Positions 1 to 64,000 of a stretch of 64,000 nucleotides of DNA are shown here, piece after piece. The stretch comes from Tubulanus polymorphus (Eukaryota > Animalia > Nemertea). Where the stretch lies: positions 1 to 64,000 of the forward strand of contig NW_027437471.1 in the NCBI RefSeq assembly GCF_964204645.1. The letters run 5' to 3'. The position numbers and the translations under genes were made by a program. Each line of letters starts with the position of its first letter. Within the stretch, counting starts at the first letter, position 1. The notes beneath the pieces are model-generated. The model was given only the letters and a program-made list of their open reading frames with translations. It did not search any database and was not told the DNA's origin.

Positions 1-332
1 CCGATTGCGACTGACTCTGACTGACTCCGACTGACCCCGACCGATTGCGACTGACTCTGACTGACCCCGACCGATTGCAACTGACCCCTACTGACTCCGA
101 CCGATTGCGACTGACTCTGACTGACTCCGACTGACCCCGACCGATTGCAACTGACCCCTACTGACCCCGACCGATTGCGACTGACTCTGACTGACCCCGA
201 CCGATTGCAACTGACCCCTACTGACTCCGACCGATTGCGACTGACTCTGACTGACTCGACCGATTGCGACTGACTCTGACTGACCTCGACTGACTCTGAC
301 TGACCCCGACCGATTGCAACTGACTCCGACTG
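1..332. repeat. Minisatellite built from 10-bp CCGACTGACY/CCGATTGCRA/CTGACTCTGA variants (intronic in IFT88)
   Basis: Visible tandem periodicity. Confidence 0.9.
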
Positions 333-377
333 AATTTTAATTTTTATCGATAAAAAACTGGTTTGTTTGTTTTATAG

Positions 378-1856
378 GTTTGAAATTCCTGATTAGATTG
401 TGCACTGATCTCGGTTTAAAGGACGCTCAAGATTACGCGAATAAACTGAAAAAAGCTGAAAAAACTAAAGAAATTCGTGAACAGGTAAAATGTTAACAGC
501 TATCGTGATGACGACTGTCGCTGGAATTAGAGAAGTAATCTCGTAGGTATTATTTGTAGAGAGTAACCAGTGGAAGTAGACGAGGTAGTGCTGCTGGAAG
601 GAGAGATAGAGAAGGTAGTGCTGGAAGTGGTCAGTGTTCATTCATTCACTCTTTATTTAACTATTGTTATTTGTAATTGTTTTATCTATTATGATATTGA
701 TATAGGATTTGGATCGGCATCAAGATTTAGAGGCAAGATCAATAATTCACAAAATACATATATGTATAAAGGATGGTGAGGAGAGGGCAGGGTGAGGAGA
801 GGGCAGGGTGAGGAGAGGGCAGGGTGAGGAGAGGGCAGGGTGAAGTTTATGTATAGAGGATGTAGCGGAGAGGGCAGGGTGAATGGATGGTGAGGAGAGG
901 GCAGGGTGCAGTTTATCACTGTTCTCACATGAAATATTTTACAGTTCATTTTCACAATTGTGTTTTTTGTTGAACTCACTTTTCACAAAAACTTTCCTTG
1001 ATACTGGGGGAGGGGCTAGGTGATGTGCTAGGGGGAGGGGCTAGGTGATGTGCTAGGGGGAGGGGCTAGGTGATGTGCTAGGGGGAGGGGCTAGGTGATG
1101 TGCTAGGGGGAGGGGCTAGGTGATGTGCTAGGGGGAGGGGCTAGGTGATGTGCTAGGGGGAGGGGCTAGGTGATGTGATAGGGGGAGGGGATAGGTGATG
1201 TGCTAGGGGGAGGGGCTAGGTGATGTGCTAGGGGGAGGGGCTAGGTGATGTGCTAGGGGGAGGGGCTAGGTGATGTGCTAGGGGGAGGGGCTAGGTGATG
1301 TGATAGGGGGAGGGGATAGGTGATGTGCTAGGGGGAGGGGCTAGGTGATGTGCTAGGGGGAGGGGCTAGGTGATGTGCTAGGGGGAGGGGCTAGGTGATG
1401 TGCTAGGGGGAGGGGCTAGGTGATGTTTGACAGCGCTGTCACTCACTGCATGTATTAGCACACGTGTATTTTTAGATCAATTGAAAATTGAATTAATTGA
1501 TTGGTGATTGATTTTCAGATACGAGTCGTGAAGGAAGTGGAAATAAATCATCAGGAAACAGTAAAACACGTAAACTGGACTCCTCGGCAAAAACTCGAAA
1601 AACACATTTTGACGAAAACGGAGACTTAATGAAAGCGAAGCAACTAGAAATCGGTAAGAAATATTACCACCAGGGGGAGTTGTAGTATTGAAATGGTTTT
1701 GTAGTAATTAGTGAATACGTATATATTACAGATGCATCGTATAATGATCCATTAGGACCAGCAGTAGAACGACCAAAAACAGCAGCTACTCGTAACAGAC
1801 GAGATGATGATGAGTTCGCTGATGAAGAACTCGGTGATGATCTGTTACCAGAATAG
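378..1856 (+). CDS. IFT88: Intraflagellar transport protein 88, C-terminal exons (378-484, 560-629, 1519-1653, 1732-1856; possible 27-nt micro-exon 706-732 with GC donor); 5' part lies outside the window
   Basis: AG/GT-bounded, phase-compatible exons translate to LKFLIRLCTDLGLKDAQDYANKLKKAEKTKEIREQ ... DASYNDPLGPAVERPKTAATRNRRDDDEFADEELGDDLLPE*, matching the IFT88 C-terminus as I recall it; AATAAA at 1944-1949. Confidence 0.92.
777..910. repeat. 16-bp G-rich minisatellite (GAGAGGGCAGGGTGAG)
   Basis: Tandem copies visible. Confidence 0.8.
1004..1427. repeat. 25-bp G-rich minisatellite (GGGGGAGGGGCTAGGTGATGTGCTA, ~17 copies) in an IFT88 intron
   Basis: Near-perfect tandem array. Confidence 0.95.
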
Positions 1857-2019
1857 AACTCCGTTACCGCAGTAGAACTCCGTTACCGTCCATTCAATTG
1901 TTGTCGTTATTGTATTCGGTATTTTCATTATCAGTAGTTTAACAATAAAACACATAATTATGATATACAAATTTATGAGTTCATAAATTATTTTGATTTC
2001 CAACACTGTTATTATTGAT

Positions 2020-2425
2020 TCAGGGTGCTGCTGAATAGAGGATGTACAGGGTTGTCCCGGGTTCAAACCCAGTAATTACAGATGCTGATTCAGAGTGGTC
2101 CTGATGCTGAATAGAGGATGTACAGGGGGTGTCCCGGGTACAAACCCATGAGTGGTCCAAGATGTCCTGATGCTGAATAAAGGATGTACAGGGGGATGTC
2201 CCGACCGTACGGTGCTGCCGCTATGCTCATCGTTAGCGGGATTTTCATACACTAAAGTGAGTCAACTCTGGCAAGCTAGGGTTACGGAGGGTACATCGAT
2301 TGCCTGAGATGACTTTACGGTGAAATGTTTATATCAACAAAAGTGATGCTGAATATAGAATGTACAGGGGTGTCCCGGGTTCGAACCCAGTAATTACTGA
2401 TACTGGTTCAGAGTGGTCTTGATAC
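2020..2425. repeat. Degenerate tandem repeat family (GCTGAATAGAGGATGTACAGGGGTGTCCCGGGTTCGAACCCAGT), also at ~4025-4570 and ~16265-16880
   Basis: Same module recurs in three clusters. Confidence 0.8.
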
Positions 2426-4228
2426 GGCCATACCAGATGGCGAGTGTGATTCTAACGGATTAAAGAAGAGTCAGTGAGACTGAGTAAGAGCAATCTAGTC
2501 AGTTCAGCCAAATTCCAATAGATGGCGATAACGTTAGAAAATCTTGATATCCTCTCCTCGTCGGAAAATACACAAGTTGAGACCTAAAAACGACCCCCAT
2601 TCTAACATCTCCTACGACCTTAATAGTGGCCCTAGGGCTCTGAAACTTCTCAGGGACCTAGGGGGGAGGCCACACGACCACTAAAATCCTGGGCAGGGGG
2701 GTCCGTTGGGTCTGGGCGGACCCCGCCTAATCGTACATCAAAGGAGTCTCATCAACGAACCTGTTCGTTGTACGTTCGTCGCTCGATAGAATCGAGAGAG
2801 TTTTGCCCTCCATATGATTTCTACATAATGATATGCTGCAGTCACATGTATCATATTATCTCATGCGCGACGCCGTCTCTATAATGATATCACAAACATA
2901 GACCCGTCCAGTGAGAGGGTAGTCGCATCTTGAAGTTCCTTTTTTACAGATATCATTAAAAACGGCGATAAACCTTTATAAACACCCCTAAAACCTCAAT
3001 CAGTAAAGTATCGAGGATGAAACTATCCCTGGCTCGATATTTCAAGATATATGTAACAAATGGACCATCCCGCATCCCGCTGTCGCAATAGCTTATCCCC
3101 CTATTGTTACAACACAATAGAACACGCTACAATTGAAATATCCCGCGCACTAGCAATAGACGATATCCCCCAATTGAGATCGATTAGCCAATCAGCGGCC
3201 GCGTACTGGAGCGTGTCTGGGCTTGTCGCAGGCGCCGGGAAATTCGATTTCATCGAATAAATCGTAATATCAGTCGAATCGTGCGCCATCTTTCGCTATT
3301 CTGACTGGATTTCACTCGGAAAGGAATTAATTCAATCGGGAATCGTATGCTCATTACGGAGAAATTGTTTTTGGAAAGTATTAAGATTGTATGAACTAAA
3401 AAAATTGGAACGATTTTCAACCGAACTTTGATAGAAAATTTCGCCTGAAAACTGGATTTTGTGAACGTTTAAAGACTCGGACACGGAATTAAATTGACTC
3501 AGGATTGGATTAACTATGAAATAATTGGATCAGGTCGGAAACTGGTGAAAAGTTGCAGTTTTGTAAGTAGGAACATTTCTTAATATTAACGACTGTAATT
3601 ATGTTATGTTTTAGTATCATTAAAGGAAGTTTACAAATATCTTGAACATTCAGGACAAAGGATACAAACAGTTTCTATACCTGAATTATATACGTAATCT
3701 AGTACCGGGTATATACAGTTCATTAATACGTTATCAAAACTTTCAGCCGTTTTTTTACCGATCCTAAATACCCCTCCTTAAATGGGCTAGATATAATATA
3801 GTGTTTTTATGCGTGACTTTTGCATGAAATTTATTTTTTTTAAAGTCATTTGAACGTGATGATATGTTGAGCAGGGCTTTCAGAATAAGTCGTCGTCGGC
3901 TATGTCGGCTGTCGCATCCGACTAGTAAGAATCCTGTGACGGCTATGAAATATCTTGTCTGATATCAATGATAGTAAGAAGGCTGTGATCTATGAAATTC
4001 CTCGGGTCAAATGAGTTACCAAAGTAATTACTGATACTGATTCAGAGTGGTCCTGATACTGAATAGAGGATGTACAGGGGTGTCCCGGGTTCGAACCCAG
4101 TAATTACTGATACTGATTCATAGCGGTCCTGATGCCGATTAGATGATGTACAGGGGTGTCCCGGGTTCGAACCCAGTAGTGGTCCAAGTTGTCCTGATGC
4201 TGAATAGAGGATGTACAGGAGTGTCCCG

Positions 4229-4406
4229 ACCGTACGGTGCTGCCGCTATGCTCATCGTTAGCGGGATTTCCATACACTAACTAATGTCAACTCTGGCAAT
4301 CGTCGTGCTGTCCAGTTATACTCCGTAACCCTTGCTTGCCAGAGTTGACTAACGTTAGTGTATGAAAATCCCGCTACCGATGAGCATAGAGGCAGCACCG
4401 TACGGT
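4229..4406. mobile_element. MITE/foldback element with ~53-bp imperfect TIRs (ACCGTACGGTGCTGCCGCTATGCTCATCG...); paralog at 16551-16718, partial copy at ~2204-2320
   Basis: Terminal segments are reverse complements. Confidence 0.7.
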
Positions 4407-5371
4407 GAAATGTAGATATCTCAACAAAAATAATTACTGATAACTGATTCAGAGTGGTCCTGATGCTGAATAAAAGATGTACAGGAGTGTCCTGGGTTCG
4501 AACCCAGTAATTACTGATTATGATTACGAGTAATCCTGATGCACAGGGGTATCCCGGGTTCGAACCCAGCACTATTCTAGGCCTTTCTCGAAAAATGATT
4601 AAATAACGCACACACGACTTACAGCAACATTTATATATATTTATTCCTCATTGTCATGTAACGCACCTGCCTTTTTAAGAATAGTAGTTGGACCATCGAA
4701 TTGAAACCTTCGCATACCAGGGTAAGAAAGAAAAAATGAATTCCTCGAGTGGACACCAGGGGTCGCAGTTTCACAAAAAACGATGCATTTTTTAACTGAA
4801 TTTGTGAAGAAATTTAATCTGGATCAAATCTCACAAAAAGGACAAAACAGATGAACTTCATGAACTCAGTTTTTCTTTGATGATAATTAATCCGTATATG
4901 TGAAACCGTACCCTCGGTAGGATTTGGTTTATGATGCGAGGGTTTCAATCAGATTTAGATGCTGCAGTTTCGCACACTGAATAGCGAGTGTCCAGTTTCA
5001 CAGAGAAAGTATGAATCAATTTCAACTGGGATTTACGAGTGACGCACTGAGTGTGTGAAACTGCTGGCGTCTGTAATCACAACTAAAACAACACAGAAAA
5101 TTCATCTTTATTTCAAATAAAACAGAACAACAGTTCACACGAAATATTATAGTCACATAATAAAGAAAACCTGTCGATATTACATCATTATACAATATGT
5201 GTATCATACAATTTTTTACAAAACCAGACCAATAAAACTGGGTCGTGGGGTACAAACAATTACAAACTAATGCAACCAGTTATCGCTGCTTTACAGCTAC
5301 ATTTAATCTTCAATTTCAATTTTCACTAAAACTTTAAAACCCACTATATAGAAACTTAATAGAAGTAAAAG

Positions 5372-5413
5372 AGACAACATTTTGGAGTCTCTGTAGAGAC
5401 CATCATCAAGTCT
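5372..5413 (-). ncRNA. Degenerate PLE-type minimal hammerhead relic (paralog 18091-18134)
   Basis: Minus strand AGAC-TTGAT(G/A)A-T-GGTCTCT-AC-AGAGACT-CCAAAATGTT-(GT)GTCT; stems I and II intact, GAAA core mutated. Confidence 0.4.
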
Positions 5414-7799
5414 GAAGAATAACTAAAACAGGGAAAAACAAGTTCATTAGGAAAGTAAAGCGAGTGTTCAGTGCTAAGGTTGAGAGGTTTTGTTATTTTG
5501 TTCGTATAGGTTGTTCTAGTTATTTCTTCATTATACTTTTATTACTTTGATTCTTGATAAATGAATTTTGCCTTAAATTTGCATATAGCAGGGTTTAAAT
5601 TATATATTCTATGCCCGAGTCGGGCTATTATTCTATTAGCAAAAATGACACCACAGCTTTGAGAGATCAGGGGATCAGGGGATGACTCTATTGTTTTTAT
5701 GGATATGTGATACACAGTCAAACCATCATAAACAGAACAACAGTAGGCTGCCCATACCGGTCGGCACATATGAACCATATTCATTTGGCTTTAAACTTAA
5801 AAATTGCAGATCTGAAATAAGTGGCAGCATATCAATCTCCAGGTAGATGGCTGGTTCCTGTCCCTGTCAAATGGCAAATTGGTCCCGATCCCAACTTCGT
5901 CCTAGAATAGAGAAAACTTGCGTCAGGGATCATCCATTTATTACGTACGCATAAAATTTGAATTTTTCAACCCCCTCCCCCTCTATACGCAAAATCGGCG
6001 AATTTTTTCATATACATTAAGCATTACAGTAGCACTGACCCCTCCCCCTACCCTCCTCTCCCCCTCCCCTAATGCGTACGTAATATGTTCGATTGAATTA
6101 GCAGCAGCATCAGCCTCACTTCTTTCCGGAGAATCACACATAAAAATTCTGTACAGAATAATTATGATGAAATACTCACCATTTCTAAACTCATATCAGA
6201 TTAGTTCAGTGCCATCTAGCAGGATTTCACTTCCAACAGTCATTATGTCATGAAGTTAAGAGAACTGATGATTTTCTGAGAAAATAAATTCTTAAAACGA
6301 TAGCAGCAGCTTCAGCAACTAGAGCTTCTTTACTCTTTGAAGGTGAATATTTTTAATTTCTCCAGTTCCAATAAGTGTTGGGCGTATTGCATTCTGGAAA
6401 GAGAAAATTATGCCAGAAAATGGTTAATGAAATAGATAGAAACTGCAACTGTTCAATTGACAGAAAACCTACCGGGTTAATGAGTAGTTTATCACAATGT
6501 GTCGAGTATATGCAGATTTCTGAGAGGTTTGATGGTAGCTTTAGACTGCGTCCTCAAGTAAAACGTTGATACCTGCCAACATTGACCGATCAAAACATCA
6601 TTTTCTGGACTTGATTTGAAGATCACCACAAATTACTGCAATAAATCAATATAAAACTCACCGACCAGAATAGAAGTGATTGAAATTTCGCCTTCACTGA
6701 TTAATGTAGCTTCTAATCAGGAAATGAGTTTATAAATGTACAGTCAAACAGAGACTAGAATCTGTAGAGATATTTACCGGTACTGTATTGGTTTTGAGGA
6801 TCTAAAGCGATGTCCATCTTAAACAAATGTGAAGTGAATTCCCAATGTTTACTGTTCACAGATTCTATCAAGGGTTCCAGTTATTTCAGCTCCTAAATAC
6901 AAATTTTAGAAATTGTCAGTTAAGTTGTTATGAAATAAGAGCAGTTTCACACCAAATCAAACTAAGCCGTGATCTTTGATTGATTGAATGCTGGAAACAT
7001 AAACAGATAGAATAATTTATATAGAACAGTTCTCTAAAAATAATGAATTTCCAAACAGGTTTTACCTGCTACTGCTGCTGTTGCAGCTGCTGGTGGCGCT
7101 GTTGCTGCATGGTGCTGGTACTGCGGGTACTGCCAGTGCTGTTGCTGCTGCTGTTGCTGGTGGCGCTGTTGCTCCATGGTGCTGGTACTGCGGGTACTGC
7201 CAGTGCTGCTGTTGCTGCTGCTGCTGCGGTGTGTATCTCATCCTGTAACTGAGAGTAAAACAGTAATTTTTAGTTCAAAAATAATTAAAAATATCCACAG
7301 AGACTGTGAAGAATTCTGTGGAGAAATTCATTACCAGTTTTGTACTTACCTTTAAATGAGCCTGTTTAAATAGTAAATTCTATTGCATTCATTTCATTCT
7401 GAAAAGAAAAATAAGCAATAATCAGTGACAATAGAGCAGAATGTAACATCTCAAATTATCAATCAATCAGACAGAAACAGTACAGGATTTCTGTAGATTA
7501 AACTGCTGTACTTATTTCATACTGATTGAACAGTTACAGATACATGTAACATTGTGTACAGATACAGAGATACAGATCACTGCATTACTTCATCCTGTGA
7601 TTGAACAGTGATTTAATGTTCTCTCATCTTCATTAGATTCCCATCCATCTAACTAAAACATCAGAACATTTTAACTCATCTAACCTCCCGACCCGACCCT
7701 CCCAGACCCCTTCCCTCCCGGACTCCTTCCCTCCCGCCCTCCCAAACCCCTTCCCTCCCGCCCTCCCTGACCCCTTCCCTCCCGCCCTCCTGGACCCCT

Positions 7800-7970
7800 C
7801 CCTCAATGCCCTCCCACCTGGCCCTCCCTCAATGCCCTCCCACCTGGCCCACCCTCAATGCCCTCCCACCTGGCCCACCCTCAATGCCCTCCCACCTGGC
7901 CCTCCCTCAATGCCCTCCCACCTGGCCCACCCTCAATGCCCTCCCACCTGGCCCTACCTCAATGCCCACC
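7800..7970. repeat. 26-bp C-rich minisatellite (CCCTCAATGCCCTCCCACCTGGCCCW)
   Basis: Tandem copies; shorter in unit B. Confidence 0.85.
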
Positions 7971-9339
7971 CATCATGCCTCCTCAACTCTTTTGTCTCCT
8001 CTTCACACACCACTCATCTGTACAATAACTACAAAACGATTTGCCATTTTTCACGATCATATCAATTTCATTTATAAATCAAAATCCTTAATCAATTGCA
8101 TCATTGATGGGACTCACAGATACTTTCTCTACACATTTTGGAGGCATTCAGATGACCTCAAATGATCATATGCCTGGGTTGGTCTTGAAAATCACAGGGC
8201 TTCATTTTTACAGATGATTTCTTTATCAATTTCATCAAATTATTCCTATTATTTCTACTCCCTCTAATAAGTATTCACAATATATCTCAGTTTCACGACA
8301 AGTTGCAGCAGTCGTCTGTAAACAGATTTCATTTCATCAAATGATGCGAGTTTGAGTTGTAGAGGTTTCATCTACAAAACATCAAACTAAACCTGAGGAA
8401 CTTAATGTTGTAAGGGAGGGGGAGGTATATGGAGGGTTCACCCGAACCGAGGAAATAAACCCGAACCAAACCTCCACACTCACAAAATGTCGTGAGAAAG
8501 GCAAACACAAACCAAGGACAAGAATGATGGCTGAGATCAAAACAATTAATGCTATTTATGTTGCTTCACCAATTCAACATGACGTCACTAAATGGAACCA
8601 TTGTGGACTATTTCAATACTCTCTACCAGAGGTTTCATATAAGCAAGTAGTTTATGGAATCCTATTCATAAAAGTTATTAATCAATGTTTTTAAACTGCT
8701 GATGCAAAACATATACGTCATAAATAATCTGTTTGATTGTCTTTTCAAGTTAACACTTAAACCCAGTGGAACAAATCAAACTCCAGCCATTTTTCCTTCA
8801 TTTGCCATTTTTCGTTTTTACTCTTTTCTCTGATTTTTAGCACTTGAGTCGAGGTAGGAATAGACCCCTGCGCGCTCGCTAAGCGTGCAGGACACTAAAC
8901 CTTCGAATTGCTCTCGACCCTTCTCTTTATATTTCATCTTTTTTGAGTCGAGGTAGGAATAGACCCCTGCCCGCCCTCTAAGCGTGCAGGACACTAAACC
9001 TTCGAATTACTCTCGGACCCCACTCTTTATATCAGCATTTCATGCTGTTTTATTTTATTCACGCATTCGCTTTACATTTTTTCATATGGCTTTTCCTTAT
9101 TTGTCGTCTCACTAAAATTCTCATCAGTTCCGACAGGGATCAAGTTTAATCTTTTAGAGACAAACAGCAAAAGGTTGTGTTAGTTGCACCAGCAGCAGCA
9201 GCAGCAGCTGCAGCAGCACCAGCAGCAACACTGATACAGATGAATCTTTCATTAACTACGTCATTTGTTCCATTCTCAAATATTGAGTCATGAAGGCAAC
9301 AGAATAACTTTAAAAAACGTTAAATCTTTCATTTATGGC

Positions 9340-9720
9340 CTTGGTTTAGTGACCTAAGCGTCAAAGTTTGGTTCATAGCCCAGGTTGAGTGACCAAAGAG
9401 TCAAAGTTTGGTTCATGGCCCAGGTCTGGTGACCAAAGAGTCAAAGTTTGGTTCATAGCCCAGGTTTGGTGACCAAAGAGTCAAAGTTTGGTTCAAAGCC
9501 CTGTTTTGGTGACCAAAGAGTCAAAGTTTGGTTCATAGCCCAGGTTTGGTGACCAAAGAGTCAAAGTTTGGTTCATGGCCCAGGTCTGGTGACCAAAGAG
9601 TCAAAGTTTGGTTCATAGCCCAGGTTTAGTGACCAAAGAGTCAAAGTTTGGTTCATAGCCCTGTTTTGGTGACCAAAGAGTCTAAGTTTGGTCTATGGTT
9701 CTGATTTGGTGACCACGGAG
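9340..9720. repeat. 40-bp minisatellite (GACCAAAGAGTCAAAGTTTGGTTCATAGCCCAGGTTTGGT); paralog ~22410-22790
   Basis: Tandem copies visible. Confidence 0.9.
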
Positions 9721-10363
9721 GGTAAATATAGCTCATGGCCCTCGTTAAAGGTAAGTCAGTTTTATGGCTCTGGTTTGATTAGCAAATAACATGAGAAATT
9801 GAGCGTTGCATATGTTGAATAGGGGAATTGGACTAAACACTCATCACTAGAATAAAGTGAAGAATTATGTTCACACTGAATGGGCTCAAAATCTTGTACT
9901 AATTGATAAAGTCTGAAATAATTCTGACTAATTTGAGTCTATCGGAAAATGATGCATTGATCGAATTCTAAAAGCTATAAACTGACAAATTGATCGAGCA
10001 CTGATAATATTTTAAATAACAGCGGAGGATGAAATAACTTTCATAAACTGATATGATCGTGAAAAATGGCAAAATACACTAGATATCCCCGCTTTATCAG
10101 AGTCTCATTGTAGTAGGAAGATTGCCGTAGACTAACTGTAAAAACTACAACTACATCTGGTTGAATATCATTTGTTTTTACGGCTTTTAAATTCAGTAAA
10201 ATATTTCCTGATAGAAGTATAATTAGTTCGCAGCCCCTTAAATTCTGTCTAGAATAGAATTATAAGTCACGGGTAGAAATAGAATATTATCCTATTCTAA
10301 AATGAATATAATAATAGAACAATAGTCTCTCCGTGTCAATCTTTGTCCCACCTAAAAATTGTA

Positions 10364-11136
10364 CAGTTTATTTCAGAAAATATGTCCCATCTTTTTGAAA
10401 ACGATAACTTATTATTAAGGATATCTATGAATAGTGATATACTGTGCCATGAAGGCAAATGAAGAAGTGTGTCAATAAAAGTGATTACAAAACATATCAC
10501 TTATTCTAATGAGTTCTATACTCTTCTTCCAAAAATGAAGAGTAGGTCTCTGTCTAAGAATCTGCAGAAAAAAGAGGAAGCAGCAATGAATGTGAACTGC
10601 ATCTCGACTCTCGTCAATAATTTTGTAAGTCGTCCTATACAGTTCTCAGTATTTACAGCCGTTTTTAAAATAGCACAGAAGAAAATACATCTTTCAGCTG
10701 GAAATGTATCAGTAAACCGCCAGATATCAACAGTAATTATTACGTATGATTGTTGTTTCATTCAATTATTAATGAAACCGTGTTTTGATCGGAGCCAAGG
10801 AGCAGAACTTGTGATCATTCAAAAAATATCTCTCATTCCTGACCACATTAAATAATGGCCCTAAAAATTGAAACGTCCCAATTCAAAAATCTGGGGCAAT
10901 TATCTCATAACGATTGAGAGAAGTGACGGTGAAATAACGTGCGCACTCACCGGGGATCAAACCCGGGTCTCATAGAAATAACAACCAGTAAAATAGAACG
11001 AGTCCAATTGGCCGATGGTTATACAGCTTGTCATGCATAACAACTGAAACATGACATGTTGCAGTCACGTGTTTCATAGTGATTAATCATTTCTTAGAAT
11101 AATAAAAAGATGGGACACAATTTCTGAAATATCCTG
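10364..11136. mobile_element. Non-autonomous Tc1/mariner-like DNA transposon (~770 bp); paralog 23432-24202
   Basis: TA followed by a 33-bp TIR CAGTTTATTTCAGAAAATGTGTCCCATCTTTTT; right TIR matches 31/33 in unit B. Confidence 0.65.
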
Positions 11137-12490
11137 AACTTCAAGACTAAAACTACGACTAAACCACCTGTACCTGTACCTAAACCCTAAACCCCCACCC
11201 TATATTGCTCCCTCCAAAGTCCTAACACCACCCCTACATCCCTCCCACCCTCCGGGACCCCATCCCTCCCGGACCCCTTCCCTCCTGCCCTCCCTCCCAC
11301 ACCCCTTCCCTCCCGCCCTCCCTCACCCCATCTCTCCCACCCTTCCTCCCAGACCCCTTCCCTCCCACCGTCCCCCACCCCAACCCTCCCTCCCTCTACC
11401 CCTTCCCTCCCCCCAACCCTACCCACCCTCCCTAAATCCCGTGGTTAGGTGAGTTGAATGTTCTGATGTTTTAGTTAGACGGATGGGAATCTAATGAAGA
11501 TGAAAGAACATTAAATCACTGTTCAATCACAGGATGAAGTAATGCAGTGATCTGTACTCTGTATCTGTACACAATGTTACAATGTATCTGTAACTGTTCA
11601 ATCAGTATGAAATAAGTACAGCAGTTTAATCTATAGAAATTCTAACTCTTAAGATACACATGATCTGATTATCACGAAGGAACATGATTGATAACAGTTG
11701 TATTATTGACATCAGGAACCAGTTTCATATTGATTAGAAATAACATTTGAGTTGATCACAATTTAGAAAACCTGTAAACCCGCTTACAGAAATAACAATC
11801 CCAACCATGAACTGATTATAGTCAAATATTCATCAAAAGAAATTTGAAATGATTGAATAACTGCAACAGGTTTCTGAGATTTCATTTCAAAACATGGTTT
11901 ATAACAAACAATATAAAATTGGTCCCTTAAAATCAATTCAACACCCGATAAATAAAGATTAATGTTACTTATCTTGAATTTCCACATAGGCTTTAGTGAT
12001 TCCTGATGTCATGCTGAATCCAAGAGTGATTCCCGATGTCCTGTGCTAAATCAAAAAAAGTCTGGTAGTAAAACACTGATTCCTTGTTGTCCTGTGCTGA
12101 ATCAAAGAATGATTCCCGATGTCCGGCGCGAAACCAAAAGTCTGATTGTGAAACACTGATTCCTTGTTGTCCTGTGCTGAATCCAAGAGTGATTCTTGTT
12201 TTCCTGTGCTGAATCAAAATTCCCGTTGAACATGTTGAAGTGATACCTATAATAGACAAATCTTAGATTGTTTTCTTTCCTTAGAAATAACTGCAGAAAT
12301 ATCAAATCTAAAATTCAAACTTACAAATTAGATTGTTCGCTCCAATCTGCAGTTCATTTATTCACGGGGTTTTTCTATCCACAGTTTAGGTTTTGCATCT
12401 AGAGTTGAACATGAAATATAAACAAAAAGGTAATGAAAAAATGAAGTTTAAATATTATCTGTTTCTGAAACCAATGATCATGAAACCAAT

Positions 12491-12930
<440 letters not shown>

Positions 12931-12954
12931 ATATCACAGACGAATGGAGGCAAG

Positions 12955-13317
12955 TAGGACATCAATCCTCCTGCGGCAGGGACTCGAACCTGATGGCATC
13001 CAGATTGCCACGGTACGAAACCCTGCCACACTAGACCGAGTGCGCAGCAGCTACACGTGCAGCTTAGTTGATGTCATTAATAGCCAATTAGAAATTCAGT
13101 TTTATTTTAGCCCGGGTTTTCCCATTTATAGTTCTTCCGTGAAATTTACCTCAGCGATTAACGAGCAATCTGATTGGTGCCGCAAGATTTCGCGCGGTAA
13201 AGCTGCGCATGTACCTGCGCACCCGGTCTAATGTGGCAGGGGTTCGTGCCGTGGCTGAGTGTAGCAAGCGATGTCATCAGGTTCAAATCCCTCCCATGGG
13301 AGGATGTTGGTGTCCCA
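12955..13317. mobile_element. Foldback element made of two divergent tRNA-derived (A/B-box) arms; paralog ~25660-26020
   Basis: Arms are imperfect reverse complements, each with GGTCTARTGTGG and GGTTCRARTCCC. Confidence 0.55.
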
Positions 13318-14542
13318 CATGTTTGACTGCGATTAATAGGCCTATAGGTTAAGCGACATATGAAGTAAACTTACACTGTTTGATGTAATCAGTCGATGGA
13401 ATCATTTTAGAACAAATTCATCACAAAACAGCGAGGTGAAGCCCATCGTGGTCCAGATATATCAGGATGGAATGACGTTATGCTCGACTGAGCGCCACCA
13501 TATGTGCACCGTTTGTTTGTAGGATGTGACTCTGAAATAATATGATTTCCCACAATATCTGAGATGGAATATTTTTCGCCATTTAAACCAATGTTACAAA
13601 CACTTACCAAATATTGAAATACTGATTTCAGGGGTCGGGAAGGAGGGTGGCAATGTTTAGGTGAGGTTTTTGCTTAATTTCGTGTTATATGGTAAAGCAC
13701 GCCATTTTGATATTGCGTCATAGTGTACCTCAGATTGGGATTCCCGCCGCTAGACTGGTCACCGCCACCTGTATTCGCAGGTAGAAATGGCAACCAGTCT
13801 ATGCAGTCTCGGCTTCTTTTCGATTAGATTAGGTTTTATATTCTACGCAATATTCAAAGAATTTATTCTAATGAAAACCACGCTCTTTACCAATCTAATC
13901 ATTCGTTTCGAGGTTTCCGTAATTACTACTTTAGTTCACAGAAATTCCGCTATCGTTATTCAATGGGGCAGCACTGAACGGTTGTAATTTGATGCAGTCT
14001 TGCTATTTTACTGCGGCATGTGAGGAATACAGATTTTTCTTAAGTCAAATTTCATTCATCACTCAACACTAGTTTGTTAGAAATTAATAACTCAACCAAC
14101 ATTAGAGCTTTATATAAGGAGAGTAAATGGTATGATAGAATCTCCCTAATTCCGATCATTGGGACCAACAAAATTCATCCGTTTTACGGCAAATCCGGAT
14201 TAAAAGTCATTTTCGTGTATATTAATGATTAAATTGACTGTAAATATTATCCGGATTAGACCAAAAATCGGATTATGCCGATGCGGATTAAACGATTTAG
14301 TTTGACTGTATTAGCCAATAGAATCAGTCTTCGCCCATCGAACTGGCCCCAGGGTACAAAAATTACCAAGAAACAAACACTGACGAGTGTTGGCCTGTTT
14401 AATAAACGCAGTAACCCTAGTGTGGGCCTGGTGAATAAACGCAGAAACCCTAGTGTTGGCCTGGTGAATAAACGCAGAAACCCTAGTGTTGGCCTGTTAC
14501 CACACTGACCAACCATATTCACAAACCACGGCAGCCATCAGA

Positions 14543-14645
14543 ACTCAGTGGTCTAGTGGTTAGCGTGCTCGGCTGGCATGCTGGAGTTCGCAGGTTCGAG
14601 TCCTGCTAGGGTTAGGGTTACGGTCGATGTAGGGTCAGGGTTAGT
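14543..14645 (+). mobile_element. tRNA-derived head followed by TAGGGTTAGGG repeats (copy 1)
   Basis: A box TGGTCTAGTGG, B box GGTTCGAGTCC, then TAGGGTTAGGGTTA. Confidence 0.65.
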
Positions 14646-15482
14646 GCCTCAGGTTGGGGCTAGTTTTTGGCCCAGCGAGGTATTTGTAGTACGAGATGAT
14701 CATCTGTTTGACTCGGGTTATTTTTTGGTCAATAGATTCTATACTAACTTATATATTTTGAACACATATATTTGCTTTATCTAGTGGAGGCCAATTTATT
14801 TAAAAGATACTTCGCTCAATACAGTAGTTTATTTCTAAATGAATAAAAGAGTTGGTGACATTATTCAATATATATAAAAACCACAATATCTACTTTACGG
14901 TTGGTATTTCCACTCTTTTCCATAGGTGTCGCTTTGGATAAATGTCTATATCTCTTGACCCAATGGACCGATTACGATTAAACTTGATACACAGGAACTT
15001 TTATCAAGTAGCACTCGGGGTGGGTGAAATCGCTCTAGGTTGAAGTTACACTGTCCTAAAATGGCTCCAAACAACGTGAAATTGGTAGTTAGGCCTACTA
15101 CGAGTACGGGTAGAACACAGGGTAGAACACAGTATTATCCGGATTAGACCAAAATTCGGATTAAGCCGATGCGGATTAAACGATTTAGTTTGACTGTATT
15201 AGCCAATAGAATCAGTCTTGGAATACAGAAAGACGTTCACGATTGAGTTATGTACAAATACCGATATGAGAAAAGCTTAGATTCACCTCCTAAGCCATCA
15301 CCCATGGAACTGGCCCCAGGGCACTAAAAAGGCAATTACCAAGAAACAACCAATGACGCGAGTGTTGGCCTGTTTGATAAACGCAGAAACCCTAGCGTTG
15401 GCCTGTTTGATAAACTCAGTAACCCTAGTGTTGGCCTTGTACCACACTGACTACAAGTATTCACAAACTAGGACAGCCACCA

Positions 15483-15586
15483 GAACTCAGCGGTCTAGTG
15501 GTTAGCGTGCTCGGCCGGCATGCTGGAGGTCGATGGTTCGAGTCCTGCTAGGGTTAGGTTTACGGTCGATCTAGGGTTAGGGTTAG
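15483..15586 (+). mobile_element. tRNA-derived head + TTAGGG (copy 2, inside a ~0.9 kb local duplication 14230-15125/15135-16070)
   Basis: Same A/B boxes and telomere-like tail. Confidence 0.65.
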
Positions 15587-16965
15587 TGCCTCAGGTTGGG
15601 GCTAATTTTTGGCTCAGCGAGGTGTTTGTAGTACGATGATCATCTGTTTGACTCGGGTTATTTTTTGGTCAATAGATTCTATACTTACTTATATATTTTG
15701 AACACAAATATTTGCTTTATCCTTAGAGGCCACTTTATTTAAAAGATACTTCGCTCAATACAGTAGTTTATTTCTGAATGAATGAAAGAGTTGGTGACAT
15801 TATTCAATATATATAAAAACCACAATATCTACTTTACGGTTGGTATGCAACAATTTCCACTCTTTTCCATAGGTGTCGCTTTGGATAAATGTCTATATCT
15901 CTTGACCCAATGGACCGATTACGATTAAACTTGATACACAGGAACTTTTATCAAGTAGCACTCGGGGTGGGTGAAATCGCTCTAGGTTGAAGTTACACTG
16001 TCCTAAAATGGCTCCAAACAACGTGAAATTGGTAGTTAGGCCTACTACGAGTACGGGTAGAACACATTTTGAAATCGTATCGTTGTAGGTTATCGTAAAG
16101 AAGATGAATACGACGATTAACAGTACAAATATCGTTATAGACACGGTTTTAGTCGAGACATTGATGGCCGGGTTTAACTATTCCTGGATATGACCATGTT
16201 TCACAATTAAATTCATCTTCTGAATGAGGACGACCATCGAACACGTGTCTAATCGCGTCATAATGGGTACGGGGTGTCCCGCGTTCGAACCAAGTAATTA
16301 CTGATACTGGTTCAGAGTGGTCTTTGTACAGGGGTGTCCCGGGTTCGAACTGAGTAGTGGTCCAAGTTGTCCTGATGCTGAATGGAGGATGTACAGGGTT
16401 GTGTCCCGGGTTCGAGAACCAGTAATTACTGATACTGATTCAGAGTGGTCCTGATGCTGATTAGATGATGTACAGGGGTGTCCAGGGTTCGAACTCAGTA
16501 GTGGTCCAAGTTGTCCTGATGCTGAATGTAGGATGTACAAGGGTGTCCCGACCGTACGGTGCTGCCGCTGTGCTCATCGTTAGCGGGATTTCCATACACT
16601 AACTGAAGTCAACTCTGGCAATCGTCGTGCTGTCCAGCTATACTCCGTAACCCTTGCTTGCATACGTTAGTGTATGAAAATCCCGCTACCGATGAGCATA
16701 GAGGCAGCACCGTACGGTGAAATGTTGATATCTTAAAAGTAATTACTGATAACTGATTGGTCCTGATGCTGAATGGAGGATGTACAGGGGTATCCCGGGT
16801 TCGAACCAGTAATTACTGATACTGGTTCAGAGTGGTCTTGATACTGAATAGAGGATGTACAGGTGTCCTGGGTTCGACCCCGCCACGAAAAATGATTAAA
16901 TAACGCACACACGACTTACAGCAACAATCATCTATATTTATTCCTCATTGTCATGTAACACACCC

Positions 16966-17173
16966 GGCCCAGTTCCACAGTTGTGAGTTAGAGTTAAAGT
17001 TAATTCACTTTCAATGAGTTACCCCAGGGCCCAGTTTCACAAAAAGGTTTAACTCTTAAATCGATTTAATTTCTTCATTAATTCAGTTTATCTTAAATCG
17101 ATTTAGGCCTTAATCCTTTTTGTGAAACTGGGCCCAGAGTTAAATCTTAACTCAACAACTGTGGAACTGGACC
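16966..17173. mobile_element. Nested PIF/Harbinger-like MITEs (inner element 17028-17134 with CAG TSD)
   Basis: Outer TIR GGYCCAGTTCCACAGTTG, inner TIR GGCCCAGTTTCACAAAAA; absent from the paralogous site near 4668. Confidence 0.8.
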
Positions 17174-19964
17174 CTGCCCTTTTAAGAATAGTAGTTGGAC
17201 CATCGAATTGAAACCCTCGCATACCAGGGTAAGACAGAAAAAATGAATCCCTCGAGTAGAAACCAGGGGTCGCAGTTTCACAAAAAACGATGCATTAACT
17301 GAATTTGTGAAGAAATTTAATCTGGATCAAATCTCACAAAAACAGATGAACTTCATGAACTCAGTTTCTCTTTTTTGTTGATCTTTGATAACTAATCCGA
17401 ATATGTGAAACCGTACCCTCGGTAGGATTTGGTTTATGATGCGAGGGTTTCAATCAGATTTAGATGCCGCAGTTTCGCATACTGAATAGCGAGTGTCCAG
17501 TTTCACAGAGAAAGTATGAATCAATTTCAACTAGGGATTTACTTTTTTCTTCAAAATAAAATGTTTGAACACAATTGGTTTGTGAAACTCTATACCCTAG
17601 GCCCAGTTTCTTCAAAAATATTCATTCATTGAGGCGGTGAAGTCGAATTGAGTAAAGTTTTATGAGTAAATTATTTCTATGAAACTGAACCCGTGGGATT
17701 TACGAGTGACGCACTGAGTGTGTGTGAAACTGCTGGCGTCTGTAATCACAACTAAAACAACACAGAAAATTCATCTTTATTTCAAATAAAACAGAACAAC
17801 AGTTCACACGAAATATTACGTATAGTCACATAATAAAGAAAACCTGTCGATATTTCAACTTTATGGTTTCATTGATTGAGTGACTTAAAACATGTCCATA
17901 TTACATCATTATACAATATGTGTATCATACAATTTTTTACAAAACCAGACCAATAAAACTGGGTCGTGGGGTACAAACAATTACAAACTAATGCAACCAG
18001 TTATCGCTGCTTTACAGCTACATTTAATCTTCAATTTCAATTTTCACTAAAACTTTAAAACCCACTATATAGAAACTTAATAGAAATAAAAGACACAACA
18101 TTTTGGAGTCTCTGTAGAGACCATTATCAAGTCTGAAGAATAACTAAAACAGGGAAAAACAAGTTCATTAGGAAAGTAAAGCGAGTGTTCAGTGCTAAGG
18201 TCGAGAGGTTTTGTTATTTTGTGCGTATAGGTAGTTCTAGTTATTTCTTCATTATACTTTTGTTATTTTGATTCCGATTCTTGATAAATGAATTTTGCCT
18301 TTTAAATTTGCATATAGCAGGGTTTAAATTATATATTCTATGCCCGAGTCAGGCTATTATTCTATTAGCAAAAATGACACCACAGCTTTGAGAGACGAAT
18401 CAGGGGATGACTCTATTGTTTTTATGGATATGTGATACACAGTCCATCAAACCATCATAAACAGAACAACAGTAGGCTGCCCGTGCCGGTCGGCACTTAT
18501 GAACAATATTCATTTGGCTCCAGGTAGATGGTTGGTCACTGTCCCTGTCAAATGGCAAATTGGTCCCGATCCCCACTTCGTCCTAGAATAGAGAAAACTT
18601 GCGTCAGCAAATATTACATAGAAAATGTTCGATTGAATTAACAGTCAAATGGGAATTGTTTTCATGACATAATTCGGTAACTAGAATTTATAATTACCTT
18701 ATAATTCTAGATAATTCAACACCATTATTCAATCTTTGATCACTTTTCAAACTGTTCTATTGGACAAATTTCATGCTGCAAAAAATCATTATACTATGAA
18801 AATACTAAGTAATGTATTTATAGCAGTCTGAAATTGGGGCTAAATTCTATTAGAAAATCAATCATTTTCAAACTTGTGTTTAGCAGAATTAAGAATCACA
18901 CATAAAAATCCTGTACAGAATAATTAAATGTTAGAATATTATGAAATTAGAGCACAGTGGAGTGATGAAATACTCACCATTTCTAAACTCATATCAGATA
19001 AGTTCAGTGCCATCTAGCAGGATTTCACTTCCAACAGTCATAATGTCATGAAGTTAAGAGAACTGATGATTTTCTGAGAAAATAAATTCTTAAAACGATA
19101 GCAGCAGCTTCAGCAACTAGAGCTTCTTTACTCTTTGAAGGTGAATATTTTTAATTTCTCCAGTTCCAATTAGTGTTGGGCGTATTGCATTCTGGAAAGA
19201 GAAAATTATGCCAGAAAATGGTTAATGAAATAGATAGAAACTGCAACTGTTCGATTGACAGAAAACCTACCGGGTTAATGAGTAGTTTATCACAATGTGT
19301 CGAGTATATGCAGATTTCTGAGAGGTTTGATGGTAGCTTTAGACTGCGTCCTCAAGTAAAACGTTGATACCTGCCAACATTGACTGATCAAAACATCATT
19401 TTCTGGACTTGATTTGAAGATCACCACAAATTACTGCAATAAATCGATATAAAACTCACCGCTTCTGATTTGATTGATTTGTGGAGCGCGATGTTAACTG
19501 CAAGTTCAGCTTTATTTTAGACCCTAGAATACATCAGTTGTATAATTTTGATGATTCGAACTTTGACCAGAATAGAAGTGATTGAAAATTCGCCTTCACT
19601 GATTAATGTAGCTTCTAATCAGGAAATGAGTTTATAAATGTACAGTCAAACAGAGACTAGAATCTGTAGAGATATTTACCGGTACCGTATTGGTTTTGAG
19701 GATCTAAAGCGATGTCCATCTTAAACAAATGTGAAATGAATTCCCAATGTTTACTGTTCACAGATTCTATCAAGGGTTCCAGTTATTTCAGCTCCTAAAT
19801 ACAAATTTTAGAAATTGTCAGTGAAGTTGTTATGAAATAAGAGCAGTTTCACACCAAATCAAACTAAGCCGTGATCTTTGAGTGATTGAATGCTGGAAAC
19901 ATAAACAGATAGAATAATTTATATAGAACAGTTCTCTAAAAATAATGAATTTCCAAACAGGTTT

Positions 19965-20490
19965 TACCTGCTGCTGCTGCAGCTGCTGGTGGCGCTGTGG
20001 CTGCATGGTGCTGGTACTGCGGGTACTGCCAGTGCTGCAGTTGCAGCTGCTGGTGGCGCTGTTGCTGCATGGTGCTGGTACTGCGGGTACTGCCAGTGCT
20101 GCAGTTGCAGCTGCTGGTGGCGCTGTTGCTGCATGGTGCTGGTACTGCGGGTACTGCCAGTGCTGCTGCTGGTGGCGCTGTTGCTGCATGGTGCTGGTAC
20201 TGCAGGTACTGGTGCTGCTGCTGTTGCTGCTGCTGGTGGCGCTGTTGCTGCATGGTGCTGGTACTGCGGGTACTGCCAGTGCTGCTGCTGGTGGCGCTGT
20301 TGCTGCATGGTGCTGGTACTGCAGGTACTGGTGCTGCTGCTGTTGCAGCTGCTGGTGGCGCTGTTGCTGCATGGTGCTGGTACTGCGGGTACTGCCAGTG
20401 CTGCTGTTGCAGCTGCTGGTGGCGCTGTTGCTGCATGGTGCTGGTTTGCAGGTACTGCTAGTGCTGCTGTTGCTGCTGCTGCTGCGGTGT
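19965..20490. repeat. GCT-rich ~54-66-bp minisatellite, expanded relative to 7066-7230
   Basis: Tandem GCTGCTGGTGGCGCTGTTGCTGCATGGTGCTGGTACTGC units. Confidence 0.9.
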
Positions 20491-23400
20491 GTATCTCATC
20501 CTGTAACTGAGAGTAAAACAGTAATTTTTAGTTCAAAAATAATTCAAAATATCAACAGAGACTGTGAAGAATTCTGTGGAGAAATTCATTAACAGTTTTA
20601 TACTTACCCTTAAATGAGCCTGTTTAAATAGTAAATTCTATTGCATTCATTTCATTCTGAAAAGAAAAAGAAACAATAATCAGTGACAATAGAGCAGAAT
20701 GTAACATCTCAAATTATCAATCAATCAGACAGAACAGTACAGGATTTCTGTAGATTAAACTGCTGTACTTATTTCATACTGATTGAACAGTTACAGATAC
20801 ATGTAACATTGTGTACAGATACAGAGTACAGATCACTGCATTACTTCATCCTGTGATTGAACAGTGATTTAATGTTCTCTCATCTTCATTAGATTCCCAT
20901 CCATCTAACTAAAACATCAGAACAGTTTAACTCATCTAACCTCCCGACCCGACCCTCCCAGACCCCTTCCCTCCCGGACCCCTTCCCTCCCGCCCTCCTG
21001 GACCCCTCCCTCAATGCCCTCCCTCAATGCCCTCCCACCTGGCCCTCCCTCAATGCCCTCCCTCAATGCCTCCTCAACTCTCTTGTCTCCTCTTCACACA
21101 CCACTCATCTGTACAATAACTACAAAACGATTTGCCATTTTTCACAATCATATCAATTTCATTTATAAATCAAAATCCTTAATCAATTGCACCATTGATG
21201 GGACTCACAGATACTTTCTCTACACATTTTGGAGGCATTCAGATGACCTCAAATGATCATATGCCTGGGTTGGTCTTGAAAAATCACATGGCTTCATTTT
21301 TACAGATGATTTCTTTATCAATTTCATCACATTATTCCTATTATTTCTACTCCCTCAAATAAGTATTCACAATATATCTCAGTTTCACGACAAGTTGCAG
21401 CAGTCGTCTGTAAACAGATTTCATTTCATCAAATGATGCGAGTTTGAGTTGTAGAGGTTTCATCTACAAAACATCAAACCAAACCTGAGGAACTTAATGT
21501 TGTAAGGGAGGGGGAGGTAAAGGAAATAAACCCGAACCAAACCTCCACACTCACAAAATGTTGTGAGAAAGGCAAACACAAACCAAGGACAAGAATGATG
21601 GCTGAGATCAAAACAATTAATGCTATTTATGTTGCTTCACCAATTCAACATGACGTCACTAAATGGAACCATTGTGGACTATTTCAATACTCTCTACCAG
21701 AGGTTTCATATAAGCAAGTAGTTTATGGAATCCTATTCATAAAAGTTATTAATCAATGTTTTTAAACTGCTGATGCAAAATATATACGTCATAAATAATC
21801 TGTTTGATTGTCTTTTCAAGTTAACACTTAAACCCAGTGGAACAAATCAAACTCCAGCCATTTTTCCTTCATTTGCCATTTTTCGTTTTTACTCTTTTCT
21901 CTGATTTTTAGCACTTGAGTCGAGGTAGGAATAGACCCCTGCGCGCTCGCTAAGCGTGCAGGACACTAAACCTTCGAATTGCTCTCGACCCTTCTCTTTA
22001 TATTTCATCTTTTTTGAGTCGAGGTAGGAATAGACCCCTGCCCGCCCTCTAAGCGTGCAGGACACTAAACCTTCGAATTGCTCTCGGACCCCACTCTTTA
22101 TATCAGCATTTCATGCTGTTTTATTTTATTCACGCATTCGCTTTACATTTTTTCATATGGCTTTTCCTTATTTGTCGTCTCACTAAAATTCTCATCAGTT
22201 CCGACTGGGATCAAGTTTAATCTTTTAGAGACAAACAGCAAAAGGTTGTGTTAGTTGCACCAGCAGCAGCAGCAGCTGCAGCAGCACCAGCAGCAACACT
22301 GATACAGATGAATCTTTCATTAACTACGTCATTTGTTCCATTCTCAAATATTGAGTCATGAAGGCAACAGAATAACTTTAAAAAACGTTAAATCTTTCAT
22401 TTATGGCCTTGGTTTAGTGACCTAAGCGTCAAAGTTTGGTTCATAGCCCAGGTTGAGTGACCAAAGAGTCAAAGTTTGGTTCATGGCCCAGGTCTGGTGA
22501 CCAAAGAGTCAAAGTTTGGTTCATAGCCCAGGTTTGGTGACCAAAGGGTCAAAGTTTGGTTCATGGCTCAGGTTTAGTGACCAAAGAGTCAAAGTTTGGT
22601 TCAAAGCCCTGTTTTGGTGACCAAAGAGTCAAAGTTTGGTTCATAGCCCAGGTTTGGTGACCAAAGAGTCAAAGTTTGGTTCATGGCCCAGGTCTGGTGA
22701 CCAAAGAGTCAAAGTTTGGTTCATAGCCCAGGTTTAGTGACCAAAGAGTCTAAGTTTGGTCTATGGTTCTGATTTGGTGACCACGGAGGGTAAATATAGC
22801 TCATGGCCCTCGTTAAAGGTAAGTCAGTTTTATGGCTCTGGTTTGATTAGCAAATAACATGAGAAATTGAGCGTTGCATATGTTGAATAGGGGAATTGGA
22901 CTAAACACTCATCACTAGAATAAAGTGAAGAATTATGTTCACACTGAATGGGCTCAAAATCTTGTACTAATTGATAAAGTCTGAAATAAAACTGACTAAT
23001 TTGAGTCTACCGGAAAATGATGCATTGATCGAATTCTAAAAGCTATAAACTGACAAATTGATCGAGCGCTGATAATATTTTAAATAACAGCGGAGGATGA
23101 AATGACTTTCATAAACTGATATGATCATGAAAAATGGCAAAATACACTAGATATCCCCGCTTTTTCAGAGTCTCATTGTAGTAGGAAGATTGCCGTAGCC
23201 TCACTGTAAAAACTACAACTACATCTGGTTGAATATCATCTGTTTTTATGGCTTTTAAATTCAGTAAAATATTTCCTGATAGAAGTATAATTAGTTCGCA
23301 GCCCCTTAAATTCTGTCTAGAATAGAATTATAAGTCACAGGTAGAAATAGAATATTATCCTATTCTAAAATGAATATAATAATAGAACAATAGTCTCTCC

Positions 23401-26400
23401 GTGTCAATCTTTGTCCCACCTAAAAATTGTACAGTTTATTTCAGAAAATGTGTCCCATCTTTTTGAAAAGGATAACTAATTATTAAGGATATCTATGAAT
23501 AGTGATATACTGTGCCATGAAGGCAAATGAAGAAGTGTGTCCATAAAAGTGATAACAAAACATATCACTTATTCTAATGAGTTCTATACTCTTCTTCCAA
23601 AAATGAAGAGTAGGTCTCTGTCTAAGAATCTGCAGAAAAAAGAGGAAGCAGCGATGAATGTGAACTGCATCTCGACTCTCGTCAACAATTTTCTAAGTCG
23701 TCCTATACAGTTCTCAGTATTCACAGCCGTTTTTAAAATAGCTCAGAAGAAAATACATCTTTCAGCTGGAAATGTATCAGTAAACCGCCAGATATCAACA
23801 GTAATTATTACGTATGATTGTTGTTTCATTGAATTATTAATGAAACCGTTTTTTGATCGGAGCCAAGGAGCAGTTTGTGATCATTCAAAAAATATCTCTC
23901 ATTCCTGACATCATTAAATAATGGCCCTCAAAATTGAAACGTCCCAATTCAAAAATCTGGGGCAATTATCTCATAACGATTGAGAGAAGTGACGGTGAAA
24001 TAACGTGCGCACTCACCGGGGATCAAACCCGGGTCTCATAGAAATAACAACCAGTAAAATAGAACGAGTCCAATTGGCCGATGCTTATACAGCTTGTCAT
24101 GCATAACAACTGAAACATGACATGTTGCAGTCACGTGTTTCATAATGATTAATCCTTTCTTAGAATAATAAAAAGATGGGACACATTTTCTGAAATATCC
24201 TGAACTTCAAGACTAAAACTACGACTAAACCACCTGTACCTGTACCTAAACCCTAAACCCCCACCCTATATCGCTCCCTCCAAAGTCCTACCACCACCCC
24301 TACATCCCTCCCACCCTCCCAAGTCCAACCACCACCCCTACATCCCTCCCACCCTCCGGGACCCCATCCCTCCCGGACCCCTTCCCTCCTGCCCTCCCGG
24401 ACCCCTTCCCTCCCGCCCTCCCTCCCACACCCCTTCCCTCCCGCCCTCCCTCACCCCATCTCTCCCACCATTCCTCCCAGACCCCTTCCCTCCCACCGTC
24501 CCCCACCCCAACCCTCCCTCCCTCTACCCCTTCCCTCCCCCCAACCCTACCCACCCTCCCTAAATCCCGTGGTTAGGTGAGTTGAATGTTCTGATGTTTT
24601 AGTTAGACGGATGGGAATCTAATGAAGATGAAAGAACATTAAATCACTGTTCAATCACAGGATGAAGTAATGCAGTGATCTGTACTCTGTATCTGTACAC
24701 AATGTTACATGTATCTGTAACTGTACAATCAGTATGAAATAAGTACAGCAGTTTAATCTATAGAAATTCTAACTCTTAAGATACACATGATCTGATTATC
24801 ACGAAGGAACATGATTGATAACAGTTGTATTATTGACATCAGGAACCAGTTTCATATTGATTAGAAATAACATTTGAGTTGATCACAATTTAGAAAACCT
24901 GTAAACCCGCTTACAGAAATAACAATCCCAACCATGAACTGATTATAGTCAAATATTCATCAAAAGAAATTTGAAATGATTGAATAACTGCAACAGGTTT
25001 CTGAGATTTCATTTCAAAACATGGTTTATAACAAACAATATAAAATTGGTCCCTTAAAATCAATTCAACCACCGATAAATAAAGATTAATGTTACTTATC
25101 TTGAATTTCCACATAGGCTATAGTGATTCCTGATGTCATGCTGAATCCAAGAGTGATTCCCGATGTTCTGTGCTAAATCAAAAAAAGTCTGGTAGTAAAA
25201 CACTGATTCCTTGTTGTCCTGTGCTGAATCCAAGAATGATTTCCGATGTCCGGCGCAAAACCAAAAAAGTCTGATTGTGAAACACTGATTCCTTGTTGTC
25301 CTGTGCTGAATCCAAGAGTGATTCTTGTTTTCCTGTGCTGAATCAAAATTCCCGTTGAACATGTTGAAGTGATACCTATAATAGACAAATCTTAGATTGT
25401 TTTCTTTCCTTAGAAATAACTGCAGAAATATCAAATCTAAAATTCAAACTTACAAATTAGATTGTTCGCTCCAATCTGCAGTTCATTTATTCAAGGGGTT
25501 TTTCTATCCACAGTTTAGGTTTTGCATCTAGAGTTCAACATGAAATATAAACAAGAAAGTAATGAAAAAACGAACAGTTTAAATATTATCTGTTTCTGAA
25601 ACCGATGAAGATCATCATCATCATCATCATCATTAATATCACAGACGAATGGAGGCAAGTAGGACATCAATCCTCCTGCGGCAGGGACTCGAACCTGATG
25701 GCATCCAGATTGCCACGGTACGAAACCCTGCCACACTAGACCGAGTGCGCAGCAGCTACACGCGCAGCTTAGTTGATGTCATTAATAGCCAATTAGAAAT
25801 TCAGTTTTATTTGAGCCCGGGTTTTCCCATTTATAGTTCTTCCGTGAAATTTACCTCAGCGATTAACGAGCAATCTGATTGGTGCCGCAAGATTTCGCGC
25901 GGTAAAGCTGCGCATGTACCTGCGCACCCGGTCTAGTGTGGCAGGGGTTCGTGCCGTGGCTGAGTGTAGTGAGCGATGTCATCAGGTTCAAATCCCTCCC
26001 ATGGGAGTATGTTGGTGTCCGACAAGTTTGACTGCGATTAATAGGCCTATAGGTTAAGCGTCAGATGAAATAAACTTACACTGTTTGATGTAATCAGTCG
26101 ATGGAATCATTTTAGAACAAATTCATCACAAAACAGCGAGGTGAAGCCCATCGTGGTCTAGATATATCAGGATGGAATGACGTCATGCTTGACTGAGCGC
26201 CACCAGTCCAAGTACACCGTTTGTAGGATGTGACTGAAATAATATGATTTCCCACAATATCTGAGATGGAATATTTTTCGCCATTTAAACCAATGTTACA
26301 AACACTTACCAAATATTGAAATACTGATTTCAGGGGTGGGGAAGGAGGGTGGCAATGTTTAGGTGAGGTTTTTGCTTAATTTCGTGTTATGGTAAAGCAC

Positions 26401-27087
26401 GCCATTTTGATATTGCGTCATAGTTGTACCTCAGATTGGGATTCCCGCCGCTAGACTGGTCACCGCCACCTGCATTCGCAAGTAGAAATGGCAACCAGTC
26501 GATTGCAGGTCTCGGCTTCTTTTCGATTAGATTAGGTTTTGTATTCTACGCAATATTCAAAGAATTTATTCTAATGAAAACCACGCTCTTTACCAATCTA
26601 ATCATTCGTTTCGAGGTTTCCGTAATTACTACTTTAGTTCACAGAAATTCCGCTATCGTTATTCATAGGGGCAGCACTGAACGGTTATAATTTGATGCAG
26701 TCTTGCTATTTTACTGCGGCATGTGAGGAATACAGATTATTCTTAAGTCAAATTTCATTCATCACTCAACACTAGCTTGTTAGAAATTAATAACTGTACC
26801 AACATTAGAGCTTTATATAAGGAGAGTAAATGGTATGATAGAATCTCCCTAATTCCGATCATTGGGACCAACAAAATACATCCGTTTTACGGCAAATCCG
26901 GATTAAAAGTCATTTTCGTGTATATTAATGATTAAATTGACTGTAAATATTATCCGGATTAGACCAAAATTCGGATTAAGCCGATGCGGATTAAACGATT
27001 TAGTTTGACTGTATTAGCCAATAGAATCAGTCATCGCCCATCGAACTGGCCCCAGGGCACTAAAATTACCAAGAAACAAACACTGAC

Positions 27088-27996
27088 GAGTGTTGGCCTG
27101 TTTAATAAACGCAGAAACCCTAGTGTTGGCCTGGGTGAATAAAAGCACAAACCCTAGTGTTGGCCTGTTTAATAAACGCACAAACCCTAGTTTTGGCCTG
27201 GTGAATAAACGCACAAACCCTAGTGTTGGCCTGTTTAATAAACGCACAAACCCTAGTTTTGGCCTGGTGAATAAACGCACAAACCCTAGTTTTGGCCTGT
27301 TTAATAAACGCACAAACCCTAGTTTTGGCCTGGTGAATAAACGCAGAAACCCTAGTGTTGGCCTGGTTAATAAACGCAGAAACCCTAGTGTTGGCCTGGT
27401 TAATAAACGCAGAAACCCTAGTGTTGGCCTGTTTAATAAACGCACAAACCCTAGTTTTGGCCTGGTGAATAAACGCACAAACCCTAGTGTTGGCCTGTTT
27501 AATAAATGCAGAAATCCTAGTTTTGGCCTGGCGAATAAACGCAGAAACCCTAGTTTTGGCCTGGTGAATAAACGCAGAAACCCTAGTGTTGGCCTGTTTA
27601 ATAAACGCACAAACCCTAGTTTTGGCCTGGTGAATAAACGCACAAACCCTAGTTTTGGCCTGTTTAATAAACGCAGAAACCCTAGTTTTGGCCTGGTGAA
27701 TAAACGCAGAAACCCTAGTGTTGGCCTGGTTAATAAACGCAGAAACCCTAGTGTTGGCCTGTTTAATAAACGCAGAAACCCTAGTGTTGGCCTGGGTGAA
27801 TAAACGCACAAACCCTAGTGTTGGCCTGTTTGATAAACGCAGTAACCCTAGTGTTGGCCTGGGTGAATAAACGCAGTAACCCTAGTTTTGGCCTGTTTAA
27901 TAAACGTAGAAACCCTAGTTTTGGCCTGGTGAATAAACGCAGAAACCCTAGTTTTGGCCTGGCGAATAAACGCAGAAACCCTAGTTTTGGCCTGTT
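27088..27996. repeat. 33-bp minisatellite (AATAAACGCAGAAACCCTAGTGTTGGCCTGGTG), ~27 copies versus ~3 at 14386-14497
   Basis: Tandem array with 11-aa periodicity in spurious ORFs. Confidence 0.95.
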
Positions 27997-28039
27997 ACCA
28001 CACTGACCACACATATTCACAAACCATGTCAGTCACCAG

Positions 28040-28120
28040 AACTCAGCGGTCTAGTGGTTAGCGTGTTCGGCCGGCATGCTGGAGGTCGCAGGTTCGAGTC
28101 CTGTTAGGGTTAGGGTTAGT
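28040..28120 (+). mobile_element. tRNA-derived head + (TTAGGG)n (copy 3)
   Basis: A/B boxes then GTTAGGGTTAGGGTTAG. Confidence 0.65.
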
Positions 28121-28467
28121 GCCTCAAGTTGGGGCTAATTTTTGGCCCAGCGAGGAATTTGTAGTACGATAATCATCGACAGAGTACTGGTTTGCGATTT
28201 TGATAGTTTTGTATCAACTAACGGACCCCTTCTAAATACCCGAGAAGTTTGAGAGAACTAGGGCCACTATTAAGGTCGTGCTGGAAGTTGAAAAAGGTCG
28301 CTTTTCAGCTCTTAAATTTGTGCATTTTCGCGTATATTGACACTGATTTTCGCGGTTTAGGCAGGGAACGGCTAGGCTCAACGGAGCCCGGGGTCCAGGA
28401 TTTTAATAGTTCTGTATCAACTACAGGACCCCTTCCAAATACCCGAGTGGTTTAGGAGCCCTAGGGC

Positions 28468-28583
28468 CAGAGTACTGTACCGACAGAGTACTGTGTACCG
28501 ACAGAGTACCGTGTACCGACAGAGTACTGTGTCCCGACGGTGTACTGTGTACCGACAGAGTACTGTGTACCGACAGAGTACTG
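28468..28583. repeat. 20-bp minisatellite (GTACCGACAGAGTACTGTGT) within a dispersed repeat related to 2575-2660 (inverted)
   Basis: Tandem copies; flank is the reverse complement of 2575-2660. Confidence 0.75.
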
Positions 28584-29306
28584 GTTTGAGCAGGGGACGC
28601 CTAGGCTCAACGGAGCCCCGCGACCAGTATTTTAATGGTTCTATATGAACTATATGACCCCTTCTAAATACCCGAGAAGTTTCAGAGCCCTAGGGCCACT
28701 ATTAGGGTCGTGCAGGAAGTTAGAAAAAGGTCGCTTTTCAGGTCTCAACTTAGTTCATTTTCGCGAATTATTTGACACTGATTTTCGTGGTTTGAGCAGG
28801 GGACGCCTAATTTCTAACAAGTAATGACAATGTTATGAAATTTTCATGACAGGTAATGACGACGACGCAATTTTATCGACAATGATTCTCTTTAATTGTT
28901 TTTTTAAAAAACACAAATCGTTTATTTATCCAGTACACGCCGCTTTATTCGGTAACGTTGCGACAGATGTAGATAAATTACCTAAGTTCACAATGAGGGA
29001 GATAGAAACATTTTAAATAGTTAATTGTTAATTCTGGGACTGGGTGTCATCGATACGTGTAATAACGAATGCCGTGTTATGTATGTCATCGTACAATGTT
29101 ATGACATTATGACATTGTCATAACAAGTCATAACATTGTCATAACAAGTAATGACAATGTTATGAATTAACGACATAGTAAAATTAACAACTAAAAGCCT
29201 GCTTAAAAAAGTGTGTTTTCAATGATCTTTTAAAACATTCAACCTTTTCAATTGAACTAAGAGAACTTGGTAAAATATTCCACACGTTAGGAGCATTAAC
29301 TCTAAA

Positions 29307-29437
29307 CGATACGATACGATACGATACGATACGATACGATACGATACGATACGATACGATACGATACGATACGATACGATACGATACGATACGATACGAT
29401 ACGATACGATACGATACGATACGATACGATACGATAC
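29307..29437. repeat. (CGATA)n pentanucleotide microsatellite, ~26 units
   Basis: Pure run. Confidence 0.98.
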
Positions 29438-30012
29438 ATGTTTTATATGTCTCGATTGATACGTTCTATTTTTCGATGCGGGTTTTTGATTTTTCACATT
29501 CAAATGCACCTAGGCCCTATATTCTATATAATGTTATATTAACTGCGCCCGATATTAGAATTCCTGAAATAAACCACGTGATATACTCCGAGATTTTAAC
29601 ACCGAAGATTCTGATATTTCTTACTCTACCTGATGTGGGCTTTCATACCGAACATATTTTTACGAGTCGATTGTGACCCTTAGCCTAATTCTGTCTCTGT
29701 ATCATTTAAATACATCAATATTGTCAAAATAGAACAAATTCAGCTGGTAAATTTTGATAGCGTTGATAGAAGAGAAAGGCTTTAATTCATTACTGGCGGC
29801 GGCAATTTAGATCAGGTCTGATTAGAAACTGTTGTAATCAGAGAATAATAGCGGGTAGTCATTGAAGAGTCACCACATCTGACTGGTCGCCAGTCACCAC
29901 AACCTGACTGATCATCACATTTGACTGATTGGTTCACTGGTCACCACACCTGACCGGTCACTGGTTAACACAATGACGAGACAAACTTACAAACTGCGCA
30001 AATCGTTACTGG

Positions 30013-30110
30013 TGTATGGTCTAGTGGTTAGCGTGCTCGGCTGGCATGCCGGAGGTCGCAGGTTCGAGTCCTGCTAGGGTTAGGGTTACGGCCTACCTAA
30101 GGTTAGGGTT
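30013..30110 (+). mobile_element. tRNA-derived head + TTAGGG (copy 4, different flanks)
   Basis: TGGTCTAGTGGTTAGCGTGCTCGGCTGGCATGCCGGAGGTCGCAGGTTCGAGTCCTGCTAGGGTTAGGGTTA. Confidence 0.65.
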
Positions 30111-32463
30111 GGCGAGCCAGGTCCATTTGGGCTTATTTTGCCGACTATTTTGCCTTTGTTGAGGCTATTTCATGATTCCTGTCGTCCCCTAAATGCCATT
30201 TTGGTGGAAAAAGGCTAATTTATTATTGGCGGCGATGGGGTCTTTAAAGAATTGTTGTTATCACAAAAATGATAGCGTTTCGATAGTTTACAAATAAGAT
30301 AAACTTGTTCGACTTTTATAAAACAGAAGTAAACCGTATGACGTAAACATCAAGCGATTAAAATATTCACTTAAGTTTTATTCAGCAAAAATCATCGAGT
30401 TGATTTTGTACGTTACAATTAAGTTGTTCAATTAAACAACTTAGTATTAAAAAAATGATTGTTGGGTTTATAATTTTCAATATAAATGGTGGAACTTACT
30501 TTTTAGAATATTTGATAATCGATGCTTTAAAAAATACTAATAGAAAAGGAGAAATGGAAGATGAAATGAAATAATTTTCAGATTGACTAGAGAGATTGAG
30601 ATCTTCTGGTGTTCTACATCTTATGTTCAAAATACACGTATTTATTATAATGGTACCTGGTTTATCGTGGGCTGATTATATGTACAGTCCGTCTGATATT
30701 CAAAAGGTTAACTAAATCTGATAAACATGTAGTCCAAAACCTGGGCCCTATAAGTGTCACTTTCGTAATCTTAATTTGCTCTAACTGACATTGAATCACA
30801 TAACTACGTGATAAGGGGAAATGTTCGTATTTTCAAAGCGTGGATTCCCGAACATCATCTACGGTGAATCAAACAGTGAATCGGTCGATACCGTATACAA
30901 CTAGTGAAGATGGAGATATTCAATTTGATCAGTGTCATTAATTCAAGTCAATTACAGATAATACAGTCGTCTGTCAACAAAACGGTTACTATTATCAGTC
31001 ACCAGCTGTCCTTGTACAACAACGCGCGTCACACATATAGACAATACAGATGTTTATTACTGTAGAAATTGTTTTTTAATTTCGAGGTTTTACTTGAAAA
31101 AGCCGCCATCTTGATTTTGATCTTTTAAAGGACATTTGACATTTAAAATGTAGTTTCAGATTTAAATAGCTATATCAGACAGGAATAAAACACGTTATTG
31201 ATAGTTTATATCATTATGATGATATTTATGTAAAGAAGACAGGTTCTGTTACGGGTGATGAAGCTCTGCAGTTTTACACCCGGAGACGGTTTAGGACGGC
31301 GTCCAGAATAGACTGAACGAGCTCCAGAGTGTGGAAGGTTTTTGTATTGTATCGAGTTTGCCGGGTTTTGATCGTCAGTTTGTACGTAAACATCGACCAT
31401 GATTTGTGGAACATCACGTATTGTATTCTAATTTATATCTTGAGTGTAAAAAAAACGTAAAATTTATTTTAGATTAACACAATGTATTTCTCAAGTTGAG
31501 TGTGAACTGTTGGTTTGATCTGAATGCTGTGGAACACGATATCTGAGTGACTGTTAAAACCCTTCCAGGATTGGCACTGTCCCCCAGAGATGAATGTCTC
31601 TAGTAAACTTTGCATCATTCAGAATCTACTCAACCAAAATAAATAAACTTGAAACCAAATTTTAGAATCTACTGGGCTTCATTTCTGAATGATTGTTGTT
31701 TGTTTTGACTGGTGCGTTGCCATGGTGATGGCAAGGTGATATTCTGGATCCGATGTCTGGAAAAATAGTAATTCCTGACAACAGAGCCAAATTTCATACT
31801 GAAATGAATAACTACACTTATTTTCATCGATATAATAACAGAATGAATTTTTAGCAAAAAATTTCACAGATATTTGTTAAAGAAATAGAAAACTTGTGGA
31901 TACTCTCAGCCGCGCCCCGCTGAAAAAAACTATTAGGTTAAATACGTGTTGTGAGTCACCAATTCAACTTATAAGATTATTGATTTTTTCATTAATTGGG
32001 AATAATTTTAGAATGTTTTATTCGAACTATAGCCCGGAAGTTCACTAGAATTGCTACGTATTGCTAATTCCGTGGAATTCATTACCCCGCTAGTAATCCG
32101 GAGCGGTACCTAAAGCCATCCGCGGCTAGAACCGTGAACTCTTTAGTTGGTGCTCGGAGCGCAAAGCCTGAGTCCGAGTTGACCTCGAGCTGCGCGGTCT
32201 GCAGAACTAGCATGGCGGACGAATAAATCGCTATTTTCACTTGAAATATTTAGAAGCTTCTCTTTCAACTAAGATGCGTCAGAATGTGTTCAAACCATTT
32301 CAACATTGAAATACAGTAAGTAAATTTACTTATGAATCGAATACTTGTGATGTATGAAGGTGATTCGAGATGGAGAGCGACATAAAACACTCCGGTTTAA
32401 CCCCACGAGCAGCAGCAATCTCTATTCACTGATGCGTGCTGTAAAACCATCATCATTCAGTAA

Positions 32464-32772
32464 TAATAATAATATTAATATGTGTCTTATATAGTGCTAA
32501 ATCCAGCCAGGCTGCTCAGAGCGCTTTACATTTTTCGGTATTATTACCCCGGCCAATTTTAATACTCTAACATGTATCAGTCATCTCTCCCTTTTGAGAA
32601 GTAACACCGAGCTGCTAACAAACGCTCAGGAGTCTTCTATCAGACCAGGTACCCATTTACTCCTGAGTGGAGAGAGGCAATGAGGATAAGTGTCTTGCCC
32701 GAGGACACAACGGGGATCGAACCCACGACTTGGCTTCCCAGAGCTGAACGCTCTAACCACTAGCCCTCACCG
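32464..32772 (-). mobile_element. tRNA-derived CORE-type SINE with (TTA)n tail
   Basis: Minus strand A box GGCTAGTGG, B box GGTTCGATCCC, central GTGTCCTCGGGCAAGACACTT...AAATGGGTACC; CAGTAA TSD; empty site at ~39200. Confidence 0.85.
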
Positions 32773-33624
32773 CAGTAAAAAGTATCAAGAACATAAAGAG
32801 TGGATCGAGGCCTAAACTATTACTATCAATACAGATGTAGCATTTGACCCCGCGGATACCCTGGATTTTAGAGTGATTTCTCTGACAGGTTTCTATGTTT
32901 ATTTCAGGGTGATGCTCTACTAATTAACTGCAGTCATCAGGAAGTTCAAGGAATAACTGTTTGGCGATGAAGTGAACAAGTGGTCCCTCAATTCAGGTAG
33001 ATATATCTTAGGCCCTAATCACAGACCTCTACAAACCAGTTTCAGTGGTGTTTTAAAACAGAGTTAACCAAAATCCAAGCAGGTTTTCAGCGCCGTTCTC
33101 AAATCATTGATGCCATCATGATTTGAAAGCTTGTCAAAGATTGCGGCTCAATTTACTGTGGAAATATCAAACATGTTTGAATGGTGCGATTCACCTGCAG
33201 CTGAGCAACGAACACGCTGCAAATTTCATTGTGAAATCTGTAATTTCAGACGGTGTGGGAATAAATTCATATAGTGTTCCCTGCTCTAAGTTTGAACCAA
33301 TTTACCGTTAAGTCTTGTATGAAAAAAAATTCTAAGCCTGTGACTGAAACCTGTGACACGTCTACACCTGAAATTGACCTAGTTCTAAACACTGCGCATA
33401 AACCAGATCAAGTGGTTACTGTCATTTAACCGTAATGACAAGGACATATGGTAAGGCTTATCGGGTGAAATACAGGATATCGACAAATTCAAGTTCTGAA
33501 ATTACTCGTTTGATGGCGCTAGTCAGAAACAGAAATTGGAACCTAAATCCACCACGCGCGAGATTTTTATTGCAAATTTAACCATGAAAAATGCTAATTC
33601 TCATGTGTTTATCTTGTGTTTCAG

Positions 33625-34341
33625 TTTCATACACGTTACGGTCACCTACCACAGCACAAGAGGAATATGGTAATAGCCGGTGGTGTAACTGCGTCTGTTA
33701 TCGTAGCGCCAGTTGTCGCTAGTTTAGCCGTTGGTATCGGTGTACCGATATTATTGGCGTATGTTTATGGCGTGGTACCGATATCGCTGTGTCGCAGCGG
33801 TGGTTGCGGCGTATCGATGACTGACTCCGGGCGGAGTTCGATTTGAGTTCGAAGAGAACGAAGGAAGTGGCCCATCGGGGCCTTATGCCCGTAAGTACTT
33901 AAACCATACTTTTCATATAGTGCAGGGTCCGGAATCGGCTGTTTTTCTAGGATTCATAAGGGATAATTTGATGATGTCATAGGGGGATTAACTGATAAAG
34001 CCACGTTGTCTGGTGTGGCTGCTATATAAATCCCCCTATGACGTCATTTAAGTTAGTTCAGTACTAGTATGAGTGAATGTTTATATTTGTTGTAGCTGAT
34101 TCTCACAGTATAGAAACGACCAGTCACCGGGTAGCGAACCCCAGTATCGGACCTAGTATCGGTGAGATGTCTATGGCTATGACTGGCAGTCTTAGCGCTA
34201 GCGAAGCCACATCTACCGACTCGGGATAATCCGCGATGAGAGCAATCGCTAATCGGCTAGTAACAGAGCGATTGCTGGCTCCAGTTTGAACGGTAGTTTA
34301 TCGGGAAGCGCCGTTGCCGGACCGAGCGGATTCCAAAACAG
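33625..34341 (+). pseudogene. RNF19: RNF19A/B (Dorfin-like RBR E3 ligase) pseudogene fragment, exons 33625-33890 and 34096-34341
   Basis: [54 protein letters not shown] and NPSIG..MTGSLSAS..GSLSGSA match RNF19 as recalled; splice sites intact but frameshifts/stops present and no RING-IBR exons seen. Confidence 0.85.
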
Positions 34342-35760
34342 GTAAGAGATTTTCCCGACTACAATCTCACGAATCACGTGGATCCCCTGAGAAAATTGGA
34401 GGAGGGCACGGCGAAGAAACGGGTGCAGATTTAGGAAAATCTTAAAGAGAAGGAAGAGCAGTTCTCTGAGAAAGCAGGATTAAGGCTGACTTATGTCGAC
34501 AAGCAACGCGATGCCTACCGACACAACTGGGTTTATCGCCGATTAACGGCCTACGAGAGGCCGCCAGTTTCTGCTCTATCTGTTCAACATAAGCCGGCTT
34601 GCGACGGCAACCCGACGCCTACCGACTCGTCGCAAGCCGTATCCGGCTAGTTGCCCGTGTTCTACTCCGGCCTACGGTAGGCCAACAGTTGCTTTCGATC
34701 GCAACTGACACAAACTGCTGTGATATGCACGGCGTTGCACCACTTTTAGTTGACAAATAAAAAACCCACAGTAGATTTGTAGAAACAGTTTCGAAGTTAA
34801 AAACTGTGGTGTTTTAAAACCGAGTTAACCAAAATCCAACCAGGTTTTCAGCGCCGTTCTCAAATCATTGATGCTATCATGATTTGAAAGCTTGTCAAAG
34901 ATTTCGGCTCAATTTACTGTGGAAATATCAAACATGTTTGAATAGTGCGATTCACCTGCTGCTGAGCAACGAACACGCTGAAAATTTAGGTGTGAAATCT
35001 GTAATTTCAGACGGTGTGGGAATAAATTCTTATAGTGTTCCCTGCTCTAAGTCTGAACCAATTTACCGTTAAGTCTTGTATGAAAAAACAATTGTAACAC
35101 TGAAAATTCTTGGAACTAAAAGCATTTTGAATCAGGGTGTCTGATATATACTGATGAATAGTTACTGCAACATGATCGCCACCTATTGGATATCTGCTGA
35201 ACCACCAAATTATTGGATTAATACGAATATACTGTATATCACATATGCCATCTATTGGAAATTTAGAAATTTATATCTTGAGTCAAAATAAACGTGAAAT
35301 GCATTTCAGATAAACAAAAATTGTTCTCAAATTGAGTCTGATCTGAATGCAGTGGAACACAATATCTGAGTGACTGTTAAAACCCTTCCAGGATTGGCAC
35401 TGTCTTCCAGAGATGATTTTGATAAAACCAATGTCTCTAGTAAACTTTGCATCATTCAAAATCTAATCAACTAAAATAAATAAACTTGAAACCAAATTTA
35501 AGAATCTACAGGGCTTCTTTTCTGAATGATTGTTGTTTAGTTTTGACTGGTGCGTTGTCATGGTGATGGCAAGGTGATATTCTGGATCCGATGTCTGGAA
35601 AAATAGTAATTCCTGAAAACAGAGCCAAATTTCATACTGAAATGAATAACTACACTTATTTTCATCGATATAATAACAGAATGAATTTCACAGATATTTG
35701 TTAAAGAAATAGAAAACTTGTGGATACTCTCAGCCGCGCCCCGCTGAAAAAAACTATTAA

Positions 35761-36104
35761 AGGCGTTTTTACGAGCATCCGATTTTTGCGATCGATTTCG
35801 TGAACGATTTGCTTCGATCGTACGATCGAATCGAACGTTCGTAAAAATGACGATGGATTTGGCTAATCACATGACATAAATATGGCGACGTTGAGGAAAA
35901 TAATGTATGGTTTTGAACTACCCGGTGCCGCCATCTTGGAAATCAAATCGCCAAATCGCTCGCCGAGCGAGTTGGTCGATTTCAAAAATCGATCGGAAAA
36001 TCGTGTTCGTAAAAACGCCGATCGTGAAATCGATCGCAAAAATCGGTGCTCGTAAATGCGTTCCTACGATCGATCGCAAAAATCGGATGCTCGTAAAAAC
36101 GCCT
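35761..36104. mobile_element. 344-bp MITE with perfect 36-bp TIRs and a 3-bp TAA/TAG target (PIF/Harbinger-like)
   Basis: AGGCGTTTTTACGAGCATCCGATTTTTGCGATCGAT inverted at both ends; paralogous blocks at ~31930 and ~38640 lack it. Confidence 0.88.
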
Positions 36105-36636
36105 TAGGTTAAATACGTGTTGTGAGTCACCAATTCAACTTATAAGATTATTTGATTGTTTTATTAATTGGGAATAATTTTAGAATGTTTTATTCGAACT
36201 ATAGCCCGGAAGTTCATTAGAATTGCTACGTATTGCTAATTCCGTGGAATTCATTACCCCCGCTAGTAATCCGGAGCGGTATCTAAAGCCATCCGCGGCT
36301 AGAACCGTGAACTCTTTAGTTGGTGCTCGGAGCGCAAAGCCTGAGTCCGAGTCGACCTCGAGCTGCGCGGTCTGCAGAACTAGCATGGCGGACGAATAAA
36401 TCGCTATTTTCACATGAAATATTTAGAAGCTTCTCTTTCAACCAAGATGCGTCAGATTGTATCCAAACCATTTCAACATTGAAATACAGTAAGTAAATTT
36501 ACTTATGAATCGAATACTTGTGATGTATGAAGGTGATTCGAGATGGAGAGCGACATAAAACACTCCGGTTTTACCCCACGAGCAGCAGCAATCTCTATTC
36601 ACTGATGCGTGCTGTAAAACCATCATCATTCAGTAA

Positions 36637-36945
36637 TAATAATAATATTAATATGTGTCTTATATAGTGCTAAATCCAGCCAGGCTGCTCAGAGCGCTTT
36701 ACATTTTTCGGTATTATTACCCCGGCCAATTTTAATACTCTAACATGTATCAGTCATCCCTCCCTTTTGAGAAGTAACACCGAGCTGCTAACAAACGCTC
36801 AGGAGTCATCTATCAGACCAGGTACCCATTTACTCCTGGGTGGAGAGAGGCAGTGAGGATAAGAGTCTTGCCCGAGGACACAACGGGGATCGAACCCACG
36901 ACCTGGCTTCCCAGAGCTGAACGCTCTAACCACTAGCCCACACCG
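36637..36945 (-). mobile_element. Duplicated copy of the same SINE insertion
   Basis: Same sequence and flanks as 32464-32772. Confidence 0.85.
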
Positions 36946-39585
36946 CAGTAAAAAGTATCAAGAACATAAAGAGTGGATCGAGGCCTAAACTATTACTATC
37001 AATACAGATGGAGCATTTGACCCCGCTGATACCCTGGATTTTAGAGTGCTTTCTCTGACAGGTTTCTATGTTTATTTCAGGGTGATGCTCTACTAATTAA
37101 CTGCAGTCATCAGGAAGTTCAAGGAATAACTGTTTGGCGATGAAGTGAACAAGTGATCCCTCAATTCAGGTAGATATATCTTAGGCCCTAATCACAGACC
37201 TCTACAAACCAGTTTCAGTGGTGTTTTAAAACAGAGTTAACCAAAATCCAAGCAGGTTTTCAGCGCCGTTCTCAAATCATTGATGCCATCGTGATTTGAA
37301 AGCTTGTCAAAGATTGCGGCTCAATTTACTGTGTTTGGGACTTAGCAAAAATATTTGCTGCGACAAAATTAACTGTGGAAATATCAAATATGTTTGAATG
37401 GTGCGATTCACCTGCTGCTGAGCAACGAACACGCTGCAAATTTCATTGTGAAATCTGTAATTTCAGACGGTGTGGGAATAAATTCATATAGTGTTCCCTG
37501 CTCTAAGTCTGAACCAATTTACCGTTAAGTCTGGTATGAAAAAAAATTGTAGCACTGAAAATTCTTGGCACTAAAAGCATTTTGAATCTTGTTGAATCTG
37601 TTTTCATTTTTTATCTGATGAAGAAATAATGATTTTCAGTGTTTTGTATTATTTCAGATGTAGGCGTAACGCTAGAGTTTTGTTTATTCTACTCAAAAGA
37701 AGGTGATGTTTAGATCAGGTTCGTTTAGTTACTCTTATTCATGTCGAATATTTGATATGATTTTTGTGAATTGCTCTAATGATGTTATAATGAATGTTGT
37801 TTGATTTATATTCAGTCTAATGGAGGAGGATCTCAATAACTGAAACCTGCGACACGTCTACACCTGAAATTGACTGTGCGTCAAGTGAATGAATTATTCA
37901 TTCTAAATGACTGATGTTTCATGCTGTTTAGAGGATTCGTAGGAAATGTTCCAAGTTCAAACCCAGTGATTCTGATCAGATGATAAACCAGGGTGTCTGA
38001 TATATACTGATGAATAGTTACTGCAACATGATCGCCACCTATTGGATATCTGCTGAACCACCAAATTATTGGATTAATACGAATATGTATTCGTATTGGA
38101 TTAAACTGTATATCACAGACGCCATCTATTGGAAATTTAGAAATTTATATCTTGATTGTCAAATAAATGTGAAATTCATTTTAGATAAACACAAAATAGT
38201 TCTCAAGTTGAGTCTGAGCTTTTTTTTTATCTGAATGCAGTGGAACACAATATCTGAGTTACTGTTACAGGATTGGCACTGTCCCCTAGAGATGATTTTG
38301 ATAAAACCAGTGTCTAGTTAACTTTGCATCATCCAGAATCTACTCAATCAAAATAAAGAAACTTGAAACGAAATTTAAGAATCTACAGGGCTTCATTTAT
38401 GAATGATTGTTGTTTGTTTTGACTGGTGCGTTGTCATGGTGATGGCAAGGTGATGGATTCGATGTCTCGAAAAATAGTAATTCCTCAAAACAGAGCCGAA
38501 TTTCAAACTGAAATGAAGAACTTCACTTATTTTCATCGATATGATAACAGAATGAATATATTTGAGCAAAAAATTTCACAGATATTTGTTACAGAAATAC
38601 AAAACTTGTCGATACTCTCAGCCGCGCCCCGCTGAAAAAACTATTCGGTTAAATACATGTTGTGAGTCACCAATTCAACTTAAAAGATCATTTGATTGTT
38701 TCATTAATTGGGAATAATTTTAGAATGTTTTATTCGAACAATAGCTCGGAAGTTCATTAGAATTGCTACGTATTGCTAATTCCGTGGAATTCATTACCCC
38801 TAGTAATCCGGAGCGGTATCTAAAGCCATCTGCGGCTAGAACCGTGAACTCTTTAGTAAGTGCTCGGAGCGCAAAGCCTTAGTCCGAGTCGACCTCGAGC
38901 TGCGCGGTCTGCAGAACTAGCCCTCCCAAGTGGAGTATGTCCCATTTAAGATTGATCGCGGACGAATCAATCGCAATTTTCACTTGAAATATTTAGAAGC
39001 TTCTCGTTCAACGCAGAAGCGACAGAATGTGTTCAAACCATTTCAACATTGAAATACAGTAAGTAAATTTACTTATGAATCGAATACTTGTGATGTATGA
39101 AGGTGATTCGAGATGGAGAGCGACATAAAACACTCCGGTTTAACCCCACGAGCAGCAGCAGCAATCTCTATTCACTGATGCGTGCTGTAAAACCATCATT
39201 CAGTAAAAAGTATCAATAACATAAAGAGTGGATCGAGGCCTAAACTATTACTATCAATACAGATGGAGCATTTGACCCCGCGGATACCCTGGATTTTAGA
39301 GTGCTTTCTCTTGACAGGTTTCTATGTTTATTTCAGGGTGATGCTCTACTAATTAACTGCAGTCATCAGGAAGTTCAAGAAATAACTGTTTGGTGATGAA
39401 GTGAGTAATGACAAGGACATATGATAAGGCTTATCGGGTGAAATACAGGATATCGCCAAATTCAAGTTCTGAAATTACTCGCTTGATGGCACTAGTCAGA
39501 ACCGGAAATTGGAACCTAAATCCACCACACGCGAGATTTTTACTATGAAAAATGCTATTTCTCATGTGTTTATCTTGTGTTTCAG

Positions 39586-39773
39586 TTACATACACGTTAC
39601 GGTCACCTACCACAGCACAAGAAGAATATGGTAATAGCCGGTGGTGTAACTGCGTCTGTTATCGTAGCGCCAGTTGTCGCTAGTTTAGCCGTTGGTATCG
39701 GTGTACCGATATTATTGGCGTATGTTTACGGCGTGGTACCGATATCGCTGTGTCGCAGCGGTGGTTGCGGCGT
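39586..39773 (+). pseudogene. RNF19: Second RNF19-like exon copy, truncated mid-exon by telomeric repeats
   Basis: Near-identical to 33625-33812, then switches to TTAGGG. Confidence 0.88.
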
Positions 39774-39821
39774 TAGGGTTAGGGGTTAGGGTTAGGGTTA
39801 GGGGTTAGGGTTAGGGTTAGG
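39773..39821 (+). repeat. Telomeric tract: 7 TTAGGG/TTAGGGG units plus TTAGG
   Basis: Read directly. Confidence 0.97.
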
Positions 39822-40399
39822 TTTAGAGATAGAGGTTAGGGGACCAAACCGAAGGTTTGGAGACCCCACTAGTGCACGGGCAGCGGGTTATCCCTGTAAA
39901 AAAGTAGTGAGAGTTAATTGTTGTAGTGAGGCGGTCTACGGGACGTTCATGCCTCGGGGCGTGTTCGTGTCGAGTCGTCGTATCCAGTCTTGTTCGGCTG
40001 CTTCGCGGATCGGTCTCGTGGAGCCTGGTAGGTGTTGGAGACCGTACACCCGAAAGTGTTCGCGGGTGTGGTCGACTTGGTTGAAGTGGTCCGAGACTGG
40101 AGTCGAATTCTTCGTTCTGATGCGTGAGACGTGATGAGTGACGCGTTCTCGTAGAGACATTCCGGTTTGGCCGACGTACAGCATGTTGCACTTGGTGCAT
40201 TCGATGCAGTATACAATTTCACGGGTCGCGCAATTAATTGTGCTGCGGATCGCGTGCATTTTGTTGTGGCTGCGGCAAACGGTTGTTTCTCGGACGAGTG
40301 GACACGTACGACATCTCGGTGTTCTGCATTTCTCGGTGCCTCGACGTCGGGTTGACGGAGTTCTTTGAGTAGACCTGGAAATAGAAGAATTGGAAACAA
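39815..40399 (-). mobile_element. 5'-truncated PLE copy (3' UTR + GIY-YIG coding part only)
   Basis: Same sequence as 40413-40997 (offset 598). Confidence 0.95.
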
Positions 40400-40419
40400 G
40401 GGTTAGGGTTAGGGTTAGG
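40400..40419 (+). repeat. Telomeric tract GGG(TTAGGG)2TTAGG between truncated and full copy
   Basis: Read directly. Confidence 0.95.
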
Positions 40420-40533
40420 TTTAGAGATAGAGGTTAGGGGACCAAACCGAAGGTTTGGAGACCCCACTAGTGCACGGGCAGCGGGTTATCCCTGTAAAAA
40501 AGTAGTGAGAGTTAATTGTTGTAGTGAGGCGGT

Positions 40534-42993
40534 CTACGGGACGTTCATGCCTCGGGGCGTGTTCGTGTCGAGTCGTCGTATCCAGTCTTGTTCGGCTGCT
40601 TCGCGGATCGGTCTCGTGGAGCCTGGTAGGTGTTGGAGACCGTACACCCGAAAGTGTTCGCGGGTGTGGTCGACTTGGTTGAAGTGGTCCGAGACTGGAG
40701 TCGAATTCTTCGTTCTGATGCGTGAGACGTGATGAGTGACGCGTTCTCGTAGAGACATTCCGGTTTGGCCGACGTACAGCATGTTGCACTTGGTGCATTC
40801 GATGCAGTATACAATTTCACGGGTCGCGCAATTAATTGTGCTGCGGATCGCGTGCATTTTGTTGTGGCTGCGGCAAACGGTTGTTTCTCGGACGAGTGGA
40901 CACGTACGACATCTCGGTGTTCTGCATTTCTCGGTGCCTCGACGTCGGGTTGACGGAGTTCTTTGAGTAGACCTGGAAATAGAAGAATTGGAAACAACGG
41001 AAGTATTTCTGTTACGATGCGGTGAAGAGGGGACTCGGGGAGGGGGTGGCTCCGTGGGTTTGAGCTGCGACGAAGTTAGGAGATCTTTGAGACTCTTGTG
41101 CTTGGTGTAGGCGGTGACCGTGGTTACCTCGTCAGACCGGCCGGTGGCCGTAGCCAGTTCCGTAAATCTGGTTCGGATGTTACGGGCTAGGGTTCGGTTG
41201 GCTTCGGAGTGAGGTAAGATAAGCGGTAAACGCTTTTTCGGCGGTTCGTCGGCCCGTTGTTGTTCTCGTAGATCTCGTTCGGCGTGGTGCCGTAGAGCTT
41301 GGCTTTTGATGTGTCGCAGTTCGCGGTCTTTGTAGCCACGACCTCTGAGTACTTTAAGGACGGTTCCGGACGCTGCGTGTAAGTCCGAATCGTTATTGCA
41401 GATGCGCCGGAACCGGAGAATTTGACTTTTAACTATACCGGAAAATGTGTGTTTAGGGTGAAACGAGGATCGATGTAGTAATTGATGCGAATCGGTTGGT
41501 TTGAAGTAGACTTTGGTGTCTACTGTGCCACTTGTCTCGAATCGCGGGCCTTTGAAAGTGGTTACGTCCAGGAAGTTGACGCTGGTGTCGCTGATTTCGA
41601 ACTTGAGTTTGATGGATCGGCTCACTGTTTGTAGGACGTCGATGAATTGCATCAACGTTTCGCGGCCGTGTTCCCAAACTATGTAGATGTCGTCGATGAA
41701 CCGAGCGTATAGCGATGGTTGGAGTTCGCTTCTGGACAGACCTTCTTTTTCCCATTCGGCTACAAAGATATTGGCATAAGAAGGAGCAAAACGCTTACCC
41801 ATTGCGGTACCTTTTACCTGTAAATATGTGTTTTCGTTAAAGTTAAAGTCATTTTTCTTCAGGCTGATTTCGAGTAGTTTCAGTAGCTCGGCATCCGGGC
41901 GTCCCGGGTTCGGGTTATCTCGGAGAGCTTGTCGGATGCTGGCGATACCCTCTTCGTGGGGGATGTTGGTGTAGAGCGAATCGATGTCCATGGTGACGAG
42001 TAACGCATCGGCGCTAAATTGTTTACCGGCCAAAATATCTAGAAAGTGGTTGGTATCTTTGACGTACGACGGGTGACCGCGGGCGATCGGCTGCAAATAG
42101 TAGTCGATCCATTCCGAAATTTCGTAGGTTTCGGAGCCGCAGTCGGAGACGATCGGTCTCCCCGGCGGTACGCGATCGGGTACCGTCCACTTCTCGCGTT
42201 CTTTATGGATTTTGGGAAGCAGATAGAACTGCCTCTGTTTCGGATTATCGGGCGGTAATAGATATTCGGCGGTTTTTAGCGGGATGATTTTTCGTCGAGC
42301 CATATTTTCGATGATTTCGCGAATTTCTTCCCCGGTCTGTTCGAAAATCGGTTGCTGCAGCGGCTGATAATACTCGAGATCGGCTAGTTGGCGCATGGCT
42401 TCGTGGACGTAGTCGTCGCGGTCCATGATAACCGTAGCGGAACCCTTATCGGCGGCTTTGATGACAATATTAGTGTTGTCACGCAGCTGCTGGAGGGCTT
42501 CGCGTTCCTGTTTAGTGAGGTTATCATTTACGCGACGCGTATCCCTGGTTTGTTGAGCCAATTCGTGCGCGTCGTTGCAGAACCCGGCGATTACTGGTTC
42601 TATTTCATCCGGAGCCCAACTGCTGGGCAGACGGAAACGCGGAGCCTCGCGGTCCGGTTTGTCTCGGAAGTGATGGTCGAGTTTCACTAGCCGGTTGAAT
42701 CGGCACACTCCCTTGGTGCGCTCGGTCGCGGCGGCATCAGAACCGATTTTTGGAGTCGGGCAATAAGTGAGGCCCTTTCGGAGTAGCTGATGTTGCGCCG
42801 GACTTAGGCGGAGTGAACGTGTGAGGTTGACCACCGGGCTCCCGAGAGCGGTGACCGGATCGCGTCGCGCTTGGTTTGGTGCCGGTTCTTCGTGTTCGTC
42901 GGACCTGGAAATGGAAGAAATCAGAGAAGCATTGGTTAATTCCGGTTGATTTAACTCACCAATAGTGGACCCGTTGGTCTCACTAATACTTAG
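40534..42993 (-). CDS. PLE reverse transcriptase + GIY-YIG endonuclease (frame open upstream to the ORF1 end; likely expressed by -1 frameshift)
   Basis: ADKGS, FYLLPKIHK, PGRPIVS, MDIDSLYTNIP, GTAMG, RFIDD, FLDV, YFKPT, CRTPRCRTC, IVYCIECTKC..YVGQT..RERVTHH..E..GMN. Confidence 0.96.
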   Translation of the reverse strand, partial: LSISETNGSTIGELNQPELTNASLISSISRSDEHEEPAPNQARRDPVTALGSPVVNLTRSLRLSPAQHQLLRKGLTYCPTPKIGSDAAATERTKGVCRFNRLVKLDHHFRDKPDREAPRFRLPSSWAPDEIEPVIAGFCNDAHELAQQTRDTRRVNDNLTKQEREALQQLRDNTNIVIKAADKGSATVIMDRDDYVHEAMRQLADLEYYQPLQQPIFEQTGEEIREIIENMARRKIIPLKTAEYLLPPDNPKQRQFYLLPKIHKEREKWTVPDRVPPGRPIVSDCGSETYEISEWIDYYLQPIARGHPSYVKDTNHFLDILAGKQFSADALLVTMDIDSLYTNIPHEEGIASIRQALRDNPNPGRPDAELLKLLEISLKKNDFNFNENTYLQVKGTAMGKRFAPSYANIFVAEWEKEGLSRSELQPSLYARFIDDIYIVWEHGRETLMQFIDVLQTVSRSIKLKFEISDTSVNFLDVTTFKGPRFETSGTVDTKVYFKPTDSHQLLHRSSFHPKHTFSGIVKSQILRFRRICNNDSDLHAASGTVLKVLRGRGYKDRELRHIKSQALRHHAERDLREQQRADEPPKKRLPLILPHSEANRTLARNIRTRFTELATATGRSDEVTTVTAYTKHKSLKDLLTSSQLKPTEPPPPRVPSSPHRNRNTSVVSNSSISRSTQRTPSTRRRGTEKCRTPRCRTCPLVRETTVCRSHNKMHAIRSTINCATREIVYCIECTKCNMLYVGQTGMSLRERVTHHVSRIRTKNSTPVSDHFNQVDHTREHFRVYGLQHLPGSTRPIREAAEQDWIRRLDTNTPRGMNVP

Positions 42994-42999
42994 TTTAAA
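42963..42999 (-). promoter_or_regulatory. Predicted -1 ribosomal frameshift signal: U_UUA_AAC, 7-nt spacer, hairpin (heptamers also at 49332-49338, 55686-55692, 62040-62046)
   Basis: Heptamer in the correct phase immediately before the ORF1 UAA; -1 frame open into RT; stem TAGTG-A-GACC-AACG-GGTC-CACTA. Confidence 0.85.
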
Positions 43000-44546
43000 C
43001 CACTGAGCCAGTGGTCCAGCAGGGTGTTAGCTGTACCACGGTTCCAGTGGATCCCGTCTCCAACAACTCTGAAGCGTCGATCATCGATGGGTGGTATCGC
43101 GGTGACGTCGTCGTTATTCTCGAGGAATTCGTTGAACTTCCGGGCGAACTGCTGGTGTTCGCGGGTCGTGTTGAGTTGAACGAAGTGGACGAACGAGTGC
43201 TGATACTTCTTGACTGCGGCGTTGATCAGGCGCTGTGTGGTCTTCTTGGCGGTCGCTTCGAAGTTGTTGTCGCGGTTGTTGATTCCGACGCTGATGATCA
43301 CCGTATCCGGGCGATCTCGGCGCTCCGGTACAGCATCGATCAGGTCGGCGAGATGAGCTATCTTGCAGCCGGGGAAGCTCTCGATCTGGACGTCATCCGG
43401 ACGGCGGCTTGATGTGATGTTACTCAGATTTGAGTCACCAATCACCAGAATGGGTCGCCGGGTTGGTGGCAGACTCCAATCCTGTTTCTTCCGACCCGTT
43501 TTCGGATGACGGCGAACTTCCTGGGGCGCCATCGGTCTCGGTGTTGGCGTCGGACTTCGCGCTGGCAGTAGGCGCCCTGGTGACCTGTAATGAGACGGAG
43601 AGCTGGAAAGAGAAGAAGAGAGAGACGGCGTCGGACTGCTGGTTGGTGCGGTCGGCGTTCTCTGCGGCGGCGGCGTCGGGTTTCGAGGCGGCGGCGTCGG
43701 ACTTCTCGGTGGTGTCGGACTTCTTGGTGGCGGCGGCGGCGTCGGCATCGGACTTCTCGGTGGTGGCGCCATTCTGGTTGGTGGCGTCCTGGTGACATCC
43801 GCGTAGCTTCTCGGTGACCTGGAATCAGAAAAAGAAGGAGACGCTGTGGGCGCGGCGGGCGCGGCTGCGGTTGGTGCAGGCGTCCTCGGCGTCGCGGGCT
43901 TTCGAATCTTCCGGCTCGGTCTCGGCGGCGGACGAATCTTCGGCTCCGTGGGTGCCTCCTGGTGGTGTGACCTGAAATGAGAAGGGGAAGAAGGTGGGTT
44001 AGATAGGACATTTCTGAGTTTGTCAGACAGAGCCTGACCGCGGAATTTCGACCGCAAATCCAGCGCGATGTTGAAAAGCCGGATCGTTCCGGGGCTCAGA
44101 CGGGAGCCGAAATTCCTCCGGGCCCATGTCAGGGCGACATCCTGTGCTGATAGACAGTCCGGCAGAGGATCACCCATTAGCTCAACAAATGTGGCAGCAT
44201 AATGGATGGTCAGCTCTTTCGAAACTGTCTCCATCCAGACGTCCGCGGCAGCGTGCAGCTGCACCGTTACTGCTTCGGTGCAAGCCGCCGGCCGCAGGAA
44301 CATCTTCAGATGGTCCTTCTTCCTCCGAATCGCTTTCGGACCAGAGCTCAACTGGGCAAGGTGGTGCGCCACTTGAAGAGCTCTATAATACGTTTTCGGC
44401 GACATCCCGGGTTGCTGGTGTCGCTCAGGGCGTCCTCCGCCCTTGCTGGTCTTCTCAGCTGGTGGTCGTTTCTTCTTTCGAGTAGATCGCTCCATTGACA
44501 GATATTTCGGCGAGGTTGCCTTCGTCAGTGTCAGTGCAGGAATCAT
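42990..44546 (-). CDS. PLE ORF1: basic/helical N-terminus, Pro/Ser/Thr-rich linker, C-terminal SGNH/GDSL esterase (likely true start Met18 at 44495)
   Basis: SGNH blocks ILVIGDSNL, SFPG, ISVGINN, DGIH. Confidence 0.9.
   Translation of the reverse strand: MIPALTLTKATSPKYLSMERSTRKKKRPPAEKTSKGGGRPERHQQPGMSPKTYYRALQVAHHLAQLSSGPKAIRRKKDHLKMFLRPAACTEAVTVQLHAAADVWMETVSKELTIHYAATFVELMGDPLPDCLSAQDVALTWARRNFGSRLSPGTIRLFNIALDLRSKFRGQALSDKLRNVLSNPPSSPSHFRSHHQEAPTEPKIRPPPRPSRKIRKPATPRTPAPTAAAPAAPTASPSFSDSRSPRSYADVTRTPPTRMAPPPRSPMPTPPPPPRSPTPPRSPTPPPRNPTPPPQRTPTAPTSSPTPSLSSSLSSSPSHYRSPGRLLPARSPTPTPRPMAPQEVRRHPKTGRKKQDWSLPPTRRPILVIGDSNLSNITSSRRPDDVQIESFPGCKIAHLADLIDAVPERRDRPDTVIISVGINNRDNNFEATAKKTTQRLINAAVKKYQHSFVHFVQLNTTREHQQFARKFNEFLENNDDVTAIPPIDDRRFRVVGDGIHWNRGTANTLLDHWLSGLN
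44496..44533 (-). ncRNA. Type I minimal hammerhead ribozyme, unit 1
   Basis: UGACA-CUGACGA-A-GGC-AACCUC-GCC-GAAA-UA-UC/UGUCA: complete core, stems I and II, minimal palindromic stem III. Confidence 0.85.
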
Positions 44547-44569
44547 GCTGAACTAGGATTAGACACGGG

Positions 44570-44577
44570 TTTTTATA
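44570..44577 (-). promoter_or_regulatory. Candidate TATA box (TATAAAAA) upstream of the hammerhead/ORF1
   Basis: Motif and position only; present in all units. Confidence 0.4.
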
Positions 44578-46872
44578 CACGCAGCGCGCAACAAGTGAAC
44601 AGTATTTGAGTTAGAAGTTAAGTGACCATATGAGACCTTGTGATCTAGACTAATTGTACTTCTGTGATCAAGCTAATAGACAAACTAGGGGTCTGACTAA
44701 TTATGCCTTTGATCCAGAGTGACTAGAAAACAGCACTAATTATGGCCCTTGATCTAGCTGTTGAATAGTTTGCTTTGATGTATAGTTCTAAAGATCTAAA
44801 GAACGGCGTGTCTAATATAGAATTGAAAAGTTTATTTCGATATAACCTAATAAATACTCAAAGTGTTTTCTATAAAGAGAAATCTAGAATATGTATTATT
44901 AATATACGTGAACCGGAATGTTCGAAATATGTCCGAGTTCAGTTTCAAAATTGCTTAATTCCTAATTAGTTTAGACGCGTTAATTAGCGGTGCGCGGCCG
45001 AGGCGTATTCCGATATACGCGTGTTTACTAAATAGTCGTAAATGGTGAAATCCGGCTCTTAGTTAATCAAGTTTTCTCCGTATTCTAAAGCTTTAAAGAG
45101 CGGATTTTGAAATATCTACGCGGTATTCTACCGAAAATTGGATGAATTAGACAGCGCGGCGTCGGCGATTTAGTAGGAAGTTATAACCCGTAAGATCTAA
45201 ATTACTGAGTGAGCGCGGGTGGTTAATTAGCCCTAATTATGGGTGACGAGTTTTGATAAAAATGTCTTACTGATACGTCTGTTTTAATTCTAAGTTCTTA
45301 AATATAATTCTATTAGATAAACTACGCTTATTTAGAGTTATTAGGATCGAGTAAAGCTATGTGAACTTGAATATGTGACAAATATATTCAGACCGGAGCG
45401 CGGGTATTCAGTAAATCGGTTTAAGCTTGCGTAGTTTGAGTGGTTCAAAAACACTATGATCTCTTCTTTAATCCGAAGGTTGAAATATATACGTGATATA
45501 AAACTCTTTTTGAATCGGGAATATTGGGCTGTGTTCTTTGAAAAAAAACTGATGAGTTTGAAGGCGTCATAACTGCGATTTTGTATAGAATTGAGTCGGA
45601 TAATTAGTCAAGAGGCGCGGGTGGCCGATCGGTCACTAATTATGAGTGACTTGTAAACAGTGATTGATGTCCGTGGACTATTATTTATCCTATAAACTTC
45701 TTATACTTCTACAACCTATAGTGCGGTTTTTGAATATAGCTACTAATACTTTTGAGCGATCTCATTAGAATTGTTATCCGAAATAAACTGTCTGTTTTAG
45801 AGAAATTTGAAACTTGACACCCGGATCTATATAGAGTATGTTCCAAGAGTTGGCGCGTAGATACGATAATAGTTAATTAGGACGTAGCGGGTTAGGTCCC
45901 CGACCGAACGTTATAGATTAAACGGAGGTTAATTAGGGTGCCGCGGGTTCGAGTCCCGACCAGGCGCCGTTTAGTAATTGAATAGTTCTATTCTAAATGT
46001 TTTTTACCTATTCTGGATTCCTTTTAATTCTGAATCTTTGACGGATACAATAGTACTTTTCAGATGTTTCTACGATATAATCTTAGTGCCGACGCATATT
46101 TTCAAAATAAATAAGAGCGGTGGACTGGTTACCGGTATCTAACGCGGGGCACCGGCAACCCGTCAGTACTAGCGGTTAATTTCGGAGCGGCGGGTACGGT
46201 TCCCGAGTATTCTCCGGAGCTTAATTCGGGTGCCGCGGGTTCGAGTCCCGATCAGGCGCGCCGTTTTAGTAATTGAGTATATTCTTACCTATTCTAGATT
46301 CCCTTTCTTTCTAAATTTATAATAGATTAATTAATACTTTTCGGGTGTTTTTATGATATAATCTCAGTGCTGACGCATATTTTCGAAATAGATAATAGCG
46401 GTGGACTGGTTACCGGTTTCTATCGTCCCGGGACAGGCAACCAGTCTGTACTAGCGGTTAGGGTTCGGTTCCCGATATCGCGCTTTTGTTTATTTTTCTA
46501 ACTGTTTCTGATATTTGGTCTGTCTTCTTACTTACTGAATTTCGATTGAGTTTTCAAAGTAAAGCAGAGAGAACTAATTAAAAGATAAAAGGTTGATGAT
46601 TCCTGTGGAGCTTGTGATCTTGGAGTTTGTTTTGTACTCTGTCTCTGAGCGGGTTTCTGCTTCAGGCGACGGAGGATGATTCTGCAAATAGATTGATGAT
46701 TAATAATTAATCAGTTAAGATAATTTACGAGGGAAACCTGGCACGGGCTAAGGTTAGGTTTAGAGATAGAGGTTAGGGGACCAAACCGAAGGTTTGGAGA
46801 CCCCACTAGTGCACGGGCAGCGGGTTATCCCTGTAAAAAAGTAGTGAGAGTTAATTGTTGTAGTGAGGCGGT

Positions 46873-49332
46873 CTACGGGACGTTCATGCCTCGGGGCGTG
46901 TTCGTGTCGAGTCGTCGTATCCAGTCTTGTTCGGCTGCTTCGCGGATCGGTCTCGTGGAGCCTGGTAGGTGTTGGAGACCGTACACCCGAAAGTGTTCGC
47001 GGGTGTGGTCGACTTGGTTGAAGTGGTCCGAGACTGGAGTCGAATTCTTCGTTCTGATGCGTGAGACGTGATGAGTGACGCGTTCTCGTAGAGACATTCC
47101 GGTTTGGCCGACGTACAGCATGTTGCACTTGGTGCATTCGATGCAGTATACAATTTCACGGGTCGCGCAATTAATTGTGCTGCGGATCGCGTGCATTTTG
47201 TTGTGGCTGCGGCAAACGGTTGTTTCTCGGACGAGTGGACACGTACGACATCTCGGTGTTCTGCATTTCTCGGTGCCTCGACGTCGGGTTGACGGAGTTC
47301 TTTGAGTAGACCTGGAAATAGAAGAATTGGAAACAACGGAAGTATTTCTGTTACGATGCGGTGAAGAGGGGACTCGGGGAGGGGGTGGCTCCGTGGGTTT
47401 GAGCTGCGACGAAGTTAGGAGATCTTTGAGACTCTTGTGCTTGGTGTAGGCGGTGACCGTGGTTACCTCGTCAGACCGGCCGGTGGCCGTAGCCAGTTCC
47501 GTAAATCTGGTTCGGATGTTACGGGCTAGGGTTCGGTTGGCTTCGGAGTGAGGTAAGATAAGCGGTAAACGCTTTTTCGGCGGTTCGTCGGCCCGTTGTT
47601 GTTCTCGTAGATCTCGTTCGGCGTGGTGCCGTAGAGCTTGGCTTTTGATGTGTCGCAGTTCGCGGTCTTTGTAGCCACGACCTCTGAGTACTTTAAGGAC
47701 GGTTCCGGACGCTGCGTGTAAGTCCGAATCGTTATTGCAGATGCGCCGGAACCGGAGAATTTGACTTTTAACTATACCGGAAAATGTGTGTTTAGGGTGA
47801 AACGAGGATCGATGTAGTAATTGATGCGAATCGGTTGGTTTGAAGTAGACTTTGGTGTCTACTGTGCCACTTGTCTCGAATCGCGGGCCTTTGAAAGTGG
47901 TTACGTCCAGGAAGTTGACGCTGGTGTCGCTGATTTCGAACTTGAGTTTGATGGATCGGCTCACTGTTTGTAGGACGTCGATGAATTGCATCAACGTTTC
48001 GCGGCCGTGTTCCCAAACTATGTAGATGTCGTCGATGAACCGAGCGTATAGCGATGGTTGGAGTTCGCTTCTGGACAGACCTTCTTTTTCCCATTCGGCT
48101 ACAAAGATATTGGCATAAGAAGGAGCAAAACGCTTACCCATTGCGGTACCTTTTACCTGTAAATATGTGTTTTCGTTAAAGTTAAAGTCATTTTTCTTCA
48201 GGCTGATTTCGAGTAGTTTCAGCAGCTCGGCATCCGGGCGTCCCGGGTTCGGGTTATCTCGGAGAGCTTGTCGGATGCTGGCGATACCCTCTTCGTGGGG
48301 GATGTTGGTGTAGAGCGAATCGATGTCCATGGTGACGAGTAACGCATCGGCGCTAAATTGTTTACCGGCCAAAATATCTAGAAAGTGGTTGGTATCTTTG
48401 ACGTACGACGGGTGACCGCGGGCGATCGGCTGCAAATAGTAGTCGATCCATTCCGAAATTTCGTAGGTTTCGGAGCCGCAGTCGGAGACGATCGGTCTCC
48501 CCGGCGGTACGCGATCGGGTATCGTCCACTTCTCGCGTTCTTTATGGATTTTGGGAAGCAGATAGAACTGCCTCTGTTTCGGATTATCGGGCGGTAATAG
48601 ATATTCGGCGGTTTTTAGCGGGATGATTTTTCGTCGAGCCATATTTTCGATGATTTCGCGAATTTCTTCCCCGGTCTGTTCGAAGATCGGTTGCTGCAGC
48701 GGCTGATAATACTCGAGATCGGCTAGTTGGCGCATGGCTTCGTGGACGTAGTCGTCGCGGTCCATGATAACCGTAGCGGAACCCTTATCGGCGGCTTTGA
48801 TGACAATATTAGTGTTGTCACGCAGCTGCTGGAGGGCTTCGCGTTCCTGTTTAGTGAGGTTATCATTTACGCGACGCGTATCCCTGGTTTGTTGAGCCAA
48901 TTCGTGCGCGTCGTTGCAGAACCCGGCGATTACTGGTTCTATTTCATCCGGAGCCCAACTGCTGGGCAGACGGAAACGCGGAGCCTCGCGGTCCGGTTTG
49001 TCTCGGAAGTGATGGTCGAGTTTCACTAGCCGGTTGAATCGGCACACTCCCTTGGTGCGCTCGGTCGCGGCGGCATCAGAACCGATTTTTGGAGTCGGGC
49101 AATAAGTGAGGCCCTTTCGGAGTAGCTGATGTTGCGCCGGACTTAGGCGGAGTGAACGTGTGAGGTTGACCACCGGGCTCCCGAGAGCGGTGACCGGATC
49201 GCGTCGCGCTTGGTTTGGTGCCGGTTCTTCGTGTTCGTCGGACCTGGAAATGGAAGAAATCAGAGAAGCATTGGTTAATTCCGGTTGATTTAACTCACCA
49301 ATAGTGGACCCGTTGGTCTCACTAATACTTAG
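46873..49332 (-). CDS. PLE RT + GIY-YIG, unit 2
   Basis: Same motifs; intact. Confidence 0.96.
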   Translation of the reverse strand, partial: LSISETNGSTIGELNQPELTNASLISSISRSDEHEEPAPNQARRDPVTALGSPVVNLTRSLRLSPAQHQLLRKGLTYCPTPKIGSDAAATERTKGVCRFNRLVKLDHHFRDKPDREAPRFRLPSSWAPDEIEPVIAGFCNDAHELAQQTRDTRRVNDNLTKQEREALQQLRDNTNIVIKAADKGSATVIMDRDDYVHEAMRQLADLEYYQPLQQPIFEQTGEEIREIIENMARRKIIPLKTAEYLLPPDNPKQRQFYLLPKIHKEREKWTIPDRVPPGRPIVSDCGSETYEISEWIDYYLQPIARGHPSYVKDTNHFLDILAGKQFSADALLVTMDIDSLYTNIPHEEGIASIRQALRDNPNPGRPDAELLKLLEISLKKNDFNFNENTYLQVKGTAMGKRFAPSYANIFVAEWEKEGLSRSELQPSLYARFIDDIYIVWEHGRETLMQFIDVLQTVSRSIKLKFEISDTSVNFLDVTTFKGPRFETSGTVDTKVYFKPTDSHQLLHRSSFHPKHTFSGIVKSQILRFRRICNNDSDLHAASGTVLKVLRGRGYKDRELRHIKSQALRHHAERDLREQQRADEPPKKRLPLILPHSEANRTLARNIRTRFTELATATGRSDEVTTVTAYTKHKSLKDLLTSSQLKPTEPPPPRVPSSPHRNRNTSVVSNSSISRSTQRTPSTRRRGTEKCRTPRCRTCPLVRETTVCRSHNKMHAIRSTINCATREIVYCIECTKCNMLYVGQTGMSLRERVTHHVSRIRTKNSTPVSDHFNQVDHTREHFRVYGLQHLPGSTRPIREAAEQDWIRRLDTNTPRGMNVP

Positions 49333-50900
49333 TTTAAACCACTGAGCCAGTGGTCCAGCAGGGTGTTAGCTGTACCACGGTTCCAGTGGATCCCGTCTCC
49401 AACAACTCTGAAGCGTCGATCATCGATGGGTGGTATCGCGGTGACGTCGTCGTGAATCTCGAGGAATTCGTTGAACTTCCGGGCGAACTGCTGGTGTTCG
49501 CGGGTCGTGTTGAGTTGAACGAAGTGGACGAACGAGTGCTGATACTTCTTGACTGCGGCGTTGATCAGGCGCTGTGTGGTCTTCTTGGCGGTCGCTTCGA
49601 AGTTGTTGTCGCGGTTGTTGATTCCGACGCTGATGATCACCGTATCCGGGCGATCTCGGCGCTCCGGTACAGCATCGATCAGGTCGGCGAGATGAGCTAT
49701 CTTGCAGCCGGGGAAGCTCTCGATCTGGACGTCATCCGGACGGCGGCTTGATGTGATGTTACTCAGATTTGAGTCACCAATCACCAGAATGGGTCGCCGG
49801 GTTGGTGGCAGACTCCAATCCTGTTTCTTCCGACCCGTATTCGGATGACGGCGAACTTCCTGGGGCGCCATCGGTCTCGGTGTAGGCGTCGGACTTCGCG
49901 CTGGCAGTAGGCGCCCTGGTGACCTGTAATGAGACGGAGAGCTGGAAAGAGAAGAAGAGAGAGACGGCGTCGGACTGCTGGTTGGTGCGGTCGGCGTTCT
50001 CTGCGGCGGCGGCGGCGGCGGCGGCGTCGGGTTTCGAGGCGGCGGCGTCGGACTTCTCGGTGGCGTCGGACTTCTTGGTGGCGGCGGCGGCGGCGTCGGC
50101 ATCGGACTTCTCGGTGGTGGCGCCATTCTGGTTGGTGGCGTCCTGGTGACATCCGCGTAGCTTCTCGGTGACCTGGAATCAGAAAAAGAAGGAGGCGCTG
50201 TGGGCGCGGCGGGCGCGACTGCGGTTGGTGCAGGCGTCCTCGGCGTCGCGGGCTTTCGAATCTTCCGGCTCGGTCTCGGCGGCGGACGAATCTTCGGCTC
50301 CGTGGGTGCCTCCTGGTGGTGTGACCTGAAATGAGAAGGGGAAGAAGGTGGGTTAGATAGGACATTTCTGAGTTTGTCAGACAGAGCCTGACCGCGGAAT
50401 TTCGACCGCAAATCCAGCGCGATGTTGAAAAGCCGGATCGTTCCGGGGCTCAGACGGGAGCCGAAATTCCTCCGGGCCCATGTCAGGGCGACATCCTGTG
50501 CTGATAGACAGTCCGGCAGAGGATCACCCATTAGCTCAACAAATGTGGCAGCGTAATGGATGGTCAGCTCTTTCGAAACTGTCTCCATCCAGACGTCCGC
50601 GGCAGCGTGCAGCTGCACCGTTACTGCTTCGGTGCAAGCCGCCGGCCGCAGGAACATCTTCAGATGGTCCTTCTTCCTCCGAATCGCTTTCGGACCAGAG
50701 CTCAACTGGGCAAGGTGGTGCGCCACTTGAAGAGCTCTATAATAGGTTTTCGGCGACATCCCGGGTTGCTGGTGTCGCTCAGGGCGTCCTCCGCCCTTGC
50801 TGGTCTTCTCAGCTGGTGGTCGTTTCTTCTTTCGAGTAGATCGCTCCATTGACAGATATTTCGGCGAGGTTGCCTTCGTCAGTGTCAGTGCAGGAATCAT
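49329..50900 (-). CDS. PLE ORF1 SGNH esterase, unit 2
   Basis: Same motifs; 5 extra Pro codons. Confidence 0.9.
   Translation of the reverse strand: MIPALTLTKATSPKYLSMERSTRKKKRPPAEKTSKGGGRPERHQQPGMSPKTYYRALQVAHHLAQLSSGPKAIRRKKDHLKMFLRPAACTEAVTVQLHAAADVWMETVSKELTIHYAATFVELMGDPLPDCLSAQDVALTWARRNFGSRLSPGTIRLFNIALDLRSKFRGQALSDKLRNVLSNPPSSPSHFRSHHQEAPTEPKIRPPPRPSRKIRKPATPRTPAPTAVAPAAPTAPPSFSDSRSPRSYADVTRTPPTRMAPPPRSPMPTPPPPPPRSPTPPRSPTPPPRNPTPPPPPPPQRTPTAPTSSPTPSLSSSLSSSPSHYRSPGRLLPARSPTPTPRPMAPQEVRRHPNTGRKKQDWSLPPTRRPILVIGDSNLSNITSSRRPDDVQIESFPGCKIAHLADLIDAVPERRDRPDTVIISVGINNRDNNFEATAKKTTQRLINAAVKKYQHSFVHFVQLNTTREHQQFARKFNEFLEIHDDVTAIPPIDDRRFRVVGDGIHWNRGTANTLLDHWLSGLN
50850..50887 (-). ncRNA. 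Hammerhead ribozyme, unit 2
   Basis: Identical to 44496-44533. Confidence 0.85.
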
Positions 50901-53226
50901 GCTGAACTAGGATTAGACACGGGTTTTTATACACGCAGCGCGCAACAAGTGAACAGTATTCGAGTTAGAAGTTAAGTGACCATATGAGACCTTGTGATCT
51001 AGACTAATTGTACTTCTGTGATCAAGCTAATAGACAAACTAGGGGTCTGACTAATTATGCCTTTGATCCAGAGTGACTAGAAAACAGCACTAATTATGGC
51101 CCTTGATCTAGCTGTTGAATAGTTTGCTTTGATGTATAGTTCTAAAGATCTAAAGAACGGCGTGTCTAATATAGAATTGAAAAGTTTATTTCGATATAAC
51201 CTAATAAATACTCAAAGTGTTTTCTATAAAGAGAAATCTAGAATATGTATTATTAATATACGTGAACCGGAATGTTCGAAATATGTCCGAGTTCAGTTTC
51301 AAAATTGCTTAATTCCTAATTAGTTTAGACGCGTTAATTAGCGGTGCGCGGCCGAGGCGTATTCCGATATACGCGTGTTTACTAAATAGTCGTAAATGGT
51401 GAAATCCGGTTCTTAGTTAATCAAGTTTTCTCCGTATTCTAAAGCTTTTAAGAGCGGATTTTGAAATATCTACGCGGTATTCTACCGAAAATTGGATGAA
51501 TTAGACAGCGCGGCGTCGGCGATTTAGTAGGAAGTTATAACCCGTAAGATCTAAATTACTGAGTGAGCGCGGGTGGTTAATTAGCCCTAATTATGGGTGA
51601 CGAGTTTTGATAGAAATGTCTTACTAATACGTCTGTTTTAATTCTAAGTTCTTAAATATAATTCTATTAGATAAACTACGCTTATTTAGAGTTATTAGGA
51701 TCGAGTAAAGCTATGTGAACTTGAACATGTGACAAATATATTCAGACCGGAGCGCGGGTATTCAGTAAATCGGTTTAAGCTTGCGTAGTTTGAGTGGTTC
51801 AAAAACACTATGATCTCTTCTTTAATCCGAAGGTTGAAATATATACGGGATATAAAACTCTTTTTGAATCGGGAATATTGGGCTGTGTTCTTTGAGAAAA
51901 ACCGATGAGTTTGAAGGCGTCGTAACTGCGATTTTGTATAGAATTGAGTCGGATAATTAGTCAAGAGGCGCAGGTGGCCGATCGGTCACTAATTATGAGT
52001 GACTTGTAAACAGTGATTGATGTCCGTGGACTATTATTTATCCTATAAACTTCTTATACTTCTACAACCTATAGTGCGGTTTTTGAATATAGCTATTAAT
52101 ACTTTTGAGCGATCTCATTAGAATTGTTATCCGAAAATAAACTGTCTGTTTTAGAGAAATTTGAAACTTGACACCCGGATCTATATAGAGTATGTTCCAA
52201 GAGTTGGCGCGTAGATACGATAATAGTTAATTAGGACGTAGCGGGTTAGGTCCCCGACCGAACGTTATAGATTAAACGGAGGTTAATTAGGGTGCCGCGG
52301 GTTCGAGTCCCGACCAGGCGCCGTTTAGTAATTGAATAGTTCTATTCTAAATGTTTTTTACCTATTCTGGATTCCTTTTAATTCTGAATCTTTGACGGAT
52401 ACAATAGTACTTTTCAGATGTTTCTACGATATAATCTTAGTGCCGACGCATATTTTCAAAATAAATAAGAGCGGTGGACTGGTTACCGGTATCTAACGCG
52501 GGGCACCGGCAACCCGTCAGTACTAGCGGTTAATTTCGGAGCGGCGGGTACGGTTCCCGAGTATTCTCCGGAGCTTAATTCGGGTGCCGCGGGTTCGAGT
52601 CCCGATCAGGCGCGCCGTTTTAGTAATTGAGTATATTCTTACCTATTCTAGATTCCCTTTCTTTCTAAATTTATAATAGATTAATTAATACTTTTCGGGT
52701 GTTTCTATGATATAATCTCAGTGCTGACGCATATTTTCGAAATAGATAATAGCGGTGGACTGGTTACCGGTTTCTATCGTCCTGGGACAGGCAACCAGTC
52801 TGTACTAGCGGTTAGGGTTCGGTTCCCGATATCGCGCTTTTGTTTATTTTTCTAACTGTTTCTGATATTTGGTCTGTCTTCTTACTTACTGAATTTCGAT
52901 TGAGTTTTCAAAGTAAAGCAGAGAGAACTAATTAAAAGATAAAAGGTTGATGATTCCTGTGGAGCTTGTGATCTTGGAGTTTGTTTTGTACTCTGTCTCT
53001 GAGCGGGTTTCTGCTTCAGGCGACGGAGGATGATTCTGCAAATAGATTGATGATTAATAATTAATCAGTTAAGATAATTTACGAGGGAAACCTGGCACGG
53101 GCTAAGGTTAGGTTTAGAGATAGAGGTTAGGGGACCAAACCGAAGGTTTGGAGACCCCACTAGTGCACGGGCAGCGGGTTATCCCTGTAAAAAAGTAGTG
53201 AGAGTTAATTGTTGTAGTGAGGCGGT

Positions 53227-55686
53227 CTACGGGACGTTCATGCCTCGGGGCGTGTTCGTGTCGAGTCGTCGTATCCAGTCTTGTTCGGCTGCTTCGCGGA
53301 TCGGTCTCGTGGAGCCTGGTAGGTGTTGGAGACCGTACACCCGAAAGTGTTCGCGGGTGTGGTCGACTTGGTTGAAGTGGTCCGAGACTGGAGTCGAATT
53401 CTTCGTTCTGATGCGTGAGACGTGATGAGTGACGCGTTCTCGTAGAGACATTCCGGTTTGGCCGACGTACAGCATGTTGCACTTGGTGCATTCGATGCAG
53501 TATACAATTTCACGGGTCGCGCAATTAATTGTGCTGCGGATCGCGTGCATTTTGTTGTGGCTGCGGCAAACGGTTGTTTCTCGGACGAGTGGACACGTAC
53601 GACATCTCGGTGTTCTGCATTTCTCGGTGCCTCGACGTCGGGTTGACGGAGTTCTTTGAGTAGACCTGGAAATAGAAGAATTGGAAACAACGGAAGTATT
53701 TCTGTTACGATGCGGTGAAGAGGGGACTCGGGGAGGGGGTGGCTCCGTGGGTTTGAGCTGCGACGAAGTTAGGAGATCTTTGAGACTCTTGTGCTTGGTG
53801 TAGGCGGTGACCGTGGTTACCTCGTCAGACCGGCCGGTGGCCGTAGCCAGTTCCGTAAATCTGGTTCGGATGTTACGGGCTAGGGTTCGGTTGGCTTCGG
53901 AGTGAGGTAAGATAAGCGGTAAACGCTTTTTCGGCGGTTCGTCGGCCCGTTGTTGTTCTCGTAGATCTCGTTCGGCGTGGTGCCGTAGAGCTTGGCTTTT
54001 GATGTGTCGCAGTTCGCGGTCTTTGTAGCCACGACCTCTGAGTACTTTAAGGACGGTTCCGGACGCTGCGTGTAAGTCCGAATCGTTATTGCAGATGCGC
54101 CGGAACCGGAGAATTTGACTTTTAACTATACCGGAAAATGTGTGTTTAGGGTGAAACGAGGATCGATGTAGTAATTGATGCGAATCGGTTGGTTTGAAGT
54201 AGACTTTGGTGTCTACTGTGCCACTTGTCTCGAATCGCGGGCCTTTGAAAGTGGTTACGTCCAGGAAGTTGACGCTGGTGTCGCTGATTTCGAACTTGAG
54301 TTTGATGGATCGGCTCACTGTTTGTAGGACGTCGATGAATTGCATCAACGTTTCGCGGCCGTGTTCCCAAACTATGTAGATGTCGTCGATGAACCGAGCG
54401 TATAGCGATGGTTGGAGTTCGCTTCTGGACAGACCTTCTTTTTCCCATTCGGCTACAAAGATATTGGCATAAGAAGGAGCAAAACGCTTACCCATTGCGG
54501 TACCTTTTACCTGTAAATATGTGTTTTCGTTAAAGTTAAAGTCATTTTTCTTCAGGCTGATTTCGAGTAGTTTCAGCAGCTCGGCATCCGGGCGTCCCGG
54601 GTTCGGGTTATCTCGGAGAGCTTGTCGGATGCTGGCGATACCCTCTTCGTGGGGGATGTTGGTGTAGAGCGAATCGATGTCCATGGTGACGAGTAACGCA
54701 TCGGCGCTAAATTGTTTACCGGCCAAAATATCTAGAAAGTGGTTGGTATCTTTGACGTACGACGGGTGACCGCGGGCGATCGGCTGCAAATAGTAGTCGA
54801 TCCATTCCGAAATTTCGTAGGTTTCGGAGCCGCAGTCGGAGACGATCGGTCTCCCCGGCGGTACGCGATCGGGTATCGTCCACTTCTCGCGTTCTTTATG
54901 GATTTTGGGAAGCAGATAGAACTGCCTCTGTTTCGGATTATCGGGCGGTAATAGATATTCGGCGGTTTTTAGCGGGATGATTTTTCGTCGAGCCATATTT
55001 TCGATGATTTCGCGAATTTCTTCCCCGGTCTGTTCGAAGATCGGTTGCTGCAGCGGCTGATAATACTCGAGATCGGCTAGTTGGCGCATGGCTTCGTGGA
55101 CGTAGTCGTCGCGGTCCATGATAACCGTAGCGGAACCCTTATCGGCGGCTTTGATGACAATATTAGTGTTGTCACGCAGCTGCTGGAGGGCTTCGCGTTC
55201 CTGTTTAGTGAGGTTATCATTTACGCGACGCGTATCCCTGGTTTGTTGAGCCAATTCGTGCGCGTCGTTGCAGAACCCGGCGATTACTGGTTCTATTTCA
55301 TCCGGAGCCCAACTGCTGGGCAGACGGAAACGCGGAGCCTCGCGGTCCGGTTTGTCTCGGAAGTGATGGTCGAGTTTCACTAGCCGGTTGAATCGGCACA
55401 CTCCCTTGGTGCGCTCGGTCGCGGCGGCATCAGAACCGATTTTTGGAGTCGGGCAATAAGTGAGGCCCTTTCGGAGTAGCTGATGTTGCGCCGGACTTAG
55501 GCGGAGTGAACGTGTGAGGTTGACCACCGGGCTCCCGAGAGCGGTGACCGGATCGCGCCGCGCTTGGTTTGGTGCCGGTTCTTCGTGTTCGTCGGACCTG
55601 GAAATGGAAGAAATCAGAGAAGCATTGGTTAATTCCGGTTGATTTAACTCACCAATAGTGGACCCGTTGGTCTCACTAATACTTAG
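53227..55686 (-). CDS. PLE RT + GIY-YIG, unit 3
   Basis: Same motifs; intact. Confidence 0.96.
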   Translation of the reverse strand, partial: LSISETNGSTIGELNQPELTNASLISSISRSDEHEEPAPNQARRDPVTALGSPVVNLTRSLRLSPAQHQLLRKGLTYCPTPKIGSDAAATERTKGVCRFNRLVKLDHHFRDKPDREAPRFRLPSSWAPDEIEPVIAGFCNDAHELAQQTRDTRRVNDNLTKQEREALQQLRDNTNIVIKAADKGSATVIMDRDDYVHEAMRQLADLEYYQPLQQPIFEQTGEEIREIIENMARRKIIPLKTAEYLLPPDNPKQRQFYLLPKIHKEREKWTIPDRVPPGRPIVSDCGSETYEISEWIDYYLQPIARGHPSYVKDTNHFLDILAGKQFSADALLVTMDIDSLYTNIPHEEGIASIRQALRDNPNPGRPDAELLKLLEISLKKNDFNFNENTYLQVKGTAMGKRFAPSYANIFVAEWEKEGLSRSELQPSLYARFIDDIYIVWEHGRETLMQFIDVLQTVSRSIKLKFEISDTSVNFLDVTTFKGPRFETSGTVDTKVYFKPTDSHQLLHRSSFHPKHTFSGIVKSQILRFRRICNNDSDLHAASGTVLKVLRGRGYKDRELRHIKSQALRHHAERDLREQQRADEPPKKRLPLILPHSEANRTLARNIRTRFTELATATGRSDEVTTVTAYTKHKSLKDLLTSSQLKPTEPPPPRVPSSPHRNRNTSVVSNSSISRSTQRTPSTRRRGTEKCRTPRCRTCPLVRETTVCRSHNKMHAIRSTINCATREIVYCIECTKCNMLYVGQTGMSLRERVTHHVSRIRTKNSTPVSDHFNQVDHTREHFRVYGLQHLPGSTRPIREAAEQDWIRRLDTNTPRGMNVP

Positions 55687-57254
55687 TTTAAACCACTGAG
55701 CCAGTGGTCCAGCAGGGTGTTAGCTGTACCACGGTTCCAGTGGATCCCGTCTCCAACAACTCTGAAGCGTCGATCATCGATGGGTGGTATCGCGGTGACG
55801 TCGTCGTGAATCTCGAGGAATTCGTTGAACTTCCGGGCGAACTGCTGGTGTTCGCGGGTCGTGTTGAGTTGAACGAAGTGGACGAACGAGTGCTGATACT
55901 TCTTGACTGCGGCGTTGATCAGGCGCTGTGTGGTCTTCTTGGCGGTCGCTTCGAAGTTGTTGTCGCGGTTGTTGATTCCGACGCTGATGATCACCGTATC
56001 CGGGCGATCTCGGCGCTCCGGTACAGCATCGATCAGGTCGGCGAGATGAGCTATCTTGCAGCCGGGGAAGCTCTCGATCTGGACGTCATCCGGACGGCGG
56101 CTTGATGTGATGTTACTCAGATTTGAGTCACCAATCACCAGAATGGGTCGCCGGGTTGGTGGCAGACTCCAATCCTGTTTCTTCCGACCCGTATTCGGAT
56201 GACGGCGAACTTCCTGGGGCGCCATCGGTCTCGGTGTAGGCGTCGGACTTCGCGCTGGCAGTAGGCGCCCTGGTGACCTGTAATGAGACGGAGAGCTGGA
56301 AAGAGAAGAAGAGAGAGACGGCGTCGGACTGCTGGTTGGTGCGGTCGGCGTTCTCTGCGGCGGCGGCGGCGGCGGCGGCGTCGGGTTTCGAGGCGGCGGC
56401 GTCGGACTTCTCGGTGGCGTCGGACTTCTTGGTGGCGGCGGCGGCGGCGTCGGCATCGGACTTCTCGGTGGTGGCGCCATTCTGGTTGGTGGCGTCCTGG
56501 TGACATCCGCGTAGCTTCTCGGTGACCTGGAATCAGAAAAAGAAGGAGGCGCTGTGGGCGCGGCGGGCGCGACTGCGGTTGGTGCAGGCGTCCTCGGCGT
56601 CGCGGGCTTTCGAATCTTCCGGCTCGGTCTCGGCGGCGGACGAATCTTCGGCTCCGTGGGTGCCTCCTGGTGGTGTGACCTGAAATGAGAAGGGGAAGAA
56701 GGTGGGTTAGATAGGACATTTCTGAGTTTGTCAGACAGAGCCTGACCGCGGAATTTCGACCGCAAATCCAGCGCGATGTTGAAAAGCCGGATCGTTCCGG
56801 GGCTCAGACGGGAGCCGAAATTCCTCCGGGCCCATGTCAGGGCGACATCCTGTGCTGATAGACAGTCCGGCAGAGGATCACCCATTAGCTCAACAAATGT
56901 GGCAGCGTAATGGATGGTCAGCTCTTTCGAAACTGTCTCCATCCAGACGTCCGCGGCAGCGTGCAGCTGCACCGTTACTGCTTCGGTGCAAGCCGCCGGC
57001 CGCAGGAACATCTTCAGATGGTCCTTCTTCCTCCGAATCGCTTTCGGACCAGAGCTCAACTGGGCAAGGTGGTGCGCCACTTGAAGAGCTCTATAATAGG
57101 TTTTCGGCGACATCCCGGGTTGCTGGTGTCGCTCAGGGCGTCCTCCGCCCTTGCTGGTCTTCTCAGCTGGTGGTCGTTTCTTCTTTCGAGTAGATCGCTC
57201 CATTGACAGATATTTCGGCGAGGTTGCCTTCGTCAGTGTCAGTGCAGGAATCAT
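55683..57254 (-). CDS. PLE ORF1 SGNH esterase, unit 3
   Basis: Same motifs. Confidence 0.9.
   Translation of the reverse strand: MIPALTLTKATSPKYLSMERSTRKKKRPPAEKTSKGGGRPERHQQPGMSPKTYYRALQVAHHLAQLSSGPKAIRRKKDHLKMFLRPAACTEAVTVQLHAAADVWMETVSKELTIHYAATFVELMGDPLPDCLSAQDVALTWARRNFGSRLSPGTIRLFNIALDLRSKFRGQALSDKLRNVLSNPPSSPSHFRSHHQEAPTEPKIRPPPRPSRKIRKPATPRTPAPTAVAPAAPTAPPSFSDSRSPRSYADVTRTPPTRMAPPPRSPMPTPPPPPPRSPTPPRSPTPPPRNPTPPPPPPPQRTPTAPTSSPTPSLSSSLSSSPSHYRSPGRLLPARSPTPTPRPMAPQEVRRHPNTGRKKQDWSLPPTRRPILVIGDSNLSNITSSRRPDDVQIESFPGCKIAHLADLIDAVPERRDRPDTVIISVGINNRDNNFEATAKKTTQRLINAAVKKYQHSFVHFVQLNTTREHQQFARKFNEFLEIHDDVTAIPPIDDRRFRVVGDGIHWNRGTANTLLDHWLSGLN
57204..57241 (-). ncRNA. Hammerhead ribozyme, unit 3
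   Basis: Identical motif. Confidence 0.85.
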
Positions 57255-59580
57255 GCTGAACTAGGATTAGACACGGGTTTTTATACACGCAGCGCGCAAC
57301 AAGTGAACAGTATTCGAGTTAGAAGTTAAGTGACCATATGAGACCTTGTGATCTAGACTAATTGTACTTCTGTGATCAAGCTAATAGACAAACTAGGGGT
57401 CTGACTAATTATGCCTTTGATCCAGAGTGACTAGAAAACAGCACTAATTATGGCCCTTGATCTAGCTGTTGAATAGTTTGCTTTGATGTATAGTTCTAAA
57501 GATCTAAAGAACGGCGTGTCTAATATAGAATTGAAAAGTTTATTTCGATATAACCTAATAAATACTCAAAGTGTTTTCTATAAAGAGAAATCTAGAATAT
57601 GTATTATTAATATACGTGAACCGGAATGTTCGAAATATGTCCGAGTTCAGTTTCAAAATTGCTTAATTCCTAATTAGTTTAGACGCGTTAATTAGCGGTG
57701 CGCGGCCGAGGCGTATTCCGATATACGCGTGTTTACTAAATAGTCGTAAATGGTGAAATCCGGTTCTTAGTTAATCAAGTTTTCTCCGTATTCTAAAGCT
57801 TTTAAGAGCGGATTTTGAAATATCTACGCGGTATTCTACCGAAAATTGGATGAATTAGACAGCGCGGCGTCGGCGATTTAGTAGGAAGTTATAACCCGTA
57901 AGATCTAAATTACTGAGTGAGCGCGGGTGGTTAATTAGCCCTAATTATGGGTGACGAGTTTTGATAGAAATGTCTTACTAATACGTCTGTTTTAATTCTA
58001 AGTTCTTAAATATAATTCTATTAGATAAACTACGCTTATTTAGAGTTATTAGGATCGAGTAAAGCTATGTGAACTTGAACATGTGACAAATATATTCAGA
58101 CCGGAGCGCGGGTATTCAGTAAATCGGTTTAAGCTTGCGTAGTTTGAGTGGTTCAAAAACACTATGATCTCTTCTTTAATCCGAAGGTTGAAATATATAC
58201 GGGATATAAAACTCTTTTTGAATCGGGAATATTGGGCTGTGTTCTTTGAGAAAAACCGATGAGTTTGAAGGCGTCGTAACTGCGATTTTGTATAGAATTG
58301 AGTCGGATAATTAGTCAAGAGGCGCAGGTGGCCGATCGGTCACTAATTATGAGTGACTTGTAAACAGTGATTGATGTCCGTGGACTATTATTTATCCTAT
58401 AAACTTCTTATACTTCTACAACCTATAGTGCGGTTTTTGAATATAGCTATTAATACTTTTGAGCGATCTCATTAGAATTGTTATCCGAAAATAAACTGTC
58501 TGTTTTAGAGAAATTTGAAACTTGACACCCGGATCTATATAGAGTATGTTCCAAGAGTTGGCGCGTAGATACGATAATAGTTAATTAGGACGTAGCGGGT
58601 TAGGTCCCCGACCGAACGTTATAGATTAAACGGAGGTTAATTAGGGTGCCGCGGGTTCGAGTCCCGACCAGGCGCCGTTTAGTAATTGAATAGTTCTATT
58701 CTAAATGTTTTTTACCTATTCTGGATTCCTTTTAATTCTGAATCTTTGACGGATACAATAGTACTTTTCAGATGTTTCTACGATATAATCTTAGTGCCGA
58801 CGCATATTTTCAAAATAAATAAGAGCGGTGGACTGGTTACCGGTATCTAACGCGGGGCACCGGCAACCCGTCAGTACTAGCGGTTAATTTCGGAGCGGCG
58901 GGTACGGTTCCCGAGTATTCTCCGGAGCTTAATTCGGGTGCCGCGGGTTCGAGTCCCGATCAGGCGCGCCGTTTTAGTAATTGAGTATATTCTTACCTAT
59001 TCTAGATTCCCTTTCTTTCTAAATTTATAATAGATTAATTAATACTTTTCGGGTGTTTCTATGATATAATCTCAGTGCTGACGCATATTTTCGAAATAGA
59101 TAATAGCGGTGGACTGGTTACCGGTTTCTATCGTCCTGGGACAGGCAACCAGTCTGTACTAGCGGTTAGGGTTCGGTTCCCGATATCGCGCTTTTGTTTA
59201 TTTTTCTAACTGTTTCTGATATTTGGTCTGTCTTCTTACTTACTGAATTTCGATTGAGTTTTCAAAGTAAAGCAGAGAGAACTAATTAAAAGATAAAAGG
59301 TTGATGATTCCTGTGGAGCTTGTGATCTTGGAGTTTGTTTTGTACTCTGTCTCTGAGCGGGTTTCTGCTTCAGGCGACGGAGGATGATTCTGCAAATAGA
59401 TTGATGATTAATAATTAATCAGTTAAGATAATTTACGAGGGAAACCTGGCACGGGCTAAGGTTAGGTTTAGAGATAGAGGTTAGGGGACCAAACCGAAGG
59501 TTTGGAGACCCCACTAGTGCACGGGCAGCGGGTTATCCCTGTAAAAAAGTAGTGAGAGTTAATTGTTGTAGTGAGGCGGT

Positions 59581-62040
59581 CTACGGGACGTTCATGCCTC
59601 GGGGCGTGTTCGTGTCGAGTCGTCGTATCCAGTCTTGTTCGGCTGCTTCGCGGATCGGTCTCGTGGAGCCTGGTAGGTGTTGGAGACCGTACACCCGAAA
59701 GTGTTCGCGGGTGTGGTCGACTTGGTTGAAGTGGTCCGAGACTGGAGTCGAATTCTTCGTTCTGATGCGTGAGACGTGATGAGTGACGCGTTCTCGTAGA
59801 GACATTCCGGTTTGGCCGACGTACAGCATGTTGCACTTGGTGCATTCGATGCAGTATACAATTTCACGGGTCGCGCAATTAATTGTGCTGCGGATCGCGT
59901 GCATTTTGTTGTGGCTGCGGCAAACGGTTGTTTCTCGGACGAGTGGACACGTACGACATCTCGGTGTTCTGCATTTCTCGGTGCCTCGACGTCGGGTTGA
60001 CGGAGTTCTTTGAGTAGACCTGGAAATAGAAGAATTGGAAACAACGGAAGTATTTCTGTTACGATGCGGTGAAGAGGGGACTCGGGGAGGGGGTGGCTCC
60101 GTGGGTTTGAGCTGCGACGAAGTTAGGAGATCTTTGAGACTCTTGTGCTTGGTGTAGGCGGTGACCGTGGTTACCTCGTCAGACCGGCCGGTGGCCGTAG
60201 CCAGTTCCGTAAATCTGGTTCGGATGTTACGGGCTAGGGTTCGGTTGGCTTCGGAGTGAGGTAAGATAAGCGGTAAACGCTTTTTCGGCGGTTCGTCGGC
60301 CCGTTGTTGTTCTCGTAGATCTCGTTCGGCGTGGTGCCGTAGAGCTTGGCTTTTGATGTGTCGCAGTTCGCGGTCTTTGTAGCCACGACCTCTGAGTACT
60401 TTAAGGACGGTTCCGGACGCTGCGTGTAAGTCCGAATCGTTATTGCAGATGCGCCGGAACCGGAGAATTTGACTTTTAACTATACCGGAAAATGTGTGTT
60501 TAGGGTGAAACGAGGATCGATGTAGTAATTGATGCGAATCGGTTGGTTTGAAGTAGACTTTGGTGTCTACTGTGCCACTTGTCTCGAATCGCGGGCCTTT
60601 GAAAGTGGTTACGTCCAGGAAGTTGACGCTGGTGTCGCTGATTTCGAACTTGAGTTTGATGGATCGGCTCACTGTTTGTAGGACGTCGATGAATTGCATC
60701 AACGTTTCGCGGCCGTGTTCCCAAACTATGTAGATGTCGTCGATGAACCGAGCGTATAGCGATGGTTGGAGTTCGCTTCTGGACAGACCTTCTTTTTCCC
60801 ATTCGGCTACAAAGATATTGGCATAAGAAGGAGCAAAACGCTTACCCATTGCGGTACCTTTTACCTGTAAATATGTGTTTTCGTTAAAGTTAAAGTCATT
60901 TTTCTTCAGGCTGATTTCGAGTAGTTTCAGCAGCTCGGCATCCGGGCGTCCCGGGTTCGGGTTATCTCGGAGAGCTTGTCGGATGCTGGCGATACCCTCT
61001 TCGTGGGGGATGTTGGTGTAGAGCGAATCGATGTCCATGGTGACGAGTAACGCATCGGCGCTAAATTGTTTACCGGCCAAAATATCTAGAAAGTGGTTGG
61101 TATCTTTGACGTACGACGGGTGACCGCGGGCGATCGGCTGCAAATAGTAGTCGATCCATTCCGAAATTTCGTAGGTTTCGGAGCCGCAGTCGGAGACGAT
61201 CGGTCTCCCCGGCGGTACGCGATCGGGTATCGTCCACTTCTCGCGTTCTTTATGGATTTTGGGAAGCAGATAGAACTGCCTCTGTTTCGGATTATCGGGC
61301 GGTAATAGATATTCGGCGGTTTTTAGCGGGATGATTTTTCGTCGAGCCATATTTTCGATGATTTCGCGAATTTCTTCCCCGGTCTGTTCGAAGATCGGTT
61401 GCTGCAGCGGCTGATAATACTCGAGATCGGCTAGTTGGCGCATGGCTTCGTGGACGTAGTCGTCGCGGTCCATGATAACCGTAGCGGAACCCTTATCGGC
61501 GGCTTTGATGACAATATTAGTGTTGTCACGCAGCTGCTGGAGGGCTTCGCGTTCCTGTTTAGTGAGGTTATCATTTACGCGACGCGTATCCCTGGTTTGT
61601 TGAGCCAATTCGTGCGCGTCGTTGCAGAACCCGGCGATTACTGGTTCTATTTCATCCGGAGCCCAACTGCTGGGCAGACGGAAACGCGGAGCCTCGCGGT
61701 CCGGTTTGTCTCGGAAGTGATGGTCGAGTTTCACTAGCCGGTTGAATCGGCACACTCCCTTGGTGCGCTCGGTCGCGGCGGCATCAGAACCGATTTTTGG
61801 AGTCGGGCAATAAGTGAGGCCCTTTCGGAGTAGCTGATGTTGCGCCGGACTTAGGCGGAGTGAACGTGTGAGGTTGACCACCGGGCTCCCGAGAGCGGTG
61901 ACCGGATCGCGTCGCGCTTGGTTTGGTGCCGGTTCTTCGTGTTCGTCGGACCTGGAAATGGAAGAAATCAGAGAAGCATTGGTTAATTCCGGTTGATTTA
62001 ACTCACCAATAGTGGACCCGTTGGTCTCACTAATACTTAG
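59581..62040 (-). CDS. PLE RT + GIY-YIG, unit 4
   Basis: Same motifs; intact. Confidence 0.96.
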   Translation of the reverse strand, partial: LSISETNGSTIGELNQPELTNASLISSISRSDEHEEPAPNQARRDPVTALGSPVVNLTRSLRLSPAQHQLLRKGLTYCPTPKIGSDAAATERTKGVCRFNRLVKLDHHFRDKPDREAPRFRLPSSWAPDEIEPVIAGFCNDAHELAQQTRDTRRVNDNLTKQEREALQQLRDNTNIVIKAADKGSATVIMDRDDYVHEAMRQLADLEYYQPLQQPIFEQTGEEIREIIENMARRKIIPLKTAEYLLPPDNPKQRQFYLLPKIHKEREKWTIPDRVPPGRPIVSDCGSETYEISEWIDYYLQPIARGHPSYVKDTNHFLDILAGKQFSADALLVTMDIDSLYTNIPHEEGIASIRQALRDNPNPGRPDAELLKLLEISLKKNDFNFNENTYLQVKGTAMGKRFAPSYANIFVAEWEKEGLSRSELQPSLYARFIDDIYIVWEHGRETLMQFIDVLQTVSRSIKLKFEISDTSVNFLDVTTFKGPRFETSGTVDTKVYFKPTDSHQLLHRSSFHPKHTFSGIVKSQILRFRRICNNDSDLHAASGTVLKVLRGRGYKDRELRHIKSQALRHHAERDLREQQRADEPPKKRLPLILPHSEANRTLARNIRTRFTELATATGRSDEVTTVTAYTKHKSLKDLLTSSQLKPTEPPPPRVPSSPHRNRNTSVVSNSSISRSTQRTPSTRRRGTEKCRTPRCRTCPLVRETTVCRSHNKMHAIRSTINCATREIVYCIECTKCNMLYVGQTGMSLRERVTHHVSRIRTKNSTPVSDHFNQVDHTREHFRVYGLQHLPGSTRPIREAAEQDWIRRLDTNTPRGMNVP

Positions 62041-63608
62041 TTTAAACCACTGAGCCAGTGGTCCAGCAGGGTGTTAGCTGTACCACGGTTCCAGTGGATC
62101 CCGTCTCCAACAACTCTGAAGCGTCGATCATCGATGGGTGGTATCGCGGTGACGTCGTCGTGAATCTCGAGGAATTCGTTGAACTTCCGGGCGAACTGCT
62201 GGTGTTCGCGGGTCGTGTTGAGTTGAACGAAGTGGACGAACGAGTGCTGATACTTCTTGACTGCGGCGTTGATCAGGCGCTGTGTGGTCTTCTTGGCGGT
62301 CGCTTCGAAGTTGTTGTCGCGGTTGTTGATTCCGACGCTGATGATCACCGTATCCGGGCGATCTCGGCGCTCCGGTACAGCATCGATCAGGTCGGCGAGA
62401 TGAGCTATCTTGCAGCCGGGGAAGCTCTCGATCTGGACGTCATCCGGACGGCGGCTTGATGTGATGTTACTCAGATTTGAGTCACCAATCACCAGAATGG
62501 GTCGCCGGGTTGGTGGCAGACTCCAATCCTGTTTCTTCCGACCCGTATTCGGATGACGGCGAACTTCCTGGGGCGCCATCGGTCTCGGTGTAGGCGTCGG
62601 ACTTCGCGCTGGCAGTAGGCGCCCTGGTGACCTGTAATGAGACGGAGAGCTGGAAAGAGAAGAAGAGAGAGACGGCGTCGGACTGCTGGTTGGTGCGGTC
62701 GGCGTTCTCTGCGGCGGCGGCGGCGGCGGCGGCGTCGGGTTTCGAGGCGGCGGCGTCGGACTTCTCGGTGGCGTCGGACTTCTTGGTGGCGGCGGCGGCG
62801 GCGTCGGCATCGGACTTCTCGGTGGTGGCGCCATTCTGGTTGGTGGCGTCCTGGTGACATCCGCGTAGCTTCTCGGTGACCTGGAATCAGAAAAAGAAGG
62901 AGGCGCTGTGGGCGCGGCGGGCGCGACTGCGGTTGGTGCAGGCGTCCTCGGCGTCGCGGGCTTTCGAATCTTCCGGCTCGGTCTCGGCGGCGGACGAATC
63001 TTCGGCTCCGTGGGTGCCTCCTGGTGGTGTGACCTGAAATGAGAAGGGGAAGAAGGTGGGTTAGATAGGACATTTCTGAGTTTGTCAGACAGAGCCTGAC
63101 CGCGGAATTTCGACCGCAAATCCAGCGCGATGTTGAAAAGCCGGATCGTTCCGGGGCTCAGACGGGAGCCGAAATTCCTCCGGGCCCATGTCAGGGCGAC
63201 ATCCTGTGCTGATAGACAGTCCGGCAGAGGATCACCCATTAGCTCAACAAATGTGGCAGCGTAATGGATGGTCAGCTCTTTCGAAACTGTCTCCATCCAG
63301 ACGTCCGCGGCAGCGTGCAGCTGCACCGTTACTGCTTCGGTGCAAGCCGCCGGCCGCAGGAACATCTTCAGATGGTCCTTCTTCCTCCGAATCGCTTTCG
63401 GACCAGAGCTCAACTGGGCAAGGTGGTGCGCCACTTGAAGAGCTCTATAATAGGTTTTCGGCGACATCCCGGGTTGCTGGTGTCGCTCAGGGCGTCCTCC
63501 GCCCTTGCTGGTCTTCTCAGCTGGTGGTCGTTTCTTCTTTCGAGTAGATCGCTCCATTGACAGATATTTCGGCGAGGTTGCCTTCGTCAGTGTCAGTGCA
63601 GGAATCAT
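62037..63608 (-). CDS. PLE ORF1 SGNH esterase, unit 4
   Basis: Same motifs. Confidence 0.9.
   Translation of the reverse strand: MIPALTLTKATSPKYLSMERSTRKKKRPPAEKTSKGGGRPERHQQPGMSPKTYYRALQVAHHLAQLSSGPKAIRRKKDHLKMFLRPAACTEAVTVQLHAAADVWMETVSKELTIHYAATFVELMGDPLPDCLSAQDVALTWARRNFGSRLSPGTIRLFNIALDLRSKFRGQALSDKLRNVLSNPPSSPSHFRSHHQEAPTEPKIRPPPRPSRKIRKPATPRTPAPTAVAPAAPTAPPSFSDSRSPRSYADVTRTPPTRMAPPPRSPMPTPPPPPPRSPTPPRSPTPPPRNPTPPPPPPPQRTPTAPTSSPTPSLSSSLSSSPSHYRSPGRLLPARSPTPTPRPMAPQEVRRHPNTGRKKQDWSLPPTRRPILVIGDSNLSNITSSRRPDDVQIESFPGCKIAHLADLIDAVPERRDRPDTVIISVGINNRDNNFEATAKKTTQRLINAAVKKYQHSFVHFVQLNTTREHQQFARKFNEFLEIHDDVTAIPPIDDRRFRVVGDGIHWNRGTANTLLDHWLSGLN
63558..63595 (-). ncRNA. Hammerhead ribozyme, unit 4
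   Basis: Identical motif. Confidence 0.85.
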
Positions 63609-64000
63609 GCTGAACTAGGATTAGACACGGGTTTTTATACACGCAGCGCGCAACAAGTGAACAGTATTCGAGTTAGAAGTTAAGTGACCATATGAGACCT
63701 TGTGATCTAGACTAATTGTACTTCTGTGATCAAGCTAATAGACAAACTAGGGGTCTGACTAATTATGCCTTTGATCCAGAGTGACTAGAAAACAGCACTA
63801 ATTATGGCCCTTGATCTAGCTGTTGAATAGTTTGCTTTGATGTATAGTTCTAAAGATCTAAAGAACGGCGTGTCTAATATAGAATTGAAAAGTTTATTTC
63901 GATATAACCTAATAAATACTCAAAGTGTTTTCTATAAAGAGAAATCTAGAATATGTATTATTAATATACGTGAACCGGAATGTTCGAAATATGTCCGAGT

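Follow-up and report, generated by a model that had tools for sequence, protein, structure and literature searches.

The array at the right of the window (the whole 64,000-nt stretch of Tubulanus polymorphus DNA that was analysed) of this nemertean is made of a Neptune-like, two-ORF, endonuclease-bearing (EN+) Penelope-like element (PLE), whose telomere-like tail is joined to TTAGGG tracts. As far as the junctions can be read from sequence, attachment to telomere repeats is not limited to endonuclease-less PLEs, because many EN+ relatives show the same join. Our best reading, to which we give about an even chance, is a two-route parasite: its reverse transcriptase (RT) would be primed from the 3' end of a TTAGGG strand, and its endonuclease would drive internal insertion. 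The coordinates of the features are given in Table 1.

Table 1. Features of the PLE array and its proximal flank; element anatomy refers to copy 2.
Feature	Position	Strand	Description
Proximal flank	39405..39772	+	low-copy duplicated sequence, abrupt stop at ...GGTTGCGGCGT
Telomere-type tract 1	39773..39814	+	TTAGGG/TTAGGGG, 6 full units + TTAG (about seven units, 42 nt)
Copy 0	39815..40399	-	3'-terminal 585 nt (ORF2 end, 3' UTR, tail), 5'-truncated at ...GGAAACAA
Telomere-type tract 2	40400..40412	+	GGGTTAGGGTTAG, 13 nt, on truncated 5' end of copy 0
Copy 1	40413..46751	-	full-length unit; ORF2 40534..42834, ORF1 42990..44546
Copy 2	46752..53105	-	full-length 6354-nt unit; reference for anatomy
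3' tail	46752..46779	-	sense CCCCTAACCTCTATCTCTAAACCTAACC; degenerate C-strand telomere-like (CCCTAA-like) units
3' UTR	46776..46819	-	conserved motif TGCCCGTGC (46819..46811); hairpin GGGGTCTCCAAACC-TTCG-GTTTGGTCCCC
ORF2	46873..49173	-	RT, CX4CxxC linker, GIY-YIG endonuclease
ORF1	49329..50900	-	conserved N-terminal domain, proline-rich linker, C-terminal SGNH/GDSL esterase (GDS, G, GINN, DGIH)
Slippery heptamer U_UUA_AAC	49332..49338	-	directly ahead of ORF1 stop codon; candidate -1 ribosomal frameshift site
Minimal PLE-type hammerhead ribozyme	50850..50887	-	overlaps first ORF1 codons; predicted cut after C 50855
5' region	50901..53105	-	2.2 kb, AT-rich, without long ORF; begins with TTAGCCCGTGCC, conserved 5' junction motif
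TATAAAA	50925..50931	-	about 25 nt upstream of ORF1 ATG
Copy 3	53106..59459	-	full-length; one substitution relative to copy 2
Copy 4	59460..64000	-	4548 nt identical to copy 2; cut by window end

From the flank outwards, the array is composed of tract 1, a 585-bp 3' fragment (copy 0), 13 nt of TTAGGG sequence, three complete 6.35-kb units, and a fourth unit that is cut by the window end. The repeat units begin in register at 39808, 40406, 46745, 53099, and 59453, and share 98–100% identity. Their period is exactly 6354 nt, and 6339 for the first. Every 3' end faces the flank because the sense strand of the element is the minus strand. The preliminary description had counted at least five PLE copies with the 3' end proximal. 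The polarity was confirmed, but only three copies are complete within the window; the other two are the 585-nt fragment and the window-cut unit. Since the fifth copy is cut there, the distal end of the array lies outside the view.

TTAGGG tracts were found at only two places in the window, 39773–39814 and 40400–40412, where the expectation from shuffled sequence is 0. Tract 1 is in register with the PLE tail and carries an extra G in two of its units. TTAGGG-like matches at 14606, 15571, 28104, and 30074 were rejected as telomeric tracts; they are parts of a tRNA-derived SINE-like repeat. The flank had been taken for unique DNA ending in TTAGGG. The repeats do start at 39773, but the flank is duplicated: 39405–39773 is 94% identical to a paralogue at 33432–33812, which runs on beyond the breakpoint with ATCGATGACTG. 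Relative to this paralogue, the flank is cut off at a GC-rich site, ...GCGGCGT, and not at the AT-rich ATT type of site that PLE endonucleases cut in vitro (PMC11167929). The left 39 kb of the window is a mosaic of segmental duplications and satellites, in which a search for coding ORFs and genes gave repeats only and none that was convincing. By its composition, therefore, this gene-poor left flank appears subtelomere-like.

The junctions between copies are of two kinds. Copy 0 is followed directly by GGGTTAGGGTTAG and then by the 3' tail of copy 1. A second TTAGGG tract between copies thus exists as first described, although it holds only about two repeats. At the three junctions between full units, no telomerase-type tract was seen, and the degenerate tail of one unit meets the 5' end of the next. 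This is the ordinary PLE head-to-tail junction, common to 10 relatives including a killifish (Fundulus) Neptune copy, and the resulting tandem (pseudo-LTR) organisation, here with a period of 6354, is canonical for EN+ PLEs. The same array could be explained by DNA-level amplification of one PLE dimer through unequal crossing-over or break-induced replication, or by an assembly artefact, and it would then be uninformative on transposition. The exact period, the single site in 6354 at which copies 2–4 differ, and the duplication-prone neighbourhood point in this direction. Nevertheless, we consider this explanation improbable. Tandems with the same junction occur in many independent relatives and are a known PLE property (PMC11167929, PMC3846280). 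Copy 1, an older variant with about 28 substitutions and 3 indels against copies 2–4, differs from them at about 30 sites and yet shares the junction. Nor would amplification or an artefact account for the telomere repeats beside copies 0 and 1.

Both ORFs are uninterrupted in each of the four units in which they occur (518/523 aa for ORF1 and 766 aa for ORF2), in agreement with the first account of intact ORFs. ORF2 matched the RVT_1 (E = 1.1e-7) and GIY-YIG (E = 3.3e-4) profiles, and most of its 3326 homologues carry RVT_1, GIY-YIG, and HTH_animal domains. The closest named proteins are from teleosts, molluscs, an echinoderm, and a hemichordate. The RT common to PLEs is present with its catalytic DD conserved. 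The Neptune-type Cys linker and the intact GIY-YIG reported earlier were both borne out. The linker reads CRTPRCRTC (CX4CxxC, residues 637–645), as is typical of the Neptune clade, and 64 of 81 aligned relatives have all three of its cysteines. The C-terminal endonuclease reads IVY-C-IE-CTKC-NML-YVG, and all of the GIY, CxxC, YVG, H, E, and N residues are there. It thus has the cysteines between GIY and YIG and the catalytic H, E, and N of canonical EN+ PLEs. Across the 81 aligned relatives, Y, Y, G, and H are invariant, and E and N are found in 79. Upstream, the ORF2 frame stays open as far as about 49368, overlapping the ORF1 end in the -1 frame. Of 57 related loci, 39 have TTTAAAC at the place equivalent to the slippery heptamer. 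When the region around the frameshift was folded, its energy did not stand out from that of shuffled sequence, and no pseudoknot is therefore claimed.

An upstream, frameshift-separated ORF1 is a feature of the Neptune-clade PLEs of fish, molluscs, and other aquatic animals, some members of which have an esterase in it; both are seen here. An esterase ORF1 has been noted for Neptune-like PLEs of fish and molluscs (PMC5408684). The C-terminal domain of ORF1 matched the solved ZfL2-1 esterase 4c1b (profile E = 7.5e-10), and in relatives the esterase is combined with NADAR or AlkB domains. An exact-protein look-up of ORF1 matched no record. The ORF1 of ZfL2-1 is a homologous SGNH esterase, but ZfL2-1 is a CR1/L2-type LINE and thus a different retroelement class, and the T. 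polymorphus esterase sits behind a PLE-specific N-terminal domain. The hammerhead, which was detected by a core-motif search and comparison with relatives, has TGACA/TGTCA as stem I and CUGACGA...GAAA as the core. It is conserved in 30 relatives, where stem II covaries (91.8% paired, 0/500 shuffles) and stem I pairs too; an Rfam scan of the units for hammerhead and other families gave no match. A hammerhead is expected of canonical EN+ PLEs, and the Neptune clade shares both this ribozyme and the tandem organisation with the T. polymorphus element.

At 2.2 kb, the 5' region is unusual for its length (that of relatives measures about 0.45 kb), and it holds an internal 250-nt direct repeat. A low-stringency BLAST of this region against the flank and all loci revealed nothing beyond that repeat. 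At the place equivalent to TATAAAA, the relative L039 has TATATAA. Folding of the 3' end gave no energy signal above shuffles. The tail itself is conserved in sequence: its last 16 nt (ATCTCTAAACCTAACC) are identical in a distant relative (L031) with an ORF2 only about 36% identical, and the last 14 nt are shared by L034 and L037.

Telomere-like repeats beside the tail were then counted in relatives, as at least two telomere-like units within 300 nt after ORF2, at 67 distinct related EN+ loci. C-strand repeats lie just 3' of ORF2 at 25 of the 67 and the G-strand form at 1, whereas a control window inside ORF2 gave 2 and 0, respectively; metagenome loci are included in the survey. Perfect (CCCTAA)3-19 follows the tail at L023, L032, L039, L042, L044, L054, L059, L065, L067, L073, and L079. 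Beyond the tract, five of these loci (L032, L039, L042, L065, and L079) carry a 5'-truncated PLE that points the same way as the first, and at L039 the two PLEs come from different families and form a stack around 19 perfect repeats. Within a single family, copies that are nearly identical differ in tract length, with 3 repeats in L045 and 7–9 in L067 and L044. At least five loci (L023, L045, L054, L059, and L067) have unrelated, non-telomeric sequence after the tract. Every lineage with tract joins keeps the catalytic residues of both the endonuclease and the RT.

These loci bear on an explanation that does without host telomerase, namely that the TTAGGG repeats are made by the element's own RT, which would copy CCUAAC, the last six bases of the tail, again and again. 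An ordinary endonuclease nick at an internal site would be followed by repeat copying, element copying, and template jumps; a jump from truncated cDNA to a new tail would give tract 2, and jumps from 5' ends to tails would give the tandem junctions. The whole array would thus be a single internal insertion. Repeated copying of CCUAAC yields exactly (TTAGGG)n, and the short tracts invariably adjoin the tail in phase with it. The variation of tract length within a family, the unrelated sequence after the tract, and the conservation of the endonuclease in all lineages speak for it as well. Moreover, no RTs are closer to telomerase RT than those of PLEs (PMC8557442), and PLE loci form as tandems, the RT starting internally at an AC-rich site (PMC11167929). 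We regard this explanation as unlikely on balance, because the flank looks subtelomeric and ends at a GC-rich and not an AT-rich ATT site, and the one clearly internal copy (L001, described below) has no tract. The two-family stack of L039 would in addition require either a heterologous template jump or a nested insertion of great precision.

The preliminary description had favoured an end-maintenance system, in which an element specialised for chromosome ends works with telomerase and its terminal additions alternate with telomerase repeats. The constant polarity of the copies agrees with such a system, as do the telomere repeats where the array meets the flank and on the truncated 5' end of one copy. 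So does the same stacked architecture in relatives, and the intact ORFs and near-identical distal copies suggest recent activity. We nevertheless find this system hard to credit. Three of the four inter-copy junctions are without telomerase repeats and have the standard PLE tandem junction, which relatives show in non-telomeric settings, so that the proposed alternation comes down to the 13 nt between copies 0 and 1. Specialisation for ends is not supported in view of L001, a second T. polymorphus copy at 12.15 Mb on OZ123226.1 (a 32-Mb chromosome). It is 97.9% identical and 5'-truncated, sits between ordinary genes, and adjoins an AT-rich ...TATATT site with a short tail only and without a tract. 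An RT-core search for shorter annotated T. polymorphus fragments gave none, its matches being only from fish, mollusc, and other hosts at ~50% identity. Furthermore, terminal addition does not need the conserved endonuclease, the host clearly has telomerase-type repeats, and nothing observed points to host dependence or host benefit.

In the two-route reading, the RNA tail would anneal to a TTAGGG-strand 3' end, which would then prime reverse transcription. This end might lie at a break healed by telomerase, at the terminus of a chromosome, or at a nick within telomeric repeats. The multi-unit tandem would arise as in other PLEs, by multi-copy transcripts, template jumps, or later unequal exchange, and the GIY-YIG endonuclease would serve ordinary internal insertion, such as that of the copy at 12 Mb. 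The 3' join to G-strand repeats has the polarity expected for G-strand 3'-end priming. The terminal-priming pattern first described, with its polarity and TTAGGG at the 3' junctions, is seen at copy 0, between copies 0 and 1, and in relatives; the full-unit junctions lack tracts. Telomere repeats on truncated 5' ends have been described as the mark that terminal transposition of PLEs leaves (PMC3846280), and tandem PLE loci as giving multi-copy transcripts on which the RT initiates internally (PMC11167929). Several points weigh against the two-route reading. The tracts are short, 42 and 13 nt; each of the five or more loci with a tract and then unrelated sequence needs a healed break or an interstitial telomeric tract; and the comparison within T. 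polymorphus covers two loci of the array family, one of them internal.

EN+ PLEs are described in the literature surveyed as intrachromosomal and as preferring (TA)n or other microsatellites, whereas here a telomere-like C-strand tail is joined to TTAGGG tracts. In the Fundulus Neptune copy, the junction of tail and 5' motif is the same as in T. polymorphus. The endonuclease-deficient, telomere-attached Athena/Coprina PLEs of rotifers, fungi, and protists have 3' reverse-complement telomere repeats, and so do the T. polymorphus tail (CCCCTAACCTCTATCTCTAAACCTAACC) and the relatives with their strand bias of 25 to 1. They also have the 3' end proximal, telomere repeats on 5'-truncated copies, and head-to-tail stacking at healed ends; the copies are likewise stacked here, with such repeats between copies 0 and 1 and at the five relatives in which a truncated PLE follows the tract. 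In contrast, Athena/Coprina lack the endonuclease and belong to other RT clades, whereas GIY-YIG is intact in every T. polymorphus unit. Their hammerhead motif adjoins telomeric repeats and that of the T. polymorphus element lies at the ORF1 start; unlike them, this element also has an internal copy. SART1 and TRAS1 of Bombyx mori are endonuclease-bearing elements that lie in fixed orientation within telomeric repeats, and their host keeps telomerase-type repeats. The orientation is constant here too. Tail and tract are in register, but L001 lies outside repeats, and the repeat-like nature of the tail masks any cut position of the endonuclease in the tract. SART1/TRAS1 are R1-clade LINEs with an AP-type endonuclease and poly(A) tails that insert at a fixed nucleotide of TTAGG, and not PLEs with GIY-YIG and a telomere-like tail. 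At the chromosome ends of Drosophila, HeT-A/TART/TAHRE lie head to tail in one polarity, truncated at the 5' end to varying extents, and replace telomerase altogether, whereas TTAGGG tracts stand at junctions here.

PLEs are currently split into EN+ elements that insert inside chromosomes and endonuclease-less Athena/Coprina that attach to telomeres via C-strand tails. The T. polymorphus array is an EN+ Neptune-like element with both a telomere tail and a telomere junction, as are about a third of the 67 related loci. These 25 of 67 telomere-tailed EN+ loci may be a new comparative result, and an earlier description is possible. For genome annotation, the finding is a caution that TTAGGG beside a PLE need not mark a chromosome end. 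At sturgeon herpesvirus integration sites, GIY-YIG PLEs border telomere-like repeats (PMC12031113), and these sites may be an example. If confirmed, telomere attachment would be a property of the RNA tail and the RT and not a consequence of endonuclease loss. It is conceivable, though less likely than not, that a widespread lineage of EN+ Neptune-like PLEs with a template-like CCUAAC tail can extend G-strand ends, by priming from terminal TTAGGG 3' ends or by telomerase-like repeat synthesis of its own. PLE RTs are the sister group of telomerase RT, and therefore an active element with a CCUAAC tail would make it possible to ask directly, by biochemistry, whether telomere repeats can be extended or synthesised by the RT of a retrotransposon. 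If such a lineage exists, telomere attachment preceded endonuclease loss or was independent of it, and the lineage would be a living intermediate between retrotransposon and telomerase.

All long ORFs of the array lie on the minus strand without exception. Therefore, the 3′ end of the element points towards the flank and its 5′ end towards the window end. A direct repeat starting at 39808 recurs in register at 40406, 46745, 53099 and 59453 (spacings of 598, 6339, 6354 and 6354), with 98–100% identity between copies. Copies 1, 2 and 3 are complete units, and copy 4 exceeds the window end. Every unit has both ORFs open, ORF2 with 766 aa and ORF1 with 518 aa (copy 1) or 523 aa (the other copies). 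TTAGGG-type repeats were found on the plus strand at only two sites within the 25-kb region, and dinucleotide shuffles of the window gave zero such tracts. Copy 0, the fragment next to the flank, stops at ...GGAAACAA where the full copies go on with CGGAAGTATT, and its truncated end is directly abutted by GGGTTAGGGTTAG and then the 3′ tail of copy 1. The preliminary description of at least five copies with the 3′ end proximal, intact ORFs and a second TTAGGG tract between copies (here 0 and 1) is thus borne out. Copy 0 is 100% identical to copy 1 along its length. About 28 substitutions and 3 indels separate copy 1 from copies 2–4, which differ among themselves at one site. At least two source variants fed the array. 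Its distal units are very young, or else they have been homogenised. DNA-level amplification or an assembly error may contribute to the unit number; as the explanation of the array it is improbable and leaves the junctions unexplained.

The telomerase-type tract is absent from all three full-unit junctions, where ...CTCTATCTCTAAACCTAACC meets TTAGCCCGTGCCAGG... in sense orientation. The unit junction is common to the window and ten relatives including a Fundulus heteroclitus locus, and consists of TGCC-N-GTGC, a variable hairpin, a CCCTAA-like tail and AGCC(C/A)GTGCC (alignment A8). PLE loci are known to be tandem, with transcripts that span several copies and on which the RT initiates internally (PMC11167929). 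Therefore, the 6354-bp periodicity is ordinary PLE structure and no evidence for the alternation with telomerase proposed earlier. The final 16 nt of the tail are the same in the window and the related locus L031 despite an ORF2 identity of only ~36%, and two further loci (L034, L037) share the final 14 nt. Since tail end and junction are kept among distant relatives, the tail is a functional RNA component that has been conserved. The tail is bracketed in every unit and in relatives by the near-identical motifs TGCC-N-GTGC (3′ UTR, 46811-46819) and GCC-N-GTGCC (5′ end of the next unit, 46740-46748). In the anole element, the optional PLE 'tail' is defined by two RT initiation sites lying side by side, and the motifs may correspond to these.

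Features of the array, of the reference unit (copy 2, sense strand minus) and of the left 39 kb
Feature	Position	Strand	Details
Tract 1	39773-39814	+	TTAGGG, TTAGGGG, TTAGGG, TTAGGG, TTAGGGG, TTAGGG, TTAG
Tract 2	40400-40412	+	GGGTTAGGGTTAG
Copy 0	39815-40399	-	terminal 585 nt of element
5′ region	from 53105, 2.2 kb	-	opens with TTAGCCCGTGCC; AT-rich; no long ORF
TATAAAA	50931..50925	-	
Hammerhead ribozyme	50887..50850	-	stem I TGACA/TGTCA; core CUGACGA; stem II GGC/GCC; GAAA-UAUC; predicted cut after C 50855
ORF1	50900..49329	-	N-terminal domain kept in relatives; proline-rich linker; C-terminal SGNH esterase
Candidate frameshift heptamer U_UUA_AAC	49338..49332	-	immediately 5′ of ORF1 stop
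3′ UTR		-	TGCCCGTGC, hairpin, tail CCCCTAACCTCTATCTCTAAACCTAACC
25-bp G-rich repeat, 17 copies	1006-1426		long pure or near-pure array
(ATC)146	12492-12930		long pure or near-pure array
33-bp satellite, 27 copies	27089-27994		long pure or near-pure array
(ACGAT)26	29306-29437		long pure or near-pure array

The hammerhead was not reported by an Rfam scan; its motif also occurs in relatives, on the sense strand only. In a 31-sequence alignment, 91.8% of stem II cells are paired with 47 double changes; 0 of 500 shuffles equalled this pairing, and slid controls reached 23–43%. Stem I extends to 5 bp or longer in 55% of sequences versus 6% after shuffling. The hammerhead likewise overlaps the ORF start in an anole PLE (PMC11167929). 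Single-sequence domain scores of ORF1 are marginal. A ten-homologue profile matched the solved esterase of zebrafish ZfL2-1 ORF1 (E = 7.5e-10), and Lipase_GDSL_2 was matched by 10/10 homologues with invariant S, G, N and H. Esterase ORFs are mentioned for Neptune-like PLEs of fish and molluscs (PMC5408684). In metagenome scaffolds, ORF1-type proteins lie directly 5′ of RT-GIY-YIG ORFs. Some relatives' ORF1 proteins (P0121-P0129; loci L002, L003, L004) carry, besides the C-terminal esterase, a NADAR (PF08719) or AlkB-type dioxygenase (PF13532) domain at the N terminus; neither is in the window ORF1, and no description of these accessory domains for PLEs was found in the accessible literature.

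ORF2 is in the -1 frame relative to ORF1, open from about 49368. TTTAAAC occupies the same position in L003 and L004, and in 39 of the 57 related loci that have an ORF upstream. The candidate heptamer is consistent with the frameshift drawn for PLE ORF1 (PMC8557442); a stimulatory structure was looked for at this site and was unsupported. Past the ORF1 stop, and before the conserved portion of ORF2 begins, a stretch of ~55 nt (49243-49298, minus strand; GTGAGT...polypyrimidine...CAG) looks like a small intron candidate. Introns are known to be retained by PLEs. The RVT_1 and GIY-YIG matches of ORF2 and its linker CRTPRCRTC agree with the RT, Neptune-type Cys linker and C-terminal endonuclease described previously, and the GIY-YIG residues are kept across 81 aligned relatives. 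The nearest named proteins are from teleosts, molluscs, sea urchin, tick and hemichordate. Judged by motifs and host range rather than by a tree with named references, the element probably belongs with the Neptune-type canonical PLEs, because it combines a C-terminal endonuclease with a CX2-5CxxC linker, a frameshifted esterase ORF1, a hammerhead and tandem organisation (PMC8557442, PMC5408684).

The flank had been taken for unique DNA. It is not, since 39405-39773 matches 33432-33812 at 94% identity, and this paralogue continues with ATCGATGACTG... at the point where the flank changes to TAGGGTTAGGGG. The sequence that the telomere tract truncates contains a candidate exon, an ORF with a transmembrane-like segment (39577-39789), which is intact in the paralogue (33616-33846). 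The left 39 kb is a mosaic, with smaller blocks in two or three copies, some between 31.4 and 39.8 kb, and a convincing gene was nowhere found in it. One block of ~10-13 kb occurs twice (about 4030-14500 and 16350-27200; 85-98% identity) and holds 40-bp, 64-bp and C-rich 24-28-bp satellite arrays. At four places (28040-28125, 14540-14625, 15520-15590, 30020-30095), CTAGGGTTAGGGTTA is preceded by a tRNA-derived SINE-like head (GGTCTAGTGGTTAGCG...GGTTCGAGTCC), for which ARAGORN gave zero tRNA calls. The SINE-like copies explain every TTAGGG-like match outside the array. By its composition, the left 39 kb looks like subtelomeric or other duplication-prone DNA, a resemblance that does not prove position.

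LOC141902624 of Tubulanus polymorphus (GCA_964204645.2) is the closest ORF2 relative, at 96% identity, which marks the window as nemertean rather than human. The gene maps to 12.15 Mb of OZ123226.1 (32.06 Mb), flanked by a sugar-transporter gene and NDUFV3, and represents a copy of the element (unit positions 3569-6345, 97.9% identity) with a 5′ truncation inside ORF1. Therefore, ORF1 is part of the retrotransposed unit, and the element also inserts within chromosomes. The copy ends ...CTCTATCTCTAAACCTAAACCC, followed by AATATAATG, without a tract, and its flank on the priming strand finishes ...TATATT. This matches the AT-rich ATT-type site cut in vitro by purified PLE protein (PMC11167929). 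Both this internal copy and the three tract-less junctions speak against the end-maintenance system of the preliminary description, which presumes a hypothetical host benefit and is very unlikely.

A profile scan collected 80 related loci. CCCTAA versus TTAGGG counts 3′ of ORF2 were strongly one-sided. Of the 67 distinct loci whose sequence extends 150 nt or more past the stop codon, 25 carry at least two C-strand telomere-like units within 300 nt and 1 carries the G-strand form; a control window within ORF2 gave 2 and 0, respectively. Perfect runs of 3-19 CCCTAA units follow the tail in L023, L032, L039, L042, L044, L054, L059, L065, L067, L073 and L079. After the tract, a PLE in the same orientation begins at ORF2 residue 222 (L042), 1 (L079) or 105 (L065), as a short 3′ fragment of another PLE (L032), or 3 nt 5′ of the hammerhead core (L039, where the 19 repeats are preceded by a PLE from another family). 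This is the layout of window copies 0 and 1. In L039, the 19 perfect units span 1579-1692 and the 5′ end of the second copy lies ~30 nt 3′ of TATATAA; that end may be where the transcript truly starts and not a random truncation. L044 and L073 terminate within the tract, and unrelated sequence follows it in L023, L054, L059, L067 and L045. Near-identical families include tract-bearing and tract-less copies. Both main branches of the ORF2 tree contain tract-bearing copies; the window itself sits on a long, weakly placed branch. The tract-PLE pattern is real and recurrent across hosts. The main rival explanation, in which iterative copying of CCUAAC by the RT generates the repeats and the array is one internal insertion with template jumps, would account for short tracts of variable length and for tracts followed by unrelated DNA; we consider it rather unlikely.

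At the proximal junction, the element tail is in register with the G-strand repeats, and polarity is constant across the array copies. Both the RT and the endonuclease are conserved. The best reading, to which we give about an even chance, is that the tail primes on a TTAGGG-strand 3′ end and that the endonuclease serves an internal route. The RNA tail would pair with this 3′ end, from which reverse transcription would be primed; the end could be a telomerase-healed break, a terminus or a nick inside a telomeric tract. The endonuclease would supply internal insertion as a second route. Annealing-primed insertion is favoured because the flank breaks at GC-rich ...GCGGCGT and not at an ATT site, because long perfect tracts are flanked by stacked elements of different families, and because the flank appears subtelomeric.

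In published accounts, endonuclease-bearing (EN+) PLEs are intrachromosomal and prefer (TA)n or other microsatellites as targets, and it is the EN- PLEs that are restricted to termini, with reverse-complement telomeric repeats (PMC8557442, PMC3846280). Sturgeon GIY-YIG PLEs bounded by telomere-like repeats have been noted, uninterpreted (PMC12031113). A description of telomere-tailed EN+ Neptune-like elements was not found in the accessible literature, which does not cover all relevant work. The pattern of telomere-tailed EN+ PLEs bears on the origin of telomerase.

Follow-up and report, generated by a model that had tools for sequence, protein, structure and literature searches.

Hammerhead ribozymes of metazoan Penelope-like elements (PLEs) are minimal type I motifs with a palindromic helix III, which implies dimers (Cervera & de la Pena 2014, PMC4209133), and their purpose has been given in the literature as precursor processing, circularisation, a passenger role or none (PMC4209133, PMC8557442, PMC11167929). 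In PAc, the Poseidon element of Anolis carolinensis, cleavage depends on protein, and insertion in vitro does not require cleavage (Frangieh et al., 2024, PMC11167929). Athena/Terminon PLEs carry reverse-complement telomeric repeats at their 3' ends and form head-to-tail arrays beside telomeric repeats; GDSL esterase ORFs occur in Terminons, and their hammerhead is at the 3' end, directly upstream of the telomeric tract (Arkhipova et al., 2017, PMC6431247, PMC8557442). Retrozymes, thought to be derived from PLE repeats, are likewise tandem units each with a type I hammerhead and a palindromic helix III (PMC7229834, bioRxiv 10.64898/2026.07.22.740005). Self-cleaving motifs upstream of a start codon, giving an uncapped RNA, are found 5' of an ORF as hammerheads in the untranslated regions of chrysoviruses and fusariviruses (PMC13725137) and as HDV-like ribozymes in R2 and other non-LTR elements (Ruminski 2011, cited in PMC13725137).

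The window analysed here, a 64-kb stretch of DNA from the ribbon worm Tubulanus polymorphus, contains a hammerhead that resides in an endonuclease-bearing two-ORF PLE, and this element forms subtelomeric tandem arrays with head-to-tail units of 6354 bp. All features described below are on the minus strand. ORF1 (42990..44495; 501 aa counted from Met18) is an open frame that reaches back to an ATG at 44546, is proline-rich in its middle and carries a GDSL/SGNH-like domain at the C terminus (a weak, sub-threshold Pfam match). ORF2 (40534..42834), the open frame of which reaches upstream across the end of ORF1, was recognised from Pfam matches and motifs as a reverse transcriptase (RT) with a CX4CX2C linker and, at the C terminus, a GIY-YIG endonuclease; RVT_1 scored 32.2 bits and GIY-YIG 21.3 bits, just below the 22.6 cut-off, and the GIY, YIG, R, E, N and Cys motifs are visible. 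It has 3246 relatives at E below 1e-30, the best match being a Tubulanus polymorphus protein with 97% identity. Between the 3' end of the previous unit and the TATA box lies a 2.2-kb non-coding region (44578..46751) with an internal repeat of ~260 bp, in which sense-strand ATG is strongly depleted (5 vs about 33 expected). Units end in a 3' terminal telomere-like tract, at 40413-40426 in unit 1 and at 46752..46765 in unit 2, where it has the sequence CTCTAAACCTAACC and joins the next unit. The inner end of the array carries an extra 5'-truncated copy that retains the element's final 592 bp (39808..40399), and the array abuts (CCCTAA)n telomeric repeats (39772..39813; TTAGGG on the plus strand). 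A sister element, 51% identical, is present in the same genome (G000:C4:49619-51841 and 55132-57354). Four public runs, none recorded as RNA, contain the stretch, in contigs of unspecified type with a depth like that of multi-copy DNA; the one possible RNA run gave a 0.00 share of the sampled words of the stretch.

The element thus resembles the Terminons in its tract, its array and its GDSL-like domain, but it retains a GIY-YIG endonuclease in ORF2, whereas the Athena/Terminon elements are endonuclease-less. In addition, its tract follows a hairpin without a hammerhead, the hammerhead being 4.1 kb upstream of the tract and 2.2 kb downstream of it in the next unit, so that neither mark of the Terminon-type 3' module (a hammerhead beside telomeric repeats; no endonuclease) is present. 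Nor is it a retrozyme: those are small, non-coding, non-autonomous units from which circular RNAs are made (PMC7229834, bioRxiv 10.64898/2026.07.22.740005), whereas the unit here is a 6.35-kb autonomous element that encodes ORF1 and RT/GIY-YIG.

The hammerhead of unit 1 (44496..44533), found by direct reading, a copy scan and a covariance model, is a complete minimal type I motif: UGACA-CUGACGA-A-GGC(AACCUC)GCC-GAAA-UA-UC|UGUCA-AUG. Helix I (UGACA/UGUCA, 5 bp) pairs 44533-44529 with 44500-44496; the core CUGACGA occupies 44528-44522; helix II is GGC/GCC (3 bp, 6-nt loop), and is followed by GAAA and by helix III, an AUAU palindrome. The cut is predicted after C 44501, that is, between 44501 and 44500 (cleavage dinucleotide U-H = UC), and 5 nt beyond it an AUG (44495-44493) encodes Met18 of the open frame 42990-44546. 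Identical copies lie at 50850..50887, 57204..57241 and 63558..63595 (copy scan and covariance model), giving four in the window, one per unit and spaced by exactly 6354 bp. The original prediction had named the same core, stems, cut position and Met18, as well as the number of one per unit, and each agrees with what is read in the sequence. The A at 44521, unpaired between A9 and G10.1, is a further detail that was absent from it.

The assignment to the PLE type was also sound. The published features of metazoan PLE hammerheads (PMC4209133) recur in this copy: the topology is type I, helix I is short (4-5 bp), one nucleotide stays unpaired between A9 and position 10.1, the G10.1-C11.1 pair is conserved, helix III is very small and palindromic, and the motif resides in repeated non-coding DNA of a PLE with RT and GIY-YIG. 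This copy differs from the published hammerheads in its helix II of 3 bp, compared with 6-8 bp in Schistosoma and Drosophila virilis (PMC4209133), in the separate ORF1 of its host element, and in being present once in each full tandem unit, where those occupy two short flanking repeats. Judged by its sequence, therefore, this is a genuine hammerhead, of the minimal type I variant that PLEs carry, and the hammerhead and its element belong to an already known kind.

In a monomer, helix III would be reduced to one A-U pair with a loop of 2 nt, so the hammerhead would need a partner. The AUAU/AUAU dimer helix has a calculated duplex energy of +1.6 kcal/mol by itself, which is unfavourable and the weakest of the seven elements compared (the window element and the six relatives introduced below); with a helix II of 3 bp as well, the copy in the window may be nearly inactive. 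An RNAcofold calculation on two copies gave strand-swapped helices I and II and no hammerhead dimer, and was discarded.

By chance, a window should contain 0.07 matches to a loose hammerhead pattern, and four were reached in 0 of 100 shuffles; the full structural descriptor had 0 matches in Markov-simulated sequence (300 x 64 kb for each of two compositions, both strands searched). A search with hammerhead models had been named as a check in the original prediction. In Rfam (release 15) no family reached its gathering score in the window, and within 44300-44750 no hammerhead family appeared even at E up to 10, which is unsurprising because helix III of the motif is a single pair; Rfam is thus uninformative for so minimal a variant. 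A covariance model built from six relatives, with the window left out, did match the four hammerhead sites, at 31 bits and an E of about 1e-6 (a rough calibration), and no other site in the window fell below E 0.8. Applied to the whole genome, the covariance model scored 150 of about 28,000 candidates and so yields no census. The metagenome pattern scan returned mostly unrelated or other PLE-type hammerheads and was uninformative about position; one human-gut metagenome locus from that scan (L050) gave no match to the full descriptor.

The six relatives are distant elements (L036, L038, L159, L161, L162 and L163) that share the hammerhead architecture and have the layout of ORF1 and RT/GIY-YIG, or a degenerate version of it. 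Their helix III palindromes are AUAUAU, ACCGGU, AGCGCU, AGUACU, AUAUAU and AGAUCU, so that a palindromic helix III of 4-6 nt is present in 7/7 elements, as are the unpaired A after A9 and the G10.1-C11.1 pair. In helices I and II of the relatives, 88.9% of alignment cells are paired, compared with 68.8% in shuffles (0/500 reach the observed value) and 18-41% in slid-alignment controls, and seven of the nine helix pairs change on both sides. Among the seven elements, which are otherwise unalignable, thirteen alignment columns do not vary; they comprise the catalytic boxes and G10.1-C11.1. Within the genome, the 38-nt motif is identical in all 34 copies fetched; element positions 2146-2257 are invariant among them and ORF1 varies. 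In three further genomic copies, matched over 24 nt, the sole difference is at the free core position N7. The combination of an invariant core, covarying helices and a change confined to N7 suits a motif selected for catalysis, not one selected as a generic hairpin, and the comparison indicates that the hammerhead is selectively maintained.

A TATAAAA box (44571..44577) precedes the hammerhead core by 49 nt and the cut by 77 nt, and in 7/7 elements the TATA box is found 41-49 nt ahead of the core and 73-80 nt ahead of the cut; that the spacing of TATA box and ribozyme is fixed in seven distant elements is a modest new finding of the comparison. Five short genomic units begin at the equivalent of 44547-44544 in the window, 31 nt past the TATA box, and are joined directly to (CCCTAA)n telomeric repeats with an intact hammerhead at their 5' ends; their junctions are of two types, one seen in four identical units in tandem on a single contig and the other in one unit on a different contig. 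From these DNA junctions and the TATA spacing we infer a transcription start ~31 nt past the TATA box (44544..44547), which coincides with the in-frame ATG at 44546-44544. TATA box, inferred start, hammerhead and two in-frame AUGs thus all fall inside 85 nt, and, since the short units begin where they do, the hammerhead would start at about +14 of a TATA-driven transcript. As units beginning at 44547-44544 carry the intact motif, the copied RNAs kept the hammerhead uncut.

The 5' ends of other copies were compared with the position of the cut. The 5' ends of the truncated units fall at 1277, 1399 and 1770 in element coordinates and those of the short units at about 2206, and tandem junctions are at the telomere-like tract, 2.2 kb upstream of the hammerhead. 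With exact-match patterns, no genomic copy was found to start or end at the predicted cut, the test of 3' ends being blind to flanks that begin with T, and no copy starts within 30 nt of the cut following telomeric repeats. In two chromosome-internal copies, L031 and L032, homology ends at element positions 2210 and 2206. Both ends were considered as starts of reverse transcription; for L031 this was rejected, as the element resumes about 4.25 kb further on, indicating a secondary insertion; the continuation has a hammerhead at C2:15118671-15118694 and ORF2 at 15115459-15116997.

The account that we consider probable as a whole is that of a maintained PLE hammerhead at the boundary of promoter and ORF1, the cleavage of which is inefficient and assisted and does not define the copied template. 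The hammerhead sits where the non-coding, promoter-bearing region meets ORF1, and would span about +14 to about +51 of the TATA-driven transcript. Because the monomer cannot form helix III and the dimer helix consists of four A-U pairs, the predicted cleavage is probably inefficient and assisted. By analogy with PAc, assistance may come from a second copy and/or from the element's own protein; this need for a dimer or a protein, and any cleavage in vivo, are presumed. PAc has a comparable layout, with its hammerhead at the junction of non-coding repeat and first ORF and overlapping the start region, the ORF beginning in stem II and the cut falling 26 nt past the start codon (PMC11167929); in the window element, in-frame AUGs are found 46 nt before and 5 nt after the predicted cut. 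PAc differs in having a single ORF and in that the protein requirement and the dispensability of its cleavage were shown experimentally (PMC11167929), cleavage in the window element being predicted from sequence. A cut would free a 5'-OH RNA starting UGUCA-AUG, the other product being either the 2.2-kb RNA from upstream or a short fragment that bears the cap. Cleavage does not appear to define the ends of copied templates, because the reverse-transcribed RNAs carried the hammerhead uncut, and is more likely to trim or sort some transcripts, for example by freeing the ORF1 of downstream units in read-through RNA.

A different role, in translation, is possible although we regard it as unlikely: self-cleavage would remove the cap or the upstream RNA, leaving an uncapped mRNA with the ORF1 AUG 5 nt from its 5'-OH and translated independently of a cap, as has been reported for RNA-virus hammerheads in untranslated regions and for the HDV-like ribozymes of non-LTR elements. 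The AUG 5 nt past the predicted cut invites this reading, since a type I hammerhead of a fusarivirus cuts 7 nt before the ORF start and cap-independent translation from a chrysovirus 5'-UTR required hammerhead self-cleavage (PMC13725137). Those viral and the non-LTR cases have in vivo end mapping and in some instances reporter evidence, whereas the likeness in the window element is one of geometry, which is not conserved in relatives. There the distance from cut to ORF1 is 88, 196, 822, 883 or 1156 nt, so that it ranges from 5 to 1156 nt across elements; the 5-nt leader of the original prediction holds for the window element and is lineage-specific. A leader of 5 nt is also too short for ordinary translation initiation. 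In three relatives the leader after the hammerhead is depleted in AUG (0, 2 and 6 ATG vs 10, 12 and 17 expected), which speaks for such a role; the possibility that these long leaders are introns was rejected, as the depletion and the lack of clear acceptors favour scanned leaders. In the window element, however, the AUG-depleted 2.2 kb is upstream of the hammerhead and ahead of the second in-frame AUG (44546), which lies across the hammerhead from Met18, at the inferred transcription start and 46 nt before the cut, and this region looks like a scanned leader of uncut RNA. Met18, previously taken as the likely start, is indeed an in-frame AUG, but its use as the start is uncertain. We give a similarly low probability to a broader version, in which two-ORF endonuclease-bearing PLEs (with a GDSL or NADAR ORF1) would share, clade-wide, a promoter-coupled 'decapping' ribozyme. 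With a TATA spacing of 73-80 nt the ribozyme would form in the first ~50 nt of a Pol II transcript and its cleavage would remove the cap; the 5'-OH RNAs, whose leaders would be 5 nt long in the ribbon worm and AU-rich and free of AUG in the relatives, would then be translated cap-independently or be sorted between translation and reverse transcription.

Somewhat less probable is the model in which the hammerheads of adjacent units pair and cut read-through RNA into 6.35-kb monomers with 5'-OH and cyclic-phosphate ends, which circularise or serve as templates for retrotransposition. It has been proposed for PLEs generally (PMC4209133), and it accords with a head-to-tail array with one hammerhead per unit and with a palindromic helix III that requires a partner. 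The original prediction favoured such pairing and cutting to unit length, but it has left no footprint in the genome: unit junctions are at the telomere-like tract and not at the cut, truncated and short units start elsewhere, no copy begins or ends at the cut or starts close to it after telomeric repeats, the short units keep an uncut hammerhead at their 5' ends, and the dimer helix is unfavourable. Moreover, hammerhead mutants of PAc insert normally, and RNA-seq ends are absent at its cut (PMC11167929). Circularisation or unconventional initiation, which the original prediction took to be implied, may occur.

It is just as doubtful that cleavage is irrelevant and that the element's proteins dock on or recognise the fold, or that the hammerhead is a passenger. 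Metazoan PLE hammerheads are weakly active in vitro (PMC4209133), insertion of PAc does not depend on its hammerhead, close to which protein binding has been mapped (PMC11167929), Naiad PLEs thrive without hammerheads (PMC8557442), and helix III of the window copy is weak. Against this, the 13 catalytic and G10.1-C11.1 columns are invariant in seven elements while the helices covary, and the free N7 is the sole core position to change among other genomic copies. Finally, a chance resemblance multiplied by tandem repetition, to which the silence of Rfam might point along with the fact that the four window copies, being the same sequence repeated, count as one observation, is effectively refuted by the simulations, by the E value of the independent covariance model and by six relatives with covarying motifs at the equivalent position.

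The maintained, assisted hammerhead that we favour lies in a natural arrangement of unusual clarity; the family is young and has many copies, and its DNA copies begin at the inferred start with the ribozyme retained. This arrangement argues against cleavage setting the copied template in this PLE family, and it makes two ideas testable: that trimming is assisted by protein, and that translation depends on the ribozyme, as was recently reported in RNA viruses.

The repeat unit in the window is a Penelope-like element (PLE) on the minus strand, and positions 44533-44496 of that strand form a complete type I hammerhead ribozyme motif. Helix I (UGACA/UGUCA) encloses the core boxes CUGACGA and GAAA, helix II (GGC/GCC) closes a 6-nt loop (AACCUC), and helix III is a single pair, A15.1-U16.1, around UA (A-UA-U, the palindrome AUAU), after which comes the cleavage dinucleotide UC. 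The original prediction had described this core and these helices, a cut between 44501 and 44500 and an AUG next at 44495-44493, all of which can be read from the sequence; one unpaired A, separating A9 from G10.1, was absent from that description. The motif does occur once per unit, as had been claimed, with identical 38-nt copies at 50850-50887, 57204-57241 and 63558-63595 and a period of exactly 6354 bp across the four. Chance expectation for a loose hammerhead pattern is 0.07 per window; for each of two compositions 300 sequences of 64 kb were simulated, none of which matched the full structural descriptor. In the proposed search with hammerhead models, Rfam returned no match to the motif, even when E values up to 10 were tried locally, which we attribute to the near-absence of helix III. 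A covariance model built from six relatives, without the window, recovered the four window sites at full length (31 bits; E about 1e-6, a rough value) and nothing further in the window below E 0.8.

These relatives, six contigs of other organisms (L036, L038, L159, L161, L162 and L163), were reached through homologues of ORF1 and ORF2. Five have the ORF1-plus-RT/GIY-YIG layout, and in L161 the RT/GIY-YIG gene alone was called. Ahead of its first ORF, each of the six has a hammerhead built in the same way, with the core, the unpaired A, G-C as the first helix II pair and a palindromic helix III (AUAUAU, ACCGGU, AGCGCU, AGUACU, AUAUAU and AGAUCU); that of L159 has a variant core, CUUGAAGA. Helices I and II differ in sequence between relatives and are complementary within each. 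With the window excluded, 88.9% of cells were paired, compared with 68.8% in shuffles (0/500 reached 88.9%) and 18-41% when the partner was slid, and 7 of 9 pairs had changed on both sides. Within the host genome, the 38-nt motif was identical in 34/34 copies fetched; counting down the minus strand from window 46751 as element position 1, the hammerhead occupies 2219-2256 (cut after 2251), and positions 2146-2257 were invariant in these copies while ORF1 immediately 3′ was variable. Three further genomic copies (24 nt matched) differed at N7 only, the sole free core position. All four hallmarks that have been published for minimal hammerheads of PLEs (PMC4209133) are present here, and we therefore regard the motif, on this comparative evidence, as real and under selection; its assignment to the PLE-hammerhead family is secure. 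Two local details were also seen. The variant core CUUGAAGA replaces CUGANGA at both L159:8005-8046 and L160:578-620, with the helices otherwise intact and an AGCGCU palindrome, and a UGGAG(U/C)G motif lies just 3′ of the helix I 3′ strand at L161:2172-2180, L162:2839-2846, L163:2053-2060 and window 44495-44487, where it includes the ORF1 AUG.

ORF1 (42990-44495, minus strand, frame open back to 44546) has a proline-rich middle, and its C-terminal domain matches GDSL_2 at a sub-threshold score (E 0.012); GDSL and NADAR domains are present in its homologues. ORF2 (40534-42834, minus strand, ending at element position 6218) encodes RVT_1 and GIY-YIG domains; the latter scores 21.3 bits, slightly below the cut-off of 22.6, and the catalytic and cysteine motifs can be recognised. 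The ORF2 frame is open for about 64 codons 5′ of the first listed start, overlapping the end of ORF1 (window 42834-43030), which suggests frameshift or fusion expression. The nearest database protein to the element is from Tubulanus polymorphus itself (97% identity). The unit ends at about element position 6346, inside a telomere-like tract, CTCTAAACCTAACC; the telomere-complementary tract (CTAAACCTAACC) that terminates the PLE lies at window 40400-40426 and 46752-46765. At the inner end of the array, a 592-bp 5′-truncated extra copy abuts (CCCTAA)n at about 39772-39813. The 3′ tract and (CCCTAA)n resemble the telomere attachment of Athena elements, although here a GIY-YIG domain is present. 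Dozens of near-identical units form tandems, both on small contigs and close to chromosome ends. Units of 4150 bp elsewhere have about 2.5 telomeric repeats between them (G000:C65:19084-31578, C10:31614-31654), and a sister PLE family with an ORF2 51% identical lies in tandem within an array of this element (G000:C4:49619-51841, 55132-57354). Outside the PLE array the window holds tandem repeats of 25, 9/15 and 33 bp (906-1530, 12360-12900, 27000-27930) as well as a segmental duplication (about 13 kb, 99-100% identical; 6165-13205 versus 18963-25910).

All seven elements, distantly related two-ORF PLEs taken from assembly or metagenome contigs, have a TATA box at a fixed spacing from the hammerhead, 41-49 nt ahead of the core and 73-80 nt ahead of the cut: in the window (TATAAAA, 44577-44571, minus strand) and in the six relatives (L036:8444, L038:139, L159:7962; also L161, L162 and L163). 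A pattern search of the genome revealed five units that begin, immediately after telomeric repeats, at the equivalent of window 44547-44544; four of these junctions are identical (the 4150-bp tandem on host contig C65) and one is different (C10). As this junction lies 30-32 nt past the TATA box, we read it as the probable start of transcription, preserved in DNA through reverse transcription of the full-length RNA. The hammerhead would then span about +14 to about +51 of the transcript, and the upstream in-frame ATG at 44546 would form its very 5′ end. In two chromosome-internal copies, L031 (G000:C2:15120000-15129999, ~2958) and L032 (G000:C2:14790000-14796000, ~3215), homology breaks off no more than 5 nt from the proposed start; at L031, an element carrying a CCHC gag-like ORF has inserted secondarily (4.25 kb). 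Minimal PLE hammerheads are of a kind already known; new here are the conserved TATA-to-hammerhead spacing and DNA copies that start at the proposed start with the ribozyme uncut.

The AUG does lie 5 nt past the predicted cut, as originally stated, but the distance from cut to ORF1 in relatives is 88 (L036), 196 (L159), 822 (L163), 883 (L038) or 1156 nt (L162), and the 5-nt spacing is therefore particular to the window lineage. The long leaders are depleted of ATG (L038, 0 versus 10 expected; L163, 2 versus 12; L162, 6 versus 17). Similarly, the 2.2 kb upstream of the window TATA box (44578-46751, minus strand) contains 5 sense ATG versus about 33 expected, other triplets of the same composition occurring 20-48 times, and its uORFs have only 3-38 codons; it looks like the scanned 5′ leader of a long, uncut RNA. 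In-frame AUGs lie on both sides of the hammerhead, at 44546 (purine at -3) and 44495, so that the ORF1 start may differ with the RNA produced. Use of the upstream AUG would place the cut 46 nt inside the ORF, paralleling PAc, the Poseidon PLE of Anolis carolinensis, which is cut 26 nt past its start codon (PMC11167929). For an uncapped mRNA whose leader is very short, RNA viruses offer recent precedents: a fusarivirus hammerhead cuts 7 nt before a start codon, and translation from a chrysovirus 5′-UTR depends on catalysis (PMC13725137). For the element in the window, this reading is of low probability.

The original prediction also invoked dimers between adjacent units, unit-length RNA and circularisation, the standard published hypothesis for PLEs, which the genomic footprints do not support. 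Tandem junctions between units fall at the telomere-like tract, and shorter units start at element positions 1277, 1399, 1770 and about 2206, those at about 2206 with the hammerhead intact at their 5′ end. Exact-match patterns found no genomic copy with a differing base before UGUCAAUGG or after GAAAUAUC (the 3′ test would miss a flank starting with T) and no telomeric repeat within 30 nt upstream of GGAGCGAUC. Taken together, these results argue that the RNAs that were reverse transcribed were uncut. This agrees with PAc, whose insertion is normal when the hammerhead is mutated and for which RNA-seq shows no ends at the cut (PMC11167929).

Folding of the motif, alone or in context, returned helices I and II, with helix I extended by interrupted pairing that included the AUG. 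In a monomer, helix III is not feasible, since the loop that it would have to close has only 2 nt; the dimer helix III consists of four A-U pairs and, at +1.6 kcal/mol by itself, is the weakest among the seven elements. The PLE hammerheads in the literature show poor cleavage in vitro, and that of PAc needs its protein (PMC4209133, PMC11167929). Among public runs, none recorded as RNA contains this stretch; the four that do are contigs of unlabelled kind at DNA-like depth. We propose that the hammerhead is promoter-proximal, placed where the non-coding repeat meets ORF1, and that its cleavage, assisted by a dimer or protein, would trim or sort a fraction of transcripts, without defining the ends of the template that is copied.
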